Shown one piece after another: positions 1 to 64,000 of a DNA stretch of 64,000 nucleotides; within the stretch, counting starts at the first letter, position 1, and every line of letters starts with the position of its first letter. The notes below the pieces were generated by a model. That model had not been told where the DNA came from, did not search any database, and saw only the letters and a program-made list of their open reading frames with translations. The stretch is from a virus: the IMG/VR virus record IMGVR_UViG_3300035676_000002, positions 32,001 to 96,000 of that record, one strand, 5' to 3'. The position numbers and the translations under genes were made by a program.

Positions 1-380
1 CACTTACAGCCGCACATAGGCGACGTAAGCTTGGATCATATGTTTTGGTTACTTCATTAACTACCCGCCGAAGCGTTGTTGTAAAAATTAATGATCGAGG
101 ACCATATATTCGTGGACGTGGGCTTGATTTATCAAAGGAAGCGGCGCGTAAATTAGGGATGCTGCCTAGAGGGTTAGAGCGCGTTTCGATAACCGAATAT
201 AATCCTCCCAAATCATCGTCGCTTGAAGTGCGTGCTGATCTAGAGCCGAACGAGACAAGTAGCGGAACAGATAACCAAATCGCCACGCCACATTCAACCT
301 TGATACCATACTCAGGCTATCTGTTGCACTTGCCTTTGCTATTGAGGGCATCCATTCAATTTCTGGAGATACGACAATAG
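1..380 (+). CDS. rlpA: RlpA-like double-psi beta-barrel lytic transglycosylase, 5'-truncated by the window edge
   Basis: The frame is open from nt 3 and reads LTAAHRRRKLGSYVLVTSLTTRRSVVVKINDRGPYIRGRGLDLSKEAARKLGM. This matches the RlpA pattern TAAH...VVVRINDRGP...IDLS..AA..LG. Confidence 0.85.
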   Translation, partial: LTAAHRRRKLGSYVLVTSLTTRRSVVVKINDRGPYIRGRGLDLSKEAARKLGMLPRGLERVSITEYNPPKSSSLEVRADLEPNETSSGTDNQIATPHSTLIPYSGYLLHLPLLLRASIQFLEIRQ

Positions 381-1266
381 GAATACCCACATTCACAAAA
401 TCGGCTGTAACAATATTAAATGTTTCTGTAAAACTTACCTGCATCCCAATATCCATATCTGATACTACTTTTAGGAATTGATTATGGCTTACCCATGAGT
501 GTTCAACTAGGACGTGAGTAGTGTGCTGAAATAACGCACGAAGGTTCCTAAGAACGCTATCCCCGTTTTGCTCTGCGCGTGTACCATTGATATGAAAGAA
601 GAGAGCCATGCCACGACTGTTGGCAAACTGAATCGCTGCGATTGCTTGTTTTAATTGATTTTTTAGTGGTCGCGTTGCCCCGAAGCAACCAATATGGATT
701 TCTCTATTATATCGGCGGAATTTTACTACGTCCTCTATGCGAGCGTTGGCTAGCGGCACAGGGATATCACGACGATCATAAATATTAGGAAGCAAAAATG
801 CTTTTTGATAATCTTGATTACTATAGACATAATTTACGTCATAGACAAATTCATCTGTATTTCCCGACAGGGCAAAGTTATCGTAGATATAGCTCAACTC
901 AAGATAACGGGCAGTCCAATCCATTGCAACTCCCTCGTTTGCGATGAATGGAATCTTTGAATGTGATCGAACAACCCACTGAACATTGGGATACTTTTGG
1001 CATAGGACGTGGAACTTTTCTGGCACAACCCAAAATGCCTCAATGATAACATGAGTTGGCTGGTAGGCGTGAACCTCTCGATCAATACAATTATTATCAA
1101 TAACCGTAACGACTTTTGATTCAATCTTATTCCGCTGGAGTGCGAGCGAAACAAAGAGAGCCGAGTTTTTTAATCCATATGTACCTTCTCCATAACTAAT
1201 ATGTGGTCGATATTTGCATATAAATAATACTCTCTTGGGACGCTGCGTGTCGTGATGATGACTCAT
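166..1266 (-). CDS. GT-B fold (GT4-like) glycosyltransferase
   Basis: Motifs IGCFGATRPLKN and DIGMQVSFTETFNIVTADFVNVGIPIVVS resemble the GT4 S..E.F......E....G.P pattern. Start moved to ATG 1266, which has GGAG upstream (ORF track starts at 1326). Confidence 0.7.
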   Translation of the reverse strand: MSHHHDTQRPKRVLFICKYRPHISYGEGTYGLKNSALFVSLALQRNKIESKVVTVIDNNCIDREVHAYQPTHVIIEAFWVVPEKFHVLCQKYPNVQWVVRSHSKIPFIANEGVAMDWTARYLELSYIYDNFALSGNTDEFVYDVNYVYSNQDYQKAFLLPNIYDRRDIPVPLANARIEDVVKFRRYNREIHIGCFGATRPLKNQLKQAIAAIQFANSRGMALFFHINGTRAEQNGDSVLRNLRALFQHTTHVLVEHSWVSHNQFLKVVSDMDIGMQVSFTETFNIVTADFVNVGIPIVVSPEIEWMPSIAKASATDSLSMVSRLNVAWRFGYLFRYLSRSALDQHALQATMIWEDYIRLSKRALTL

Positions 1267-1358
1267 ATCACTACTCCAACTGCTTTTTATCAACCTCAAG
1301 TAGTGCAACAGGCGGTTGTAATTCATAATAACAACATCCCCTCATACGCGCAATATCA

Positions 1359-2678
1359 TTATGGTTCCCACGGAAGAATTATTTTATCTAAACTTACATT
1401 CTTATCGTCTTGAGAGCCTACGGTAATTAATCGGCTGTCTCCTACTGGATGACCAGAGACAGACTCAAACATCCATTGCCCACAGTGCGACTCTAGAATG
1501 CCATTTGATACCGCAAAATCATCTGCTGGGATAAGTGCCCCATTTGTAAGCAATACCGCTCCGCTACTTAGGTGGGTTTGCGAAGCGATATGAACGTGCC
1601 CGACGATAAAGACCTTATACTCCCTCCTATCTGGCAGGGAGGCATTGATACGCGAGATTTGGTGCTCTAAGTGCGCCATATTGATGTTCTTACCGGGATT
1701 TCCCGGCTTAAGAATCGTATCGCCATGTGTTGCAAAAACTTCCTGACCGCATACATTATAAGAGAGCACTTGAAATTCTGGAATGTGAAAATCGACATTT
1801 GCTAGATTCCCGCACGCCTTCTTGACCGAATAATAGATAACGGTTTCGAGACTATCCCACTTATCATGGATTGCCCGTGTGGGATGACGAGACAGGAAGC
1901 GACCATGATTTCCCGTAACGCATCGAACGTCTACCACAGGATATGCTTCGGCAAATCGCGTAATTGCCTGAGAAAGCAAATGAATCGCACGACACGATTG
2001 CGCGGCGAGCCTATCCCCATCCCGTGCATCATGCAATTGATTCTGGATTACATCACCAAGAATAAGCACATTGAGGTGCGTATCTTTGCGATGGTCAAGC
2101 TTATAGCTGCATACTGAACTTACGACCTTTGACAACCGACGCGCTTCCTCAACTGCCCCATAATCCTGCGTCCCGGTGCGCTTGACTACGATATCGCTTC
2201 CGAAATGCAAGTCAGATAATACAACGGTAACAACACGCAATGGACGCTCACCTGACTTTCTGCTGCGAGCATAGCCGAGAGGAGAAAGCTTCGGAACGTC
2301 CATACCTCTAGTAATTTCGAGGAATGATGATTCAAGTTGCTGATTTTGTTTGGGTTTTACATTTACCGAGTATCGGACATTTGCCTCTCCATCCCCCCGT
2401 GGAGATACGCTAAAGTGCTGTCCGACAATATTCCACTTGGCCTTATCTACGCCAAGTTCAGATAGCATCTTATCTACGTCTTTTAGATTCGCAGAAAATC
2501 GTTCGACTTTTTCGTAACGTCGATCACGTCGATTATTACGACGTTCCTTATCGCATGAGATACAGATGGTGCGCCACTTCCCGCCACCCTTAGAAAAGTC
2601 CTGATAGAATTGTGTTGCTGGACCCCCCTTATGGTATTGGCATTTCTTATTCCTGCAATGTGATACGTATTTAGGCAT
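1359..2678 (-). CDS. Calcineurin-like metallophosphoesterase with an N-terminal Cys4 zinc-finger-like region
   Basis: Motifs SDLHFG, LGDVI, GNHGR, THGD and GHVH are present. N-terminus has CRNKKC...F...CISC. Confidence 0.8.
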   Translation of the reverse strand: MPKYVSHCRNKKCQYHKGGPATQFYQDFSKGGGKWRTICISCDKERRNNRRDRRYEKVERFSANLKDVDKMLSELGVDKAKWNIVGQHFSVSPRGDGEANVRYSVNVKPKQNQQLESSFLEITRGMDVPKLSPLGYARSRKSGERPLRVVTVVLSDLHFGSDIVVKRTGTQDYGAVEEARRLSKVVSSVCSYKLDHRKDTHLNVLILGDVIQNQLHDARDGDRLAAQSCRAIHLLSQAITRFAEAYPVVDVRCVTGNHGRFLSRHPTRAIHDKWDSLETVIYYSVKKACGNLANVDFHIPEFQVLSYNVCGQEVFATHGDTILKPGNPGKNINMAHLEHQISRINASLPDRREYKVFIVGHVHIASQTHLSSGAVLLTNGALIPADDFAVSNGILESHCGQWMFESVSGHPVGDSRLITVGSQDDKNVSLDKIILPWEP

Positions 2679-2686
2679 AAAGCCTC

Positions 2687-3052
2687 CTAGAATTCTATTG
2701 TCCCGAAGCTAGAGTTATCTATCGAATAATGGCATCGGGTAACGCGGCGTGTTCGTAGTGCCGCTTCACAACGAGGACACGGGCGCGCAAGTGCATAGGA
2801 ACCATCCCCACGGACCCTACAGACATAGACGACCGATCCGGTTCCTGCTTTACGAAGAACACGGTACTCTGCGTGTGCGGTAGGGGAGATTTTTCGTGCT
2901 GCCTGATTCCGAGAAGATACAATAACCCCATCGGGGCGTATAGCCACCGCACCAATAGCGTATTGTCGCAAATCATCGTCACGCTTTTGACCGACTTCCC
3001 CTGCTAGATGTAAATATTTCCATACGGGAGACATATTACTCCAAATGCACAA
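2687..3052 (-). CDS. Cytidine/deoxycytidylate deaminase family zinc protein
   Basis: HAE and PCPRC zinc-binding motifs. Confidence 0.8.
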   Translation of the reverse strand: MCIWSNMSPVWKYLHLAGEVGQKRDDDLRQYAIGAVAIRPDGVIVSSRNQAARKISPTAHAEYRVLRKAGTGSVVYVCRVRGDGSYALARPCPRCEAALRTRRVTRCHYSIDNSSFGTIEF

Positions 3053-3362
3053 TAAGCGGCTTTCCGGCTTCTGCTGAAATTGAAAACTTCCGACCAGATC
3101 GAATAGCTTCTGAAATCATATCATCTTGAGCCTCAGTTAAATTTAATTCCCCACGCTCCTTCCGTTGCAGCTTGAGGATAGTAGCGATAAGATATCCCAC
3201 TTCATCAGAACGTAACGTCGAAAGCGGAGCCTCACGAACCATTTCATATAGTCCAGCGAGCCATGCGTCAGTCGGAATCATGTTTGTTTGAAACTTTTCA
3301 AGACATTCCGAAAGAAGCTGCTTAGTCGTAAGCGGCTTTTTCATTTCTGGCTTAGAATTCAT
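3036..3362 (-). CDS. hypothetical protein
   Basis: 108-aa ORF tightly packed with its neighbours; ATGA overlap with the upstream gene. Confidence 0.6.
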   Translation of the reverse strand: MNSKPEMKKPLTTKQLLSECLEKFQTNMIPTDAWLAGLYEMVREAPLSTLRSDEVGYLIATILKLQRKERGELNLTEAQDDMISEAIRSGRKFSISAEAGKPLIVHLE

Positions 3363-3589
3363 ACTCGTTCCTCCTTTGGAATAACCCTAGCACGAACCCA
3401 CTTAACCGATAAGTATTCAAAAATCTCTACCCTACCATAATGCTCCAAGAGTTTAATCGCATCGCAATAATCGTTATTCGACCATGAATTCACAATAAGA
3501 TGCCCACGCTCTTTAGGAGATTCCTCCGCGCACGCAGCTACAACTACATCCTGTAAGCGATCAATTAATTCTTCTCTATCGCTGGACAT
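3359..3589 (-). CDS. hypothetical protein
   Basis: 76-aa ORF with TAATG and ATGA coupling on either side. Confidence 0.6.
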   Translation of the reverse strand: MSSDREELIDRLQDVVVAACAEESPKERGHLIVNSWSNNDYCDAIKLLEHYGRVEIFEYLSVKWVRARVIPKEERV

Positions 3590-3867
3590 TATAAATTGAC
3601 TCCTCGCTTTTTAACTTCCGTAGTTTCTCCTGCGTAAACCGTTGCCTTCCCTACGGATATCCTCATTTTCCCTGTTTTAGTAATCAGAACTTGAGCAACG
3701 GACTTACGTGCTCCGCTATCTAAATCTTTTCCAACTACCTCTACGACAATCCATCCCTGCTTATCGCTACTAGCAAGTCGAGTAACTTCTGATGCCCCCC
3801 ACTTAAATCCATATGAGGTATCGAGAAAATACTGTGCAACTCCCTTTGGATCAAGATTCCGGCTCAC
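3589..3867 (-). CDS. hypothetical protein
   Basis: Probable GTG start at 3867 with AGGAG 5 nt upstream. The ORF-track start at 3963 would overlap thyX by about 110 nt. Confidence 0.55.
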   Translation of the reverse strand: MSRNLDPKGVAQYFLDTSYGFKWGASEVTRLASSDKQGWIVVEVVGKDLDSGARKSVAQVLITKTGKMRISVGKATVYAGETTEVKKRGVNL

Positions 3868-4651
3868 AAAAACTCCTAAACTGTTTCCAGCCTTCAAAAT
3901 TTGCGTATCGACTTCTATTCCCCATGCATACGGCTTGGTGCTCCAGCGGAGAAAAGTGTCCACTTTCGACTAGCCGCGCCGTAAATTCGACTTCCTCTTT
4001 AGAATCACGCTGTTCATTTTGACGCACATAACTTACTCTCGCACAACGGGCTGCGGACATTGCCGCAAGGATACTACAATGTACGTTTCCGAATTCTTCC
4101 TTCCGAATAAAGGGAAGATGCCATTCTCCCTGCTTTCGCCTTACCGGCACGCTTTCCCACCGTGCTTTCCGCATCGCATCGGCTAGCGCATGAATCTCTG
4201 GCTGTGCATCCGACTTACACCGAAGATTAAAAAAGTTATCGAACTCTGTAGCGGAAAGAATTGTTTGCACATGAGAAAAATTCTCGATTAACCGATTTGC
4301 GATTTGCTTATGCACTCCAAGTTCAGATAACTTTCTAGCCGCAGCAAGGCTAAAGTCAATTGCAGAGTACCATACTTTTCGCGCTTCGTCAACTGTTTTC
4401 TCATCCAATATCTCGTTCGCAGACATTCCTTTTCTATTTTTGCCCCACTCAATAGGCTCTGCTGGTGAGTTACGGATTGATTCAATGACTCGCTCGATAG
4501 GAATAGCACGGCTCGATGCGCTATTGCGACTAAACATTCGGTGCGTGTTTAGTTCAGCAAGAATCCATCGTGGATAGATAAGCTCAAAAGTCGTGAGGCG
4601 CGGACCATCGGAACCGGACTGAGAGTCCGCAACAATCTTAGCAGAAATCAT
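3851..4651 (-). CDS. thyX: FAD-dependent thymidylate synthase (ThyX/Thy1), phage type
   Basis: ThyX motif variant ELNTHRMFSRNSASSRAIP, plus NFFNLRC...AQPEI and ARCARVSY...H.SPLEHQA. AGGAG RBS. Confidence 0.85.
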   Translation of the reverse strand: MISAKIVADSQSGSDGPRLTTFELIYPRWILAELNTHRMFSRNSASSRAIPIERVIESIRNSPAEPIEWGKNRKGMSANEILDEKTVDEARKVWYSAIDFSLAAARKLSELGVHKQIANRLIENFSHVQTILSATEFDNFFNLRCKSDAQPEIHALADAMRKARWESVPVRRKQGEWHLPFIRKEEFGNVHCSILAAMSAARCARVSYVRQNEQRDSKEEVEFTARLVESGHFSPLEHQAVCMGNRSRYANFEGWKQFRSFCEPES

Positions 4652-4668
4652 ACGTTCTCCTTTAGAAC

Positions 4669-4947
4669 TTATTTCTTATGTTTATCTCGATATGACTTGA
4701 ACAATCTATTTGCGGTATCGTTCCACGGCTCCTTAATGCAGCATACTCCATCAACATCATGTATAACCCCTACCGATGGGGTGAGTGTTTTTGTTTTAAG
4801 GAGTTTGCGAGCAACGCGATTAAAGCGGCGAACTTCAGCCCTGTTGCCGTTGATTAACCACGCATGAATAAACTCTAGACTTGGTTCTTCGCTATGCTGT
4901 GGCGTATTCGGCTGAGTAGATTCGCCCGTTTCCTTTTGATTTTCCAT
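4669..4947 (-). CDS. hypothetical protein
   Basis: 92-aa ORF with AAGGAG upstream. Confidence 0.6.
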   Translation of the reverse strand: MENQKETGESTQPNTPQHSEEPSLEFIHAWLINGNRAEVRRFNRVARKLLKTKTLTPSVGVIHDVDGVCCIKEPWNDTANRLFKSYRDKHKK

Positions 4948-5158
4948 GATATGTTATACTTTTCTCCTTTGAATCTTCTGGAAACAACAATTTAGCCAAG
5001 TCCTCTTTGTATACCCATAATTGCAACTCTTGCTGCGGAAAAACGACACGAATTTCACCATTTTTTTCTTCTGTTGTAATAATAGCCGGTGGATAATAAC
5101 CAGACGGACCCCTGCCAAAGTACCAATTATTAACGTGTGCTCTTAGATACATTATCAT
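4892..5158 (-). CDS. hypothetical protein
   Basis: 88-aa ORF, TAATG-coupled to the upstream gene. Confidence 0.5.
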   Translation of the reverse strand: MIMYLRAHVNNWYFGRGPSGYYPPAIITTEEKNGEIRVVFPQQELQLWVYKEDLAKLLFPEDSKEKSITYHGKSKGNGRIYSAEYATA

Positions 5159-5424
5159 TAGCAGTACAAGTATTCTAAGACCGTTTGATAGTCTGATTGA
5201 TTATCCCCATAGGGAATGTAAGCGGCGCAATGGGGGAGGGATTCACTAATATTAAACTCCACCAACATAAAACGCTCCAGCTTTTTCCTTTCGCGGCTGG
5301 GATAAAGGGAACAACAATTTTCTAAACCAAGTGATACCACTATGGATATCGTGCGTCTGGATATGTCCGAATATCCGCACCCGAAATATTCCCCTAAGTC
5401 ATTTCTATATAGAATAGGTATCAT
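5158..5424 (-). CDS. hypothetical protein
   Basis: 88-aa ORF within the same operon. Confidence 0.5.
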   Translation of the reverse strand: MIPILYRNDLGEYFGCGYSDISRRTISIVVSLGLENCCSLYPSRERKKLERFMLVEFNISESLPHCAAYIPYGDNQSDYQTVLEYLYC

Positions 5425-5441
5425 CTGTCAACTACTGTAGT

Positions 5442-6059
5442 CTATTTTTTGTTTCTTGGCAAGCTCTCTACCATAATCTCTAACAGTATTCTCCTATACT
5501 CCGACGAGCCATATATAAATGGCTCAACGTCAGGGGAAAGGAGAAGGCTGGCTATATCCATGCCGCGAACATTGGGAATAGTTCCCTTAAATGACTCTAG
5601 TTTAGCTACTTCCTTCAAAAGTATGGTAATTTCTGTTTTAATTTGCTGAACATACTTTTCGGCTGGAGATTGGCGGTACTGCGTTAAGATATTGCCAACT
5701 CTCCGGTATCGCTGAGAAATAATGATTGCGCTTTGCATCCATTCTTTTTGTTTCGGAGTTAGAATTTGTGGTCGCGCCGGGAGAACATTGGCATTATTTG
5801 TAAGAATTTGTAATGCGCTAGGAAATGGGCAATTGTTGATGGACTGAATAAGATTAATTACATCGCCCCCCTGCTGGCATCCGTAACAGAACCACGTATT
5901 TGTTCCCGTATAGACATAGAACGACGGCGTGCGCTCCTCATGCAATGGACACTTCCCGCGAAGATTTGATCCAATTTTCTTAAGTTGAGTATATTTTTCT
6001 GCAATATCTTCGACGCGGTAGCGAGTTTTTACATCATCAATCGTGAGTTCCATTGGCAC
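5442..6059 (-). CDS. Stand-alone CHC2 zinc-finger (DnaG zinc-binding domain) protein
   Basis: GKCPLHEERTPSFYVY...WFCYGCQQGGDVI is a canonical zf-CHC2. No TOPRIM domain follows. Confidence 0.9.
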   Translation of the reverse strand: MPMELTIDDVKTRYRVEDIAEKYTQLKKIGSNLRGKCPLHEERTPSFYVYTGTNTWFCYGCQQGGDVINLIQSINNCPFPSALQILTNNANVLPARPQILTPKQKEWMQSAIIISQRYRRVGNILTQYRQSPAEKYVQQIKTEITILLKEVAKLESFKGTIPNVRGMDIASLLLSPDVEPFIYGSSEYRRILLEIMVESLPRNKK

Positions 6060-6228
6060 TCATCTTAGCAAGGCTAGGGGGCATTGTCAACACCGCTTTT
6101 CTCCGTACTGCATGGCAAGGACAGATACACCATTTCTTTGCAACGAAATGTGGAGGACATTTTTCATGTAAGTCCATACAGCAATATCCACTCATAGGCC
6201 ACGGACGATTTTTCTCCCCGACTGCCAT
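6037..6228 (-). CDS. small Cys/His-rich hypothetical protein
   Basis: 63 aa with CC..H..C...C.C.CH; GAGGAG RBS. Confidence 0.55.
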   Translation of the reverse strand: MAVGEKNRPWPMSGYCCMDLHEKCPPHFVAKKWCICPCHAVRRKAVLTMPPSLAKMSANGTHD

Positions 6229-6258
6229 TACATCTCCTCTTTCTTCTCCTCTTTAAAA

Positions 6259-6334
6259 TGGGGTGACGGGGAAGATTTGAACTCCCATATACCGGAGCCA
6301 CAATCCGGCGCTTTGCCAGTTAAGCTACCGCCAC
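6259..6334 (-). tRNA. tRNA-His(GUG), CCA encoded, G-1 not encoded
   Basis: Acceptor GTGGCGG/CCGTCAC, C73, CCA; anticodon arm CCGGA-TTGTGGC-TCCGG; T loop TTCAAAT. Confidence 0.93.
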
Positions 6335-6340
6335 AAATAA

Positions 6341-6412
6341 CTCCCAAGGTACGAATCGAACGTACATTTTCACGGTTAACAGCCGTGCGCTTTGCCCTTA
6401 AGCTACTTGGGA
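6341..6412 (-). tRNA. tRNA-Asn(GUU), no encoded CCA
   Basis: Acceptor TCCCAAG/CTTGGGA plus G73; anticodon arm CACGG-CTGTTAA-CCGTG; T loop TTCGATT. Confidence 0.93.
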
Positions 6413-6415
6413 AAG

Positions 6416-6497
6416 TGGGGAAGGATGGATTTGAACCACCGAAGCCGAAGCGGCAGATTTACAGTCTGCTGGTATTACCGGACTAACCGACTTCCCC
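6416..6497 (-). tRNA. tRNA-Tyr(GUA), long variable arm, no encoded CCA
   Basis: Acceptor GGGGAAG/CTTCCCC plus A73; anticodon arm GCAGA-CTGTAAA-TCTGC; T loop TTCAAAT. Confidence 0.92.
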
Positions 6498-6535
6498 AAG
6501 CCTACGAAACTGCGAGCGAAACTTTATCCCAAAAG

Positions 6536-6603
6536 TGGGAAATGCTGAGTCGAACAGCCTCGATGTGGGTCGAAAACCCCTATCTCTTGCACCGGCTTTC
6601 CCA
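6536..6603 (-). ncRNA. tRNA-like element with no D-arm (pseudo-tRNA or tRNA mimic)
   Basis: Perfect 7-bp acceptor-like stem TGGGAAA/TTTCCCA, T-arm GCTG-TTCGACT-CAGC, and an imperfect stem around the 7-nt loop TTTTCGA. Confidence 0.55.
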
Positions 6604-6607
6604 TCTC

Positions 6608-7147
6608 TTACCGCCAAACCCACCATAACCACCCCGGCTTATTTGGCTTTGGCTTTTTAGTCCTAGTTGGAACTGCTGTTGCGGTAGGCGTTTGCGTTGG
6701 CGTTTTAGTTGCCGTAGCCGTCGCTGTCGCAGTATCCGTAGCCGTGGCTGTTGCCGTAGCCGTAGCTGTAGGAGTCCGAGTAACACAGACCATCTTATTT
6801 GATGGATCAGAACAGGCATCTTGGTTACACGCAAGCAACCAAAATTGCCCAAGCGGTAAAGCTGCCATTGGATGCTCAAATGCTACAAAACCTACGTGCG
6901 GAGTTGGATTTGGGATAGGGGTACACTCCGCAACCGCCCACTCTGGTTGAGGATTCCCGTCAATAAAAAGTTGCCAATAATCCACAATACCCATATCCGA
7001 CGCAGATTGCTCCCATGCTACCGTTGTCAAGTCCGTACAATCTTTAAGAGTAGGCGAACCTGTTGGGATTGGAACTTGAGCAAAAGTGCTAGGCGCAACA
7101 CTCAATAATCCTGCTGTTACTAATCCATAGGCAGATTTCTTTTTCAT
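6608..7147 (-). CDS. Putative exported protein: signal peptide, FN3-like domain, Thr-Ala/Pro linker, basic Trp-rich tail
   Basis: Starts MKKKSAYGLVTAGLLSVAPSTFA-Q; contains VAWEQS...YWQLFIDG...ACNQDACSDPSN; ends KKPKPNKPGWLWWVWR. ATG 7147 has AGGAGAAG upstream. Confidence 0.7.
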   Translation of the reverse strand: MKKKSAYGLVTAGLLSVAPSTFAQVPIPTGSPTLKDCTDLTTVAWEQSASDMGIVDYWQLFIDGNPQPEWAVAECTPIPNPTPHVGFVAFEHPMAALPLGQFWLLACNQDACSDPSNKMVCVTRTPTATATATATATDTATATATATKTPTQTPTATAVPTRTKKPKPNKPGWLWWVWR

Positions 7148-7165
7148 TTCTCTTCTCCTGTTAAA

Positions 7166-7306
7166 GCGCCGGGGCTGGACGGGCTTCATTGGTTAAGAGC
7201 CTCCGAGATTCCCGGCCACTCCTAACCTCCACCCGTCCATAAACCCCTCTCTGGCGTTCCCATGCATGGTAGGCATCGGCTCAATCGTCCTAGCCCGAAC
7301 GTCAGA
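7166..7306 (-). ncRNA. Putative structured leader RNA or small RNA at the head of the tRNA operon
   Basis: Nested complementary blocks GGGGT/GCCCC, TGGACGGGT/GCCCGTCCA, GGTTAGGAGT/GCTCTTAACC and TCTGACGTTC/GAACGCCAGA. Lies immediately downstream of a promoter. Confidence 0.45.
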
Positions 7307-7313
7307 TGGTCTT

Positions 7314-7342
7314 ACCATAGCACGCCATTACCACCGTGTCAA
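7314..7342 (-). promoter_or_regulatory. sigma70-type promoter for the exported-protein/tRNA/nucleotide-metabolism operon
   Basis: TTGACA-17 nt-TATGGT with an extended -10 TG. Confidence 0.75.
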
Positions 7343-7350
7343 GCTATAAG

Positions 7351-7383
7351 TTATCCACAACATAGTGAGGAGGGTTATCCACA
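7351..7383 (+). promoter_or_regulatory. Two perfect DnaA boxes (TTATCCACA at 7351-7359 and 7375-7383)
   Basis: Exact matches to the high-affinity 9-mer, same orientation, 24-bp period. Confidence 0.65.
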
Positions 7384-7400
7384 GGACGACTTCGTGCATG

Positions 7401-7421
7401 GTTTTACTAAAGATCAGATAA
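7401..7421 (+). repeat. 21-bp element, copy 1 (exact reverse complement of 62729-62749)
   Basis: GTTTTACTAAAGATCAGATAA here; TTATCTGATCTTTAGTAAAAC at 62729. Confidence 0.85.
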
Positions 7422-8342
7422 AGAATCTAATAGGAAATACGAGTTAGCAATCTTGTACCGCTTTGCCACGATATGCGGGATGTACCCAGCAACTTCTACA
7501 AGCATTCCGTGTTCCTTTGCCTTACGGATATACTTACTCACGCACATTTGGGATACCCCTAGGTCTTTAGCAAACGACTTCTGCGAAATAAAAAGCTCCC
7601 CATTGCTCGCCGCTGTGTTATTACAATACATAAGAAATTTTTGATAAGTTGAGAGTATTCCAGTATCGAGCGGAAGGCTGGTGGAAATCTCGCTCGTAAT
7701 AGCCCCGTATTGCTCCACAATTGCCCTAGGAGCGACGATCTTGGTCCTATTGGCACGATGGTCTACCCTTGGATGCAATCGCCCATCGTGCAGGAAGGTC
7801 AGGGGCGGTCTTTCAATATACTCATAGGCTAATTCAAGGAATTTTTTTATATGATTAAGTGTAATAGTAGGCAAATGATTCGGTGTGCAGTCGATAATGG
7901 AATCGTAAGGATATTCATACGGCACTCCGGTAACGGGATTGGTGCCAAACGAAGCAATTTGCCTATCGTTCCATCCGACAAGAATATTTCCCCAATTAAG
8001 CGAAGTAAGGCGACACGCGGAATAGAACCATGTAGAATGTGGAAACCGGGAATTCCGAACCACGCGAGTCTCTGGAAAAACCTCTTTAGCAATTTCGTAT
8101 AAAACAATTGCTCGCCCTGTATCAGATTCGTTGAAATCAATTGCTGCAACGCCGGACGCCGCCCCTGTAACGATGCCTACATTTGATCCAGAGTAATCAT
8201 GTGACCATTGCTGCACTTCTGTCAGATAAGGAAACCGTCGCTTGAACGACTTCCACTTGACATGGGGATACTTTCCTGCTAAGGGAATGGGTATCCAGCC
8301 ACGATTCAGCAGAGGAATGGACAAGGTTTCAAATGTCTGCAT
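7407..8342 (-). CDS. Prim-Pol (bifunctional primase/polymerase N-terminal-like) domain fused to a C-terminal winged helix; catalytic motif degenerate
   Basis: GWIPIPLAGKYP..KW...EVQQW....SNVGIVTGAASGVAAIDFN, where DxD is replaced by DFN. C-terminal ISQKSFAKDLGVSQMCVSKYIRKAKEHGML is HTH-like. Confidence 0.7.
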   Translation of the reverse strand: MQTFETLSIPLLNRGWIPIPLAGKYPHVKWKSFKRRFPYLTEVQQWSHDYSGSNVGIVTGAASGVAAIDFNESDTGRAIVLYEIAKEVFPETRVVRNSRFPHSTWFYSACRLTSLNWGNILVGWNDRQIASFGTNPVTGVPYEYPYDSIIDCTPNHLPTITLNHIKKFLELAYEYIERPPLTFLHDGRLHPRVDHRANRTKIVAPRAIVEQYGAITSEISTSLPLDTGILSTYQKFLMYCNNTAASNGELFISQKSFAKDLGVSQMCVSKYIRKAKEHGMLVEVAGYIPHIVAKRYKIANSYFLLDSLSDL

Positions 8343-8348
8343 ACCGAA

Positions 8349-8377
8349 AGCATATCAGACGACTTGCTCCTAGTCAA
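8349..8377 (-). promoter_or_regulatory. sigma70-type promoter giving a probably leaderless Prim-Pol mRNA
   Basis: TTGACT-17 nt-TATGCT with extended TG; the -10 ends 6 nt before the ATG. Confidence 0.6.
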
Positions 8378-8427
8378 CAGGAAAGGGGAAAATTGCCCCA
8401 CGTCGCAAAGAAAAAGCAAGTTGCCCA

Positions 8428-8456
8428 TTGACAATGGCAAATGGACGTGCTAGAGT
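8428..8456 (+). promoter_or_regulatory. sigma70-type promoter of the recombination operon
   Basis: TTGACA-17 nt-TAGAGT with extended TG, followed by an AGGAGG RBS. Confidence 0.75.
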
Positions 8457-8480
8457 ATTTAAAGAACAAAGGAGGAACGT

Positions 8481-9245
8481 ATGAAGATTTTCATTGTTGA
8501 AAAACAGCCCGATCCGATTGTCCACACCAAAAAGAACACGTCGGGTAAGGGGCCGGAGAATTGGGTCAATACGACCTTTCTCTTCCAGCAGGACAAGGAC
8601 GGTCCCGTTCTTTCCGCATGGTGTAGGGACGATAAGAAGGAATTCATTAAGGAAAACTTCGGGAAGGAAATCGAAGTTGAAAGCGTGAAGGAAAACGCGC
8701 AGTTCAATAACTGGATTGTGAATTTTCCGAAGGCGAGTGGCGGGAAGCCCTTTACTCCGTATGCCAAGACGGGCGGGTACGATAACTACCGTGGCGATAC
8801 CCATACCATGCTGGAATATGTTAAGCTGGTTACGGAGACATACGATACGTTCTTCGATCATGTCGTTTCTAAGGTCGCCAGTTCGCCCATCTCCATTGAC
8901 GATGTTACGTATAACATCATGGAAACCGCACAGCAGTTGACCGTTCAAGCGATCATTGCCGTGCAGAAGAATATGGTGCATTTCGCCATTGGCGATAAGC
9001 AACCGGATGAAGGCGCACGGCTTATCGTTGCCGCTATTCTCCAGCGTGTCGCCAAGCATAACGACGGGACACGCAAGCTTACCACGCAAGAAATTGACAC
9101 CTTTCTTGGTAAGGTGCGCGAGTCGGACAAGTTGACCGTTGCACAGAAAACCTCACTACAGGCAGAACTTGTTGCGCTCAAAGGACAATCGAGCCAGCTT
9201 GAAGAAATTATCGAAGAACACGAACTACCGGAAGGAGAAGAATAA
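8481..9245 (+). CDS. hypothetical protein (beta-rich, possibly OB-fold N-terminus; acidic tail), first gene of the SSB/SbcCD operon
   Basis: 254 aa with a strong promoter and RBS. Function is guessed from context only. Confidence 0.65.
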   Translation: MKIFIVEKQPDPIVHTKKNTSGKGPENWVNTTFLFQQDKDGPVLSAWCRDDKKEFIKENFGKEIEVESVKENAQFNNWIVNFPKASGGKPFTPYAKTGGYDNYRGDTHTMLEYVKLVTETYDTFFDHVVSKVASSPISIDDVTYNIMETAQQLTVQAIIAVQKNMVHFAIGDKQPDEGARLIVAAILQRVAKHNDGTRKLTTQEIDTFLGKVRESDKLTVAQKTSLQAELVALKGQSSQLEEIIEEHELPEGEE

Positions 9246-9613
9246 TGAACGTACATTTGCTTTGCGGAAAAGTCGAAACGGGATCAGTAAAGCGAATCGC
9301 CGGTTTCGATGCGATTAAGTTTACCCTCATCACGAAGGGACGAAAATTCCCTATTAAGTGGAAGGTATGCCTATGGGATACTACCCTTGAGCCAGCGGAC
9401 CTAGATAGTCAGTTGGTATTTGTAAAGGGCGCAGTCGTTATTCGTGGATACGTGAAGGGTGACGGAACGAAGGCGTACTCTACCGAAACGCACGTATCAG
9501 GCAAGCAGTCCGACTCTATCGAGATCATTGGTGACGGTGGTAAGGCCGAAATCGCCCCGCCAGATGATGAGCCTCCTGCTTCACTCGAAACTGACGATGA
9601 TATTCCGTTCTAA
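9245..9613 (+). CDS. ssb: Single-stranded DNA-binding protein
   Basis: MNVHLLCGKV...VFVKGAVVIRGY...G.KAYSTE follows the SSB OB pattern; C-terminal DDDIPF. Confidence 0.8.
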   Translation: MNVHLLCGKVETGSVKRIAGFDAIKFTLITKGRKFPIKWKVCLWDTTLEPADLDSQLVFVKGAVVIRGYVKGDGTKAYSTETHVSGKQSDSIEIIGDGGKAEIAPPDDEPPASLETDDDIPF

Positions 9614-9615
9614 AT

Positions 9616-10842
9616 ATGAACCTTGAAGTAAAAACATCTGTCGGTAAATATGTCAGAATTGCACATATTTCTGACATACATCTCATGGAGCATACTCGGC
9701 TTGCTCTTTCAGTAAATGCCTTAAGTGAAATAGCCGTAGACGTGCGAAAGCGCATGGTGGATTTTATAGTCCTTACCGGAGACTTTTCCGGTAGGGACGC
9801 TCCACATAGGCTTACCAACAGCGAACGGGTTTCTTTTGCTGGATTCGTTAGAGCATTATCAGACGTAGCCCCGGTTATTATTATTCGTGGAAACCACGAT
9901 TCATTAGGGGAGTTACGTCTATTTGAGAAATGCAGGGGAGAAAATCCCGTAAGCGTCTTTGACCACCATAAGGGAATTCTTCATCTTTTAACCTCGCATA
10001 ATATTGGTATAAATTTCATAGCTGTCCCGTGGATGCCTATGCGAACATTGGGCGACGATCTAACTCGCCTAACAGTACAGGACGCAATTCCAATCGCAAC
10101 AGAACGTATTGCTGAATTTATTAACGAAGAAATAGATAAGGAAGAATATAATGTCGTCCTCATGCACGGGACCGTCGAAGGGTCAGCATACTCCACTAAT
10201 GACGGGCGGTTTGAAATTAGTTCTCCAAGGGATATTATTTTTCCTCGTAATTGGTTTCTTCAGTTTCCAGATGTTGACTACTTTGCGCTTGGGCATCTCC
10301 ACGTTCGCCAGCAAGTGCTTCCGAATGTCTGGTATGCAGGTTCGCCGTATCCGGTTGACTATTCGGAAAAGATTCCAAAGGGATACCTGATTGTCGATAT
10401 CGAGAAAGGAAGCGAGCCAAGGGTCAGGGAAGTCGATATTGATTCTTGGCAGATGCTTACTGTCGAAGGGGAATGGCACGCAGAATCTACTGGTGATGAA
10501 GGTGTGTGGAAGATACATCCCCTTAAAGGTCTAGGGCGTAAGGAGCTAGATAATACCTATGTTAAGTTGCGCGTGCTTATTCCAGAACATTGCGACCATA
10601 CGACTATTGATTTCGCTTCTATTCAATCAAAAATCCTGATGAATGGCGGATTCTTTTCTTTAGATGACGTGCAGATTAAGCGATACCGCGATAGAAAAGA
10701 AGTATCCTATGACATTCTCTTGAAGGAGACTATTCAAGAGAAGATTGCACACTATTGTAAAGAAAAAGAATATTCGCCAGAGACAGTAAATCAACTGTTA
10801 CAAAGACTTGAGGAAATCAATGAGCACAGAACAGCCGCATGA
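9616..10842 (+). CDS. sbcD: SbcD/Mre11-like nuclease
   Basis: Motifs HISDIH, TGDF, GNHD, MHG, ALGHLH and YAGSP; next to a Rad50-like gene. Confidence 0.88.
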   Translation: MNLEVKTSVGKYVRIAHISDIHLMEHTRLALSVNALSEIAVDVRKRMVDFIVLTGDFSGRDAPHRLTNSERVSFAGFVRALSDVAPVIIIRGNHDSLGELRLFEKCRGENPVSVFDHHKGILHLLTSHNIGINFIAVPWMPMRTLGDDLTRLTVQDAIPIATERIAEFINEEIDKEEYNVVLMHGTVEGSAYSTNDGRFEISSPRDIIFPRNWFLQFPDVDYFALGHLHVRQQVLPNVWYAGSPYPVDYSEKIPKGYLIVDIEKGSEPRVREVDIDSWQMLTVEGEWHAESTGDEGVWKIHPLKGLGRKELDNTYVKLRVLIPEHCDHTTIDFASIQSKILMNGGFFSLDDVQIKRYRDRKEVSYDILLKETIQEKIAHYCKEKEYSPETVNQLLQRLEEINEHRTAA

Positions 10843-11245
10843 GCACGAAGTTTCCAGCCTTATACCATATTTTCAAGACGGAATATACCATAGTTCGCTT
10901 CTTCCCGTAGAGCGCCTGTGGGCTGAAGTTCTTATTGATGCTCTAGAAGAAGTAGCAATGATTAGTAGGGAGCCTCAACGAAAGATTAGCTGGAAAATGT
11001 GGAATGAGGCGCGTCGATGGATCATGTCTAAAGATACGGAATGGGTTGGAAGCTTTAATAGGATCGTACAAGCAATTCATCACGATCCAGATGTAATACG
11101 AAAAAAAATACTAGAATTTCGATGCGAGTGTTGTGGCGTCCTAGTGATGGAAGAACCATGTCAGCGTATCGTTAAACCAAGGAGAACTCGCCGTGCGAAT
11201 AGTCTCTCTCGCTGTGAACGGTCTTGGGAACTTAAAAAAGGTTAA
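10820..11245 (+). CDS. conserved-type hypothetical protein (E.RL..AVL.DA...EA..W..S....W..SF..I..A...DPD.IR pattern)
   Basis: Helical motif family recognised from memory. ATG 10820 follows GAGG. Confidence 0.6.
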   Translation: MSTEQPHEHEVSSLIPYFQDGIYHSSLLPVERLWAEVLIDALEEVAMISREPQRKISWKMWNEARRWIMSKDTEWVGSFNRIVQAIHHDPDVIRKKILEFRCECCGVLVMEEPCQRIVKPRRTRRANSLSRCERSWELKKG

Positions 11246-13349
11246 TATTGACTTTGATGCGCTTGGACCAGCAACGATTGCCCTAGCTGGCCCGAACGGT
11301 TCTGGCAAGACTACCCTCCTCTCTGCTATGCTCCCGGCAGCATTGTATAGGACTATCCCGTTCTATAACGTACTGGTACAGGAGCACTTTTCTGATGAAG
11401 GGGGAACCATTAATCCCACCTACGAATGGAATGGGAAGCGATACGAGATTGTCATTCGTGGCAAATATAAGGATACGCCACAGTGCTATCTTTACGAGAA
11501 CGATACGTGCCTTGCGGGACCAGCCGTGCGCGATTTTGACAATGCCATTGCTGAAGTATTCCCTCCCAAGGCAAGCATCCTCGCTTCTCTTTTCGCATCA
11601 CAGGATGATGTTTTTGGATTTTTCACGATGGATCAGAAGGTGAGGAATCAGGTCTTTTCTCACTTGCTTGGCCTTGATGAGTACGATGGATATATCGCCG
11701 CTATGGCAGATATTAAGAAGGCGATGAAATTGCAGCTTGCGGAAAAGGTGAAGTCGCTTGAAGTGTTCTCGCAGATGAAAGTTCCCTCAATCGAGGAACT
11801 TAAGTTGTCCATTAGCCAATATGAAGTCAGTATCAAAGAAAAAGAAGAAAAGTTAAATACCAAGCATGGGGAACTTTCCGAGGTAAACAATAAGATTCTA
11901 GAGGCGTCTATCAAGTATAATACCGATGGAATTAAGGCGCAGCAAGATAGGAAGAGAGAAACGCAAGAAGCCTTTAATAAGGTCGCCACGAAAATACTAG
12001 ACCTTGAATCTAAAAAGCGTGAGATTGAGGCAACGGAATACGCGGTTCAATTCACGAATATCGAGAACTACATTGAGCAAATTGAATCAACCCTATCGGG
12101 ACATAGGAATAGTCTCCTGACAACAAATGGACTGATTGAAACCGCACAGGGATTTCTCAACCAAGCCTATGCCAAGCTAGAAAGGGAATGGAGAACCGTA
12201 GATAGGGCATATCAGCAATTTGCACTTGAGTCGCTGCGGCAAAAAGATACGCTCGCCAAGGTCAATTCTATGCAGGTCCATGAAGTCTGCATACCATGCC
12301 CCCTCTTTCGTGATGCCAGTGATATGCGAAAGCGGGTAATGGAACTTGAAAATGAATATTACGGATTAGTTCGTATGTACGATCTTCTCTGTGAGGAGCT
12401 TATTGGCACGCTTCCCACGGGAGGGGAAATCTTTATCCTGCAAAAAGAAGTAGAAACGGTAACGAAGTACATTGCCCAATTAGAACAGTCGCTTATAAGG
12501 CATCTCTCAATTAAGAAAACAAACGATGTATTAAGACAACTGACGCAAGACATACACGCTCTTGAAAGTGAATTATTTGCTTATGAAAAGCGGCTTAAGG
12601 AAATTGGGGCAATAGAAGAAGATTTCCAAAAAACACAAAGCGAATACGCGAAGGCATCTGTCAATCTTACTTTATGTCGGGATAAGATTATTAGAGAAGT
12701 AGCAGATATAGAAGCCGATATCCAGCGTGAGCGACATGAGCATGGTAAATTAGTAGGACAACTCGATGGAGCACAGAACCATAATCAGGTCGTTGATGCC
12801 TTAAATAAAGACATAGCTAAGATTAGTGGAATGATCGGGCTTGATAATCTTCTTGATGGGGCTTTTAAGCATTGCCGGAGACAGAGTATCCAGCAAATGT
12901 GCCCTAGCATCCAAGACCAATGCAACGAATTCTTAAAGAACTATCAACGTGGAAGATTCAGCGTAACCCTACGGACAGAATCGAAACGTGCGGCATCCGA
13001 TACCATGAAAGAGGACTTCTCTCCTATTATCCATGATATCTTTGCCCAGAAGGACAGGAAGAACGTATCTGGCGGCGAACAGGCGGTACTGGCAGAGGCG
13101 CTTCGTATGGCGTTTTCCATTGTGCAATCTAGCCGCTTTGGGCTTGCGAAGGGTACGCTGATAAGGGATGAAGTCGTATCACATATTGATAATGATAACC
13201 TAGAAATTTACATGAATATCCTTCGATCTAGTATCCAGAACGAATATTTTCACCAGATCGTATTCGTATCTCACTTGCTTCACCTTGTCGATCAGGCAGA
13301 CGTTGCCATTATTATGAGCAACGGGAAGGTTGAGGAAATCAGGGCATGA
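11193..13349 (+). CDS. sbcC: SbcC/Rad50-like SMC ATPase
   Basis: Walker A GPNGSGKT, long coiled coil, CIPCP zinc hook, signature VSGGE, Walker B LIRDE, and VSH. Confidence 0.9.
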   Translation: MRIVSLAVNGLGNLKKVNIDFDALGPATIALAGPNGSGKTTLLSAMLPAALYRTIPFYNVLVQEHFSDEGGTINPTYEWNGKRYEIVIRGKYKDTPQCYLYENDTCLAGPAVRDFDNAIAEVFPPKASILASLFASQDDVFGFFTMDQKVRNQVFSHLLGLDEYDGYIAAMADIKKAMKLQLAEKVKSLEVFSQMKVPSIEELKLSISQYEVSIKEKEEKLNTKHGELSEVNNKILEASIKYNTDGIKAQQDRKRETQEAFNKVATKILDLESKKREIEATEYAVQFTNIENYIEQIESTLSGHRNSLLTTNGLIETAQGFLNQAYAKLEREWRTVDRAYQQFALESLRQKDTLAKVNSMQVHEVCIPCPLFRDASDMRKRVMELENEYYGLVRMYDLLCEELIGTLPTGGEIFILQKEVETVTKYIAQLEQSLIRHLSIKKTNDVLRQLTQDIHALESELFAYEKRLKEIGAIEEDFQKTQSEYAKASVNLTLCRDKIIREVADIEADIQRERHEHGKLVGQLDGAQNHNQVVDALNKDIAKISGMIGLDNLLDGAFKHCRRQSIQQMCPSIQDQCNEFLKNYQRGRFSVTLRTESKRAASDTMKEDFSPIIHDIFAQKDRKNVSGGEQAVLAEALRMAFSIVQSSRFGLAKGTLIRDEVVSHIDNDNLEIYMNILRSSIQNEYFHQIVFVSHLLHLVDQADVAIIMSNGKVEEIRA

Positions 13350-13849
13350 TTACAAACAATGAAATTAATTCTATCTACAAGAAGGTCGTTAGTAAGTTTC
13401 ATCCAGAATTGGTTAAGTCTCACCATGTTCTTATTGCCCGTCCTAAAAAGGCAAGCGAGAAAACAGGATCAGTCGTCTACCAATGGAATCTTCATGTTCA
13501 TGGAAAGCCACGCAAGAAGCAGATGCCTTATCTCTTGCTTGGCATCATGGAATTAGAAAATAAACACTGGACTATACGGTACGTTTTTGACGTGCCATAC
13601 GAAGCGGTCTATAAAGCAAAGAATATCTATCTCTGCGAGAGCGTGCGGCGAAGAGGATCGTGGATTGATAAGTACGAACGATTTGTTAAGGGTTTGAATT
13701 TGGTTCCGTCAGACCAATTGGAATACGAAAGGCTCTTGCGGTCCAACCGAAAGCGAAAGCAGAAAGTTGACTTCTCGCAGACACCAGACGGTAGTATTTA
13801 TCCCATTGCCGTGCTGCGTAAGCCAAAAGGAAATGAAGGGTATGTTTAG
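13346..13849 (+). CDS. basic hypothetical protein
   Basis: 167 aa, ATGA-coupled to sbcC. Confidence 0.6.
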   Translation: MITNNEINSIYKKVVSKFHPELVKSHHVLIARPKKASEKTGSVVYQWNLHVHGKPRKKQMPYLLLGIMELENKHWTIRYVFDVPYEAVYKAKNIYLCESVRRRGSWIDKYERFVKGLNLVPSDQLEYERLLRSNRKRKQKVDFSQTPDGSIYPIAVLRKPKGNEGYV

Positions 13850-14249
13850 GCCGAGCGGAAAGTAATTCATTTAGTGCCTCAATAGTCTTACGCCCAACTA
13901 GCCCATCCTCCCTCACTTTATTGGGAATGAAAAAATTAATGGCCTGTTGTAACACGATACCAGCATCGTCTGGACCGGCATTTACATAAAAATCAAAATA
14001 CTTACACGCAATGGGAATATTGTTTATAAGGCCAGCCCGAGAGGGAATCCAGTAATCGGAATAGTAAATTTCTTTTGCTTGCTCTAGGGTAAGACTTTTG
14101 ATATCGAGATTTGGATATTGTTTTTGAGATATTCCAAACTTAGTTGTCCCACCGGGATCATTATGATTTTCGGATAGGGCGGTGCCCTCATTTCGTATTA
14201 CAAAATCAAACGCTGCTTCCCATGCCGCATCATCCTTTATTGCGCCCAC
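13686..14249 (-). CDS. Endolysin, glycoside hydrolase family 108 with a peptidoglycan-binding C-terminus
   Basis: NEG...NDPGGTTKFGISQ...IKSLTLEQAKEIYYSDYW...FDFYVNAG...LQQA...DGLVGRKTI...F.FGW..R. Confidence 0.88.
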   Translation of the reverse strand: MGAIKDDAAWEAAFDFVIRNEGTALSENHNDPGGTTKFGISQKQYPNLDIKSLTLEQAKEIYYSDYWIPSRAGLINNIPIACKYFDFYVNAGPDDAGIVLQQAINFFIPNKVREDGLVGRKTIEALNELLSARPKHTLHFLLAYAARQWDKYYRLVSARSQLSAFAFGWTARAFRIPIGLTEPNSNP

Positions 14250-14767
14250 GGTGGCTTATTCTCCCTTGTGCTTGAAGGCGTATTCTGTACTGCTGGAGTT
14301 GGAGAATATAATGGTCCTAATTCTGGATGCAGTTGGTGCATTCCGGCGTGCGTTTCTTTGTCGAGTCTAATAATTTCGTCAAGGGACGTTTTATTATGGC
14401 TTATTGCTTGGTAATTATCCCACATTTTTTCTATCATATAACCCATAAGCGCAAGTCCAATTGGTAGGATAACGAAGAAAACTTGCCAAATACGAGTACG
14501 GAATGTTTTATTTACTGATATCTCTGAACGAAGTTCTGCCTCTACCAAGTTGACGCGCTCTGTAACAGAATCGCCCCTTCCGCTCCCAAAAACTCGTTCC
14601 TTAACTTCGGACATTTCCTTAGAAATACCTTCCATCGCACGATAAATCTTTTCATGGTGTTCCATATCTGTCTCTGAATGTTCCGAAAACATCCGAGACA
14701 GTACATCTTCAATTCTTTGAACTTCTTGTATAATCTTTCCTGCACCTTGTTCTCTCTTTATTGCCAT
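14237..14767 (-). CDS. Single-TM coiled-coil membrane protein, holin candidate
   Basis: One hydrophobic segment (IWQVFFVILPIGLALMGYMI); directly upstream of the endolysin. Confidence 0.5.
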   Translation of the reverse strand: MAIKREQGAGKIIQEVQRIEDVLSRMFSEHSETDMEHHEKIYRAMEGISKEMSEVKERVFGSGRGDSVTERVNLVEAELRSEISVNKTFRTRIWQVFFVILPIGLALMGYMIEKMWDNYQAISHNKTSLDEIIRLDKETHAGMHQLHPELGPLYSPTPAVQNTPSSTRENKPPWAQ

Positions 14768-15273
14768 TATTGTGTAGGCGTAGCCGTTGGCGTCCGAGTT
14801 GCCGTTGGTGAGGGAACTTGAGAAACCGCACAGGGGGTGCCGGGAGTCGCTTGCGCTACAACAATATCAGGAACATTATCACAGACATATCGAGCATAAT
14901 CGGTTCCCGTATATTGATTTGCCCCACCATAAGTATACTTGAATGTACCTAGACGATTTTCGGTATTACGTGCATTATTAATGATACGACAATTACACGT
15001 ATTTAACTCAAAAGTCTGTGTTGAGGCAGAAGGCGTTGGGCCAGTAGCGGGGATAGTTACTGCACCAGTCGCCTCATCGGTAATGAAGTATGAAATAGAA
15101 TCCGGCTTTACCGCTACGCCATTCTGATCCTTGAAACTCGCAGAAATAAAGGCACTCGATCCTTCCTTGATATGTGTTGGAAGGTCTTGCGGCTCACCGA
15201 AAGCCAGTGACGGTAATACCAATACCGCTACGTATACAAGGTATCTTTTCATATCATAAGTAATTTGCTTCAT
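14767..15273 (-). CDS. Signal-peptide protein with an Ig/BppU-like beta-sandwich and a PT tail
   Basis: MKRYLVYVAVLVLPSLAFG, then IKEGSSAFISASFKDQNG.AV.P.SISY.I.D. ATG 15273 follows GGAGG. Confidence 0.65.
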   Translation of the reverse strand: MKQITYDMKRYLVYVAVLVLPSLAFGEPQDLPTHIKEGSSAFISASFKDQNGVAVKPDSISYFITDEATGAVTIPATGPTPSASTQTFELNTCNCRIINNARNTENRLGTFKYTYGGANQYTGTDYARYVCDNVPDIVVAQATPGTPCAVSQVPSPTATRTPTATPTQ

Positions 15274-15294
15274 TTGAACCTCCAAGTCAAGACA

Positions 15295-18200
15295 TTAAAA
15301 TAGTTTTTTGGGAGAAATATCTGAGAACTTAATTACTCCCTGCTTGATACCGAGGAAGTATGCCTTGACTCTCTGCGGTAATGCCGTTGGCGTAATTGTG
15401 GGCGTCGGGGTACGGGTTGGCGTCAGAGTTTTTGTTGCTGTTGGCTTAGGCGTTGGCGTCTTGGTTGCCGTTGGGTATGGAGTTGGCGTGTAGTTAACCG
15501 AACTCGATGGGCATGAATCAGTAGCAAATAATGTGCTATTACAGATAACCCAATAGTAGTAATTCTGTCCTAGTTTATTCGCATCGAGGTTAACCGTAAA
15601 TGAACGTTCTGTCCCTCCGAATGGACCATTATTGCCCATATACATAATCTGTCCATTTGACGAATACCACGGACCAATGAAGTGCGTCTTGCCCTGTCTG
15701 AATGGTTCATTGGCTCTCCAACGTCCACCCAGACCGTCTTGTGAATCAATATATACAAACTGAGGGGTGGAAAGGCATCGTGTTTCGATATTCTGCCCAC
15801 GCTTACCATCCCCAATGTATCGACCATAGTAGGTATTTTGCTGATATTCTTCCCCGATATTACCCCGTGGAGAACCAACGCCCATATAGAGGTACTGAAC
15901 GCCACTTTCATTGACGTTTTTGTTTGCTCCGGTATTAAAATACTTGTGTCCGCTAGAATGAATAGAATCTAAATCTTCCGCTCCGCTTGATTGCTTAATT
16001 GCACGTAGACCACCCTTGTATCCGCTACATCCTGATGCAAGGTTGCCCTGTAGTATTGTCAAGGTTTCAGCATCGTTACTAAGATGACAGGCTGGCACCC
16101 TAGGCCACAATGGCTCAAGAGTTCCATCTTCCGTGTATGGTCCGGTAATTCCTACTGCTTCGGCGCACCAGTAATATTCATCATTCGATACGTATAGATC
16201 GCCATTTACGTCGCCCATACATAGTCCCGGCGTCCATGTCGGAGTCGGAATAGGGGTATTTGTCGGGGTATCTGTTGGCGTAAATGTAGTTAATACTGGA
16301 ACGTGGGTTCCCGTATATGTTGGCTCTGGCGTTCTTGTGTAGGGAGGTGTCTTAGTCGGAGTTGTTGTATTGACCGGAGTAGTGGTTGGTAGATAGGTTG
16401 GGTTAAAAGCTAGTCTATTGTAATTATAATTATATCCGCTTGAAATTGGAATAGAATTACTTCTCAAGGCGCGAATAGATTCCCAATTTAAACTCTGTCG
16501 AACGTACTCTGTTGAACCGAATTCTGGGAAAACAAGCACGCCTTGCCCAGCTAACCCGTTTCCAGTATATACACCATGACGCAAGAAATACCCAGCATCA
16601 CCATCCCATTTTGAGAATCCTACCCAATGATAGATTTTATCTTTCTGATTAACTCTCCATGCTTCTTTATTGCTTGTATTAACCGGAGCTAGACGTAGGA
16701 GGTTTCCATAAGCTCCAGTTATCATTCCTGTTCCCCAATATCCTTCCGTTAGCGATTTACCACCAGCAAATTGACTTTCATTTGCCCATACAACGGACGG
16801 ATAGTTTTCCTCTGATTTAACAATAATATAAGATGGTTCAAACCCAAGATTGACTTCTTGTAGTTCTCCAGTTCCACGATAACACCCATATCCCATAACC
16901 CCCGGCACAACGGTAATCGGAGGATTTGTGCCCTCAACTGTCGCTGTTGGGGTAGAAGTCGGCGTCCCGCTTGTTGGTGTCGGGGTAGGAGTTTCGGTTG
17001 GCGGCGTTCCCGTTACAGTCGGTGTATAGGTAACGCAGACATACGGAACATCAATATACTCACCCATTGAGGAAATTTCAAACCATGTGGATTTAGGGGG
17101 TGCAGTCCAAATCTCTCCAATAGTTGCATCTCCATAGTCGGCTTGGTCAATTGCATTCTTTTGTGTGGACCCCACATATGAAGTTGCGGAAGCATTTTTA
17201 GAAATAAACCCATATTCAATATTGAGGGTGTCTCCGTCCTGTATCGCAAGTGGAGTAATAGGGATTGGCGCAGATGGTCCGAGGTATTTTAGTCCTTCAC
17301 CGCTTGTTCTCCATTCGTTTGTTGGATCGGTTTCATACCAATTATCAACAAGAGTCCCACGGACGGCTGTTGTTTCCCCTACTGTTACGTAGGCGTGTAC
17401 TTTAAAGAAGAAATCCGCATTGGTATTACTCTCTTGTCCACCCATAGCAAAGTTCAATGTCCCGCTAATTGTCTGCGCTGGGAGCCTAAATGAATGTGCC
17501 TTCCTTAATAGGCTAGAATAGTTCATGGCTGGGTTAGCTTCTGCCATAGACATAGACGACTCAGTGGCAGAGATAGCCCCAAATTGTAAATCTCCATATA
17601 GGGCTGTTGCGTTAATCGCATTCCACGAACCTTGCTGCGATGGGTAACTTGTAACATCCCATAAATTTTCGGTAGTATTATACAGCTTCGTTTGACCATT
17701 AGTAAAAATCTTATTTCCGCAATTCATATACAGATTTTTCATTTCTGTAAATGATAATTCTTTATTAAAAATCATAATGTCGTCATAGTATCCGTCCCAC
17801 GCATTTCCAGCGAAACTGGCGGGTCCAAAATTAAGTGGTTGGTTAACGGGGGTGCCCCTGCATTGCGTTGAGGTTCCCACTTGTGCTGATTCCTCAAATC
17901 CATCCACATAAAGTCGATGCTGGCTCACCCCTGATGGATTTGCCCAAGATGGGGCAGTAGAAACAGCAAAGAAGTGCCAGTTATTATCATCTACGTGCCG
18001 TCCACCAATAAGCGTGCTCGATACACTCGCGCAATCGTTTACGTTATTTCCTGCGTAGAGCGTAAGCGTGCCGTGACTATTCATTACAAGAGTAAGATAG
18101 TTAGCCGCGCCGGTATAGTTACTGAAGATTGTTTCTGGAACCGTAGCTGTATCATGCTTAAACCATCCAGTAATTGTTACCGGATAACGAGTGACAACCT

Positions 18201-21200
18201 CTGCTGGAATAGCAAATCCGGCATTGCCCTCTACGTGAATACCCATACCGCGAACGGCTGGCATGACATTATAAGTTGGGGCAAAACCTCCTTCTGAATA
18301 AACCCCATTTGTGCCGGGATTAATTTGGTTAACCGTTGGATCACCTAAGTTATCATCAAGCCTATAGATGCCAACCGCACTCGTATCGGAGGCGTATGTC
18401 TCGCACTGGTCATAAAAGACAGGCTCCCATGTAGGTGTTTCTGTTGCCGTGCCAGTTGGCGTCGGCGTTGGCGTGTTAGAGGGAGTTACGTAGGGGGTGT
18501 AGGTAGCACAATTCCCATCTCCCATACACGCCTGATTGACGAATTGCCCACCACCCTCACAAGAGCCATATCCACAATACCCAATAAATTGACAACACCA
18601 TCCGGTCGGTATGGGGCTTGGCGTTGGGGTAGGGGTAGCCGTAATGGGGGCAGGAGCCGTATCGGCAAATTCAATACCATATGAAATATTTGTTCCCCCT
18701 GCATCATCTGCATCCGTAATAGCTACAGTAAAATAATCGCCCTGTTGTAACGTAATTTGATTAACTAAATCAGTGCAAGATGTACTTCCCGCCGTAATAG
18801 TGCAAGACGGTCTAGTTCCACTACAGCTTGTCGGTGATGAATTCGCGCTACAAAATGTTACTGTTACTGGATTTGAAATGGAGCTAGCAAGCTTAACATA
18901 AAGATTACGAACTAGAGCAGCTTGATCGACACGATACTCAGTAATAAGTTTATTTGCGGTAGGCGCAATATGTTCATTCACATATCGGATTTGCCCCCAT
19001 TGCCCTAATGGGAATCTGCTAGCAAGGACGTGACCAGTTCCACTGAGGGTGATATTAAATATATTAAACTGTGTAAAAGGAGCATTAGCACTGCTTAAGT
19101 TTTGACCCCTCATTATTAATTCATCTCCAGCATCAAATGAACAATTGCTAGACGTACATGAATTTGCCTTATACTGAGCAAGTCCACCAGTAGCAAAATC
19201 ATTTGCTCCAAATTCAGTAGAATGTCCACCAGTGTTTGCGATACGCATATCTGTTGGGCTAAAAGTTCCATCTTCCATATGCCCAACGCGATATTCCATA
19301 GGATAGGTATGTTGCATAACCCGAAGCTGGTGAGCACGGGTAATACGCGCACTATGCGGTAAGATAAGTCCCGGTCCACCACTATAAGCAGCTAGGTCTA
19401 GATCGTATGGACTTTTAACGGAATACTTAACCGAATAAGCTAATTCTTTTAGACTCGCAGTTCCCCACCATAGGATATCATCCATTGCACTATCATCTTG
19501 TTTCGTAACCGTAAACATTGCATTGCAGCGCCATGTTGCTGTTGAATCCCAATTCCCACTACCGGATTTTGCTACCTTGATAATAGCAGTCTCTTCCCCA
19601 TTATAATCAGCGGTATGTACGGTATCTGAGCACGTCGTTGCACTTGTTCCGCTCATCGTACACGTAAGAGATGTATCAACCCAACCATCTGCAACTGTGT
19701 GTTTTTGTAAAGTAAACACAGCATCATTCGCAAGGACAATAGGGGCGCTACAGGTAATAAACATATTTTTAAGCCTAATTGGTTCTGGAGCTTGAAACAT
19801 GGTTTGGTCAAAAAGGCTCGTAACGGTTGTTTTCCCATTACCCATATACCATGTCGTAGTATTCGCAGCGACATTTGATCCAGAAAAGCTCAAACTCGCC
19901 CTTTCGGGCCATTCTGGGGTTGCTACAACTTTAGGCCAAGGACCGCTTCCTGCCGGTATAACCTCCCACCCGCCTCCTTTTATTGTTCCACCGATATCTC
20001 GATTATCTCCAAAAATATCAAAAGACTCCCCACTCTCAAGGCAACCACCTTGATCTACCGCCGAACAGTAGTTTTCCCCCTGCGTACCATTAATTGCACA
20101 CGTACTAACTCTATCATTATAATATTCTGGAACTGCTTCAGTATTTGTGTTTGCCCGATTAAATCCAACAACAGAATTTCCAACATTCGATCCAGTAATA
20201 AAAAAGAATCCATTATGTATACATAGGGCATGAGGCGCTATGTACCCGACATAGTTCGTAAAATCAAATATTGAATTAAAGCCTAGATTATCACGGTCGC
20301 TCGTAGCGCCGCCAGCAACTCCGGCTAGTTGCTCCCATTGCAAACCCCATCCACCACCAACATCTGTCGGCCCATATTCAAGAAAAAGCCGAACGTACCA
20401 ATTCCCGTTATATGATCCACGATAAGATCGAACAGTAACCTTATCACCTCTATCAAAAGTACAATTTTGCGTACACGTATTATCATATCCAGTTGGACTA
20501 GCATTATTGATCGTAATAGTAAGATCGGATGCTTTGTCTTGAGTAATATTATAAATTTGCATCGTGAGGGAATCGTTCGCGTTACCGGCCATTGGTGTAG
20601 GCGTAGTTGATCCACCATAAGAAGCAGCAGAAATACCAGTCCATCTACCTGAGAGTGGCATTATCCAATAGTATTTATTTTTATCTGTTCCACCAAATTG
20701 ATAATCTCGCGCAAGCGTTCCATAGCTATAATTACCTGCACTCGTCCCATCTACGGAATCAAAACTTCCGCCACCAGCATTGAACAAATGGTAGTGTGCC
20801 CCGCTGCCACCATTTTGAACTTGCTCAAATGTTGCCGTATATTGAAAAGAATTTGACGCTGCTGTAATTTTAATAGAAAATAAATCCCCAGCAGCAAAAT
20901 CAACCGAATTGGACGAGTCCGAACATTTAGTTAGGCCAGCCGATATGCTGCACGTTACCGCTGTATCGGCTTGATTTTTTCTTAAGGTAAATGTTGCTCC
21001 ATTAGCAATAGCAGAGGGGGATAGAATCCTCATATTCTGCAATCGTTTTGCATTAGGCATTACGCCACTATGCATTAATTCATTATTATTACATGGATTA
21101 TTGCCGTCATTATTAATACAATAATTGGGATTTCCAGCCGTTGTATTAAAATAGCCAGTAATCATCAAAAGTGGAATATCTGCTGGCGTAAATACTGGTT

Positions 21201-23556
21201 TTAGCGTTGGGGTAATTGTAGGCGTAGAGGTTTGTGCCGGTGTTGACGTAACGGTACTTGTTGGAGCAACCCCAGAAAAGCAAGCTGGGGTGCTATTTCT
21301 ATACGGATGTGCGGTTGGGAGTACGGTAGCGATACCCCACTTGTGGGCAAGATATCCCTGCACTGTCTCTCTGTTTGCTTGGGAGAGGCTTGATCCGTAA
21401 ACGATAATTTCTGCAACTTTAGCTTTCGCATCGGGAGTTCCAGCAGATGCACCAAGCTGGATATCTGTATATCCGGTTCGTGTTGTGCCGGGATTGACTG
21501 TGCTGACATTTGCTCCATTGAATGATAGCTTGCTTGATGACCCATTCCATTCGATAAAATTCTGGAACCACCCAGAAACAGCAGTTGTTCCAATAACAGA
21601 GCCATTATAAACAAAACATGATCCAGAGGATGCATTATCGCACTTAATTAGGGCATATCCATCACTACGACCTAGAAGGCTATTGTAGTTCTGCACCGTA
21701 TCGAGTTTTGCAACAATAAAAACGTCTGCCGGGAAAGCAATATTTGAAAAAACATCACTTTGCAATATGTCACTTCCGTCGAAAGTAATTGCCCCAAGTC
21801 CGTTTTGGACATTGCCATTCCATATTGGCTTGCTAGTATTACTTCCGGCGCTATTGAGGGCGTCATAATGAAGCGTTCCATAATCATGCCAATTGCTAAT
21901 ATATTGTCCCTCGCTAAATGGAACCGCATCAGCTTGATACCATAATTTCGGTGCAGCAACGTTGTACGCACATCCTGTTGGAGTTGACGTTGCTGTGCCG
22001 GTTGATGTTGCCGTACTTGTTGGAGTTGCCGTTCTTGTCGGTGTTCGCGTTAGGGTCGCAGTTGGAGTATTGGTAGACGCTGGAGTTGGTGTTTGAGTCG
22101 ATGAATTAAAACAAGACCAAACCTCAAATTGCATAAAATCTACATAATTTGTTCCAGCATTCCAATATGGAGTAGTTTGTATTCCTGTTCCGAATAGTCC
22201 GTCATTGACAATCCAGTGATCGGGCGTTGTTCCCCATAGATCAGTAGCCCCACCGAAGCACGTTTCTGTTCGTGAAGCTGGCATGGCGACAGTTTGATAG
22301 GCCGGTCCCTTATCATTCCCATATACTGTATTGCCGGTTCCAATGCCATTGTTTTGAAATAGATTAACAGAATCCTGCCATCCAGTTCCACCAGTTCCGG
22401 TTCCGTACCATGTTACGCATAGCTTAAATCCCTTAATCGTTGCCCCAAATGATACTAATGGGCCATATCGGCAAACTAAGTAGTCGCTTACGGAGTTACT
22501 TCCACCCGTCACACTAGCGTAGGTAGAATTATCGCTATGACCTTCGGCGGGATTTGTCCAGTTCAAGTCTGGTCCAGTATGATTTTCACATATCCACGGA
22601 GTTGCCGTAACATGAATTAGTTCCTCACCGGGATTATCGCATCCCGGCACAATTGTTGGCGTTGGCGTCGGCGTAGAGGTTGGCGTGCTGGTAAAAGTAG
22701 ACGTTGAAGTAGGAGTAAACGTATTTGTTTCTGTAGGCGTCGGCGTATTAGTAGGAGCTTCCGGTGCTGCATAACATACAACAAGTCTATTCCCGCATCC
22801 GACTCCTCCATTTGGTTCACTAGGAATTGTGCATTGTGCTAGCTTTGTTCGATGTTGGATAAAGTAAAGATTCGCTGGGTTATGAGCGGATAGTCCAAGG
22901 CGTAATTCAGTGCGACCGCTTGTGTTAATGCCAGCGAGATTATTAAATGGAATAATAACGTGAGTTCCCTCTGATGTATCGCCATAGGCATTATAGTTTT
23001 CGTATGATTGAAGAAGATACGAATTTAGATTATAACTAAAAGCAGTTCCGGCAACCTGATTGTTTGCTGGAGCATCTGCGCTTGTGCAGGTCGATCCCCA
23101 AGTGTAATAGTCTGCTGTGTAAGCCGCATCGGCATCGAAATTAGGTGGTCCACATGGAGTTGACGTGCTCCACCGATATCCGCACTCATTCCCACTCCAC
23201 ATAGAATCATACCACCGATAAACACCAGAATCTTGCAACCATAATGAGGCTGAAATAATTGATTGCCCCGGTGGAATATTACCAGATAATGCAGATGTAT
23301 CGAATGACAATAAGTACCCACGATACATTCCGCTATCTGTTAAATCTTCATTCCATTCAATTTCCATAAAACCGGGATTATGGAATCCACACGTTACCGA
23401 TGATGGATTTCCAATTGTTCCATAGTTCATCTGTGCTTGGTCAGCATCCGTTTCTCCCAAATAGAAAGTATCGCACGCTCCGTAAGCGGGACGAACAGCA
23501 GTAACCGCACTAATAATAAAGAATAAACCAGTAATAATATTTCGTAATTTAGGCAT
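15295..23556 (-). CDS. Giant (about 2750 aa) modular exported adhesin/fibre-like protein with LamG-like domains, Cys-paired beta repeats, a dockerin-like motif, YxGxG repeats and PT linkers
   Basis: Signal peptide [26 protein letters not shown]. LamG-like segments LWYQAD...AEIIVY...YLAHKWG and DDNNWHFFAV...LYVDG...YYDDIMIFNKELS. Also CMGDVNGD. ATG 23556 is TAATG-coupled. Confidence 0.75.
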   Translation of the reverse strand: MPKLRNIITGLFFIISAVTAVRPAYGACDTFYLGETDADQAQMNYGTIGNPSSVTCGFHNPGFMEIEWNEDLTDSGMYRGYLLSFDTSALSGNIPPGQSIISASLWLQDSGVYRWYDSMWSGNECGYRWSTSTPCGPPNFDADAAYTADYYTWGSTCTSADAPANNQVAGTAFSYNLNSYLLQSYENYNAYGDTSEGTHVIIPFNNLAGINTSGRTELRLGLSAHNPANLYFIQHRTKLAQCTIPSEPNGGVGCGNRLVVCYAAPEAPTNTPTPTETNTFTPTSTSTFTSTPTSTPTPTPTIVPGCDNPGEELIHVTATPWICENHTGPDLNWTNPAEGHSDNSTYASVTGGSNSVSDYLVCRYGPLVSFGATIKGFKLCVTWYGTGTGGTGWQDSVNLFQNNGIGTGNTVYGNDKGPAYQTVAMPASRTETCFGGATDLWGTTPDHWIVNDGLFGTGIQTTPYWNAGTNYVDFMQFEVWSCFNSSTQTPTPASTNTPTATLTRTPTRTATPTSTATSTGTATSTPTGCAYNVAAPKLWYQADAVPFSEGQYISNWHDYGTLHYDALNSAGSNTSKPIWNGNVQNGLGAITFDGSDILQSDVFSNIAFPADVFIVAKLDTVQNYNSLLGRSDGYALIKCDNASSGSCFVYNGSVIGTTAVSGWFQNFIEWNGSSSKLSFNGANVSTVNPGTTRTGYTDIQLGASAGTPDAKAKVAEIIVYGSSLSQANRETVQGYLAHKWGIATVLPTAHPYRNSTPACFSGVAPTSTVTSTPAQTSTPTITPTLKPVFTPADIPLLMITGYFNTTAGNPNYCINNDGNNPCNNNELMHSGVMPNAKRLQNMRILSPSAIANGATFTLRKNQADTAVTCSISAGLTKCSDSSNSVDFAAGDLFSIKITAASNSFQYTATFEQVQNGGSGAHYHLFNAGGGSFDSVDGTSAGNYSYGTLARDYQFGGTDKNKYYWIMPLSGRWTGISAASYGGSTTPTPMAGNANDSLTMQIYNITQDKASDLTITINNASPTGYDNTCTQNCTFDRGDKVTVRSYRGSYNGNWYVRLFLEYGPTDVGGGWGLQWEQLAGVAGGATSDRDNLGFNSIFDFTNYVGYIAPHALCIHNGFFFITGSNVGNSVVGFNRANTNTEAVPEYYNDRVSTCAINGTQGENYCSAVDQGGCLESGESFDIFGDNRDIGGTIKGGGWEVIPAGSGPWPKVVATPEWPERASLSFSGSNVAANTTTWYMGNGKTTVTSLFDQTMFQAPEPIRLKNMFITCSAPIVLANDAVFTLQKHTVADGWVDTSLTCTMSGTSATTCSDTVHTADYNGEETAIIKVAKSGSGNWDSTATWRCNAMFTVTKQDDSAMDDILWWGTASLKELAYSVKYSVKSPYDLDLAAYSGGPGLILPHSARITRAHQLRVMQHTYPMEYRVGHMEDGTFSPTDMRIANTGGHSTEFGANDFATGGLAQYKANSCTSSNCSFDAGDELIMRGQNLSSANAPFTQFNIFNITLSGTGHVLASRFPLGQWGQIRYVNEHIAPTANKLITEYRVDQAALVRNLYVKLASSISNPVTVTFCSANSSPTSCSGTRPSCTITAGSTSCTDLVNQITLQQGDYFTVAITDADDAGGTNISYGIEFADTAPAPITATPTPTPSPIPTGWCCQFIGYCGYGSCEGGGQFVNQACMGDGNCATYTPYVTPSNTPTPTPTGTATETPTWEPVFYDQCETYASDTSAVGIYRLDDNLGDPTVNQINPGTNGVYSEGGFAPTYNVMPAVRGMGIHVEGNAGFAIPAEVVTRYPVTITGWFKHDTATVPETIFSNYTGAANYLTLVMNSHGTLTLYAGNNVNDCASVSSTLIGGRHVDDNNWHFFAVSTAPSWANPSGVSQHRLYVDGFEESAQVGTSTQCRGTPVNQPLNFGPASFAGNAWDGYYDDIMIFNKELSFTEMKNLYMNCGNKIFTNGQTKLYNTTENLWDVTSYPSQQGSWNAINATALYGDLQFGAISATESSMSMAEANPAMNYSSLLRKAHSFRLPAQTISGTLNFAMGGQESNTNADFFFKVHAYVTVGETTAVRGTLVDNWYETDPTNEWRTSGEGLKYLGPSAPIPITPLAIQDGDTLNIEYGFISKNASATSYVGSTQKNAIDQADYGDATIGEIWTAPPKSTWFEISSMGEYIDVPYVCVTYTPTVTGTPPTETPTPTPTSGTPTSTPTATVEGTNPPITVVPGVMGYGCYRGTGELQEVNLGFEPSYIIVKSEENYPSVVWANESQFAGGKSLTEGYWGTGMITGAYGNLLRLAPVNTSNKEAWRVNQKDKIYHWVGFSKWDGDAGYFLRHGVYTGNGLAGQGVLVFPEFGSTEYVRQSLNWESIRALRSNSIPISSGYNYNYNRLAFNPTYLPTTTPVNTTTPTKTPPYTRTPEPTYTGTHVPVLTTFTPTDTPTNTPIPTPTWTPGLCMGDVNGDLYVSNDEYYWCAEAVGITGPYTEDGTLEPLWPRVPACHLSNDAETLTILQGNLASGCSGYKGGLRAIKQSSGAEDLDSIHSSGHKYFNTGANKNVNESGVQYLYMGVGSPRGNIGEEYQQNTYYGRYIGDGKRGQNIETRCLSTPQFVYIDSQDGLGGRWRANEPFRQGKTHFIGPWYSSNGQIMYMGNNGPFGGTERSFTVNLDANKLGQNYYYWVICNSTLFATDSCPSSSVNYTPTPYPTATKTPTPKPTATKTLTPTRTPTPTITPTALPQRVKAYFLGIKQGVIKFSDISPKKLF

Positions 23557-24113
23557 TAGTTCAGCCTCGGCACACAAGCAGCATTAGGCATAAAAGCGCA
23601 TGGAGTAGGGCACGAATCAGGACCATTCGGAGGAACGCAACTTGCCCCATCTGGGCACGTACAACAGCCGGGGATTGGCGAAGGAGTAGGCGTAGGAGAA
23701 AGGTATGGGGTAAAAGTCCGTGTTGGCGTATACGTGAACTGTGGCGTTAACGTTGGTGTCGGCGTGCTCGTATAGAGCGGAGTAAAGGTTGCGGTAAAAG
23801 TAACGGTTGGCGTATGGGTATTTGTCGGCGTTAACGTTGGTGTCGCTGTTGGCGTGCTTGTAGAAGTGTAGGTCAATACCGGAGTTAACGTAACTGTTGG
23901 CGTATTTGTAAACGTCGGAGTTGGAGTAAATGACGGTGTTGGCGTTAGGGTGATCGTTGGCGTATTGCTTGGGGTAACTCCAGCCGCATCCCACAATTCT
24001 CCCGGTTGATCCCATACTTGCCCACCCACGTCCCATTGAACATAAAGAGCATAGGCTACGCTAGAAAGAACAATAAGGATTCCTAAAACATAGATCCATC
24101 TTCTAGCGAACAT
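23556..24113 (-). CDS. Signal-peptide, mucin-like Pro/Thr protein with a C-terminal Cys-rich module
   Basis: [22 protein letters not shown], about 100 aa of TP repeats, then [11 protein letters not shown]...C. Confidence 0.7.
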
Positions 24114-24122
24114 TAATTATCC

Positions 24123-26006
24123 TTATGATGTAGGTCCGGTAGCGTATAGTCTATGCAGGGCTACTCTAAAAGTGCCACTGCTACAATTCCCCCCGTTAGC
24201 GGTAATTTTTACGCTTGTTGCAGCAGCATAGAATGTTTCCGACATAGCGGTGATATTCCAATTTGCCGATGAAGTCGTTGTTCCCGTAGCTACGGCGCTT
24301 CCCCATAGCGTTGCATTAGCTACAGTACCTACGCTGTATGATGTAGGACCAGAAATGCTGGTAGGCTTTACGGTTACTCCCAAAACCCATGATCCGGCAG
24401 GAATCATATTAGAAATAGTATACGTCGCAGAACCATCGCACGTAACAACCTGAGATTCTACAGCATTAACCGTAGCTGCCCCGGTTTGGTTTGCATCAGA
24501 AGTAGCGCTTTGACCAAAACCTAGATACGCAAAACTATTTAAATCACTAGCCTTATCAGTATCTACAGCGGAAAGAAGCGCATACTCATGTCCGGTCCAT
24601 GATCCGGTCGTAACAAATTCCCCAGCAATCTTAATTGTCTCCGCATCAGTTCCGCTCGCGCTATTCGTAGCAAGCAGTGAGGGAGCAGCGCCGGAAAATG
24701 GGTTATTCCCCCAAGAGCGAACATCGCAAATACCTACTTGTGCATTTGCATTTCCGGCGCATCCACTATGTAAGCTTGAAGAACCAGCAACAGAAAAAGC
24801 GGGTGAATCACCGAACATAATCCTAGGTTCGTGATAAGATACCCCTACGGAACCCTTTACCCAAATTGGCTTTACTTGAGCATCTTGCGTGATCCCATCT
24901 TGACCAGCAAAGGCATAGCCTACTACCTTATCGCCACTAAGAGTTTTAATTGGATTCAAAATAGCATTATCATCACCACCAAAGTAATTTCCCCAAAAGA
25001 GGGCACTACCGCTTGATCGAGAAGCCGGATTGTTCGCTACCCCTGTCATGGTAGCGTAGTTCAAAAAGACCCCCGGCTGGCTATTTGTACCGCTTGAAAA
25101 AGCTCGGCTAGTTCCAGAAAAAGAAATTTCTGACTTATTTGCAGCAATTAATGTCGTTGACCCATCAAGACCTTGAATGTGTGTTCCAAGTTCTACGTGA
25201 TTATCAATCCCACGAACGCTTGATTTAGAGGCAGTCTTATTTGCACCAGTTCCCATAACACGAAAATAATTACGAATTCCGGTAACATTTGCATATACTC
25301 CACTACCCCCGGTATTAGTCATATCAAAATAAAAATCCTGCAATCCCAATACTGACCATGTTGTTGCATAGCTATTAGGGCTAATTGTCCCTCCCAAGGT
25401 CATTGTGTCCGTGCCGGGATAACATCCGTTTGTTGGAGAAGGATTCGTGCCAAGGCAGAATGTTTCTCCCGGTTCCTGCCTTCGCATATTGCCATTCCAG
25501 AATTCAAAGTTCTTAGAACCGCCAATCTTTAGATCACGATTTGCGCCACCAGCCGCACTAGAAATAGAGACAGCGGGGCTATTATAAGCATAAAAAGTCG
25601 CCTGACCATCCTTATTTAGACCCATCCCATATCCGAAATTATTCTGAAAATCGGCAATATCGACTGTTCCAGTATGATAAATACGCATACCGGGGGATGA
25701 CCCACTCGTAGCGCAATTGTATGATCCGTAGGTTGGATCAATGGTGCATTTCCCGTCACGTAATGTTCCGTTTCCATCGCTAAAAGTCGGAACACTGTTG
25801 ATAGTTGAGGTTAGGGGGATTAGTCCACGGAGTAAGCTTAACTCAGATTTCGCCATAGAAAAATTAGATCGAACCGGAGCACTAGATAACGATTGACTTG
25901 TTCCCGGTACGTTGGCATCCACCTGACTCGTTGCTCCAGTAAAGGCATAAGCAGCAAGTGGACTAAGTAGAAATGCTAGCAAAATCAAGAACTTTTTCTT
26001 GGTCAT
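24123..26006 (-). CDS. Signal-peptide tail-fibre/spike-like protein
   Basis: MTKKKFLILLAFLLSPLAAYA. The N-terminal S.PVRSNF..AKSEL motif and the C-terminal IPAGSWVLGV...YAAATSVKITANGG...GTFRVALH resemble phage/GTA fibre ends. Confidence 0.6.
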   Translation of the reverse strand: MTKKKFLILLAFLLSPLAAYAFTGATSQVDANVPGTSQSLSSAPVRSNFSMAKSELSLLRGLIPLTSTINSVPTFSDGNGTLRDGKCTIDPTYGSYNCATSGSSPGMRIYHTGTVDIADFQNNFGYGMGLNKDGQATFYAYNSPAVSISSAAGGANRDLKIGGSKNFEFWNGNMRRQEPGETFCLGTNPSPTNGCYPGTDTMTLGGTISPNSYATTWSVLGLQDFYFDMTNTGGSGVYANVTGIRNYFRVMGTGANKTASKSSVRGIDNHVELGTHIQGLDGSTTLIAANKSEISFSGTSRAFSSGTNSQPGVFLNYATMTGVANNPASRSSGSALFWGNYFGGDDNAILNPIKTLSGDKVVGYAFAGQDGITQDAQVKPIWVKGSVGVSYHEPRIMFGDSPAFSVAGSSSLHSGCAGNANAQVGICDVRSWGNNPFSGAAPSLLATNSASGTDAETIKIAGEFVTTGSWTGHEYALLSAVDTDKASDLNSFAYLGFGQSATSDANQTGAATVNAVESQVVTCDGSATYTISNMIPAGSWVLGVTVKPTSISGPTSYSVGTVANATLWGSAVATGTTTSSANWNITAMSETFYAAATSVKITANGGNCSSGTFRVALHRLYATGPTS

Positions 26007-26026
26007 ATGGCTACTCCATTCGCGCA

Positions 26027-26055
26027 ATCTTACAAAGATTTTAATATGCGGTCAA
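26027..26055 (-). promoter_or_regulatory. internal sigma70-type promoter in the accessory block
   Basis: TTGACC-17 nt-TAAGAT upstream of a GGAG RBS and ATG 26006. Confidence 0.55.
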
Positions 26056-26067
26056 TAACTTTTGGGA

Positions 26068-27528
26068 TTATTCATGTAATATACGCATCTTCATTGAACT
26101 CTGCCGAATATCAGTAATAATAAGCCTTCCGCGCTTTATCTTATCAAACTCAACTGAGGCAGTTTTCCCATCAAGATAAATTACAAAACTGCTTATAGAT
26201 TGCACTATATCTGGACCTTTAACTTGGTATGATCCGATAAGCGGGATAGCAATAGTTGGAGTAATGGTTGGCGTAGCAGTGATTATAGGCGTTACCGTAG
26301 GAGTAGGGGTTTCCGTAAAAGTAGGCGTAATGGTCGGGGTATACGATGGGGTAAAGGTTGGCGTAATTGTAGGCGTATACGTTAAGGTACTTGTCGGGGT
26401 AATAGTTGGTGTATTTGTTTCTGTCGGTGTACTGGTCGGGGTATCGGTTGCGGTACTTGTCGGCGTATTTGTCGGAGTGCTTGTTTCTGTTGGAGTATTA
26501 GTTGGCGTATAGGTCGGGGGTAAAGGTGTCTCTGTCGGTGTAAGGGTTGGCGTAAACGTATGTGTGAAAGTGGGGGTTTCGGTCGGAGTCTCCGTAGGGG
26601 TTTCTGTTGCTGTAAACGTCAGGGTTGGCGTTGGGGTATTAGTCGGCGTAGCAGTAGGCGTAAAAGTTAAGCAAGTACCGGGAGCCTGACAAATGGCATT
26701 ATGGATAATATTCTCTGGTAAATCGCAAGTAAAAGCATTACATGAACCAATTTGTTGACAACAATCTCCAGCAGTTAATGGTATTCTTGTTGGTGTATGG
26801 GTAGCCGTGGGAGTCTCGGTCGGCGTATCCGTAGGAGTCTCCGTAGGGGTATCTGTGGGAGTCTCGGTCGGCGTATCCGTAGGGGTTTCAGTCGGGGTAT
26901 CCGTGGGAGTCTCAGTCGGCGTATCCGTAGGAGTCTCCGTAGGGGTTTCGGTGGGGGTTTCGGTCGGAGTCTCGGTAACTGTTGGAGTCTCAGTAAAGGT
27001 AGGCGTCATGGTTGGGAAAACCCCTCCGCACCCTTCTTCGCACGTTCCTCCCGGTAGCCAATTACGAATCGTGCAAGGTAGTCCCTGTGCATTGCAATAA
27101 TCAAGACATGATGCCGTATTATATGTATCGTCAGAGCACACTGGATTTGCCGTACATCCCTGACCCGAGCATACACAACATCCGAGTGCCGATGTAGCCG
27201 TAGGCGTTGCTGTAGGTGTGGAGGTATATGTATTAGTCGGTGGAGGAGTTGGAGTTTCAGTTGGCGTATCCGTAGCTGTATGAGTTGCAGTCGGCGTATC
27301 CGTCGCCGTAGGAGTATGCGTTTCCGTTGGGGTATGAGTAGCGGTTGGGGTTGGTGTAACCGTTAAGGTTCCAATGAACAAGCATACTCCATTCATAGTT
27401 GGCGGGGGAACAAGAGATTGATATGTCGTGCATCCATTGCAGGTAACACCATTCCACTGCGTAGCCATTGTCCGCACTCCAATGAGGAGTATTATTGCTA
27501 TACAGAAGGCTACGAGGAAACGCTTCAC
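26068..27528 (-). CDS. Signal-peptide Pro/Thr-rich protein with two Cys-rich modules
   Basis: MKRFLVAFCIAIILLIGVRTMA; (TETP/TDTP)n arrays; GCCVC... and GDCCQQIGSC modules. Confidence 0.7.
   Translation of the reverse strand: MKRFLVAFCIAIILLIGVRTMATQWNGVTCNGCTTYQSLVPPPTMNGVCLFIGTLTVTPTPTATHTPTETHTPTATDTPTATHTATDTPTETPTPPPTNTYTSTPTATPTATSALGCCVCSGQGCTANPVCSDDTYNTASCLDYCNAQGLPCTIRNWLPGGTCEEGCGGVFPTMTPTFTETPTVTETPTETPTETPTETPTDTPTETPTDTPTETPTDTPTETPTDTPTETPTDTPTETPTATHTPTRIPLTAGDCCQQIGSCNAFTCDLPENIIHNAICQAPGTCLTFTPTATPTNTPTPTLTFTATETPTETPTETPTFTHTFTPTLTPTETPLPPTYTPTNTPTETSTPTNTPTSTATDTPTSTPTETNTPTITPTSTLTYTPTITPTFTPSYTPTITPTFTETPTPTVTPIITATPTITPTIAIPLIGSYQVKGPDIVQSISSFVIYLDGKTASVEFDKIKRGRLIITDIRQSSMKMRILHE
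26806..26992 (-). repeat. Degenerate 12/24-bp coding tandem repeat (TETP-TDTP)
   Basis: About 15 consecutive 4-aa units; synonymous positions vary between units. Confidence 0.85.
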
Positions 27529-27540
27529 CTACAGCCCCTA

Positions 27541-28764
27541 TTATCGAATCTCTGCCCAATTTAACGTAGTTCTACAATTCCCATTAGGACCACTTGCTGT
27601 TGCTAGTACGCTTAGAGTCCCTAACGGTCGTACTGCACCAGCAGCATCGAGCGTGATTGGATAACGAGCGACCAAGTGACGAGTATCCGATCCAGAACCG
27701 CTCGATTGTCCAATATAACCAGAAGCAAGAACAATTGCCGGTGAACCAGAAATTGCACCAGCAGAATTATATTCAAATGCGCTATATGTGGGGTTACAAT
27801 CGCTAAAGGTAGTTGTTCCTGTGATTGCTTGACCCAGAACTAATTCCCACAGAATAAGCGCACTGCTTGTATTTCCAATCTGTAAACTTTGCAACTCAAA
27901 TTTTACACGATTCGTAATACCATTGAAGGTTGTTTTAGGGCGAATAGAAAGGAGATGGACCCGTGTTTGATTTCCTGCTTGTCCAATAGACTCCACGCCA
28001 AAAGTTCTTCCATTTGTATTTTCCATTCCACCTTCTGAAATAACAGAAGAACAGATAAACTTCATAGTTGTAGAAACAGTTCCGGTACACGTCATGCCGC
28101 ATCGAACGGGAAGATTTGCGGTTTGTATGTATGGTGAGTCATCCAAATTAGCATGATTGAATTCATGGACATAATGAACATTTCCACCAATATCAAATCC
28201 GACTCGCACCCGTCCAACATAGAGCGCTTGTAGATCAATAACAAGAATTTGCATTTTTGTTAAATTTAGGGTTAGTCCACTCGGACCTAACCCATTCATT
28301 TTATCTATATTCCAATCCGCCTGTGCGACTGTTTCATTTCCTTTGCTAGTGGCAGATAGAATCTTCATCTGCACCGTAGATCCATCTTGTTGAAATTCTA
28401 TGCCATTAACTCCATCGCTATATCCAGCAAACTTTAATACATTAGCTTGCGCTTCGATGAAATTGAATGTAACGAAAATCAATTGACTTTTCCCCGGTTG
28501 ATATCGAAAATATTCATAACTCTGCATATAGGCTTTTCCGCCCGTAGGGGTACTGGAGAACTCCATTGCGGCTTGTCTGTTTGTTGAGTCATGCGTAATC
28601 GTCGCCCCCGACCCATTAGTGATTTGCTCAAACAGGAGATTATTCAAATTGTATGTAAATTGAGCATCAAATATCCCCACGGGACTTGATACGCGCAAGC
28701 GAGAGAACGCATCAATTGATGGTGAATCTGCTGCCTTAATTGCGACTTCTGGAAAGTATGACAT
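27541..28764 (-). CDS. Beta-rich phage structural-type protein (no signal peptide)
   Basis: DAFSRLRVS and YFRYQPGKSQ...GRVRVGF motifs, which I recall from uncharacterised phage virion-region proteins. GGAGG RBS. Confidence 0.6.
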   Translation of the reverse strand: MSYFPEVAIKAADSPSIDAFSRLRVSSPVGIFDAQFTYNLNNLLFEQITNGSGATITHDSTNRQAAMEFSSTPTGGKAYMQSYEYFRYQPGKSQLIFVTFNFIEAQANVLKFAGYSDGVNGIEFQQDGSTVQMKILSATSKGNETVAQADWNIDKMNGLGPSGLTLNLTKMQILVIDLQALYVGRVRVGFDIGGNVHYVHEFNHANLDDSPYIQTANLPVRCGMTCTGTVSTTMKFICSSVISEGGMENTNGRTFGVESIGQAGNQTRVHLLSIRPKTTFNGITNRVKFELQSLQIGNTSSALILWELVLGQAITGTTTFSDCNPTYSAFEYNSAGAISGSPAIVLASGYIGQSSGSGSDTRHLVARYPITLDAAGAVRPLGTLSVLATASGPNGNCRTTLNWAEIR

Positions 28765-28773
28765 AGTAGCCTC

Positions 28774-29376
28774 CTAGTAGATAAACCAATTACTGCCGTC
28801 AGTAAAAAGCGAAATGCTGGTATATTGAACGTCGATTACTTGCGTTGCCTTACCATCAATTTTTTCTGTTCCATTTGGGGTAACAGTACACGTATGAGCC
28901 GTCGAGTCCTTTTTCTTAATAACGTATCGTCGGCCCGATCCTGCGGTTCCTGCGGCGGGAAGATTTAAAATATTGTTTTGGCTCGTTGCATCGCAGAGTA
29001 CAAATTCATCGGCAGTCGCCCCCAGCGTATATGGAGTTGTTGTCTTGGTTGTTATTGTCACCCGTGGAAGTTCTGACGCTTGCGGGGGGATATGCATGAT
29101 GGTTGTTCCATTTGTTATAACACAGTCATCAGTTGCCCCTGCGTTCATATCGAACATTTTGCATGAATTCGCTTGTGGGGTTGGCATAACATCAATAGTT
29201 GCATTATTCCCCGTTACCGCCTGTACGTTAGGCTGTGGAGTTGGCAATGCATTATTGTCTGTAACAATAATTGCTCCTCCGCACGTCCAGTATCCGGTAG
29301 GCGACTGTATGCACGCTGATTGTGCGTAAGTAACAGACGCAAACAATAATAAAATGGGGATTAATTTCTTGTTCAT
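28774..29376 (-). CDS. Signal-peptide protein with a tail-fibre-type repeat domain
   Basis: MNKKLIPILLLFASVTYA; C-terminal VLCDAT...LNLPAA...YVIKKKD...TVTPNGTEKIDG...SLFTDGSNWFI. Confidence 0.65.
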   Translation of the reverse strand: MNKKLIPILLLFASVTYAQSACIQSPTGYWTCGGAIIVTDNNALPTPQPNVQAVTGNNATIDVMPTPQANSCKMFDMNAGATDDCVITNGTTIMHIPPQASELPRVTITTKTTTPYTLGATADEFVLCDATSQNNILNLPAAGTAGSGRRYVIKKKDSTAHTCTVTPNGTEKIDGKATQVIDVQYTSISLFTDGSNWFIY

Positions 29377-29390
29377 ATTTCACCTTCCTG

Positions 29391-32300
29391 CTATGGCGTC
29401 GGAGTTACGCAAATATAATCTGATGGGCAATCTGAATCTGAATGACACGTCGGCAATGGTGTTAGTGTCGGCGTTGGCGTTGGCGTTGGCGTTGGTGTAT
29501 CCGTAGGAGTATTCGTAGGAGTATTCGTAGGCGTATCTGTGGGCGTATGCGTAGAGGTTGCCGTTGGGGTTGGCGTTGCGGTTGGGGCTTCTGAGCCGCA
29601 GAGGTAAAGCTCGGCAACGGAGAGATAGCCGTTGCCGTTGTCTGCCGTCACGTACAACCGATAGTATCGGTAGGCAACATCTCCAGTGATTGTGTAGTTG
29701 CGCCGCTCGTATTCCGCCCATCCGGTTTGGTTGGTCTGCGTATCAAGAGTCGTCCAATCCGTCCCGTTTCCGCTGCCACGGAATGTCCAGTTTTTCGGAG
29801 AGGCATCCGTGCTAACCGAACCGACGACCCCATACTCAGTGATGAACCTGTCCGTGCCGAGGTCAATACTGAGATAATTCGCCCCGTTCGTCGCAACCAT
29901 CCACCGCGCAAAAGCCCCGGATTCGTCACCGTCGAATGCCTTCCATTTTGCGTAACCAGAACTGTACTGCCCATCTGCTGTCACGACGTATGGGGCAGGG
30001 GAATCGTCAGCCGACATATTGTGCGGCGCTTGCTCTGCACAGGCGGGCGTTGGCGTTGGGGTGAATGTGCTGGTTACTGTCGGTGTAGGCGTTGGAGTTT
30101 CAGTCGGAGTGGCGGTAAAGGTAGGCGTTGGCGTAGCCGGTGGTTCGCACCATGTTAACGTAGATGACATTGAATCAATATACACATAACTTCCATTTCC
30201 AAACCCATTTTTTGTTTCAATGCCGGGACCGAATTCGGCATCATTTTTTACTCGACTTGGCGTTAATTCCCCAGCCACGCATCCCCAATTATCATATCCA
30301 GCACCAAAGACACGTTCTGTTTCTGTATCAGGAATATTCTCGTAATTGAGATTAAAGTCAGTGCAATTTAAATATGCCCAATTTCCATCATTCTTCACAA
30401 GAACTGCCCACATATATACGCCCGTAAGATACTTGTAGGCGCGGACCTTCATAGTCAAACCAGTAATTATAGCATCGTCTGGAGGGGTAAACGGGAAGTG
30501 ACAAACAAGTGCGTAGGATGGATCACCTAATCCGCCACCGGCAGAAGCATATGAATTATCATCCGAAACTGCGTTACTCGCATTTGACCAAGAGGTGCTA
30601 TAGTCACCAGCAGTTTTCTTAATATTTGTACTCCAACAATTGTCCGCAACGGTCTTTTCTTGATCTACCCGAATCCAATCAGCGTGACCCGCAACGGCAC
30701 AAACATCGGTCGTTGGAGTTGCGGTTGGCGTATGCGTATTTGTTGGGGTCGGCGTAAAAGTAGCCGTGTTTGTTGCAGTAGCCGTGAACGTAGACGTTGG
30801 AGCAGTCGTTGGTGTAGCTGGCGGTGTAGCTTGAACATAGTATGGATTGACCGTAGCATTAAACCAATAAAACATATCCCCAACATACCCAAGCCCATCC
30901 CCCGCCCATGCAAGCGCACGATGCCATATGCCCTGATCGCTATTCGGCGCTCCCAAGCGTGACAATGGCGGCGGCGTTAGGGTCGGCGTGAGCGTAGGAC
31001 CAACAGCACCGCATATTTCCATTTCTATTACTTTGACATAAACTACAGATCCCTCGTCGGCTGTTACATCAAGACGATAGTATCTATATGCCCCCGCGCC
31101 ATTTACAGTATAGGTTCTCCATTCTGGAACAGTCGCCCATCCTGTTTGATTCGTTTGGGTATCAAGTGTTGTCCAGTTTGTATTGTCATTACTTCCCTTG
31201 AATGTCCAATTTTTAGGAGCATGACCACCAGCATTACTGAGAATTTTATAATTCTCCACAACATAACCCCTTGGTGTATCTCCTAGATCAATCTGCATCC
31301 AATCTGCTGAATTTAAAGAATACCAGTAAGTAACCCCGGTTTGTAAACCATCAAAAGCTTTATATGGATAATATGAACTATTATAATCACCTGACGAAGA
31401 AGCGACATACGGGATTGGTGCGGTATTGCTAGACATATTGTGCGGAACAAGACTATTAGAGCAATACGTCGGAGTAATAGTAGGTGTCCTTGTTGGGGTT
31501 TTTGTTGCGGTCCCAGCAGGGGTATTTGTTGGAGTATTAGGGGTGGTTGTCGCAGTCGGCGTATTTTCCGTAGCTGGCTCATAAACAGCTTGCATAGTAA
31601 CGTTCCCAGAACCAAAATCTTCAACCATTTCCCTACTTATCGTCAATGTCTGTCCTGCGCTTGCAGCTTGAAACCAAAAATTAAAATCATTATAAACGCT
31701 CTGGCTATTCCCTGCGACAACATCAAAGGTAATAGGAGGGGCTGACGCATCACTCAATGTTGCAGTAATTCTCATCAAACAATTATATGCTCCACCTATG
31801 ATATGAACATTCCGCAATGTCGTATCTGCCGCTACGGTTATTTTTATACTGTTCGATGTATCAGATAAGATGCATCCTGTTCCAGAATTAGAAACAGAAC
31901 CATTCGGAGTTCCATCTGTCCATGTATATTGTTCCCAAAAACTTGCATATCTTGTTAGGGTTATTGCAGCACCAGTATTAGTAAATTTGTCAGAAATAGC
32001 TCCTACGACTGGAGATTTATGATTAAAAGTTCCTCCGTTTGTATAGCAGTAATGTGCCCAATCCACTGCGCCAAGTGTTGTAAGATTATAACTTGATGTT
32101 GTTGGACCTGATGCATAAAATAATTGACCAATTGCGGTCGGGGCTTTTGTTGGATATGGCGTTGGGGTTGCTTGGCCGGTGAAAGTAGCCGTTGGCGTTG
32201 GAGTTGCAGTTTTAGTTGGCGTTTCAGTTACGGTTGATGTTGGCGTAGGCGTATTTGATGCCGTTGGGGTTGGAGTCATTGTTACATATCCAACAGCAAT

Positions 32301-33461
32301 AGGATACGCAACTGGAGTTACGTTAGTAGAGGCTCTACTAATTCGGATGAAATAATTAATATCAGGCGTTGGGACAAATCGCAGTCTATCTGGTCCAGTA
32401 CCACTGCACGCCGCTCCAGTATATCCATCTGCACAATACATGGAAGTCAATGTTCCAGAGCACGTACCATCACTTGATTCAAGAACATCTATAATGGTAT
32501 CTCCACCGGAACCACAATCCTCTATCTGAAGCGCGCTATTCGCTACGGGAGTAGACGGGGCAAGCCAAGACCACCATAAGCTTTGCGGAGCGGGATAAAT
32601 AGTGCTACCGCATAAACGTACCGGTGGTTCACCGCTATAAATATCTGGTCCGGTCGATGCCGCATTATTTGTCGAAAGGCTATATGGTAAGGATGAAATA
32701 GTAATAGCCGATGAGCAAAAATCATTCACTGGCGTTGGCGTGCGTGTGCCAGTTGGCGTTGCCGTTGGGGTCATTGTCAAAGTTGGCGTAGGCGTATTTT
32801 CTTCCGAAGAAACAATATATGCTCCACCAAACGAAACCTGCCCACTACCATAATCTGCATAAAGCTCTGCCGTTACGGTCAAAACTTGACTTGCTGATCC
32901 AGCTTGATATATGATTGTCCATTCCTTTATTCCACTTGATGAACTAGGATAATCAACAACCCAATTCCACACAGCGGGTGCTGACCCATCGCTTAACTGA
33001 AACGTATACCGTATACGTGCATTATATCCACCCATAAATAAATGCAATGTTCTAACTGTAGTATCTGCATTAATATTTAATGCTACAGGAAGAGAATAGC
33101 CAACATTCCAATAGTTTCCGGTTGCGGTTGTTGTTGCTGAAGCGTTAGGAGTACCATCTGTCCATGTATAGTTATTAGCGGAAGTAGCAAATCGAACTCC
33201 CAAAGAGCCGCTTGTGGAAGCTGGCGATCCTATGCTATTAGGTCCACCGGATTTATAATCCCTTGCAGTGCTGGTATGACCCCAATGTGCCCAATCGTAT
33301 GTGCCAAGCGTTGTTAAGTTAACTGTTCCCGTAGAAGAAACCGGCGCGAAAACCTTTAGCGTTCCAACCGCATGGCTTTCCTTTACGGATAAAAAACTAA
33401 TTCCTAATATAAATATTACTATTAAGAAAAGTCTATTCAGAGAATAGCCAATCGTCAACAT
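29391..33461 (-). CDS. Modular exported protein (1356 aa) with two F5/8 type C (discoidin/CBM32-like) domains, two DW.H beta-sandwich domains and PT linkers
   Basis: Signal peptide ends VKESHA. KAFDG...IDLG...PKNWTF.GS.....WTTLDTQTNQ...YRYYRL occurs twice. Confidence 0.75.
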   Translation of the reverse strand: MLTIGYSLNRLFLIVIFILGISFLSVKESHAVGTLKVFAPVSSTGTVNLTTLGTYDWAHWGHTSTARDYKSGGPNSIGSPASTSGSLGVRFATSANNYTWTDGTPNASATTTATGNYWNVGYSLPVALNINADTTVRTLHLFMGGYNARIRYTFQLSDGSAPAVWNWVVDYPSSSSGIKEWTIIYQAGSASQVLTVTAELYADYGSGQVSFGGAYIVSSEENTPTPTLTMTPTATPTGTRTPTPVNDFCSSAITISSLPYSLSTNNAASTGPDIYSGEPPVRLCGSTIYPAPQSLWWSWLAPSTPVANSALQIEDCGSGGDTIIDVLESSDGTCSGTLTSMYCADGYTGAACSGTGPDRLRFVPTPDINYFIRISRASTNVTPVAYPIAVGYVTMTPTPTASNTPTPTSTVTETPTKTATPTPTATFTGQATPTPYPTKAPTAIGQLFYASGPTTSSYNLTTLGAVDWAHYCYTNGGTFNHKSPVVGAISDKFTNTGAAITLTRYASFWEQYTWTDGTPNGSVSNSGTGCILSDTSNSIKITVAADTTLRNVHIIGGAYNCLMRITATLSDASAPPITFDVVAGNSQSVYNDFNFWFQAASAGQTLTISREMVEDFGSGNVTMQAVYEPATENTPTATTTPNTPTNTPAGTATKTPTRTPTITPTYCSNSLVPHNMSSNTAPIPYVASSSGDYNSSYYPYKAFDGLQTGVTYWYSLNSADWMQIDLGDTPRGYVVENYKILSNAGGHAPKNWTFKGSNDNTNWTTLDTQTNQTGWATVPEWRTYTVNGAGAYRYYRLDVTADEGSVVYVKVIEMEICGAVGPTLTPTLTPPPLSRLGAPNSDQGIWHRALAWAGDGLGYVGDMFYWFNATVNPYYVQATPPATPTTAPTSTFTATATNTATFTPTPTNTHTPTATPTTDVCAVAGHADWIRVDQEKTVADNCWSTNIKKTAGDYSTSWSNASNAVSDDNSYASAGGGLGDPSYALVCHFPFTPPDDAIITGLTMKVRAYKYLTGVYMWAVLVKNDGNWAYLNCTDFNLNYENIPDTETERVFGAGYDNWGCVAGELTPSRVKNDAEFGPGIETKNGFGNGSYVYIDSMSSTLTWCEPPATPTPTFTATPTETPTPTPTVTSTFTPTPTPACAEQAPHNMSADDSPAPYVVTADGQYSSGYAKWKAFDGDESGAFARWMVATNGANYLSIDLGTDRFITEYGVVGSVSTDASPKNWTFRGSGNGTDWTTLDTQTNQTGWAEYERRNYTITGDVAYRYYRLYVTADNGNGYLSVAELYLCGSEAPTATPTPTATSTHTPTDTPTNTPTNTPTDTPTPTPTPTPTLTPLPTCHSDSDCPSDYICVTPTP

Positions 33462-36411
33462 TCACCGTACCTACTGTGCCAAGCGTATCTATCACAAAGC
33501 ACATAACTCCATCTGAGCTTGCCACTGCCGTTGATCCAGTATATTGCAACCATTTCGATACCGAACATGGGGTGTTCGTACACGAAGAGGCAATAACAGC
33601 ATCCGAACTAATGCCGATAGCAGGATTAGCCTTTAGAATAAGTCGCGGGGCTGACCCTCCATTCCATGATGCGCTTTCATAAACGGTTGACCATGCAGTA
33701 ATGCTATGGCCACTTCGGACGGTTGTGCAATGTTGACTCGATTCCATTCTGTATGTAGCGTCTTTAGGGGTCAGTTTTTCAGAGGGGCTTGCTCCGTTGA
33801 ATGTTACAGTATCCCTCTCGATAGTTCCAAGCGTTACCCATGATTTAAATGCTCCTACAACTTGGTCGTGATCCGTAGAGTGTAGCCAGTTATTGCTACG
33901 CCAATCAGTATTAGGCCAATTTCCTGTGGTGCCGGGGTATATTTCCACTGGCGAGGCGAGAAGGGTATTCCACATATCGCCTTGGAAAAGATATCCTTTA
34001 GGAATATACAAATCGCCATAAGTATGCATTCCATTCGACCCCGAACATAGTGGATGCAGATTCCCACACGATCCTATTTTTGTATTGATAATACGGACAT
34101 CCCTGTATCCGTCGCCATTAAAATGTATCCCATAATATCCATATTGGTGCAAAGGAGTAGAAGCGAGAGTAGAGTCTACAAGAGCAATTCCATTACCGAG
34201 GGAAATAAGTTGAGCATAATTATTGCTAGCCCCATTACCAATAGCTATTAAATTTGATAATGTTAAATCTCTTGTATTCCCTGTAGTGATGCCAGCTTGC
34301 CCATTGAGTAGCGATACTAGCCCATCAATCGTGCTCCTTGATCCATGATGGAAATAGTTAAGATCGAATCCATAAGTAGCATTAGATACAGAAGTGTTAT
34401 TATTGTAATTCCCAGAAGGAACAATTGCCCCATCGGAATATAATCCACCAGTGCTATCTGAAATATAAATTCCTACTCCATAATTATTTGCAACATAGTT
34501 CCCGGTAGCGACTATTGGAAATCTATTTAAATTCATTCCCGCACATCCATTGACCCTGCATCCAACGGAAAGATTATTAGTGAAAACACCACAATAGCCA
34601 GATTCGTATATACCATAATTGCTATTATCTATTACGTTATTATCAAAATTAACCATAGCGTTCGTACACGTAGATTGGGCATGATAAAATGGATAAGTAT
34701 TACTTACGGTAAAATCATGTATAGAACAATTTTGTAAATTCGTTAGCGATGATCCAGTGCTAGAGGCTGAATTGATCCCATAAGAGTAAGATGCTGCCTT
34801 ACCAAGCCAATAGAATTCTGTATTTGTTGCACTAAAAGTTGAATCATCCTGCACAAATACCGCAGAAAATAATGGAGCGCTTGATGTTCCACGAATTTTT
34901 ATATTACGTGTTAGATTACCCATTGCAGCTTGAAATGGAGAAGTTCCTAAATGTGAATAAAGAGGAAAGGTTGTTGTTGTGATCTGCGTAGCACTATCTA
35001 CGCTTGCGATAACTAATGTTTCTCTTTCGGAATACGATGCCGGATTTGTTCCAGTAACAACTACTGTATCACCGACCTTCCATCCCGTTGTGCTTGCTAC
35101 AGTAAATACATTACCGTTTGTTGCTGGAATACAATCTACCCTATTTTGCGTCCCGGCACTTCCATTTAAAACTAAATGTGTAGAATCAATGACATAACTA
35201 ATAGAATAATTCACTCCATTAATCTTAATTGTTCCAGTTAATCCGGTAAACGATTGTCCACCAAGTAACGTAACGGCTGTCCCAACTGTACTACAATATC
35301 CACCCTTATCGGCAGTTAGTTTTGTCCATGATGTTTTTGCGGCACCATAGGTCGTGACTCCACCCTGTCCAGTTCCTCCGGCATACCAAATATAATAAAG
35401 AGAGTCACCAGTAGTTCCCGGTACTATCTCATGTATTGCCGTAGAAGTATCTGGAACAGGAGTAGTAGCGGTTCCCATCGTAACCGTTCCACCATCGAAT
35501 ACGGCGAAATGCCCTCGATGCTTGAGGATATAGTTTGTAGATGCCGCAGTACCCCACGCAAGCGTTCCTCGACCAGTTCCCCTTCCGCCCCCCAAAGATA
35601 TTGAATGTGGGTTAACGGCGCTTGCGGCGGTTTGTCCAAAAGTAACCGAAGAATTTACATTATCCATCGTGACAGTAATATCATTTCCTGTCGCCTGTCC
35701 GGTATGTTCTCCATAAATATAGAGATTATCACCCTCGCCGGGAATAGCTTGCGTTGTTGTGCGAAGCATACGACACCAATCATAGCTTGCAGTCGCAGTT
35801 CTAAAAGCCCTCATGGTGTTGCTACTGGTAGTTTTTAATCCTATTTTATATGCCTTGCCAGCGGTAAGCGTTATTGGGCTACCGAATTTAAATTGCATCA
35901 AGCCCATAGAAGTCGTTAATGCTCGCTGTGGAACCTGATCGAGTCTAACAGTAACATTTGTAACTTCCGTTGCATCAGTATTATTATATAATTGAACGTA
36001 AAGTAAATCATTGCCAACCGATGCGCTTCTTCCATATGGACGAATAAGGATAGCATCAATAGTAATTGCCCCCGGCGTGAATGTTTGCGTATAATCATAC
36101 GACGTTCTAACCATGTCGTTATTTGCTTCCGTATCGGCATGAGAGGTAGTATCGACTAGCCTCCATGTCGCAGCACTGGTAAAATTACCAGTAGCAGCAG
36201 ATACGAGCCTTCCCCATGTGGCGCGTGTTGTTGGCGTTGCGGTAGGAGTATTTGTTGGTGTCGGCGTATCAGTAGGCGTAGCGGTAAAAGTAGGAGTATC
36301 CGTGGGAGTTTCTGTAGGAGTATCTGTCTCCGCTTGCGCGAAACACGTCCCAGCTAAAAGAAAGGTAAGAAAAACAAATCCTATAACTCTGTTTGAAATG
36401 TAATGGAACAT
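33433..36411 (-). CDS. Exported G8-like/parallel beta-helix (pectin-lyase fold) tailspike-like protein
   Basis: Signal peptide ends FLLAGTCFA, then a PT linker. GWKVGDTVVV...GNLTRNIKIRG is followed by Asn-ladder beta-helix repeats. Confidence 0.65.
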   Translation of the reverse strand: MFHYISNRVIGFVFLTFLLAGTCFAQAETDTPTETPTDTPTFTATPTDTPTPTNTPTATPTTRATWGRLVSAATGNFTSAATWRLVDTTSHADTEANNDMVRTSYDYTQTFTPGAITIDAILIRPYGRSASVGNDLLYVQLYNNTDATEVTNVTVRLDQVPQRALTTSMGLMQFKFGSPITLTAGKAYKIGLKTTSSNTMRAFRTATASYDWCRMLRTTTQAIPGEGDNLYIYGEHTGQATGNDITVTMDNVNSSVTFGQTAASAVNPHSISLGGGRGTGRGTLAWGTAASTNYILKHRGHFAVFDGGTVTMGTATTPVPDTSTAIHEIVPGTTGDSLYYIWYAGGTGQGGVTTYGAAKTSWTKLTADKGGYCSTVGTAVTLLGGQSFTGLTGTIKINGVNYSISYVIDSTHLVLNGSAGTQNRVDCIPATNGNVFTVASTTGWKVGDTVVVTGTNPASYSERETLVIASVDSATQITTTTFPLYSHLGTSPFQAAMGNLTRNIKIRGTSSAPLFSAVFVQDDSTFSATNTEFYWLGKAASYSYGINSASSTGSSLTNLQNCSIHDFTVSNTYPFYHAQSTCTNAMVNFDNNVIDNSNYGIYESGYCGVFTNNLSVGCRVNGCAGMNLNRFPIVATGNYVANNYGVGIYISDSTGGLYSDGAIVPSGNYNNNTSVSNATYGFDLNYFHHGSRSTIDGLVSLLNGQAGITTGNTRDLTLSNLIAIGNGASNNYAQLISLGNGIALVDSTLASTPLHQYGYYGIHFNGDGYRDVRIINTKIGSCGNLHPLCSGSNGMHTYGDLYIPKGYLFQGDMWNTLLASPVEIYPGTTGNWPNTDWRSNNWLHSTDHDQVVGAFKSWVTLGTIERDTVTFNGASPSEKLTPKDATYRMESSQHCTTVRSGHSITAWSTVYESASWNGGSAPRLILKANPAIGISSDAVIASSCTNTPCSVSKWLQYTGSTAVASSDGVMCFVIDTLGTVGTVNVDDWLFSE

Positions 36412-37997
36412 AGCGTTGGCGCTACCTTTCTCCCAATCACTCGTACCTTCTGGTCTACCATGCCCCTATCTTCATCCGTAAGATACAGGATGGAGTTCTC
36501 AATCAGGGAATATGCCAACCAACCTTCGCATAAATATGACATTTTCTTATGCTGCTTACAAGCAAGACGAAGATAATTCTCTGCGAAATATGGAATAATT
36601 GGTGGAGGACCGCTTTGTGAGTTGACGACAATATCGGCAAATTCCATCTGGACATAGCGCCGACCATAAGCGGCTTCGCTCTGCTTTAGGACACCCTGTA
36701 ATCCACTGTTTGCCCTATCGGAGTCGAGAATATAAGAAAGCCGTGATGCCTCAAATTCTTTCTGTGTGTAGATATTACGAAAATATCGTATCTCAATTGC
36801 ATTATATACTTGATCTATAGGAGTATCCTCTTCGTCATCTATGCGACCAATCAATCCATTTCCTACCCCTACCTTATAGCCTGTGTCCTCACCTTCCATA
36901 CGAAAGATTACTACTTCCCCATTGCGAAAACCCATAATATATGGCGTCTGTGGGAAAAGCCTATCACGTACAAGTTCCAACACATTCCCTTGCGCGTTCT
37001 GGAAAAAGGACATATCGAACGGAAGATTTTGCAGGATTTGCCTTGCCCCAATAGATACTGGATACTGTGCATAGTCTAATAAGGTGAGAATGATCTGCTT
37101 ATCTTTAGAGAGTCCGTTGAATCCAGAGCACGTTACAAATGGCAACTCTAAATTAGGAATTTGTTTATGGAATTGAATTGTACTCATTATATCCCTATTT
37201 TCAAGGGAAGTAAGGATGGGTGACGGGACTATTTCCTCAACAATATCCCATGCATACTCGCTATCGTTTTGCGACTTATCTTCTCCGTTGACCTGTACGG
37301 AAAACGGGAACGGATGCGCTGGCGGATTAGGAGAAATCTTTCCATCTAGAATATAGAATCGAGTACCATTATCAATTTGTGGACAGAGAATGGGATAATT
37401 AATCTCGCCAAGTGCGACCTGTCGGTTGAATCTCCCATCTGAGGTTACTGGAATATCTGGAAATTCTGCCCGTGTAATTGGCTCAGTATTAGCAAATCGC
37501 ACTTCCCTAAAAGGCTCTCCATCTTTTGCCTGTAATTTTAATTCATTCGTAGCCCGATCATACGAAGCGGAGGTGACTTGCCCCCAGAATAGGGGGATAG
37601 CACTGCTAAGTGGCGTGCCAATAATATGCGAATCGACCCTTAAACTTAAACTTAAAGTACCTAAATTATCAAGAATTCTAAATGGGAATCCAGAGTCACG
37701 ACCAATGACTATCTCAACCTCTTGCGTTTCTGAGCTTTTTCCCTGTGGAGAAAAGGAATATTGCACTTCTGGATTGCTGAGAAGGCATGGCTTAAAAAAA
37801 TACTCCTTGCCACCATCTCCCTCAACAGCTACCCCATCTCCACTTGCAATTAATATTGAGGAAGAGAGCGTAGCGGGATGCTGACCAGAAGAGACTGTTG
37901 CGGAAAGATTATAACCAAAAGTAATTGTATAGAGAAAATTAACCCTTGTATCGTTGAGTTTTAGGATATTGAGGTATTCCCTGCTGATTGCTTTCAT
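36381..37997 (-). CDS. Tail tip/baseplate hub-like protein
   Basis: Second gene after the tape measure; LFWGQV.S, YNAIEIRY and S...YG.R patterns of hub proteins. Confidence 0.55.
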   Translation of the reverse strand: MKAISREYLNILKLNDTRVNFLYTITFGYNLSATVSSGQHPATLSSSILIASGDGVAVEGDGGKEYFFKPCLLSNPEVQYSFSPQGKSSETQEVEIVIGRDSGFPFRILDNLGTLSLSLRVDSHIIGTPLSSAIPLFWGQVTSASYDRATNELKLQAKDGEPFREVRFANTEPITRAEFPDIPVTSDGRFNRQVALGEINYPILCPQIDNGTRFYILDGKISPNPPAHPFPFSVQVNGEDKSQNDSEYAWDIVEEIVPSPILTSLENRDIMSTIQFHKQIPNLELPFVTCSGFNGLSKDKQIILTLLDYAQYPVSIGARQILQNLPFDMSFFQNAQGNVLELVRDRLFPQTPYIMGFRNGEVVIFRMEGEDTGYKVGVGNGLIGRIDDEEDTPIDQVYNAIEIRYFRNIYTQKEFEASRLSYILDSDRANSGLQGVLKQSEAAYGRRYVQMEFADIVVNSQSGPPPIIPYFAENYLRLACKQHKKMSYLCEGWLAYSLIENSILYLTDEDRGMVDQKVRVIGRKVAPTLCSITFQTEL

Positions 37998-40900
37998 TAC
38001 TTAATCTCATATAAAACAACCCCATGAGAAAATAGGGTTCCTGATTCATGCTGTACTTCTATTTCATCACGCAACTGGACCAACTCTGCGGAAATGGAAT
38101 CAGTTGAATCAAAAAGTATGACAAATGGTTGATTCACGTCAGGCATGAGAAGATTGTAAAATACATTAATTTCCCAATCCTCTATTTGATTCCATTGTAA
38201 ACTAAATTTCTGCACTGGACGACCGAGTTTCTTAATTGTAGTAATGCCAGTTGGAGTTGTTTCCGAATGGTTAAATGGTGTTAATGTCCAGCGATATCCC
38301 CTTGTGTACTTGTGACGACGCGAGTATCCCTCTTGGCGCATAATAGTAATAGGATTCTGGCGACCAAAGATTGCTGTACCGATCTTCACGCAGTCCTCTA
38401 TGGAGTTATAAAATACAGGAATCGTAATTCGCAACCATTGTCCGAATTGATATTCTGTCCCATATAGTCCCGGCTCTGGATTTCCATATGCGCTCGTTCG
38501 CGTACCGGCGCTTCCGTCATTAAACATACGATCAGAGAAGATCGCATATTCTAGTGGCGTACTTGCATCTATTGCTACCGTCATAGGCGATGCGCCCTCA
38601 TAGATAATTGTATCCTGCGTATTAGAAATAATTCTTCTAATATACGAAGAGTCAGGCGCAGCAATTCCATCTGTAGTTGTAGCAAGAATAATATACCAAT
38701 CCCTTATGCCAGATGCGAACTGATTGATTTCCCATTTCTTTGACGGATCAATAATGATACTTTTATTAGGTGCCGTGTTTCCAGACAATGAAGTTGCCCG
38801 AACAAATGTTCCTTGATCCACAACAGCAGTCATGGTGAATTCGGTGTAATCTGCTTGGTCCGTTGGGAAACTATTCCCCTTATATGTTGGAACCGAAATA
38901 GCCCAACGAGCATACGGAAAGTTTGTCCCAAACAGCGCAGCAGAATCGACATTCCAAACTTCACCATCACCTATCGCCTCAACAACATCAGGATCATCCC
39001 TGCGATAGAACAAATGAATAGGAAAATTTCCAGAAACGCTCTCTATCCTTCTCGCCTTCCAATAAATAAGCGGAGAATCAATGGCAATATGTTCTTTGGG
39101 GAATTGATATGATAATTTAATATTAAACTTATCCCCCGTATAGGGAACACCGAGCCACTTAAGCGAAAGGGTGCCTAATCCGATCCATTGCTTATTAAGA
39201 GAAATAGGTGGATCGACTAACCACGACGCTTCCCAAGATGGATCGTTCCCGCTCGCTAACGTCCAATCTCGATTTGTCGTTAAGCCAAGTTTAGCATTTA
39301 CGTCAGTCGAAAAAACCGCTCCATAGATACGTGAACTATTCATTACAGAAAAAAACATGAAACTTGGCTTGACCCAACTGCTTGCTACGTCATTAGGCGT
39401 CTGTGGAACTTGCATCGGAATAGGGACATTCCCCTCTGTTGTAAGCTCTAACGAATTAAAATTATCATAAGATACGCGAGCGGCATTATCAGTTAAGAGA
39501 TATAGTGCTGGTTCATTTGTCTCAACAATACTTGAACGTGGGACTCCGGTAGGCACATAGGTTAAATCATTATTCGTAGCATTGAATCCGATCATAATTC
39601 CAGCATTTTCATATATATCCGAATAAAGCCTACGCGGTCGAGTTCTCTTATCTGTAGCAGATGGGAGTAGCCTCGTTAGGGAAATTGTATATGAACCACC
39701 CTCCGATTCATCCCCTCCCCAAATTTCAACTTGCCCTGTACTTAAATTAGAACAAGACATATATAAATTTCCGGTAATCTTGGAAAACTTGAGGAATGGA
39801 AATGTCCTGTCTGTCGAGTTAAATATCCAGATTCCTTCTAGATTTCCAATAAGGAATGTCTCACCGGCAAGGGAAATCCCACACCCTGTTGATGTGCCAC
39901 GTCCAGAGCTAGTAAGCATGATATGCTTCTGGAATGATTGCCCATAGTCTGCGGAGATAAAGGCATTACCAGCAGCATCAAGAACAAGGATATTTGTAAT
40001 ACTCTCTGGCGCTTCGGGTTGCGAACCAATAACAAGCCCTGCTAAACTAAAATTAGTTAATTTAGACCCTGATCCATCTGCTGTCCGATCATTCCACCGT
40101 CGAACAATTGTTGAGATATCCCTTGTTGATGGAGGCTCTGGCCGAGGCGGCATAGAAACAATATGTGTATCAGTTTGATTTGCTTCCCATTTTACAAGAA
40201 ACGATCCGCCATTTCCTATACCATATGCGCTAGTATCGCTGACACGAACAACTTTTCGTACTCCCTGTATGCTCTTTTCATCAGTAGAAAAATTCCACCC
40301 ATTCCCGGCATTTTTTGCCTCGATATTGACAACCGGATTAAGCGCATTCTCTATTCGGAGAAAATTTGAACCACTCCATCCATCCTCAAGCGCATATTTA
40401 TTAGTAGACCGTTTATTGAAATTACCTGTGGGTGTTTCTTCATTCGGGAATGTTCCACAAAGTAATATAGATGGGGCAGCAGGGTCGTTCTTCAAGAGGC
40501 ACGCGCCCATAATGGATGATCCACCATCATAAAGCTCAAATATTTGCGTAAAACTTCCAGTGGAATCCCTCTCCAGTGCAGTAATCTGTTCCCCACGATT
40601 CAATAATACCATACCATCATTCGTGATAAACCAAAGATTCCAAGCGGTTTCTGATCCGGTTGATGTACTACGCTGACTTATGATTTCAACAATATTATAA
40701 CGTAAATATGGACCCCAGAAGTTCTTAGTAGGCACGCCAATGCCGGGAACAATAAATGGCGTCGGGATAGACCCATCTGCCCCTGTTTGAAAATCCTCTA
40801 CGGCAACTTGATATTTTGTTCCAGTTTGCGTTACGGGCGGGGAAAGAATCGTGCCTGTTTTTTGATCGTAAGAAAAATTAGAATCAAGCGGCGCAGAAAC

Positions 40901-42178
40901 GACATAAAATGTTTTCCCTTCGTCAACACTACGCATAATAAGCGACCATTCGCCACCAACATAAATAATAAAACTTCCTTCTCCCTCATTCTTAATAATT
41001 TTTACAGCATTGAGAGCCATGCCATTTCGTGCTGCAAAATTATTTGTTGGCGTAGACCACGTTCCACCATTATCATAACTAATAAGGATACCGCCGCGTT
41101 GGGTTACGGCGCATATAACCTTTCTGCTTTCATCTTCAAGCCTATCCATTGCAGTAATATATTCTGTTGTATTAACCTTATCCGTTGAGGCAACAATTCC
41201 AAAAGCATTCGCATTGCTTCCAATAGGCGACCAATCAACTAAATCAACGCTGCTAGCAAGGACAATCGAACGTTCGATTCTATCTGGTGTCAAGATTGAA
41301 TCTTCTCGACTCCCAGCAGCAATAACGAATCTCTTACCGGTGTACTCAATTGATATACCACCATCGAATCTTTGCTGATCTGTATTACTACCCAAGGCAA
41401 TATCGCTTGTTTTAAGCGTGATACGTGGATTTTCTACTCCATCTGCAATATCCATAGTGAAGATATAAATTGCCCCATAATGCGGTTCGGCAGCATTATC
41501 TCCATATGTCGTAAGAGCAATGACCGGCAAATCATCTGCCATACACGCAGAAAGAAACATCGGCGCATTGAGTTTTTTAATACCAGCACCAGAGATTAAC
41601 CGTGACGAATATCCAAATGGCGTGAATTGCGTATTACCGTCCAACGCGCTAAAGCGATAACACAAGATGCGATAATCGCTCGTAGACGTAACATTCCCAA
41701 GGGCAAATAAATATTGTCGCTGAAGGCTATCTTCAACAATCCAGCAATTCCCCGTTTGGAATCTATATGTTTCCGCTGGGGCAAATCCAGTTGAGGCGCT
41801 TAGTTCGCCTTTCGATTGCCATGCCGTATTAATTTTACTAGGATAATCGTCACCAGCATAGGTGATATTAAAGCGGTTTGTCTGTTTAAATTTATCAGAT
41901 TGTGTTTGATTTCTTAGCTTTCCAAAAGATTTAACAGTAATAAGTAGTTCACTATCTCCATCACTAATCTTTTGCCGTTCATTGATATATACATCTCCGC
42001 TTGTAACAAGTTGTACGCCTTGAGAAAGATTCGCGTCTGCTGCCTCTGGAAGTCCGATGAATACACCAGACTCCTTTTCTATATATGACTCTAATCCGGT
42101 TGGAATAGTTACATCAGTTGGGCCAACTGGAACGGTTTTAAAAAGATAGATTTCTTTTTCAGCAGAAGGTTTTAACAT
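37997..42178 (-). CDS. Large tail protein with Asp-box (BNR) beta-propeller repeats and a distal-tail-like C-terminus
   Basis: Asp-boxes SYDNGGTW, SVDEGKTF and SADYGQSF; follows the tape measure directly. Confidence 0.6.
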   Translation of the reverse strand: MLKPSAEKEIYLFKTVPVGPTDVTIPTGLESYIEKESGVFIGLPEAADANLSQGVQLVTSGDVYINERQKISDGDSELLITVKSFGKLRNQTQSDKFKQTNRFNITYAGDDYPSKINTAWQSKGELSASTGFAPAETYRFQTGNCWIVEDSLQRQYLFALGNVTSTSDYRILCYRFSALDGNTQFTPFGYSSRLISGAGIKKLNAPMFLSACMADDLPVIALTTYGDNAAEPHYGAIYIFTMDIADGVENPRITLKTSDIALGSNTDQQRFDGGISIEYTGKRFVIAAGSREDSILTPDRIERSIVLASSVDLVDWSPIGSNANAFGIVASTDKVNTTEYITAMDRLEDESRKVICAVTQRGGILISYDNGGTWSTPTNNFAARNGMALNAVKIIKNEGEGSFIIYVGGEWSLIMRSVDEGKTFYVVSAPLDSNFSYDQKTGTILSPPVTQTGTKYQVAVEDFQTGADGSIPTPFIVPGIGVPTKNFWGPYLRYNIVEIISQRSTSTGSETAWNLWFITNDGMVLLNRGEQITALERDSTGSFTQIFELYDGGSSIMGACLLKNDPAAPSILLCGTFPNEETPTGNFNKRSTNKYALEDGWSGSNFLRIENALNPVVNIEAKNAGNGWNFSTDEKSIQGVRKVVRVSDTSAYGIGNGGSFLVKWEANQTDTHIVSMPPRPEPPSTRDISTIVRRWNDRTADGSGSKLTNFSLAGLVIGSQPEAPESITNILVLDAAGNAFISADYGQSFQKHIMLTSSGRGTSTGCGISLAGETFLIGNLEGIWIFNSTDRTFPFLKFSKITGNLYMSCSNLSTGQVEIWGGDESEGGSYTISLTRLLPSATDKRTRPRRLYSDIYENAGIMIGFNATNNDLTYVPTGVPRSSIVETNEPALYLLTDNAARVSYDNFNSLELTTEGNVPIPMQVPQTPNDVASSWVKPSFMFFSVMNSSRIYGAVFSTDVNAKLGLTTNRDWTLASGNDPSWEASWLVDPPISLNKQWIGLGTLSLKWLGVPYTGDKFNIKLSYQFPKEHIAIDSPLIYWKARRIESVSGNFPIHLFYRRDDPDVVEAIGDGEVWNVDSAALFGTNFPYARWAISVPTYKGNSFPTDQADYTEFTMTAVVDQGTFVRATSLSGNTAPNKSIIIDPSKKWEINQFASGIRDWYIILATTTDGIAAPDSSYIRRIISNTQDTIIYEGASPMTVAIDASTPLEYAIFSDRMFNDGSAGTRTSAYGNPEPGLYGTEYQFGQWLRITIPVFYNSIEDCVKIGTAIFGRQNPITIMRQEGYSRRHKYTRGYRWTLTPFNHSETTPTGITTIKKLGRPVQKFSLQWNQIEDWEINVFYNLLMPDVNQPFVILFDSTDSISAELVQLRDEIEVQHESGTLFSHGVVLYEIK

Positions 42179-45100
42179 TATTTCATTCCAATATTCGGTT
42201 TCGGCAATAGTGTCGATCTACTTGTTTCCATACGAACCATTTCAGCAGCTAGTTCCTTCTCGCCAATCTTCACGATGATCTTAACTGGACCACCTTGATA
42301 GTTCAATGGCTTACCAGATGAATCTGACATAATATCAATCAATTCGTTCATTTTCTTTTCGAGCTTATCTTCCTGCTGTGCTGACCGAATTGGTTCTCCA
42401 CCATGTACGATAGCTGGCTGTGCTCGTCCGTTTGGCCCCGGCACTCTCGTAAACGAAGGCGTTGCATAACTTCTCACTGCAAACTGATTAGGCGTCTGGT
42501 TATATAGTCCTGCGGTAGCTGTTACTCCAAATGCACTCTGGAATCCCTGTAGGTTAGCATAGAATGGGGCAATCTTGCTCATTACATTTGATTCAAAATC
42601 AATAGCCTTTCTGCGTGCTTCATTCAGTGCCTTATTCCCCAAATCAACCTGACCCGCAGCGAAAAACTCAGCAGCTTGTGATATTTGTGTTCCAATAACC
42701 GTAATCATTTGACCAATAATCGGTGTTTCAATTAAGCGTTCTTGGATTCTCTGTATGAGTCCACCAACAAGTGATTCTCCCCAACTTTTACCAGCCGCAT
42801 TCAAATCTCCAGCCTTCGCAAGCGTACTAATGAATTCCCCACCAGCAGATACAACACCTTTTAAATCCTCAATGGCTCTCTGAAGTCGATGCGTATTCAT
42901 TACACCGGCTTCAGTAAATGCTTGATATGCAAGAGTTATTTGATCTATCGACCTTGGCAAATCATCGTTAAAAGCAAGAATTAATGCCCCAACTTCATCT
43001 ATAATTCCGCCACCGAGCCGAGAAAGCCGCCAGCCTCCCTTCTTTTCACGGAAACGTACATTAAGAAGTGCCCCAACTAAATCTTTTGCCTTTCCGAATG
43101 TTTTTGTAATTTCAAGAATCTGCCCTTGGGCATCCTCCATGCTTAAGCCAAGTGCCTGTGCATTATTCAAAATAGCATTAGCGACATATTCACTTTGATA
43201 TGATCCTCTTCCGAATGTCTTATAGGAAGCCCCCAATAAGTTTCCGGCGATTTTTGCCTGACCCTTAAGGCTCATTAAGTCAGCACGAAGTTCAAATTTT
43301 CTTGCATTTACATTTAGTTGAGGAACGTCGATATTCTTAAAGACCTTCTTCATAAACTGGTTAATAATATCTCTTGTTTTAGGAACCTTTGGCGCTAGCA
43401 GCAAGCCGAGCGTTACCCCAAGGATAACCCCAATTGCCGCTCCTATTGGACCTGCGACCGCCCCTGCTGACGCGCCAGCCGCCGCCCCTGCCCCTGCCCC
43501 CGCTGCCGCCCCTCCAGCCGCTCCTAGCCCCGCTCCGGCACTTGCTCCGGCTATTCCTCCAGCAACCGCGCCACCTGCTGCGCCTCCAACTATAAATCCA
43601 CCTACACCACCAACAATTCCACCACCAACCCCAGCGGCGACCCTTGCTCCACCCACTCGACCAACTCCGCGTACAAGTGCTCCCGTTGCTGGACCAAGAA
43701 GAGGAATACCAATATTTCCATATTGGGCATTTACTAAATCCTGTTGCGTTACGCCGGGATTATATTTAATACTCTTAACTTTATTTGATCCAGACTGCAT
43801 TCCTTGGTAAAGACTAATAAGGGCTGCGATTCCAGCTATGCCGCCACCAATGCCCTGTGCCATTCCGCTCCCGCCCTGCGCCACGCTTGTTCCTGCTGCC
43901 CCAGCACCAGTACCACCAGCAGAAGCCCCAGCGGCGGGTGCTGAACTTACCTCTGGTCCAACAAATCCAGCCTGATACGATCCTACTGCTTGACCGGCTT
44001 GCTGAATTCCTGCTGGAAAACTGTACCCATTTGCGTATGGTCCCGGCTGTGTAGGCTGAATTGGCGTGCTCGCCGCTGGGTTAGAAGCCTTTGAGAGATA
44101 ATTCTGCAATATGTCAGTTACATTACCACCAGTTTTAAAAGCATTTTCTATTTGACCAATTAGATTTGCCCCGGTATCCTTTCCTCCCTCTTTTCCCAAG
44201 CCGGGAATATACTCAAGGAGATTTTTCTTCATAAATAGATCAAATCCAGCCTTACGCTTTACTGTCTCCTTGATTGCTTCTGTTAGTGACGAAGATACAG
44301 CCTCATTAAAACTCTTTGCAATCATCTCGGAGAATTTACCACCATCAGTGACGAATTTCCCAAGCGCTTCACCGAGGCTCGATGTTATTGCCTGTCCAAT
44401 GTTAATGAATTCTTTACGAATCTTCAGAAGTTCTAGGTAAAGTTCAAATGCCTTAAGTTTCGCTTCCTCTAGTTTATTAACAATAGCATCCCGTGCCGCA
44501 GTTTCGTCACTTCTCGTCTTAATTAGATTTGCCTGTGCTGCATTAATTTCTGTTTCTGCCGCTTGGATTTGCTGGAGAACTTCCTTTTCCGTCATGCGAC
44601 TTTCGTTGATCTTTAACCCAAGCTTAAGCCTTACTTCCTCTAATGCATTTGATGATTTTAATGTTTCTAACTGTGCTTGCTTATAGGCTGTTTCCTGCGC
44701 GAGCAATGCACGATCCGGTTCTACGAGTTTCGCATCAATGAGTTTTTGACGCTGTATTGGATTACTAATATTAGAATATTCGATCTGCGCTGCTTGGTAC
44801 AGTTTATCGACAGCCTCCTTAGATTGCTCGACGGCTTTCTTATTTAGTGCTTCAATATCTCTTCGGTATCTTAGTTCTTCTGTCCCGGCTTCAATACTCT
44901 TCTTTGCCATTTGCTGCTCTTGTGCATTAATTTGCTTAACAAGGCCAAGGCGTTCCCGCGTTTTATCGGTAACTTCCTGCGCTGATTTAAATTTATCTTC
45001 TGCGCTCGTTGTTTCGATAGCAGCAATATTGGCACGTTGCCTAACAATATCTACTTCTTTATTGATAATTCCTAATTCATACGATTGTGCAATTCGCAAC

Positions 45101-47283
45101 ATCTGCAATTGCGTTTCGATAGAATTAGAAATCGGCAATATTCCTTCATCCTGCACTGCCCCAAGTACAGAGCGTGCCCCGCCAGCTTGAATTCCGTATG
45201 CTTCCTTTTGCGACTCTTGCCTTTGGATATTACTATCAATATAGGCTTTTGTGATAGAACGGATTGAATCTCGCTGCTTTTGTAAACTATCTATTTGTTG
45301 TTTTGTAAGATCATTTTCCTTTAATTGTTGTTCTAGTTTTTGCTTTCGCAGTTCAACCATTACCATTTCATGTTGACGAATAACCTTATATACCTCTGCC
45401 GTCTTTGCCAGATTTCTTGTCTGAAGTGCAGTATCGACCTTAATTTCAGCAAGGGTCGCCATAGTTCGCTCAAGTGTATTCGGCAGGAAAGTAAAAAGAT
45501 TATCAGCTAGATCACGGAAAGCATCCTCGACTTCCTGTGCGGCTCTTATATTCTCGCCCTTACCAGTTGCCCGTGCTTTTACTTGTATTTTTTCTATTGA
45601 ATCAACAAGATGTTGCTGATCTTTCGCAAAAGCCCGAACAGCCATTTCGGCTTCTTCTTGTGTTCCAGTATATGCAGCTTTTTTTAGTTGTTCGATTGTA
45701 AAAAGAAGATTCTTTCTTTCTTCAATAAATTGCTGTTCCAGATTTCTTCGGTCAGCCGCTTGTCCCGGCGTAGCGCCTTGAACATACGCAGTTCCGGCTA
45801 GCCCCATCACTCCTCCAGCCATAGCTCCGATAGCAGCACCGGGGAGTCCACCACCCATTGCCCCAGCAGCAGCGCCAAGTCCTACACCAGCTAAAATTCC
45901 CGCCAAATATGGGTGTGCAGCGATTAGTTCTACGATCTTTTTAAGAACTTTGAATAATCCAATCATTACATCTACAAAGTTCTGCAACTTCATAGCGAGT
46001 TGCGCTATTCTATCTGGATTATTTAGAATTGCTTGCAATTCCTGATGGATAGTTCTTAAGAAATCTTTAATACTTTCAAGTGCTGGTCCACCAATCTCAA
46101 TTAATAAAGCAGTAAGCGAAGATTGAATAGCGACAAATAACCCACGCGCCGTAGTTGTGTTTAATGTAAGAGTTTCAAGTACACCCTTTAATCTTTGTTC
46201 TAATAAATCAGCAAGCGTACCTTGACGAATTGCTTCACGAACAATACCTTGATTCAATTGAAGAATATTACCAAGAATGGTGCGCTGGACATTCAAACCA
46301 GTAAAAATATCACGAATATCACGGGCAACAACGTTCGGTGGTAATTGCAAACGTTCTGCAAGTACCGCTAATCCCTCTACAATAGGAATAGAATCTTTTG
46401 TACTAATACCAGCAGCACGCGCCGCCCCTGCCGTAACAGTAAATGATTCAGCAAGTTTTTCTGCTGGAAGCCCCAACTGCGATGCGTCTTTAACAAGTTT
46501 CTTTAATGCGGTCCCTGCTTCTCCAATAGAGACAGCAACCTGTTCCATAGGGGCAAGCGCTTCTGGTATGTAGTTTGTAACTGTTCCCGCAATAGACAAT
46601 ACCTCTGCAACCCCGAGCTTCAATTGCTCAAGCTGGGACATTCTATCATAGGCTTCTCTTGCGACATTCCTGACCGCAGTAAAGGCTCTATGCAGCACCC
46701 ACAAACTTGCGACATACTGAGCGGCGCGACGTATCCCAAATAAAAATCCCGGCTCATCACCACCACCCCCGCCTCCACCACCACCACCAACTCGCGTCCT
46801 GCGTAATCCACGTTGCGCTTGATTCTGTGCTTGATTAATGGTATTAATTGTTTGATTAAGCGTTGAACGTTGCTGTGACATATTTGCCATAGCATCGGCA
46901 AGAGCCTTCTGTGCCCGAATAATAGAACGTGTGGTTCGTAATACCTTGTCAAATTCCTTTGTGAATCCAGCCTTACCTAACTTATCTAGACGAGTAAAGA
47001 AGGCATCAAACGCTGCATTAGACGAACGGATACCAACAGCAAGCGACTTGAAGTTTGTCGCCATTCTGCCAATAAATTGAGTTGGTTTATTAATAGATTT
47101 AGTAAGTTTATCAACCCGAGCTAGGGCAGCAACGAATGCGCCAGAATTGATCTCCTTGCCCTTGCTTTCAAAGGTACTAGCAACGGCGGTAATTTTTGAT
47201 TCTATTCGGTCGAGAGTAGTGAGAGCGAGTTGAGCATTGATATTAAAAATGCTCTCAACTCCCTTACCTTGGATACTAGCCAT
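42178..47283 (-). CDS. Tape measure protein
   Basis: 1701 aa, helical and Ala/Lys/Glu-rich, with Gly-Ala hydrophobic stretches and C-terminal VPGPNG....VHGGE. Downstream of a frameshifted chaperone. Confidence 0.85.
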   Translation of the reverse strand: MASIQGKGVESIFNINAQLALTTLDRIESKITAVASTFESKGKEINSGAFVAALARVDKLTKSINKPTQFIGRMATNFKSLAVGIRSSNAAFDAFFTRLDKLGKAGFTKEFDKVLRTTRSIIRAQKALADAMANMSQQRSTLNQTINTINQAQNQAQRGLRRTRVGGGGGGGGGGDEPGFLFGIRRAAQYVASLWVLHRAFTAVRNVAREAYDRMSQLEQLKLGVAEVLSIAGTVTNYIPEALAPMEQVAVSIGEAGTALKKLVKDASQLGLPAEKLAESFTVTAGAARAAGISTKDSIPIVEGLAVLAERLQLPPNVVARDIRDIFTGLNVQRTILGNILQLNQGIVREAIRQGTLADLLEQRLKGVLETLTLNTTTARGLFVAIQSSLTALLIEIGGPALESIKDFLRTIHQELQAILNNPDRIAQLAMKLQNFVDVMIGLFKVLKKIVELIAAHPYLAGILAGVGLGAAAGAMGGGLPGAAIGAMAGGVMGLAGTAYVQGATPGQAADRRNLEQQFIEERKNLLFTIEQLKKAAYTGTQEEAEMAVRAFAKDQQHLVDSIEKIQVKARATGKGENIRAAQEVEDAFRDLADNLFTFLPNTLERTMATLAEIKVDTALQTRNLAKTAEVYKVIRQHEMVMVELRKQKLEQQLKENDLTKQQIDSLQKQRDSIRSITKAYIDSNIQRQESQKEAYGIQAGGARSVLGAVQDEGILPISNSIETQLQMLRIAQSYELGIINKEVDIVRQRANIAAIETTSAEDKFKSAQEVTDKTRERLGLVKQINAQEQQMAKKSIEAGTEELRYRRDIEALNKKAVEQSKEAVDKLYQAAQIEYSNISNPIQRQKLIDAKLVEPDRALLAQETAYKQAQLETLKSSNALEEVRLKLGLKINESRMTEKEVLQQIQAAETEINAAQANLIKTRSDETAARDAIVNKLEEAKLKAFELYLELLKIRKEFINIGQAITSSLGEALGKFVTDGGKFSEMIAKSFNEAVSSSLTEAIKETVKRKAGFDLFMKKNLLEYIPGLGKEGGKDTGANLIGQIENAFKTGGNVTDILQNYLSKASNPAASTPIQPTQPGPYANGYSFPAGIQQAGQAVGSYQAGFVGPEVSSAPAAGASAGGTGAGAAGTSVAQGGSGMAQGIGGGIAGIAALISLYQGMQSGSNKVKSIKYNPGVTQQDLVNAQYGNIGIPLLGPATGALVRGVGRVGGARVAAGVGGGIVGGVGGFIVGGAAGGAVAGGIAGASAGAGLGAAGGAAAGAGAGAAAGASAGAVAGPIGAAIGVILGVTLGLLLAPKVPKTRDIINQFMKKVFKNIDVPQLNVNARKFELRADLMSLKGQAKIAGNLLGASYKTFGRGSYQSEYVANAILNNAQALGLSMEDAQGQILEITKTFGKAKDLVGALLNVRFREKKGGWRLSRLGGGIIDEVGALILAFNDDLPRSIDQITLAYQAFTEAGVMNTHRLQRAIEDLKGVVSAGGEFISTLAKAGDLNAAGKSWGESLVGGLIQRIQERLIETPIIGQMITVIGTQISQAAEFFAAGQVDLGNKALNEARRKAIDFESNVMSKIAPFYANLQGFQSAFGVTATAGLYNQTPNQFAVRSYATPSFTRVPGPNGRAQPAIVHGGEPIRSAQQEDKLEKKMNELIDIMSDSSGKPLNYQGGPVKIIVKIGEKELAAEMVRMETSRSTLLPKPNIGMK

Positions 47284-47749
47284 TCTCTTCTTCTACTCCC
47301 AAGGATTGAATGTAGAGAATATCCGATTCTTGGATAAGCGAGTTTTCCTTGTTCTGTTCCCACTCTCCAAGCATAAATTGAAGCAAGGCAAAAATCTCTG
47401 CCTCATCATCTGCGTCAATTCCAGCTTGTGCTCGCCAATATTGAAATTCTTCAATACCGATCTTAAAGACAGCCGAAAACCCTGCGGCAACGGGAACCAT
47501 AACGTATCCAAGCAGTTCCCATAAACCCCATATGTAATCAGGAATGCACTCCAAGATGCATTGAGGCATACACCACTGACCGGACCAACCCTCAAGAACT
47601 TGCGAATGCTTACAACATTTACATTCAAGCGTTTCGTTATTCCGAGGGTCGATCCGTGCATTTCCGTCCTTATCTATCCCGTCCTTTATGGGGCACTGGC
47701 AGTATCGGGGGGTGAACTTGGCGCTTGCGAAACGGACGAAGCTAATGAT
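47276..47749 (-). CDS. Tail assembly chaperone extension (gpT-like), reached by -1 frameshift
   Basis: The -1 frame is open from the A9 run (IISFVRFASAKFTPRYCQCP...) into ORF 47276..47569 and overlaps the tape measure start. Confidence 0.75.
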   Translation of the reverse strand: MISFVRFASAKFTPRYCQCPIKDGIDKDGNARIDPRNNETLECKCCKHSQVLEGWSGQWCMPQCILECIPDYIWGLWELLGYVMVPVAAGFSAVFKIGIEEFQYWRAQAGIDADDEAEIFALLQFMLGEWEQNKENSLIQESDILYIQSLGVEEENG

Positions 47750-48213
47750 TTTTTTTTAGTTTTTTCTACTTCTTCGCGTGCGAAAGCATCAATATCTAAT
47801 GCAGCATTGAGCACTTCGCCAAATTGCACTCCGCTCATGTGCTCTGCGATAAAGGAAAGATCATCCATATCGAAAGGCCATTGATTAGGAGTTGCCTCTG
47901 CGATTAACTCTGGGTTTTCTAATAGAATAAGGCAGAGTCGGCGCGAATTACCGCTTGTCATGCCTCTCCATCCTTTTACGCAATCAACCAGAACGGACTT
48001 CCGAAATTCAGCCGCTTCTGATTGTGTCATATTGACTACTCCACCCTTCTTTTCGTATGGCTTAGAAAGGGCAAGCAGCTTCTTATCAGACAGGATGCCT
48101 ACGAGGAATTCTAGGCGTGGTTCCCCCATCAACTCGTCAGCCTCCAACACCGTGACCCATCGCTCTAGCCGCTTCTTTTCAAGAATCTGCGGCACCCGTG
48201 AAATTAGACTCAT
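47686..48213 (-). CDS. Tail assembly chaperone (gpG-like)
   Basis: Lies between tail tube and tape measure; VKGWRGM motif; AGGAGGAGAGG RBS before ATG 48213. Confidence 0.75.
   Translation of the reverse strand: MSLISRVPQILEKKRLERWVTVLEADELMGEPRLEFLVGILSDKKLLALSKPYEKKGGVVNMTQSEAAEFRKSVLVDCVKGWRGMTSGNSRRLCLILLENPELIAEATPNQWPFDMDDLSFIAEHMSGVQFGEVLNAALDIDAFAREEVEKTKKKSLASSVSQAPSSPPDTASAP
47749..47757 (-). promoter_or_regulatory. Programmed -1 ribosomal frameshift site (A AAA AAA)
   Basis: ACT AAA AAA AAA TCA near the 3' end of the chaperone gene. Confidence 0.75.
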
Positions 48214-48259
48214 ATAACCTCTCCTCCTTATTAAATTTCCTAACTTATACGTTAGACTC

Positions 48260-48288
48260 TTGCAAGTTGTCAATAGATATGCTAAGAT
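48260..48288 (+). promoter_or_regulatory. sigma70-type promoter for the counter-oriented zinc-finger gene
   Basis: TTGCAA-17 nt-TAAGAT with extended TG. Confidence 0.55.
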
Positions 48289-48319
48289 GACTTACATATT
48301 TGATAAGGAGAGTAGGGTT

Positions 48320-48934
48320 ATGATTATACGCATGAGGACTATTTCGTTGCTTCAAACGCTGATTGATTATGCCAATACGGGAAAGATTAATATTAAGCAT
48401 GGGTCAATTGTAACCCCAGACGAAAAACCCCTAGCGCAACTTCCATTTACGGGACAATCAACGGAGCCGGGGTTGAGAGCCTTCGATGATATTATCTATT
48501 GTCTTGATATGCTTCAAGAGCATGGGGATGATGCAATTCCATATCTTGCAAAAATGGTAAATTCAGCAGATTTGAAACTTGCTATCGTTAGCACAATGGA
48601 CTCCTGCTATGCCATGCCCATTCCTAATAAAATAGAAGATGTTCCTATCTCGATTCTCGCTGCCCTTATGGTCGAAGATCAGCAGGGTGCGCTTATGCGT
48701 ATTGGTCATTGCGAGAAATGCAATAAATACTTCGTGCGTAAAACACAAAAGAAATCGCAGTTTTGCTCTAAGAAGTGTCGGTGGGATTATGGAAATCTCA
48801 AAAAGAAGGGCGATACTACGGTTCGATTATCAGAATGGAAAAAGAACAGCCTACGTGCTGCCGTAAGCGGGGCCGACAGACACGTAGGCGGGGCAGTAGT
48901 GGGGAAAGGAGGAAAACCCGCTACTGCAAATTAA
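48320..48934 (+). CDS. CGNR-like zinc-finger protein (moron-like insertion)
   Basis: RIGHCEKCNKYFVRKTQKKSQFCSKKCRW; AAGGAG RBS; opposite strand to the tail operon. Confidence 0.7.
   Translation: MIIRMRTISLLQTLIDYANTGKINIKHGSIVTPDEKPLAQLPFTGQSTEPGLRAFDDIIYCLDMLQEHGDDAIPYLAKMVNSADLKLAIVSTMDSCYAMPIPNKIEDVPISILAALMVEDQQGALMRIGHCEKCNKYFVRKTQKKSQFCSKKCRWDYGNLKKKGDTTVRLSEWKKNSLRAAVSGADRHVGGAVVGKGGKPATAN
48835..48927 (-). terminator. Double hairpin downstream of the major tail gene, probable terminator
   Basis: Stems GCCTACGTG/CACGTAGGC and GCAGTAGTGGG/CCCGCTACTGC. On the minus strand the last hairpin is followed by TGTTCTTTTT. Confidence 0.5.
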
Positions 48935-50352
48935 TATTGCTTGAAGTAAATAAACTTACCCGTTGTTTGGGCTGAGTCAACTTCTGACGGCTCAAACTCT
49001 AGGTTAAACACGCGAATACCGTTGCTATCATCAAACTGCGGAGCGGTAATTAGCTGTGCGCCATATGCAGTTCCGCCATTAGGATCGTCACCGACCTTAA
49101 TGCTGAATCGTGTTCCAGCCGTACTTCCGACACCCGATGGAGAAACGAGGTAATCAATAAGGAACTTATCACCATCCTTAAAGTGCCCGATCCAATCCTT
49201 CGCTCCGTCTACTTCGATCTGGCAAGTGAATCGTGGAGCAAACTCCTCAAAGATACCGTATTCAATAACGCCGGAATCAGCATTAGCATCTAGGCGTGCT
49301 GTAACATTCGCGCCAAGATTCAATCCAATATTCTTAACAACTGGAGTATAAGCTGCACCACCAACCTTCGTAATGGTCATTCCGATATCCAAAAGTCGTG
49401 GGGGGAAGCCGGGAGTTGATAGTGGAGTATCGTTAGCTACTTCTGTAGAGTCATTATATACGCCCTGCAAGTTAAAGTCACCCTTAAATGGCTGTGCGGC
49501 ATCTCCGGCAAAGGTCATTGTTCCACGCACACCAGAGGCAGGATACTTTCGGCTATCGAGGAATGAAAGGATGCTTAATGAATCATGGTTCTGGTTCGCC
49601 GGAACCCATTCGATGTATTCTTTTGCTACATCTTCCGTTGGTTCTAATTCAGCAAGGTTATCATCAATCCATGTGTCTACATATTGATATGGGGCTACGT
49701 CACCGTCTACTTCTGTTAGGTAATAGAATGTGCTTCCGCCTACCTTTGTTCGATAGATACGGACAACGACGCCAGCCGCTTTTAATGCAGCACACGCGGA
49801 CCAATCAAGCGTTACCGAACCGATAACTCCGGTTGCTACAATACCACCATCAGCAGCGGCACCAGTACCGGGAGTTTGCGACATAGCAGCAAGCTTTGTC
49901 TCGCCATTAGAAGCAGTCGCGGGAACAATTGAAAACTTATACTTATAAGTTCCCGCTGCCATGTTCCCGCCAGTAACCGTTCCAACTGCGGTAACATCAT
50001 TCAATCCGACAGTAGGGGCGGTATCCATGACATATCGAGTTTCTTTCCAGCCACACGCACGAAGAACTTTTGCCCACGCTGGAGAAACATTGGGAATACC
50101 AGAACCGAACATATAAATTGATCCAGATAGACGGTATGTCCCAAGACCGATTGCGGTCCCTTCTGGAGCTAGCCCATTTCTTGCACGGTTAAGCTTAATT
50201 GTATCAAACTCAGCTTGTAATGGATTAAAGTTTTCGTATAGAAGGATTTGTTCAAAACCCTTGGTACGCAAACATCCCGGCGTTTGCTCTACGGCGAGTT
50301 CGACAACTGTTCTACGAGTACGTGATGGATTAGTATAGGTTGGGCAAGACAT
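48931..50352 (-). CDS. Major tail tube protein with an inserted Ig/FN3-like domain
   Basis: Tube motifs LAVEQTPG, PAWAKVLRACG and GVRGTMTF...F.LQG. Insert reads G.MAAGTYKYK...VRIYRTKVGGSTFYYLTEV...YVD. GGAGG RBS. Confidence 0.75.
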   Translation of the reverse strand: MSCPTYTNPSRTRRTVVELAVEQTPGCLRTKGFEQILLYENFNPLQAEFDTIKLNRARNGLAPEGTAIGLGTYRLSGSIYMFGSGIPNVSPAWAKVLRACGWKETRYVMDTAPTVGLNDVTAVGTVTGGNMAAGTYKYKFSIVPATASNGETKLAAMSQTPGTGAAADGGIVATGVIGSVTLDWSACAALKAAGVVVRIYRTKVGGSTFYYLTEVDGDVAPYQYVDTWIDDNLAELEPTEDVAKEYIEWVPANQNHDSLSILSFLDSRKYPASGVRGTMTFAGDAAQPFKGDFNLQGVYNDSTEVANDTPLSTPGFPPRLLDIGMTITKVGGAAYTPVVKNIGLNLGANVTARLDANADSGVIEYGIFEEFAPRFTCQIEVDGAKDWIGHFKDGDKFLIDYLVSPSGVGSTAGTRFSIKVGDDPNGGTAYGAQLITAPQFDDSNGIRVFNLEFEPSEVDSAQTTGKFIYFKQY

Positions 50353-50460
50353 AATTAGTTACCTCCAGAAGAATGCAATTACGACCGTCTACTGTATGTG
50401 TAAACAAATTTAACTCATATTTCAATAGCTTTTCCAAAATAAGTACATTTTTCTTTATAG

Positions 50461-51408
50461 TTATCTATGCTCGATTTCCAGCATATTTTTGCCCCCAAGG
50501 GCAAAGGAAAGCCTATGCGCCAGCACATTTCCTTGATTTCCGCCCGATGGTGGAGCAAATAGATAGGCAGAAGTTGTAGGGGTCTTAAACACCCATGATT
50601 GACCGTTATTTTGACCAACGCGAATATGTAAAGAACATCGGACCTTCTCTCTAAATATCTCAATCCAATCAATATCGTAATTTTGCTCTATCGTTACTTC
50701 CCATGTCGCCTCAAGTGGATAAGTAATATAAAATTCGCTTGGATCATGTGTGGGATACGCTTCAAATCTCTGTTCTCTTTTATTCTCAACTCCAAGTCGA
50801 AAATCCTGTAAAATCGGCACAATGTTATCGCCATTTTCAAGCACGATTGAAAAGTCTGCGTTAATAAGGCGTGGAGGAATAGTAGGAATTGGAAAGCTTA
50901 AGTCATCAGTTGGCTTTCTGGTCCTTTTTGTAAATAACCCATCTAATTGAAAATCTAAAGCTACGGGTTGCCCAGCGTAGGCACTGACATTAAAGGAACC
51001 GTAACATCCCCTTGCCTCATGTTGCCACTCTCCGATATAATGCCGACTCGTTAATGAAGTAGGTTTAGAGAAACGATAGACACTATATCCTAAATCATGC
51101 AAACTTTCATCTTTTGGAAAACCGCAGGCGTGAAATAAGCGTGCCCATGATGGGGGATTTGAAGGATTACCATATCCATCAAGCCAGATACTTCCGCTAA
51201 TTCCCCATGTTGAGGAAAGGGGGATTGCAGTATCTACAATATCTGACTCTTCTGCCACAGACGCAACATCAGCATTGTAATTTGTTACAGGATCACGAAC
51301 AAGGATTACTGCTTCCTCTGGTGCTGATTTGCCATATTCCGCCTCAAGCCCCAATGTAAGAACTTGGCGACGTGAATAGATAGGTGGTTTATACTCTGGG
51401 CATCCCAT
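50461..51408 (-). CDS. Second tail-tube paralogue (no Ig insert)
   Basis: Collinear motifs shared with 48931..50352: LGLEAEYG, PSWARLFHACG, GCYGSFNV...DFQLDG, PPRLI. Confidence 0.7.
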   Translation of the reverse strand: MGCPEYKPPIYSRRQVLTLGLEAEYGKSAPEEAVILVRDPVTNYNADVASVAEESDIVDTAIPLSSTWGISGSIWLDGYGNPSNPPSWARLFHACGFPKDESLHDLGYSVYRFSKPTSLTSRHYIGEWQHEARGCYGSFNVSAYAGQPVALDFQLDGLFTKRTRKPTDDLSFPIPTIPPRLINADFSIVLENGDNIVPILQDFRLGVENKREQRFEAYPTHDPSEFYITYPLEATWEVTIEQNYDIDWIEIFREKVRCSLHIRVGQNNGQSWVFKTPTTSAYLFAPPSGGNQGNVLAHRLSFALGGKNMLEIEHR

Positions 51409-51926
51409 TATTCTTCTATCTCGACAAGATTATCGTATACGTCATCCCATAAGCGATAATCATTAACCGAACTCCAGAACTCTACTTCATACTCGATCAT
51501 CCCGGCAACGGTCTGATCTCCCGGCATATCATACATCGGGACTGTGCGAAGTTCCTTGAGAAATATTCCTGTCATGTGCGGCTGGGGATGCGTGGTATCC
51601 TCTAAACTGCATAATGATAATGCCCTTCGTATATCCCCGCCAAACGTCGTATATTCCATATCCTGCCCTTCAAGACGCTGCTTAAAGAACCATACTTCTA
51701 GTGTAAGGGTTTGATATTCCCGAGAGTTGCAATTAGGATTAGGAACAGTCCCAACCGGAAACATATAGACAATATCATCGGCATCTGGTCGTTGTGGCAA
51801 TTCTCGCGTAATCATCACTTGTGATACATTCGTACCATATCCATTAGACACATTAATAGATTCTAACTCGGTCTTAATCCGATTCATCACACGCTGTTCT
51901 ACGGTAAGATATCTAATTGTAGACAT
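51408..51926 (-). CDS. Tail terminator-like protein
   Basis: Position before the tube genes; I...LESINVSNGY.T.V motif. Confidence 0.6.
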   Translation of the reverse strand: MSTIRYLTVEQRVMNRIKTELESINVSNGYGTNVSQVMITRELPQRPDADDIVYMFPVGTVPNPNCNSREYQTLTLEVWFFKQRLEGQDMEYTTFGGDIRRALSLCSLEDTTHPQPHMTGIFLKELRTVPMYDMPGDQTVAGMIEYEVEFWSSVNDYRLWDDVYDNLVEIEE

Positions 51927-52609
51927 TATTCTGATTTTGGCACATATGGTCGATCTTGTGTTGCCTTCAACGGTTGATCTAAGTCTATGCCTACCTCCCG
52001 TGATAATCTATCCATAACGCGACTTTGGTACAGGAAAATTTCTGAATTGATCTGAATATAATCAGGAACAACTACCGAAGCAGCACGACGAAATAAGAAA
52101 ACAAGCTTCTTGCTACTTTTATCTGATAATTTCCTTCCATAAATTGCATTATCATAATAACGAAGATAATAGAGATGCGATATTTCACGCACCATCTTTC
52201 TCACTCTTCCACTAGGAGAGATAATATCGCTGGGAGATTTACCACGGACAGCCCATGCTAATTTCTTCGCATGGACGGGCACGATGGGCATTGGAACTCT
52301 ACCAGTTAATACACGCGCCGCTGCCCGTGTATCATCATCCTCTGGGAAAAGATATCCAAATCGGACAGTTACACTATATGGCGTATCAGACCATGTATAT
52401 CCAGCCGACCGACGTAACGCTCCAGTAATCCGTTGTGGCTTTTTAGAGTATTTCCCTGTTGCCCAATTTTCTAAGCGAACTTTTGTTATTTTCGCTTCGC
52501 TTAATAGAATATTAGTAATCTTCTTTTTTAAAGCAATATGATTTTGCCCAATCTTTTTTGCGAAGCGCCGGATATCTCCGCTTGATATATCCACAAATGG
52601 GGCTGGCAT
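51926..52609 (-). CDS. Neck/tail completion protein (HK97 gp10-like position)
   Basis: Basic protein with ITGALRRS and IVPVHAKKLAW motifs. Confidence 0.6.
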   Translation of the reverse strand: MPAPFVDISSGDIRRFAKKIGQNHIALKKKITNILLSEAKITKVRLENWATGKYSKKPQRITGALRRSAGYTWSDTPYSVTVRFGYLFPEDDDTRAAARVLTGRVPMPIVPVHAKKLAWAVRGKSPSDIISPSGRVRKMVREISHLYYLRYYDNAIYGRKLSDKSSKKLVFLFRRAASVVVPDYIQINSEIFLYQSRVMDRLSREVGIDLDQPLKATQDRPYVPKSE

Positions 52610-52612
52610 CGC

Positions 52613-53248
52613 TTATGTCATTAAGAAATGTCTATATGAATCAATAATGTCCTTCACGGCAGGAAGCCACCGTGTAGGCGTCGTATAAAAGACAGCCGTT
52701 CCAGCCGTATTTGTTGTGAGACTTTGTAATCCTACATTATCTCGTATCTTATAAAGATATGAAGCTTGCAGGGCGCACGCATGACGCAAATCGGGTGGAA
52801 CATCAATATCATTTGATGGATCAGTAACTTGCCTTACTAACCCACCATAATATTGAACCTTGATATTTTTATATCCTGCCTTGAATTGACTATTATTTGT
52901 TAATTTGATGATACCACTATGCCCAGCATTAGGAACGAAATAATCAACATTGGGCGTTAGTTTTGTTGTCTCAGTATATGCCATTGTTGGATCATCATAC
53001 ACGGCAAGGTTTACATCATCAACGATAGGTGGCGCTTGCACTATAACTATGCGCTTACATCCATCTTCTCCATTGAAGAATTCTGTGTAGACTTTCTTCT
53101 CTAACAAGCGCGATGTTTCAGCTTCGATAGCTTGACTTATCCCGTTGATGATTTGAATAAGTAAATTATCGGCGTTTCCGCTTAATTTCGCGTCGATAAG
53201 AAGCTTAACGTCCGATGGTTGACATAGCGCAATCGGAATTAAATCCAT
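52613..53248 (-). CDS. Head-tail adaptor (gp6/gp15-like)
   Basis: DVK....D.LL..II...S..IE..T.R...NIKVQYYGG...VPPDLRHAC...V..IIDSYR. Confidence 0.75.
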   Translation of the reverse strand: MDLIPIALCQPSDVKLLIDAKLSGNADNLLIQIINGISQAIEAETSRLLEKKVYTEFFNGEDGCKRIVIVQAPPIVDDVNLAVYDDPTMAYTETTKLTPNVDYFVPNAGHSGIIKLTNNSQFKAGYKNIKVQYYGGLVRQVTDPSNDIDVPPDLRHACALQASYLYKIRDNVGLQSLTTNTAGTAVFYTTPTRWLPAVKDIIDSYRHFLMT

Positions 53249-53595
53249 TAGGCATCTCGCTTAACGCCTTGATCTGTGCCAACCATGCGATTATCAGTTA
53301 CCGGGGCATCTGGAATAATAGTCGCTACATCTGCTAATTGCTTGGCGCGGTCTAATGTAGCAAGGAATACGGTTCCTTCTCGCATGATCGCTCCACCTTC
53401 CGAAATTACTTTCCCTTCCTTCACCTGTAGCCGCACGATATTGCTCCCCTTTAATGCTGGGGCTGGCTTGGGCGGTGCTGGGGCTGGGGCTGGGGCTGGC
53501 TTGGGCGGCGCGGCGGCGGCTGGCGCGGCTGGCTTGGGCGATGCCGGTGCTTCTGGGGCTGCGGGAGTGGGTGCGTTGGTCGAATCTTGTGCCAT
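53248..53595 (-). CDS. Small Pro/Ala-rich protein downstream of the capsid gene
   Basis: 115 aa, GGAGG RBS, TAATG coupling to the adaptor. Confidence 0.65.
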   Translation of the reverse strand: MAQDSTNAPTPAAPEAPASPKPAAPAAAAPPKPAPAPAPAPPKPAPALKGSNIVRLQVKEGKVISEGGAIMREGTVFLATLDRAKQLADVATIIPDAPVTDNRMVGTDQGVKRDA

Positions 53596-53662
53596 GAGTT
53601 TCCTCCAAAGAGTTATTCAATTCACTTTTACTGAATTGTTTCTATTTGTCAAGTGCGTTTAT

Positions 53663-53697
53663 AAACAAAAAGGGGAGAGGCTTTCACCCCTCCCCTT
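53663..53697 (-). terminator. Rho-independent terminator after the major capsid gene
   Basis: AAGGGGAGGGG-TGAAAG-CCTCTCCCCTT followed by TTTGTTT. Confidence 0.8.
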
Positions 53698-53720
53698 ATG
53701 TTTCCGAACAATCAAGCCGT

Positions 53721-54998
53721 TTAGCTTGAAGTCTTTAGTCGTGCAAACGGAGTCTTGAGAGTAGTGCAGTACCCAAGACGTTCCATCACACGTAACACGA
53801 TCCCTGCTTCCTTGAAAGCAGCGTGTGGTGACACATCAACGGTGAGTGACATACGATCACCGAGGATATGATAGCTAGGATCACCGTAAAGCAGGAAGGC
53901 GGTTGAGGCTTGTGACCCACCATCCTTCACCTTCGGCATAACCCGACTGCGAACATATGGACGACCAAACAATGAATTCGGAGGACCAGCCGCCATCTGA
54001 CCATAGAGGGGCTGTTCGTTCAAATCCTTCACTTGGCGAATCCCGTTGAGAACGCTGTTGCTTCCGATCCAAACTGCGGTTTCGGAAACCGCTTCGTCCA
54101 CGGCATCCATCGTTTCGATCAACTTGTTGTACCCGCCAGTTGCGCCGGTCGCCTGTAGGGTGCCAGCATAGGTGTTGGCAGCGCCGGTTACTTCGGTGAT
54201 ACCAGATAGCGCCATTAGGCCGGTAAAAGGCTCGGTGCCAGTACCCGGTGAAGTGAGCATCTGATAATCCTCTTCCTTCGCAATTGCAATACCGAACACG
54301 TCGATAACGAAGTCACGAATCGAAGGAATTGAATCCTCGTCAACCTCGATTGACAGAGTATCAATTGCAATCAACTTGTGAGCGGTCATCGTCGGCTTGG
54401 CAAACGTCACCTTGCTCTCGCTTGGCGCGTTGAGTTCCACACCGACCAACTCGGTATCCCAATAAACTGCCGGTAGGTCCGAATTGGTTGGGATTGTCCA
54501 ATCCTTGTGGTTCATAGGGATAACTCGGCAGAGGCGTCGAGCAATACCGTACTGTTCTACAATGCGGATAATCTCAGCACGATATTCGGTAGGCATAACA
54601 TACCCACCATCTGCGGCGGTTCCCTCTACCTGTGCGCGGAAGAAATCAGAGAAGCGGGGCTTACTATGATTGATAATCGCGGCGGTATCAAGAATCATTC
54701 GTGCGATATCATCACGAACCTTCTTGGATTTCTCTGTCTTATCAGGCACGATTGACTGATAAATCTTGTCGCCAACCGGGAGGGCGGCATCAAGATTGCG
54801 TAGACGTTCCTCAACGAGAGCAATGGTTTCCCCCTGCTTCTTAAGAGCGACTTGCGCTTCCTTGAATTCATCAACTGACGGAGCCGCGCCGATACCAGAC
54901 TCTAGGTCGGCAATGCGCTTCTCGATCTTTGCTGAGTTGTTCTTGTTCTCGTCCATGTTCTTTTCAACGAGTTCAATCAGCTTGTGTAATTGTTCCAT
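53721..54998 (-). CDS. HK97-family major capsid protein with an N-terminal coiled-coil delta domain
   Basis: ADGGYVMPTEY...II, KL...IS.E...DS, KD.N.QPL, LFGRP and YGD....GDR. Confidence 0.93.
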   Translation of the reverse strand: MEQLHKLIELVEKNMDENKNNSAKIEKRIADLESGIGAAPSVDEFKEAQVALKKQGETIALVEERLRNLDAALPVGDKIYQSIVPDKTEKSKKVRDDIARMILDTAAIINHSKPRFSDFFRAQVEGTAADGGYVMPTEYRAEIIRIVEQYGIARRLCRVIPMNHKDWTIPTNSDLPAVYWDTELVGVELNAPSESKVTFAKPTMTAHKLIAIDTLSIEVDEDSIPSIRDFVIDVFGIAIAKEEDYQMLTSPGTGTEPFTGLMALSGITEVTGAANTYAGTLQATGATGGYNKLIETMDAVDEAVSETAVWIGSNSVLNGIRQVKDLNEQPLYGQMAAGPPNSLFGRPYVRSRVMPKVKDGGSQASTAFLLYGDPSYHILGDRMSLTVDVSPHAAFKEAGIVLRVMERLGYCTTLKTPFARLKTSS

Positions 54999-55065
54999 TT
55001 TCTTTTCCTCTCTACCATCCCGTTGCGGCTAATGGTATGTGTTTTATTTTACTGCTAATCCCTCT

Positions 55066-56571
55066 TTATTTTCCCGCAACGGGAGCGTCAGAAAGGATTG
55101 TTGAAAAAATACTACGTAATTCTGATTCGGTGGTCAAGGGGGTTTCTGTGTTTTTTGTAAATAATTTTTCAATACGCTCGACCGCATCTCTTACTTCTTG
55201 CGTATCAGTGCTTACTGTAACTTCTGGTTTCTCTTCTGTAGCTGGTGGAGTTGGGGCAGGAGCAACGCTAGCTGCCTCAATTTCACGTTCTAGCGTTAGA
55301 AGTGAATCAAGTTTAGCACAGACTTCTTCATAAGATTCAGTCCCGACTTTTTGTCGGATAGAATTGAGAACAGCAACAGCTTCAATTTCATCCTCGAAAT
55401 CTTTTTGGATGATTTCAGCCATTTTCCTTACCGTACTTTCCCGACTCATAACATCTGGAATCTGAGCTAAGAGTTGACCATCTAGCGCAGCGGCAATTCG
55501 CTGCATCTTTTCACCGTCAACGCAGTTTTGGTATGGATTCTGCCACGGCTCGGGCAATCTTTCCTCTCCATAAATCTGTACGGCAATACTTTCCGCGCTC
55601 TCGCGCAATGTGCTACGCTCTGCTTCGTCTGTATACTTTTCATCCTTCAGTAGCCCATGAATACTTTCATAAACTAAACCTGACGCAGTATCCCAAGGAG
55701 CTTTTTGCTCCTTGGTGGTATAGTGACTTGCAAGATATTCCTTCATTGGAGGAATTTCTTCACTTGTAATATTGAGAACGCCCTGTTGCAAGCGTTGGGC
55801 TATCGCCTCCAATCGCTCGCTCTTGGCCCATTCGTCAACCTTACCTCGCACATCAACAACTTCGGTATCTGGCTTATTTTCACCAAGATCAACAATAATC
55901 TTTCGTTCAAGCGCAGCTTCATCTTCTGCCGCCACATCAAGATACAACGGTGATTCATCTGATTTATCAAATGCATCACGCATGAGATTATTGATAAAGT
56001 CAGGAGTCCACACGCCGCTTCGCTGAAGTGCCTGTGGGTCTGCTGGAATCGGAACGGCTGAGTATTCCATTAGGTCTTGCTCTAGGAAACGGATTCCTGT
56101 GACAAAATCCTCTTCGTCGCGCACGAAGTCATATTTCAATGCTCGCCAACCAGCACTGACTGCATTAAGGAGGCGCTTCTTATAGAGGGACAAGACTTGA
56201 TCTGCGAATTGATTATCTTCCGCCGAAAGGAAATCAGCTTGTGAGCGAAGAACTCTGCCAGAGGCAGTTTCAACCAACTTCTCCCATGAGGAGGTTGCAA
56301 TAGGCAATGTATCACGGCTATGCGCCCACATAACAACCGGATTGGTTCGATAGTTTTCTAACCGCCACCCATCTTGCACGATTTCATGCCCATCTCGCTT
56401 CACTCCCGGCGAACTCACCGTGAAGATAATACTTCGATCACCTACCGAATCAGATTTGACAGCAGGGTTTGTCTCAAAAGAACGAATAACGAAATCGTCC
56501 TTTCCGACCTTATCCATCTTCTCACGAAAACGAATATAGAGTGGTAGGTGTTCTTTCTTAGTGGTTTTCAT
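55066..56571 (-). CDS. HK97-type prohead protease with a long C-terminal extension
   Basis: NPVVMWAH (His), AVSAGW (Ser), LMEYSAVPIPADPQAL. Confidence 0.88.
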   Translation of the reverse strand: MKTTKKEHLPLYIRFREKMDKVGKDDFVIRSFETNPAVKSDSVGDRSIIFTVSSPGVKRDGHEIVQDGWRLENYRTNPVVMWAHSRDTLPIATSSWEKLVETASGRVLRSQADFLSAEDNQFADQVLSLYKKRLLNAVSAGWRALKYDFVRDEEDFVTGIRFLEQDLMEYSAVPIPADPQALQRSGVWTPDFINNLMRDAFDKSDESPLYLDVAAEDEAALERKIIVDLGENKPDTEVVDVRGKVDEWAKSERLEAIAQRLQQGVLNITSEEIPPMKEYLASHYTTKEQKAPWDTASGLVYESIHGLLKDEKYTDEAERSTLRESAESIAVQIYGEERLPEPWQNPYQNCVDGEKMQRIAAALDGQLLAQIPDVMSRESTVRKMAEIIQKDFEDEIEAVAVLNSIRQKVGTESYEEVCAKLDSLLTLEREIEAASVAPAPTPPATEEKPEVTVSTDTQEVRDAVERIEKLFTKNTETPLTTESELRSIFSTILSDAPVAGK

Positions 56572-58635
56572 TTACTTTTCCTCCGGTACGATTATGCAAT
56601 GACAGCCATGAACATCGGCAAATTTTAGTGCTCCGTCACCGGGATAAGAAAAGTGATTCTTAACGCGGCAATGAGAGGTTGTAGAAACAGCCATGTAGCT
56701 TGTGTTCCCATTCATAGAGTTACGCGCCCCAAGATTCATCGCCCAAATAATCTCTTCCGTTCCCAATGTATAGGCAACGTCATATAGCTTATTAAACGAC
56801 AACCGAATCTGTTGTTCCCGATTCTCCAAGGGTGCCTGTTCTATTTCTTTTCGCAAAATACTCAATACCTCTATAAACCGACCTTCGTGAGACTCTAATT
56901 GGGACAATAATTGAATATTTTGTGTCCCACGTATCTCTTTTTGCAGAAAAGACAGCACTGAGTCAATATCCTTTGTGATTTTTGTCCATGTTTCTCTATG
57001 GTTATACTTATCGCTCCCCAATTGCATTGCGGCAACTAGAATTGGACGAATACTGCGCCGCCACTTTTCTGATGTTGCGACAAGATCAAATACTTCGTCA
57101 GTTTCAGAATTGCGGAAACATTCGTTTCGAGTGTCGAAAAGTATTCTCTTAATCTTGCGCGTTGCTCGTTCAACCAGTGGTTTAACGTCTTTAATGAGGC
57201 TAGTCCAACGCTTTGCATCAGAGAAAAGAATAATGCTACGTCCCTCGCCATCCTTTGCATCTTCCTCGTCAGCCGATTCTTTTGCATCTTTTGATCCTTC
57301 CTTTTCTGGCGTTAAGTCGGTCTTTGCGGCAAGACCAGAGCCAGAACTAGGAGAAGTAATCTGAGGAAGCTCGCCTGTTTCTGCCGCATCCTCCATGAGT
57401 TCAATTGGAATATAATTATTAAGAATTAATCCAACATCTCCACCATCAACAGGATCAATGCCAAGGTCGAGTTTTGCAATTGCTTGATTAAGTGGGATAC
57501 CGCTTGATACCATACTCTTAAGAATATTCATTTTGGTATCCATATAATCCATCATTACTGGTAATCCATCATAATCAAAATAAATAGAAATCTTCTTTGT
57601 TCCTTTAAGGAATTTATTGATATATCCCTCATTTAATCCTTCTGCTAGCATAGATGCCCACGGGAATACTGCATTTTCATACTTCAGCATTCTCGCAACG
57701 GACAATTGATCCTTACTTAAACCGCTATGCTCATTGTCGTTGAGCAACTGCACCGGATACTGATAGATAGATGCAGCTTCTTGACGAGTAAATTTACGCG
57801 ACTCCAAATATTGCGCGGCAGAATGGGTAACTCCGAGCACTTTTAAATCGAAGTCTCCACCAATTACTGCAAGACCGCCTCCGCGCTGCGGACCCGCGTA
57901 AGCTTCATGCCATGCTTCATAAATAGTGTCCCTTGCCGCTTTATTGAGCGGTCCCGGTTTATAGGTTAATACGGCATCTGGCGTAGCATTATTACGGAAA
58001 AAGAACTTATCGAAAATAACACGCGCCGCATCTGCGTCAAGTTGGGCATCCATAGAAAGCCACGGTGGACACCCCATCCATTGATCGTAGTCATTAGGAA
58101 TCATCCAATGAATCATTTGATCCAATGGGACAATAACTGTTGCTCCACCGGGAATCTGCACTTGCCACGATTCGGGAGGAGAATTATATGTACGCCGAAT
58201 TGGCATAACCGAATCTGCCCCAAATAAAAGAAGTGATCGTGGGAATCCGGTTGAATCAATCTGATCTTTGTATACCCAAACATTTCCGCCCATGAGTAGG
58301 AACGTACCCCATTGTTCGATAAATCTTCGCTTTGATTGAATGGGATTGGGATTATCTATCTTGTATGAAAGAACGGGATGCTCTACTGGCACCCATGTCT
58401 TTGTAGAAAATTGCGTATCCTTATTACGCTTTGGCGTCCACAGCCCCATCGGAATATCGGCAAGGCTCGATACGATAGATCGGACTGTTGAATAAATCCA
58501 CACATTTCTAAATGCACGTTTTCCGTATGCTTGTGTCGAATTCTGCTTCTGGAAAATTCGCGCAATCTCGGTTAAATCCGTACTGCGTTCATATTCGGAT
58601 TCAGCAGGACGACCAAACTGATCTACAATCGACAT
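56572..58635 (-). CDS. HK97-family portal protein with a C-terminal MuF-like extension
   Basis: NPNP.QS...F, MGGN.W, FFRNNATPDAVL and YLESRKF....A; ends YPGD......HGCHCIIVP. Confidence 0.88.
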   Translation of the reverse strand: MSIVDQFGRPAESEYERSTDLTEIARIFQKQNSTQAYGKRAFRNVWIYSTVRSIVSSLADIPMGLWTPKRNKDTQFSTKTWVPVEHPVLSYKIDNPNPIQSKRRFIEQWGTFLLMGGNVWVYKDQIDSTGFPRSLLLFGADSVMPIRRTYNSPPESWQVQIPGGATVIVPLDQMIHWMIPNDYDQWMGCPPWLSMDAQLDADAARVIFDKFFFRNNATPDAVLTYKPGPLNKAARDTIYEAWHEAYAGPQRGGGLAVIGGDFDLKVLGVTHSAAQYLESRKFTRQEAASIYQYPVQLLNDNEHSGLSKDQLSVARMLKYENAVFPWASMLAEGLNEGYINKFLKGTKKISIYFDYDGLPVMMDYMDTKMNILKSMVSSGIPLNQAIAKLDLGIDPVDGGDVGLILNNYIPIELMEDAAETGELPQITSPSSGSGLAAKTDLTPEKEGSKDAKESADEEDAKDGEGRSIILFSDAKRWTSLIKDVKPLVERATRKIKRILFDTRNECFRNSETDEVFDLVATSEKWRRSIRPILVAAMQLGSDKYNHRETWTKITKDIDSVLSFLQKEIRGTQNIQLLSQLESHEGRFIEVLSILRKEIEQAPLENREQQIRLSFNKLYDVAYTLGTEEIIWAMNLGARNSMNGNTSYMAVSTTSHCRVKNHFSYPGDGALKFADVHGCHCIIVPEEK

Positions 58636-58644
58636 ATATTGTCC

Positions 58645-59289
58645 TTACTGAATGAGTTGAGCGTTATAGGCACATCCTGCACAATTTGTTACTTTAATCC
58701 ATGTTGAATCGCAGTATTCAGTGAATGTGCAACTCCCATCTGCTGTGAAGCTACATACTTCCTTATCGGGGAATGACCCGACCTGACACCGAACTGAAAA
58801 TGTTCCGGTTCCAGCAGTTAGGTCGAATACGACTTTATGCGTTCCTCTGCTATCTGCTGGATAGGAATTAGAATTACATGATGGTGTCTGCGTTGGGCAA
58901 ACCGGAGTATTGGGATACCACGAATATGCCATATTCGGACGCACTGTTACTGTAGCTGTTGGAGTAAGAGTAGCAGTGTTCACGGGAGTAGCCGTTCCCG
59001 TTGGGGTGGAGGTTCTGGTCGCCCCAGCGGTATATGTCGGCTTCGCTGTGCGCGTTGGTCGTTTCGTATGCGTCATTACTGGAGTAAATGTAGGCGTCCG
59101 AGTGGGCGTATATGTTCTCGTAGCCGTAGGGGTATTTGTCTTAGTTTGCGTTGCGGTAAACGATGGAGTTGCAGTTAGCGCGTGCGCCGATTTGCAACAA
59201 AATACGCAGCAGAACGTACACGCAGCAATTACCAATAGCATCATACTAAAATAAAGCGCAAATTGTGATTCTCGTTTTTCTGTTTTCAT
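58645..59289 (-). CDS. Signal-peptide PT-linker protein with a small Cys-rich beta domain
   Basis: Hydrophobic N-terminus ending SAHA, TP repeats, C-terminal [18 protein letters not shown]. Confidence 0.65.
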
Positions 59290-59313
59290 ATCATTCCCCT
59301 ATTGGTTGCGTGT

Positions 59314-61077
59314 TTAGTTCTGTAAAACTTCTACCCAACATGAACCTATGCCGGTCGTTACATCTGCGGTCTGTACCTCAAAGGCAAGTGTTCCGGTATT
59401 CACTACAGCTACTTGCGTTTCATCAATCAAAGCAGATGACATGACTTTTTGATCCTCAAATTCATGCCCATTTCCAGATACAATACCTAATCCAAACTTT
59501 GCACTTGCATCTGTAGTAGTAAAGTTACATTGCCAGTTGAGGACTTCTCCGCTAACAACACCGATGCCCATACTGTAAATCCCCTGTGCCATTCCCGGTC
59601 GAATAGCAATACTGTAGAACTTTGGAGTCTTAGCTACGCCAGCGGCAGGGGTAATTGTTGGAGTATTACTTGGCGTGCGTGTGATCGTTGGAGTACGTGT
59701 CACGGTAGGAGTATTTAGATCAGTGACTCCAACTTTTACTTGGATAGAGTCAACTGAAGCCTTCCATCCATCAAAACTTGAATCAGTACCCGTCCATTGA
59801 ACTGATACACCAGCCTTTAATGCCGTGCGGACATTAGCGGTCGTCCATGTTCCACCCCATAGCTGTGTTCCGTATGTGATGGTTTCATAGTCAGCATACG
59901 ACCATGCTGATACACTTGCAAGGTCGCTTCCGGTTGCTACGTCATTCTTAAACAAGCGAACATGATAGTCTGCAAAATTGTCATCTTCGGCTTTGTGCTT
60001 AATGCGTACTTGAATACTTCGCACCGTAGCATTTGAAGCAATCGAAGAAAGATCAAACGCGCACTTAAGATAGACGCTCTTTGTTCCGGCCCCTTTCTGA
60101 AAAGAGGCAATAGCTGGAACACCATCGGTTAATTTTGCGGCACTCACATTCCCCCACAAAACAGTACCAACGCTCTGATCGTTTACGCACCCACTTGCGT
60201 CTACCCATCCCGTATCAACATTAGGCGTTGCTGTATTCGTAGCCGTGAACGTTGGAGTATTCGTCGGCGTATGGGTATTCGTCGGCGTATGAGTATTTGT
60301 AGGTGTATGCGTTGGGGTTTCGGTCGGCGTTTCGGTCGGCGTTTCGGTCGGCGTTTCGGTCGGCGTTGCCGTTGCTGTGCTCGTTGGCGTATTTGTTGGC
60401 GTATTTGTTGGGGCTGGAGTTGGGGTATCTAGCGTTGCTCCAACCCAAGCGGCCCCGATCACTGAAAATCCGCTACCATGATCTGTTCCAACTGTCCATG
60501 ATACATTAAGTGTCTGTGATCCAGAATTTGCGGCAAAAGTAATTGCTACATCCCGAGATGCAAACCCGTTAAGTCCACCCGCAGAGCAGTCACCACCCGT
60601 TGCATCAATATTAGTATAAACAACCTGATCTGCACTATTATCACTAAGCGAAAGGGTTAATTGCCCAGACGCAGAACACGTCCCAATACTGAGATGCACT
60701 GTGCGTGGTGATGCAGAAGCAGCTACCGTTAATGTAAAGGTGCGACCAGCAGCATTTTTTACAGAAGAAGAACTATTGACTACTGAAGTATGCGGAGCAT
60801 TACCATCCGACCACGAATACATTGTCGCAAAAGCGCCAATTCCAGTTCCAGCATCTCCACCCAAATCGCTAATAATAGCAGCGTCGGGGTCTTTGCGATT
60901 CATCCCATCCCATACCCAATGACGCCAATCTGTCGTGCCAACTGCCGTAAGGTCTATAGTAGCTGGGGCAGCAGTATCAGATGATACAGCGATATATCCT
61001 GCCGAAGCAGGAGAAACACTTCCCGCAAGGATAGTTGCAAGAAAGATGAACGGGACTAGAAGAAGGGACTTTTTCAT
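59314..61077 (-). CDS. Modular exported PT-linker protein sharing domains with 29391..33461 and 15295..23556
   Basis: MKKSLLLVPFIFLATILAGSVSPASA; TIDLTAVGTTDWRHW domain; W.N.S.A...D domain. AGGAG RBS before ATG 61077. Confidence 0.7.
   Translation of the reverse strand: MKKSLLLVPFIFLATILAGSVSPASAGYIAVSSDTAAPATIDLTAVGTTDWRHWVWDGMNRKDPDAAIISDLGGDAGTGIGAFATMYSWSDGNAPHTSVVNSSSSVKNAAGRTFTLTVAASASPRTVHLSIGTCSASGQLTLSLSDNSADQVVYTNIDATGGDCSAGGLNGFASRDVAITFAANSGSQTLNVSWTVGTDHGSGFSVIGAAWVGATLDTPTPAPTNTPTNTPTSTATATPTETPTETPTETPTETPTHTPTNTHTPTNTHTPTNTPTFTATNTATPNVDTGWVDASGCVNDQSVGTVLWGNVSAAKLTDGVPAIASFQKGAGTKSVYLKCAFDLSSIASNATVRSIQVRIKHKAEDDNFADYHVRLFKNDVATGSDLASVSAWSYADYETITYGTQLWGGTWTTANVRTALKAGVSVQWTGTDSSFDGWKASVDSIQVKVGVTDLNTPTVTRTPTITRTPSNTPTITPAAGVAKTPKFYSIAIRPGMAQGIYSMGIGVVSGEVLNWQCNFTTTDASAKFGLGIVSGNGHEFEDQKVMSSALIDETQVAVVNTGTLAFEVQTADVTTGIGSCWVEVLQN
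60317..60364 (+). repeat. Perfect 12-bp tandem repeat x4 (GTTTCGGTCGGC), encoding PTET on the minus strand
   Basis: Read directly from the sequence. Confidence 0.9.
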
Positions 61078-61157
61078 ATGGAAACTCCTATGCGGGACAA
61101 ACATACATTGTATACTTACAAAAAAATACGGTTACTGCAAGTAGTTTTAGTTTTTTA

Positions 61158-62642
61158 CTAATCGGAATCTCGATTTAGGCGAAGGACTATCATCTGGTCG
61201 CCTAACGAATCGAAGTCTGGACAACTGATCGTACAGCCAAGTGCGGCCATAGAGAGCGCAATAATTGAGTCGATCTTTTTTGTTTTAATATCCTTGATGA
61301 ATCGTCTACCTCGCCCCGGTATTTCTTTTACTGATACCATCATTGCCTCAGAACGTAAATCATCATCTGGGCATATAACAATACCGATTTCTCTTAGTTT
61401 ATCTAATAGATGCTCAGTCATCTTAATCGTGTTGGGCTGTGACTGTGGGTACGGAACCATGTTCACACCCTTTTCTCGTAATCGCTGTGCGCTCGATTCA
61501 AATTGCCACGGATCGTAGTAGCATACCGAGATAAAAAATCTCTCCTGCAACTCTAGAATGTATGCTTCGACTGTTGTTTCAAAATTCAGCGGTTCTTCCT
61601 TGCTTGGTTGCCACCATCTACGGGGTCCGGTCCAAATTCGTCCCTGCTTCTTGAAACAACTCGCCACAGATGTTCTATCTTTGACAAGCGATACGTCTAC
61701 TCCGAGAGCCAGCGGTCGTTGCTTATCTTCTGCAAGTGGAGTAAGATAGGAAGCTTCCTTCGCTGCCTCAACGCACTTGTCCCACTCGTTCATATCGAGT
61801 CCTTCTTCTGACTCAACCCATTCGTTTCGATGAATTCTCCGAAAAGCCGACCATCGGAATCCCGGTTCGTTCATTTGAAACTCATAGTATTCCTTATTTT
61901 GCCACGGCATACGCGGCTCATGGTCCCAATAAATAAATGTCTGACCATCGGTATAACACGGAAGCTCTGTTTCTACCCCGAGTTCGTAGTTCATGTACGT
62001 CCCGAAATCTAATTTGTTTTCTGGACGAACAATCTTCTTATAAATATCTTCCAATAAAACGGATTCACCTACCCATCCCGCATAGGTCGTAATAACACGC
62101 ATGGCATTTTTTCGAGTTGGAGGAACAGCCATTTCCTCGAAAAGCCGTCGTCCCTTTTCTGAATTGAATGCCCATAATTCATCGAATAGAGAGAAGTTGG
62201 GATTCGATCCTGCCGCTCCCGCGAAGTCGTTGGCAAGCGGCATGATGATGGTTCCATTGCACAATTCAATAACTCTATCTGTCGATTTCTTTGTTTCAGC
62301 AAGTAAAAGATCGTTTTGCTCAATAGAACGCTTGAATTCTTTATAACTTCGTGCGGTACTTTGCTCCAAGTCATTTGCCAGTGAATATAATTCTCCATTT
62401 CGCGGGATAATGCCAGAAAACCCGAACCAACTCATGCACATAGCGCCGATTGCCGATTTCCCTGACTTCTTTGGAGCGGAATAGACAAATTGTTTATATT
62501 TCAGTTCTCCATCCTCATTGGGGGAGAATACGTGCGAAAGGATTTTCTTCTGGTGCGGAGCCAGCCTGACCAAATCACCCGAAGGCAAGATAAACAACTT
62601 CTCCAAATATGGAACGATGGGAATGATCTTTTGTTGAGCCAT
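61158..62642 (-). CDS. terL: Terminase large subunit
   Basis: Walker A PKKSGKS, Walker B SLFDELW, coupling motif ITTYAG, nuclease GVDVS..KD and KIDSIIA. Confidence 0.92.
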   Translation of the reverse strand: MAQQKIIPIVPYLEKLFILPSGDLVRLAPHQKKILSHVFSPNEDGELKYKQFVYSAPKKSGKSAIGAMCMSWFGFSGIIPRNGELYSLANDLEQSTARSYKEFKRSIEQNDLLLAETKKSTDRVIELCNGTIIMPLANDFAGAAGSNPNFSLFDELWAFNSEKGRRLFEEMAVPPTRKNAMRVITTYAGWVGESVLLEDIYKKIVRPENKLDFGTYMNYELGVETELPCYTDGQTFIYWDHEPRMPWQNKEYYEFQMNEPGFRWSAFRRIHRNEWVESEEGLDMNEWDKCVEAAKEASYLTPLAEDKQRPLALGVDVSLVKDRTSVASCFKKQGRIWTGPRRWWQPSKEEPLNFETTVEAYILELQERFFISVCYYDPWQFESSAQRLREKGVNMVPYPQSQPNTIKMTEHLLDKLREIGIVICPDDDLRSEAMMVSVKEIPGRGRRFIKDIKTKKIDSIIALSMAALGCTISCPDFDSLGDQMIVLRLNRDSD

Positions 62643-62728
62643 ACCTAGCCCCTAACACGGTATGATTTGGTAGGTCAATAGCATCTTGTAAATAGATCAT
62701 CCCTTGTTTGCATCTCGGATATAATATC

Positions 62729-62749
62729 TTATCTGATCTTTAGTAAAAC
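62729..62749 (-). repeat. 21-bp element, copy 2 (exact reverse complement of 7401-7421)
   Basis: TTATCTGATCTTTAGTAAAAC. Confidence 0.85.
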
Positions 62750-62750
62750 T

Positions 62751-62788
62751 CTCTCCTTGACTTCTGACGAAAAAGCTCTCCTTGACTT
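62751..62788 (+). repeat. 13-bp direct repeat CTCTCCTTGACTT x2 (62751-62763, 62776-62788)
   Basis: Read directly; lies between the 21-bp element and a promoter. Confidence 0.75.
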
Positions 62789-62796
62789 AATGCCTA

Positions 62797-62825
62797 TTGA
62801 CAGGGGGGATTCATCATGCTATAGT
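62797..62825 (+). promoter_or_regulatory. Strong sigma70-type promoter of the primase operon
   Basis: TTGACA-17 nt-TATAGT with extended TG. Confidence 0.8.
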
Positions 62826-62846
62826 AAGCTCACTGGAGACAAAAGA

Positions 62847-63029
62847 ATGAATATTTATGAATTTTTATCCATCTTGTTCATCACGGGAGGTAATGCGGCG
62901 ATGATTCTTTACCGTCGCATCGAAGGATGGGAAATGGCAATCTTCACGGTAGCGCAGGTAATCATTTGCATGACCATAGTAGGAAACTCCATTACCAGAG
63001 AAAAAAATCTCTTGGAGAAGAAGCCATGA
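62847..63029 (+). CDS. Small two-TM membrane protein
   Basis: 60 aa, two hydrophobic segments, GGAG RBS. Confidence 0.55.
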   Translation: MNIYEFLSILFITGGNAAMILYRRIEGWEMAIFTVAQVIICMTIVGNSITREKNLLEKKP

Positions 63030-63220
63030 AGCACGAATTCTACGTTCAGTGCCTTGAATGCAACGAAGATGAATTGTCCTTTATCGGAGAACAGGCGCAT
63101 GAGCATGGCCCGATCCTTGTTTTTAACTGTAATGTGTGCCATAAGAATACTTACATCGCAATGGTAATCGCGTGCGACGATGAACGACGGTCAGCAGAAA
63201 AATATTACTACGCGAATTAA
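63026..63220 (+). CDS. Small Cys4 zinc-ribbon protein
   Basis: CLEC...CNVC; ATGA-coupled; GGAG RBS. Confidence 0.6.
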   Translation: MKHEFYVQCLECNEDELSFIGEQAHEHGPILVFNCNVCHKNTYIAMVIACDDERRSAEKYYYAN

Positions 63221-63229
63221 AGGATGGTA

Positions 63230-64000
63230 ATGATTAACGAAAATCAGCACTTGTATGCGATTAACGACGCTGCGAACTCTTTCTTTTCGCAGAAAATGAG
63301 AACCTACGCCGCAAATAATGCCAATCGGTATCTCTACAATCGCGGAATTAATAAGTGGAGCATCCAGCAGTTTTCAATTGGCTATTGTCCCTCGACGCAG
63401 GAATTCATAGACCATATGGATCGTTCTGGATATTCCATAGATGCGTGCAAGAACCTAGGATTGGTAATTGCATCGACTCGCCCCGGCTCGAAACCGGGGG
63501 ATGTTTTTTGTCCATTTGAGGAACGTATTGTATTCCCCGTGCATAATTATTGGGGAAATGTCTGCGGATTCAGCGGTCGCATACTTGACGAATCGGAGAA
63601 AAAGCATAAGTATATTAATTCTAGTAAGAGTCCGATTTACCATAAGGAAGAAATTCTCTATGGGTTCTTCCAAGCAAAGGCATCAATCACTTATAACAAG
63701 CGTGCAATTGTCGTGGAAGGCTATATGGATGTTATTCCAATGCATCAAATTGGATTTACTGAAACGGTCGCTTGCTGCGGTGTCGGGATTTCTGAGTATC
63801 ATATCCATTTGTTTAAAATGATGGGAGTAAAAGTGATTGCTATGCTCGACGGCGATAAGGCCGGAGAGGCAGGAGCTACGCGATTTAAGGCGCTTGCTGA
63901 ATCTGCGCGACTCGATTATCAGATTGCATTTATCGGAAAGGGCGTCGATCCCGGCGAGATTGCTATTCAGCATGGGAAAAATCCTATTAATCAAGCAATT
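63230..64000 (+). CDS. dnaG: DnaG-type primase catalytic core/TOPRIM without an N-terminal zinc-binding domain (runs off the window; missing from the ORF track)
   Basis: My translation: YLYNRGI...FSIGYCP...FEERIVFPVHNYWGNVCGFSGRIL...KYINS...LYG...IVVEGYMDV...LDGDKAG...DP. Confidence 0.9.
   Translation, partial: MINENQHLYAINDAANSFFSQKMRTYAANNANRYLYNRGINKWSIQQFSIGYCPSTQEFIDHMDRSGYSIDACKNLGLVIASTRPGSKPGDVFCPFEERIVFPVHNYWGNVCGFSGRILDESEKKHKYINSSKSPIYHKEEILYGFFQAKASITYNKRAIVVEGYMDVIPMHQIGFTETVACCGVGISEYHIHLFKMMGVKVIAMLDGDKAGEAGATRFKALAESARLDYQIAFIGKGVDPGEIAIQHGKNPINQAI

Follow-up and report, generated by a model that had tools for sequence, protein, structure and literature searches.

Ten proteins encoded in the late operon of an uncultured long-tailed phage with a 110-kb genome, and an eleventh encoded beside its tRNA genes, are probably exported and folded outside the cytoplasm. 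The joint occurrence in them of secretion signals, mucin-like Thr/Pro linkers and cysteine knots suggests that they mature there. All eleven, ten of which belong to the late-expressed structural operon, would cross the cytoplasmic membrane by the host Sec pathway and be cleaved by signal peptidase I; outside, the cysteine knots could oxidise to disulfides, and the Thr/Pro linkers would stay extended and may be glycosylated. Export and external folding, as proposed in a preliminary description of this DNA, fit all the sequence evidence gathered (the signals, the mature start, the linkers and the knots).

Signal peptides in the late operon

The window, a stretch of 64,000 nucleotides, contains an uninterrupted late operon, all on the minus strand by ORF calls: terL (61158-62642), portal (56572-58635), MCP (53721-54998), the tape measure (42178-47283) and, downstream of it, two signal-less tail-tip proteins of 1393 aa (37997-42178) and 538 aa (36381-37997). 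Both tail-tip proteins are conserved end to end (31-33%) in the relative G001 and may form the central receptor-binding device of the particle itself. Nine genes follow the tail tip, and the operon closes with a holin-like protein (176 aa, one TM; 14237-14767) and an endolysin (13686-14249) that by domain match is GH108 plus PG_binding_3, cytoplasmic and free of a signal. Translation of the block after the tail tip is coupled to that of the tail genes, neighbouring frames overlapping or lying no more than ~60 nt apart. Promoters and terminators are not enriched in the block (their count is at shuffle level), and there is no intergenic room for either.

Signals were called with a heuristic that requires N-terminal K/R, a hydrophobic core of 8-20 residues and small residues at -3/-1. 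Of the nine genes that follow the tail tip, only 27541-28764 was without a signal-like N-terminus; the other eight (33433, 29391, 28774, 26068, 24123, 23556, 15295 and 14767) had one. The pattern also occurs in two open reading frames between terL and portal (59314-61104 and 58645-59289) and in one that adjoins three tRNAs (6608-7189). Shine-Dalgarno-like motifs put true starts directly at MKKSLL, MTKKKF and MKKKSA. ORF calls and heuristic thus confirm the distribution given in the preliminary description, and its estimate of ~23 kb agrees with the 7,595 aa, or ~22.8 kb, of the ten late-operon proteins. Applied to 79 unrelated IMG/VR phage loci, the same heuristic flagged 10 of 809 ORFs of at least 100 aa (1.2%) and 3 of 231 of at least 400 aa; large ORFs were flagged in 6 of 23 cases in this genome and in 5 of 18 in the relative.

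The N-terminal segments might instead not be cleaved Sec signals at all but uncleaved anchors, or hydrophobic helices that serve another purpose (holding fibres at the inner membrane face, assembly or membrane insertion), with ordinary cytoplasmic assembly of the proteins. The fibre-like position of the genes suits normal assembly, the calls come solely from a home-made heuristic, and the cores of the 185-aa, 214-aa and 1356-aa proteins are atypical (~20 hydrophobic residues or Cys-rich). Most N-termini, however, have the short core and A-x-A-type site of cleaved signals, and Gln is frequent at +1 (8-11 of 21 predicted sites), as it is in genuine signal-peptidase-I substrates of Bacteroidetes and some of their relatives (PMC5837995). 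Mature starts are conserved exactly from the predicted site, and the linkers and knots of 6-10 Cys are strictly tied to signal N-termini, an association that a reducing cytoplasm would not explain. This alternative is considered improbable.

Modules, linkers and cysteine knots

The 992-aa protein (33433..36411), the gene for which shares its first 31 nt with the end of the 538-aa tail-tip gene, consists of a signal of ~26 aa (...CFA, with predicted cleavage before QAE), a 35-aa Thr/Pro linker and a large β-helix-like body. Indications for the β-helix proposed earlier are weak or indirect: Pfam Beta_helix scores below cut-off (E 0.003), and the Atlas model resembles G8/CEMIP β-helix clusters at TM 0.54-0.56 and also a viral cluster. 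In the 1356-aa protein (29391..33461) the signal is followed by beads separated by ten Thr/Pro linkers and by a C-terminal Cys motif. The beads are a duplicated ~190-aa module, a pair of F5/8 type C (discoidin) sugar-binding domains (Pfam) and a module in common with the giant described below; the protein matches phrog_17517 'tail protein' (5e-52).

The 200-aa protein (28774..29376) carries a signal (MNKKLIPILLLFASVTYA, predicted cleavage before Q) and a Cys-containing spacer; behind these, nt 28780-29013 encode a tip module of 78 aa with the last residues ...TDGSNWFIY. This module also closes a signal-less protein of 566 aa, the 'T7 tail fiber protein' of the Thermocrinis Great Boiling Spring virus (45% identity over 76 aa; ...SDGSNWFII), as well as fibres or minor tail proteins in viruses of Microcystis, Streptomyces and Halorubrum, a homology that bears out the fibre-type module recognised here at first sight. 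Its neighbour, the 407-aa protein (27541..28764), has no signal, linkers or Cys enrichment; it is homologous to a cyanomyophage 'virion structural protein' (phrog_1645, 5.5e-75), has tblastn matches in 159 phage records and finds no match in G001. The 486-aa protein (26068..27528) has a signal, ~250 aa of Thr/Pro linker and two Cys-knot modules (10 and 6 Cys); its 61-aa C-terminal domain, conserved in L005, bears a C-terminal tag (nt 26107-26154).

The 627-aa protein (24123..26006) begins with a signal (MTKKKFLILLAFLLSPLAAYA, predicted cleavage before F) and the mature motif S.ID..VP...P.R.NF..AK.E...L, and ends in a jelly-roll tip (nt 24129-24485). The 58% identical homologue P0002 keeps the signal, all six full-length members of this family have signal-like N-termini, and the best-conserved stretch besides the tip lies right behind the signal. 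The C-terminal domain has 495 library matches and matches phrog_15388; ~85% of library proteins with this type of tip are signal-less, and many have tailspike-like domains. The tip structure matches 8gtc_S of the siphophage R4C baseplate-tail complex (VIA Z 11.9, 27% identity) and the Pam1 cement protein 7eel_H (Z 10.8), in support of the GTA-fibre-like C-terminus first suggested. A 185-aa protein (23556..24113) follows, in which a signal or anchor (...SVAYA before LY) precedes a Trp-rich motif and a Thr/Pro linker, and a knot of 7 Cys lies at the C-terminus; its N-terminal module heads a 1497-aa protein in G001.

The giant of about 2753 aa (15295..23556) contains a signal, ten Thr/Pro linkers, a 6-Cys knot (CCQ.IG.C...), the C-terminal tag (nt 15316-15363) and, among many other β-rich beads, the predicted LamG domain, which Pfam confirms (Laminin_G_3, 1.1e-15). 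Last before the holin-like gene stands a 161-aa protein (14767..15252) with a signal, a β-rich body and 4 Cys. A BppU-like fold had been proposed for it but is not supported: no family match was found, and the model is of low confidence (pLDDT 52).

The remaining signal-bearing proteins lie outside the tail module. Between terL and portal are a 587-aa protein (59314..61077; signal MKKSLLLVPFIFLATILAGSVSPASA, predicted cleavage before G), with three Thr/Pro linkers and the ~190-aa module of the 1356-aa protein, and a 214-aa protein (58645..59289) with a hydrophobic Cys-rich N-terminus (signal or anchor, ...SAHA before L) joined by a Thr-rich linker to a C-terminal domain with 8 Cys. A 179-aa protein (6608..7147, also on the minus strand; signal MKKKSAYGLVTAGLLSVAPSTFA, predicted cleavage before Q) is encoded upstream of the tRNA cluster; in it a Cys-containing domain precedes a linker rich in Thr and Ala and a C-terminus rich in Trp.

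The association of linkers and cysteines with export, suspected from the outset, is borne out by counts. Thr/Pro linkers occur in 8 of the 10 signal-bearing late proteins against 0 of 17 others, and cysteine makes up 2.09% of the former and 0.73% of the latter, a ~3-fold enrichment. Knots of 6-10 Cys are confined to signal-bearing proteins, and the 6-Cys knots are homologous among them. The C-terminal tag, 16 residues long and 2-12 aa from the C-end, was found in 4 of 278 ORFs, all giant Thr/Pro proteins, with a regex built from these same four.

Conservation in related phages

G001 is an independent syntenic phage of 108.6 kb bounded by terminal repeats, with a portal 37% identical to that described here. 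Its block after the tail tip is made solely of proteins of the signal/Thr/Pro type, with no signal-less fibre candidate. At the terL-portal position it encodes one 453-aa protein with a signal and Thr/Pro sequence, the C-terminus of which matches that of the 214-aa protein. The 161-aa protein is the best-conserved member of the block and always immediately precedes the holin-like gene; its homologues P0022 (93%), P0023 (56%) and that in G001 (43-45%) have divergent signals and a conserved mature start, (E/A)PQ(D/E)L.

Conservation of the signals in related contigs had been set beforehand as a check, and signals are present in every homologue found: their sequence drifts, but the start of the mature protein, from the predicted cleavage site on, does not. 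They also survive rearranged domain order. In L005 the giant's homologue has a different signal directly ahead of the second bead, and in G001, where proteins are fused or split differently, the giant's modules are distributed over two proteins. Modules are shuffled between relatives in the manner of receptor-binding proteins.

Signals, sugar-binding modules and Thr/Pro linkers are the architecture of bacterial secreted proteins, and the contig stems from a metagenome assembly. The block might accordingly be an artefact of a phage-host chromosome chimera with ordinary secreted proteins, or consist of independently expressed lysogenic-conversion morons. This is scarcely credible. GC is even (0.41-0.48) across the window, tail tip and lysis genes flank the block within a single operon that lacks intergenic gaps for promoters or terminators, and the gene order recurs in G001 and in a third contig. 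Since the same layout is found in an independent terminal-repeat-bounded phage, the chimeric assembly named earlier as a refuting condition is excluded.

Possible roles and known counterparts

Most of the exported proteins may not be built into the particle but act as free or envelope-associated, sugar-binding, depolymerase-like proteins; this is the reading favoured here, tentatively and at somewhat less than an even chance. As beads on a string (discoidin, LamG, β-helix, fibre-tip modules and further β domains) they would bind or cut host surface polysaccharides from outside, before and during lysis. Receptors or matrix could thereby be cleared or masked, leaving progeny untrapped and competitors shut out; alternatively, the infected cell might adhere to its neighbours. 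The particle itself would adsorb via the conserved signal-less tail-tip proteins. A non-virion role is suggested because long disordered linkers between monomer-type F5/8C and LamG domains are a secreted glycan-binding build rather than that of trimeric shafts, because several proteins have their linker immediately behind the signal, leaving no docking domain in between, and because signal-bearing proteins sharing modules with the block also occur outside the tail module. The genome further encodes a membrane-type PMT_2 GT-C glycosyltransferase with a PA14 domain, which has no homologue in G001, and the phage therefore seems to have further means of acting on the envelope. To our knowledge, all characterised signal-bearing proteins of tailed phages act on the envelope and are not virion parts (lambda Lom, Bor, T5 Llp, Cor and Sec-exported endolysins). 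Against this reading, late expression fits superinfection exclusion poorly, ~20% of the genome would go to non-virion proteins, and a signal-less virion structural protein (407 aa) sits inside the block. No known outer-membrane sorting domain was found in the block proteins, so a location at the cell surface is unexplained if the host has an outer membrane.

The block also lies exactly where receptor-binding fibres are encoded, is coupled to and co-transcribed late with the tail genes as such fibres would be, and shuffles its modules as they do. The proteins could thus be exported, cut and oxidatively folded and still be real side fibres and decorations of the phage. They would wait in the periplasm or wall zone until holin lesions let cytoplasm and periplasm mix, or until immediately after lysis, and then dock on DNA-filled, fibre-less particles by means of the giants' C-terminal tag or the motif conserved at the mature N-terminus of the 627-aa family. 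Two proteins end in tips homologous to true fibre or baseplate parts, the jelly-roll tip belongs mostly to signal-less, often tailspike-like proteins, the conserved stretch behind the signal of the 627-aa family is the usual docking place of fibres, and G001 offers no other fibre candidate. Hoc-like decorations anchor in a way comparable to the C-terminal tag, and T4 fibres attach in vitro to fibre-less particles. No spanin genes were found, nor any lipobox ORF as an o-spanin candidate, which makes a stage with a breached inner membrane and an intact outer layer conceivable. However, assembly of virion parts outside the cytoplasm is not known from any tailed phage, and a literature search turned up no case. 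Dilution at lysis would hamper assembly, beads on long disordered linkers differ from trimeric fibres, linkers directly after the signal leave several proteins without a docking domain, no docking partner was identified, and the tag regex derives from the proteins it matched. Virion fibres of this kind are judged unlikely, yet clearly less so than uncleaved anchors.

Among known systems, Lom, Bor, Llp and Cor (the last of T1, phi80 and N15) bear Sec or lipoprotein signals, are encoded beside receptor-binding or lysis genes and act on the envelope or receptors. The block shares the phage origin, the signals and the position beside tail or lysis genes. Those proteins, however, are single and small (about 60-200 aa), and in many cases they have a promoter to themselves and are expressed early or from the prophage. 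The proteins here number ten, reach 2753 aa and take up about 23 kb; they are modular, are translationally coupled within the late operon, carry fibre-tip modules and persist as one block in relatives. Lys44 of Oenococcus phage fOg44 and P1 Lyz, Sec-exported or signal-arrest-release endolysins, are likewise late proteins that reach the envelope through the host Sec system before the membrane is breached, but they are peptidoglycan hydrolases; here the endolysin is signal-less, and no lytic domain was recognised in the exported proteins, which are of sugar-binding or fibre-like type. Canonical fibres and jelly-rolls (R4C 8gtc_S, Pam1 cement 7eel_H, the Thermocrinis virus protein) have homologous tips but lack signals, carry N-terminal virion-docking domains and assemble in the cytoplasm.

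A cellular precedent for exported fibre-like adhesins is given by the mosaic adhesive trimer (MAT) fibres encoded on the chromosome of the predatory bacterium Bdellovibrio bacteriovorus, which combine a signal peptide with a modular, chimeric, phage-tail-fibre-like build and recognise bacterial surfaces outside the cytoplasm (Caulton et al. 2024; PMC10769870). A ~130-aa β-rich domain follows the signal in 21 of 21 MATs, and 13 have an S74 chaperone-protease (PMC10769870); Pfam gave no Peptidase_S74 match in the block proteins, which differ further in belonging to a phage structural operon and in their Thr/Pro linkers. Temperate Porphyromonas gingivalis phages have SignalP-positive genes, several with the Bacteroidetes Q-rule that recalls the frequent +1 Gln here, read as use of the host general secretion pathway for envelope modification (Matrishin et al. 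2023; PMC10367356). Those genes are capsid, spanin and five of unknown function; the paper names no fibre or tail parts, block, linkers or cysteine knots (PMC10367356). For virus-encoded NosD-like β-helix proteins near structural genes, one with a signal peptide, adsorption, help in lysis or matrix breakdown, and cell-cell adhesion were proposed (Narayanan et al. 2026; PMC13452462). That signal-peptide β-helix protein on a sediment virus contig resembles the present case, with the same three candidate roles, but is one protein on one contig, beside dockerin and S-layer genes and with a likely archaeal host, and forms no conserved multi-gene block (PMC13452462).

Exported phage proteins as such were already known; 'unusual phage biology', as the preliminary description put it, is nevertheless a fair description. 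What is new is the long-tailed lineage, with its mucin-like linkers, cysteine knots, C-terminal tag and phage GT-C glycosyltransferase.

Predicted export signals in the late operon

The preliminary description had claimed that the late fiber-region genes of this phage encode Sec signal peptides, and this observation proved to be real and far beyond chance. Of the nine genes that follow the tail tip, eight encode an N terminus with one or two basic residues, then a hydrophobic core, then an A-x-A-like site; the pattern recurs in a pair of genes located between terL and portal and in a gene adjoining three tRNAs. Shine-Dalgarno-like motifs precede the Met that initiates the signal (MKKSLL..., MTKKKF..., MKKKSA...). 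The signals were scored with a home-made heuristic. Applied to 79 unrelated phage loci from IMG/VR as background, this rule flagged 1.2% of ORFs (10 of 809), or 3 of 231 when the count is limited to ORFs of at least 400 aa; among large ORFs it flagged 6 of 23 in this genome and 5 of 18 in G001, a related phage. By the heuristic scan and the Shine-Dalgarno-supported starts, the N termini conform to the Sec/signal peptidase I type, which is marked at the true N terminus by a positive n-region, a hydrophobic core of ∼7–15 residues, and small, uncharged amino acids at −3 and −1; the 185-, 214-, and 1356-aa proteins have longer or atypical cores. A Tat signal was considered for the N termini of the 185-aa protein and the 1497-aa protein of G001 (RRW / RRIL) and dropped, since the S/T-R-R-x-F-L-K pattern is absent.

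The composition of the mature proteins is also distinctive. Of the 10 late proteins with a signal, 8 contain Thr/Pro linkers, which are absent from all 17 others, and the cysteine content is 2.09% in the signal-bearing group versus 0.73% in the rest; the tape measure has no Cys in 1701 residues. Small homologous knots with 6–10 Cys (CCQ.IG.C....C...) are found in three places. The number of Cys in the mature protein is even in 7 of 10 cases, which is not significant. Judged from sequence, the proteins are probably exported, cleaved, and folded outside the cytoplasm. That the hydrophobic N termini are instead uncleaved anchors, or have some other role, seems quite improbable.

The IMG/VR record totals 112,442 bp, of which the window comprises bases 32001–96000, and the GC content across the window is even (0.41–0.48). 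The late operon, on the minus strand, runs in order from terL (61158–62642) through portal, protease/scaffold, an HK97-type capsid protein, adaptor, two tube-like proteins, a 1701-aa tape measure, and tail-tip proteins of 1393 and 538 aa to the nine genes, a one-TM holin-like gene, and a GH108 endolysin. The closest terminase among isolated phages is ∼25% identical, and there is no near isolated relative. No sheath gene was recognized. The tube-like genes (48931–50352 and 50461–51408, minus strand) are adjacent and weakly alike, both products starting M-x-C-P/T...RR.V; the pair is kept in G001 (50% and 26%), and neither protein matched a family in PHROGs or Pfam. The holin-like protein consists of a long N-terminal part on the cytoplasmic side, a single TM, and a 60-aa external tail.

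Outside the late operon, two small Cys-containing proteins with signals are encoded, at L002:2012–2599 (plus strand) in a flanking locus of the same record and at 6608–7189 (minus strand) in the window, the gene next to the tRNAs; the latter has a Thr/Ala repeat linker and a Trp-rich tail, GWLWWVWR, at its end. In an unrelated small viral contig (L093, from IMGVR_UViG_3300031857_006250), terminase-sized and portal-sized genes flank a gene (L093:1544–2026, plus strand) for a protein of 160 aa whose start is signal-like and whose Thr+Pro content is 25%, an odd position that is shared with the window.

Conservation in relatives and clues to the host

Relatives keep the character of the signal but not its sequence, as seen across the 172-aa family, the 627-aa family, G001, and the 3.5-kb contig L005. 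The latter encodes P0002, a homolog 58% identical to the 627-aa protein with a similar type of signal, MTKKKFLFLLTFLLMPLAAFG; the contig is syntenic, and its homolog of the giant protein opens with a different signal placed directly before the second bead of the window protein. In the 172-aa family (four members, 43%–93% identity) the signals diverge freely, whereas the mature start (E/A)PQ(D/E)L is found in all four. The 627-aa family (seven full-length members, 23%–61% identity) has a signal-like start in every member, followed by a conserved S.ID..VP...P.R.NF..AK.E...L motif. Conservation of the mature sequence sets in at the predicted cleavage site in both families and in the syntenic proteins of G001 and L005.

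G001 was retrieved by portal alignment and is a 108,596-bp genome with terminal repeats; its identity to the window phage is 64% for the major capsid protein (MCP), ∼62% for the terminase, 37% for portal, and 31%–33% for the tail tip. Its terL-portal interval encodes a single protein, of 453 aa, that combines a signal with Thr/Pro linkers, and between the tail tip and the holin-like gene there are four genes only (1815, 666, 1497, and 169 aa), all with signals. Modules are common to the two phages but are distributed over the proteins differently. Relatives also occur in 3300005077 and Ga0316630, and P0004 and P0023 are encoded on a 110,566-bp Logan/ENA contig. The G001 terminase (G001:C1:46207–48774, L006) is 855 aa long versus 494 aa in the window phage, and its ribonucleotide-reductase-like protein (G001:C1:101916–106280, L091) is 1454 aa versus 655 aa; large inserts, intein-like in appearance, separate the matching segments of both proteins.

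Conservation of the signals in related phage contigs, proposed as a check in the preliminary description, thus held in every case (P0002, L005, G001, and both families), and the comparison turned up none of the signs against export named there, such as non-signal or unconserved N termini. The same conservation of signals and block in relatives excludes a chimera with host DNA, and we regard an artifact of any kind as highly improbable. Independently expressed morons were rejected because the genes are tightly spaced (gaps of at most ∼60 nt, or overlaps), promoter- and terminator-like sites in the block are no more numerous than in shuffled sequence, and the block is kept in G001 and L005. Single-protein scans of IMG/VR with the MCP, the 627-aa protein, and alignment A1 yielded no relatives, and tblastn of the 627-, 992-, and 587-aa proteins against isolated phages gave no match. 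Scans of genome contigs with the portal alignment and with the GT-C protein described below were empty, so no prophage relative or host emerged from them.

Gln occupies position +1 of the predicted cleavage site in 8 of 21 signals, or 11 of 21 when equally good neighboring sites are counted, with a crude site picker that has no +1 term. The genes concerned are 28774, 33433, and 6608 in the window; L002:2012–2599; and 13992, 44830, 6937, 54726, 61689, 62227, and 63748 in G001. Among signal peptidase I substrates, a high share of +1 Gln is typical of Bacteroidetes (mean 71%) and of a small number of related groups, Ignavibacterium among them, and most Chlorobi have <9% (PMC5837995). The frequent +1 Gln in the phage proteins hints indirectly that their signals are in use. 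As a lead only, its resemblance to the Bacteroidetes Q-rule points to a Bacteroidota or Ignavibacteria-like host, and it offers a simple host clue reusable for other uncultured phages.

The second host lead is at odds with the first. About 5.4 kb past the end of the window, a gene (L002:5428–7692 = G000:C1:101428–103692, plus strand) encodes a membrane protein of 754 aa in which a PMT_2 GT-C domain (42 bits versus a cut-off of 26.1) is combined with PA14 at the C terminus. It is a candidate glycosyltransferase of the dolichyl/polyprenyl-phosphate-sugar-dependent type that would act on the membrane's outer face. In the Atlas this architecture is commonest in Chloroflexota, and the nearest clusters are mostly from Chloroflexota, which as a lead suggests a host in that phylum. 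The enzyme may take part in GT39/PMT-type O-glycosylation of the Thr/Pro-rich signal-bearing proteins; G001 has no homolog of the GT-C protein, though it has signal-bearing proteins of the same kind.

Tip modules, linkers, and a C-terminal tag

Virion-fiber-type tip homology is present at the C termini of 2 of the 10 proteins, the 627-aa and the 200-aa proteins. The 627-aa protein ends in a widespread module of ∼120 residues that gave 495 library matches, located at the C terminus of proteins of 122–1087 aa; the module matches the C terminus of phrog_15388 and co-occurs with tailspike families. The structure model of the whole protein has a pLDDT of 39.7, and the C-terminal domain alone is confident enough to be used. 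This predicted domain resembles chain S of the R4C siphophage baseplate-tail complex (8gtc_S; Z 11.9, rmsd 2.8, 114 aa aligned, 27% identity) and the capsid cement protein of cyanophage Pam1 (Z 10.8). Signal-like starts accompany the module in 22 of 149 representatives, the remainder lacking them, and in 11 IMG/VR loci, found with a smaller tip alignment as the 17-domain alignment was too diverse, all proteins with the module are signal-less. The final 78 residues of the 200-aa protein match, by tblastn, annotated tail-fiber tips of Thermocrinis, Microcystis, Streptomyces, and Halorubrum viruses; the Thermocrinis virus protein is 566 aa long, lacks a signal, and ends in ...SDGSNWFII versus ...TDGSNWFIY in the 200-aa protein.

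For the other proteins, Pfam assigned a LamG domain to the giant protein and a pair of F5/8 type C domains to the 1356-aa protein, a region of which matched ‘tail protein’ in PHROGs (5e-52); sequence searches of the PDB returned a discoidin-domain match only. The 992-aa protein may be beta-helix-like, and the model of the 161-aa protein has a pLDDT of 51.9. The signal-less gene inside the block (27541–28764, 407 aa) is a homolog of a cyanomyophage ‘virion structural protein’ and has no homolog in G001.

A motif of 16 residues near the C terminus, with examples AYFLGIKQGVIKFSDI and SVEFDKIKRGRLIITDI, is common to four giant Thr/Pro proteins: the 2760-aa and 486-aa proteins of the window (15316–15363 and 26107–26154, minus strand) and the 1497-aa and 1815-aa proteins of G001 (7488–11981 and 13992–19439). 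The pattern, hydrophobic-x-hydrophobic-x-x-[IL]-[KR]-x-G-x-x-x-hydrophobic-[ST]-x-[IL], comes after the last linker and 2–12 residues before the end of the protein. It occurs in 4 of 278 ORFs of both genomes, a descriptive count only, as the pattern was derived from those four. The tag matched no known sorting domain; type IX sorting domains (Por_Secre_tail, TIGR04183, TIGR04131) were sought in Pfam and NCBIfam and gave no match.

Virion parts or surface proteins

The tips bear on a reading, somewhat unlikely in our judgment, in which the proteins are side fibers and decorations, true parts of the virion that mature outside the cytoplasm. They would be exported by Sec and cut by signal peptidase I, would form disulfide bonds and perhaps be O-glycosylated in their mucin-like linkers, and would dock onto fiber-less particles once the cytoplasm and periplasm are connected through holin lesions; docking would rely on the conserved motif after the signal or on the C-terminal tag. 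In its favor are the position and translational coupling of the genes, which resemble those of tail genes and show no sign of promoters or terminators; the two true tip modules; the shuffling of modules between relatives, as in receptor-binding proteins; the conservation of the motif and the tag; and the fact that G001 has no alternative fiber candidate. It is also favored by the failure to find spanin genes: among ORFs with ATG starts around the lysis genes (13000–15400), none had the lipobox of an o-spanin, and no spanin candidate was seen. Known N-terminal domains by which fibers dock to tail or baseplate gave no match in the block proteins.

We tentatively adopt a non-virion role, for several reasons. 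The proteins are built as beads on a string, in which monomer-type sugar-binding domains are spaced by long disordered linkers; in several of them a linker follows immediately after the signal; and signal-bearing proteins with the same modules are also encoded outside the tail module. Moreover, all characterized signal-bearing proteins of tailed phages known to us act on the envelope, and the MAT fibers of Bdellovibrio provide a cellular precedent.

Full-text literature searches turned up no description of signal peptides on the tail fibers of tailed phages. Signal-bearing genes of Porphyromonas phages have been interpreted as envelope modifiers (PMC10367356), and a sediment virus contig encodes a single signal-bearing NosD-like protein (PMC13452462). 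MAT fibers have a common ∼130-aa beta-rich domain after the signal, and 13 of 21 carry the S74 chaperone-protease (PMC10769870); Pfam gave no Peptidase_S74 match for the block proteins.

What emerges is a conserved 20-kb block of fiber-like proteins that are probably directed outward. To our knowledge, all studied tailed phages build their particles in the cytoplasm, with fibers that lack export signals, knots of disulfides, and mucin-like linkers. If the proteins are virion parts, the phage would use a second compartment for maturation, and such two-compartment assembly has not been described for any tailed phage. If they have the non-virion role, they would be a large, hitherto unrecognized exported set working on host surface sugars during infection. 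Either outcome alters the annotation of receptor-binding genes in metagenomic phages, the prediction of host range from such genes, and the production of such fibers, which may need oxidative folding or glycosylation.

Follow-up and report, generated by a model that had tools for sequence, protein, structure and literature searches.

Modules recurring between Pro/Thr linkers in predicted exported proteins of an uncultured tailed phage

The window, by which we mean the whole 64,000-nt stretch of DNA that was analysed, represents the late region of a siphovirus-like phage, an uncultured tailed phage whose 112-kb record (G000) is 72% complete. It encodes about eleven exported-type proteins carrying a small set of sugar-binding-type domains on Pro/Thr linkers, and the same modules recur in different proteins. 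These are probably Sec-exported, Cys-rich chains of β-sandwich modules, whose recurrence reflects slow and old mosaicism rather than a fast generator of diversity. The tape measure gene (42178-47283) is followed by genes for a 1393-aa and a 538-aa protein, then by those for linker proteins and for a GH108 endolysin (13686-14249). The linker-protein genes thus sit in the tail module, 3' of the genes for tape measure and distal tail proteins, which is where receptor-binding and tail-fibre genes are located, while the P0003 gene is found between TerL and portal. All genes bearing modules A to E are on the minus strand (Table 1).

Table 1. Linker proteins, their modules and accompanying genes, in window coordinates unless the record is named.
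Feature	Position	Strand	Basis or remark
P0001, 2760 aa	15295..23577, likely start 23556	-	2753-aa form identical on 4 contigs
P0005, 185 aa	23556..24113	-	signal peptide, 105-aa PT linker, C-terminal Cys knot (23559-23669)
P0004, 486 aa	26068..27528	-	about 60% linker; Cys mini-modules 27022-27186 and 26659-26772
P0002, 1356 aa	29391..33461	-	identical or 1 aa different on 6 contigs
992-aa protein	33433..36411	-	signal peptide, PT linker, weak β-helix match below Pfam cut-off
214-aa protein	58645..59289	-	hydrophobic N-terminus, PT linkers, C-terminal domain Cy
P0003	59314..61104	-	signal peptide, A, linker, B, linker, 109-aa C-domain
Module A, copy 1	P0002 aa 31-219, 32805-33371	-	sequence comparison
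Module A, copy 2	P0002 aa 444-628, 31578-32132	-	sequence comparison; AF2 pLDDT 93.6
Module A, third copy	P0003 aa 35-222, 60439-61002	-	sequence comparison
Module B, copy 1	P0001 aa 314-492, 22102-22638	-	sequence; AF2 pLDDT 82, CBM4-like jelly roll (predicted)
Module B, copy 2	P0002 aa 922-1102, 30156-30698	-	sequence comparison
Module B, third copy	P0003 aa 295-462, 59719-60222	-	outside proteins and G001
Discoidin (F5/8 type C), copy 1	P0002, 31005..31457	-	Pfam F5_F8_type_C
Discoidin (F5/8 type C), copy 2	P0002, 29595..30032	-	Pfam F5_F8_type_C
E region	P0001 aa 799-1639, 18661..21183	-	small HMM
Clear E copies	P0001 aa 840-934 (20776-21060), 1260-1360 (19498-19800), 1547-1638 (18664-18939)	-	small HMM
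Cys-rich mini-module Cq	P0001 aa 1661-1693, 18499..18597	-	38% identical to P0004 aa 253-290
LamG region	P0001 aa 1720-2181, 17035..18420	-	Pfam Laminin_G_3 at aa 1784-1945
SbcD-like (Metallophos) and SbcC-like (SMC/AAA) genes	9616..13349	+	named in the preliminary description
PMT_2+PA14 protein, 754 aa, nine TM-like segments	G000:101428-103692		PMT_2 match E 1.5e-10

Module A, which a preliminary description of this DNA had placed twice in the 1356-aa protein (P0002) and once 27 kb away, is indeed present in three copies, with identities of 36% (E 1e-28) and 27-28% (E 3e-13 and 3e-12). Module B was likewise recovered in all three proteins for which it had been proposed. Its P0001 and P0002 copies are 32% identical (E 8e-10), while the P0003 copy, with only 22% identity in the alignment, was confirmed via outside proteins (E 1e-8 to 2e-11) and via a related phage, G001. 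By predicted fold, both modules are CBM-like β jelly rolls. The model of the second A copy aligns with the C-terminal domain of CBA120 TSP4 (VIA-align Z 11) and with CBM4/16/22/61 (Z about 8), and the module B model with CBM4 1gu3 (TM 0.44/0.54), so that by fold the modules may bind glycans. Neither module has a Pfam family (E up to 10) or could be named via PDB sequence profiles or the ESM Atlas. The family of module A, large and unnamed, has 2,689 representative clusters, mostly of bacterial proteins, with up to 10 copies per protein and occurrences in MAGs of several bacterial phyla; none of the best 149 module-A proteins contains any other module of the set. Module B is also found in MshQ-like/DUF6701 bacterial proteins. 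Module A had no match in GenBank phages, the TerL of which is only 24-30% identical, and searches of a viral contig database with A1, TerL and P0009 found nothing. In a module-A tree the phage copies have no supported placement, the two P0002 copies pairing without support.

Discoidin domains occur twice, as had been noted, both in P0002 and 50% identical to each other (E 4e-42). The repeats described within the giant protein (P0001) were missed by a blastp self-comparison and detected by a small HMM; there are at least three clear E copies, all of them in one or other of two super-units, each about 400 aa long. The claim that Cys-rich mini-modules are common to the 2760-, 185- and 486-aa proteins holds only in part. 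Those of P0001 (aa 1659-1695) and P0004 (aa 253-290) are homologous, with 38% identity over 37 aa, whereas P0004 aa 115-170 has the GCC motif as its sole feature in common with the other mini-modules. The C-terminal Cys knot of the 185-aa P0005 matches (47%) the C-termini of P0009 and P0010, unrelated proteins with the module order A, E, Cys knot.

The largest protein, P0001, consists of a signal peptide, N-domain, linker, B, linker, a domain at aa 536-770, linker, two E super-units, linker, Cq, linker, LamG, linker, M2216, linker, M2454, linker and a conserved 25-aa tail. The order in P0002 is signal peptide, A, Cys-rich domain, A, discoidin, small domain, B, discoidin and Cys tail, with PT linkers between them. 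The Cy domain of the 214-aa protein is homologous to the C-terminus of the module-B protein of G001. No catalytic domain was matched by Pfam in the window proteins scanned, the 992-aa protein showing its sub-threshold β-helix match.

The linkers, 35 in number and 3,993 nt in total, bound nearly every module, and blocks of homology span the segments between linkers almost completely, so that module borders do coincide with TP linkers, as had been proposed. It had also been proposed that linker DNA reuses particular words in the same frame and thereby supplies microhomology for recombination. Reuse and frame are both real: ACGCCAAC occurs 40 times in the linkers, where codon usage predicts 28 occurrences, and ACTCCAAC 17 times, where it predicts 18, all of them in frame 0. 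However, since these predictions follow from codon usage over the 176 TPT tripeptides of the linkers, the reuse is explained by the peptide. The idea of linker DNA as a microhomology substrate is not supported. Exact words common to linkers reach 23 nt within one gene and at most 15 nt between genes, and they match a synonymous-redraw null (seven linker pairs with a shared word of at least 15 nt versus 9 ± 2.8 expected, mean 10.3 versus 10.0). Thr is encoded by each of its four codons in 20-34% of cases, which lowers DNA identity between linkers. A search for direct repeats found no near-identical pairs, and nothing ties the SbcCD-like genes, for which a part in the shuffling had been suggested and which are ordinary genes of large phages, to the linkers. 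Short perfect tandem repeats are present in some linkers (12 nt x 4.2 at 60317-60367 and 6 nt x 4.3 at 29470-29495), a sign of local change in linker DNA that we count against our preferred reading.

Architectures were compared between G000 and one relative, G001, which is syntenic with it (TerL 61-65% and capsid 64% identical); the TerL of further relatives, P0299 to P0303, is 53-61% identical. As the shuffling proposal would have it, G001 and the P0009/P0010 proteins carry the modules in other orders or other proteins, with junctions at linkers. In G001, B, a linker and Cy form one protein, a different C-terminal domain being fused to B than in the window. The fused linker, about 114-130 aa long, approximates the sum of the two split window linkers (25 + about 93 aa), which is the length that a linker-to-linker deletion or insertion would give and likewise weighs against our preferred reading. 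In P0001 the Cq and LamG block is inserted between linkers, and the LamG homologue of G001 lies in another protein; within the giant protein, this Cys-knot and LamG block is therefore present in one phage and absent in the other. The E super-units are tandemly duplicated in both phages, and module A is absent from G001. Between the two genomes, rearrangement junctions lie at a median of 14.5 aa from linkers versus 71.5 aa for random positions (P about 0.002), which agrees with the suggestion that breakpoints are close to linkers. The modules are absent at 79 loci of distant TerL relatives (at most 38% identity; TerL-flanking DNA, up to 10 kb per side), and P0002 had no match in a metagenome contig database.

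Domain shuffling is thus real, but it looks slow and ordinary, and not like a programmed diversity generator. Paralogous modules share 26-51% amino-acid identity with synonymous sites saturated, and where two copies have the same residue they use the same codon in only 35-54% of cases. Five proteins, P0001 and P0002 among them, are identical or nearly so on 4-6 contigs (for P0002, identical or 1 aa different), an invariance that refers to proteins hit by exact look-up, P0003, P0004 and P0005 having given no hit at every start codon tried. Both results speak against recent or ongoing shuffling. The accompanying statement that neither a reverse transcriptase nor an invertase is involved agrees with the 112-kb, 72% complete record, in which PF00078 has no match (control genomes do match) and no serine invertase or recombinase was found.

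On the reading that we favour, the about eleven proteins would be chains of A, B, discoidin, LamG, E units and small Cys knots on Pro/Thr linkers, and module recurrence would result from old events in which entire modules were duplicated, gained, lost or re-assorted. Part of this would have occurred within the phage lineage, and another part probably drew on a broader repertoire of PT-linked bacterial surface proteins. Junctions would map to linkers chiefly because a join within a disordered spacer is the only kind that lets both neighbouring domains fold; in ACN-CCN repeat DNA any alignment is automatically in frame, which may help. That selection for foldable products already predicts such junctions weakens an alternative in which PT-linker DNA is itself an active, self-registering substrate for in-frame recombination, perhaps aided by the SbcCD-like proteins, giving elevated re-assortment and combinatorial binding diversity without reverse transcriptase or invertase. 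This alternative fits the location of all observed junctions at or near linkers, the in-frame words of 10-23 nt common to them, the perfect tandem units, the length of the fused G001 linker and the absence of both enzymes. We nevertheless find it improbable, because the shared words are no longer than under the synonymous-codon null, the four Thr codons reduce linker identity, the looked-up proteins are invariant, and no recent event is visible, the paralogues and the G000/G001 modules being 25-51% identical. That lectin modules are exchanged at an elevated rate between this phage lineage and the surface-protein genes of its host, via self-registering, always-in-frame Pro/Thr linkers, is a long shot. 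If true, a battery of exported fibre-like proteins, which may carry O-glycans, would be diversified without reverse transcriptase or invertase, and these proteins might become part of virions, or of the cell surface, outside the cytoplasm.

The modules could instead have been captured mostly independently from host secreted-protein genes with the same PT linkers, rather than moved within the phage. The phage A copies are 35-43% identical to outside copies, as close as or closer than to their paralogues (27-36%), and for B an MshQ-like protein is closer (39% identity) than its own paralogue (32%). Furthermore, metagenome contigs encode PT-linked proteins with E units or B, and the flanks of four such loci contain no phage hallmark genes. 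We consider this explanation unlikely, since the two discoidins are 50% identical to each other, the E super-units are tandemly duplicated in both phages, the two P0002 A copies pair in the tree, albeit without support, and the outside copies, all below 50%, include none close enough to mark a donor. Finally, the similarities could be an artefact of biased Pro/Thr composition, the linker alone giving most database matches of whole P0003. This was rejected, its probability being next to nil, because the similarities persist after linker masking, the modules are predicted to fold confidently and thousands of module homologues have no linkers.

All 11 linker proteins and their G001 homologues carry AxA signal peptides, as judged from hydropathy and by eye, and no core virion protein does; the linker proteins also contain many cysteines. 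Mosaic tail-fibre proteins would be expected to be cytoplasmic and to have no export signal; a Sec signal peptide combined with many Cys argues against classical, cytoplasmically assembled fibres. We infer from these sequence features that the linker proteins are exported proteins, which renders doubtful the "receptor-binding diversity" that had been ascribed to them. Their linkers may be O-glycosylated by a PMT-type enzyme of the phage, for which the PMT_2+PA14 protein, encoded nearby and absent from G001, is a candidate. The 1815-aa protein of G001 has a GDSL/SGNH esterase domain; this domain and the position 3' of the tape measure resemble fibre or tailspike genes, and are counted against our preferred reading.

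In Streptococcus thermophilus phages, collagen-like Gly-X-Y repeats flank variable host-specificity regions and are proposed recombination sites. As here, in-frame low-complexity repeats bracket exchangeable modules. However, the collagen-repeat DNA is nearly identical between those phages, whereas the identity of our linkers is no higher than coding requires. Diversity-generating retroelements and invertase-based fibre switching have in common with the present case a proposed diversity of binding proteins, but neither a reverse transcriptase nor a serine recombinase was found here. Phage proteins, above all those that bind receptors, are known for domain mosaicism (Smug et al. 2023, PMC10684548), which resembles what we see in that related phages have domains in common in other proteins or orders, in genes 3' of the tape measure; it differs in that our proteins have long Pro/Thr linkers, Sec signal peptides, many Cys and no visible recent exchange. 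The window proteins also have what characterises PT-linked secreted proteins, namely a Sec signal, modules between linkers and, by fold only, CBM/lectin-type domains. For CenA and Cex of Cellulomonas fimi, "region shuffling" and a PT-box were described (Warren et al. 1986, as given in PMC8209791), and the Pro-Thr linkers of PT-box secreted glycan-active proteins are O-mannosylated by a GT-39 PMT (PMC12757957). Both sets of proteins have a signal peptide, CBM-type modules, Pro-Thr linkers and paralogues that differ in module order, and both genomes contain a PMT-family gene. In contrast, the proteins here are phage-encoded, no glycoside hydrolase domain was found in those of the window, the PMT_2 match leaves the GT family unfixed and linker glycosylation is putative.

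Phage protein mosaicism and PT-box shuffling of secreted enzymes are each well known; their combination in a phage late region is unusual. The shuffling is cleanly illustrated by two genomes, with junctions at linkers, without pointing to a novel mechanism. About 20 kb are devoted to putatively Sec-exported, Cys-rich multi-lectin proteins where tail fibres normally sit, which raises the question of what role exported fibre-like proteins have for a tailed phage. Modules A and B, lastly, represent two uncharacterised CBM-like domain families, that of A comprising more than 2,600 representative clusters without a Pfam model.

The window spans bases 32001-96000 of an IMG/VR record that comprises 112,442 bases, with a CheckV completeness of 72%. 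The late region of the window is of HK97 type and occupies the minus strand (table). To its left lie SbcD-like and SbcC-like genes, Thy1, a primase zinc ribbon and a prim-pol. The primase zinc-ribbon (5442-6059) and the DnaG catalytic core/Toprim (63224-64000) lie in two different genes, some 57 kb from each other.

Table. Late-region genes in order, copies of module A, and genes for proteins with signal peptides or TM-like segments (window positions unless a locus is named).
Feature	Position	Strand	Remark
Large terminase (TerL)	61158-62642	minus	first in late-region order
P0003	59314-61104	minus	after large terminase
214-aa protein		minus	between P0003 and portal
Portal	56572-58635	minus	
Prohead protease		minus	between portal and major capsid protein
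Major capsid protein	53721-54998	minus	
Tape measure	42178-47283	minus	
1393-aa and 538-aa proteins		minus	next after tape measure
Consecutive Pro/Thr-rich proteins	to 14767	minus	after 1393-aa/538-aa proteins
GH108/PG_binding_3 endolysin	13686-14249	minus	end of late-region order
Module A (P0002)	31578-32132, 32805-33371	minus	two copies
Module A (P0003)	60439-61002	minus	one copy
Pro/Thr-linker proteins with signal peptide	14767-36411, 58645-61104; relative G001, L010 and L008		classical Sec pattern, many Cys
754-aa PMT_2 (GT-C) protein	G000:C1:101428-103692 (L095:429-2693)		nine TM-like segments, one C-terminal PA14 domain; ~5.4 kb past window end

The preliminary description had proposed that the same modules recur in different proteins between Pro/Thr linkers. 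We masked 10-residue windows with at least six Pro/Thr and compared the leftover segments all against all, which confirmed the recurrence, the positions described earlier being accurate to a few tens of bases. Module A occurs three times: the P0002 (1356 aa) pair is 36% identical (E 1e-28), and the P0003 copy is 27-28% identical to these two. Module B also occurs three times: the copies in the giant 2760-aa protein P0001 and in P0002 are 32% identical (E 8e-10), while that of P0003 aligns weakly with them (22%) and matches outside proteins (E 1e-8 to 2e-11) that match the other B copies too, as well as the related phage G001. There are two discoidin domains (Pfam F5_F8_type_C, 50% mutual identity), and a small HMM finds three clear copies of repeat E in P0001, nested in two super-units of ~400 aa each. 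For the Cys-rich mini-modules the claim holds in part: that of P0001 is homologous to the second one of the 486-aa P0004 (38% over 37 aa) and P0009 and P0010, from another dataset, end in the C-terminal knot of the 185-aa P0005, but the first P0004 knot has nothing beyond a GCC motif in common with the others.

Neither A nor B matched a Pfam family, even at E 10, or a PDB sequence. The AlphaFold2 model of A (35-row alignment) is a beta jelly roll with a pLDDT of 93.6. In structure comparison it comes closest to the C-terminal domain of phage CBA120 tailspike 4 (Z 11.0, rmsd 3.0, 143 residues), followed by CBM4, CBM16, CBM22 and CBM61 at Z about 8, a value that the tool itself remarks is frequent in such searches. 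B is modeled as CBM4-like (pLDDT 82, TM 0.44/0.54). With discoidin and LamG domains alongside these predicted folds, the kit is one of lectin-type or CBM-type beta sandwiches, whose modules, judging by fold and family, would bind glycans. A profile search with A returned 2,689 representative clusters at E ≤1e-3, with up to 10 copies per protein and tandem arrays in MAGs labelled Acidobacteriota, Vicinamibacterales, Verrucomicrobia, betaproteobacterium and Bacillota; among the top matches, a Pro/Thr linker adjoins 87 of 415 copies. Module A is a candidate new CBM-like family, large, spread over several bacterial phyla and without a Pfam model. MshQ-like/DUF6701 proteins carry two N-terminal copies of B, which also occurs in a protein whose match to the T9SS sorting domain is weak and sub-threshold.

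Mosaic phage proteins are amply documented (PMC10684548). A relative at a useful distance, IMGVR_UViG_3300005077_000007 (G001), has 108,596 bases and direct terminal repeats. It shares gene order with the window, with identities of 64% for the capsid, 61-65% for TerL, 37% for the portal and 30-33% for the 1393-aa/538-aa proteins. Its linker proteins are composed differently. No module A was found in G001, nor any counterpart of P0002, P0004 or P0005. Its TerL-adjacent protein P0417 consists of a signal peptide, a linker, B, a long linker and domain Cy, whose homologue in the window (40%) is the C-terminus of the stand-alone 214-aa protein and not the P0003 C-domain. The positional orthologue of P0001 has 1497 aa, with two E super-units followed by modules M2216 and M2454 and a conserved tail; P0001 has in addition three N-terminal modules and a block of Cys-rich mini-module plus LamG inserted between two linkers. 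The G001 LamG homologue sits in a different protein, of 1815 aa, that has PKD and GDSL esterase domains as well. Of the module adjacencies, three are conserved and four or more broken. For the eight true breakpoints the median distance to a linker is 14.5 residues, versus 71.5 for random non-linker positions (P about 0.002), distances that masking may affect by trimming block ends. Elsewhere, P0009 and P0010 run A, linker, E region, linker, Cys knot, and E units and B occur in further linker proteins on metagenome contigs without phage hallmark genes. Comparison with G001 supports re-assortment of domains at linkers. For C. fimi CenA and Cex, module order was described in 1986 as differing across a PT box (as cited in PMC8209791).

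Nothing points to recent shuffling. Paralogous modules share 26-51% protein and 40-52% DNA identity, no 30-codon stretch exceeds 69% DNA identity, and identical residues use the same codon in just 35-54% of cases. For each phage copy of A, outside copies (35-43%) and phage paralogues are equally near; in a FastTree phylogeny the P0002 copies pair and the P0003 copy stands apart, all without support. By protein look-up on near-identical contigs, P0002 is identical on five and has a single residue changed on a sixth, P0001 is identical on four, and the 992-aa, 214-aa and 627-aa proteins on five to six; no population variability was seen in these proteins, on contigs some of which may be same-sample re-assemblies.

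The preliminary description had also attributed recombination to microhomology supplied by in-frame words in linker DNA. The 35 linkers (3,993 nt) contain 40 occurrences of ACGCCAAC and 17 of ACTCCAAC, always in frame 0; independent codon choice at the 176 TPT tripeptides would yield 28 and 18, respectively. All four Thr codons are in use (20-34% each). In 40 redraws with the peptide held fixed and codons sampled from linker usage, the longest exact word between different linkers was 18.8 +/- 1.8 nt, against 23 nt observed (a pair within one gene); the mean longest word was 10.0 against 10.3 observed, and 9 +/- 2.8 pairs shared at least 15 nt against seven observed. Microhomology of 10-15 nt is thus present between any two linkers, but not beyond what the peptide forces. 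Perfect tandem units (100% matches), 12 nt x 4.2 at 60317-60367 and 6 nt x 4.3 at 29470-29495, are signs of local, recent slippage; the latter, in P0002, is the same on six contigs. Breakpoints near linkers are accounted for equally well by selection for junctions that allow folding and by the microhomology-driven mechanism, and the data do not tell the two apart; the mechanism is not supported, and is unlikely rather than refuted. As had been described, neither a reverse transcriptase nor a serine recombinase was found in the 112-kb record. Some phage fibre genes carry exchangeable modules flanked by collagen-like repeats, an analogy to the arrangement here.

The proposal that the kit diversifies receptor binding is likewise not supported, and is doubtful rather than refuted. 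All linker proteins of both phages start with basic residues, followed by a hydrophobic core (12-residue hydropathy of at least 2.5; 1.7 in one protein, otherwise alike) and an AxA-type site; the same inspection found no Sec-type N-terminus in TerL, portal, capsid, tape measure or the 1393-aa and 538-aa proteins. Cysteines are numerous in the linker proteins as well, P0001 alone having 58. Signal peptides, cysteines and the nearby PMT_2 gene argue that these proteins fold outside the cytoplasm, which does not fit classical tail-fibre assembly. There are nonetheless fibre-like features: gene position, the structural resemblance of A to a tailspike, and the G001 esterase. The PMT_2/PA14 protein, without counterpart in G001, is a candidate for the enzyme that would O-glycosylate the Thr-rich linkers. 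In Cellulomonas, a GT-39 PMT heavily O-mannosylates Pro-Thr linkers of secreted enzymes (PMC12757957), and by analogy linkers in this phage may be O-mannosylated.

Conservation of P0001 between the two phages is highest in the last 20-25 residues (aa 2736-2760, 15298-15372; 60% identity), which could be an anchoring or attachment peptide. The G001 1815-aa protein (L010:13992-19439), in which PKD and GDSL/SGNH esterase domains follow a signal peptide, occupies the position of the window's 992-aa protein (33433-36411), which has a sub-threshold beta-helix match only. Finally, the G001 TerL (P0298, L008:9968-12535; 844-855 aa) carries a ~350-aa insert between the positions that correspond to residues 236 and 238 in the window TerL. 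Its precomputed Pfam match, PF03161, a LAGLIDADG homing-endonuclease family, suggests an intein or homing-endonuclease insertion.
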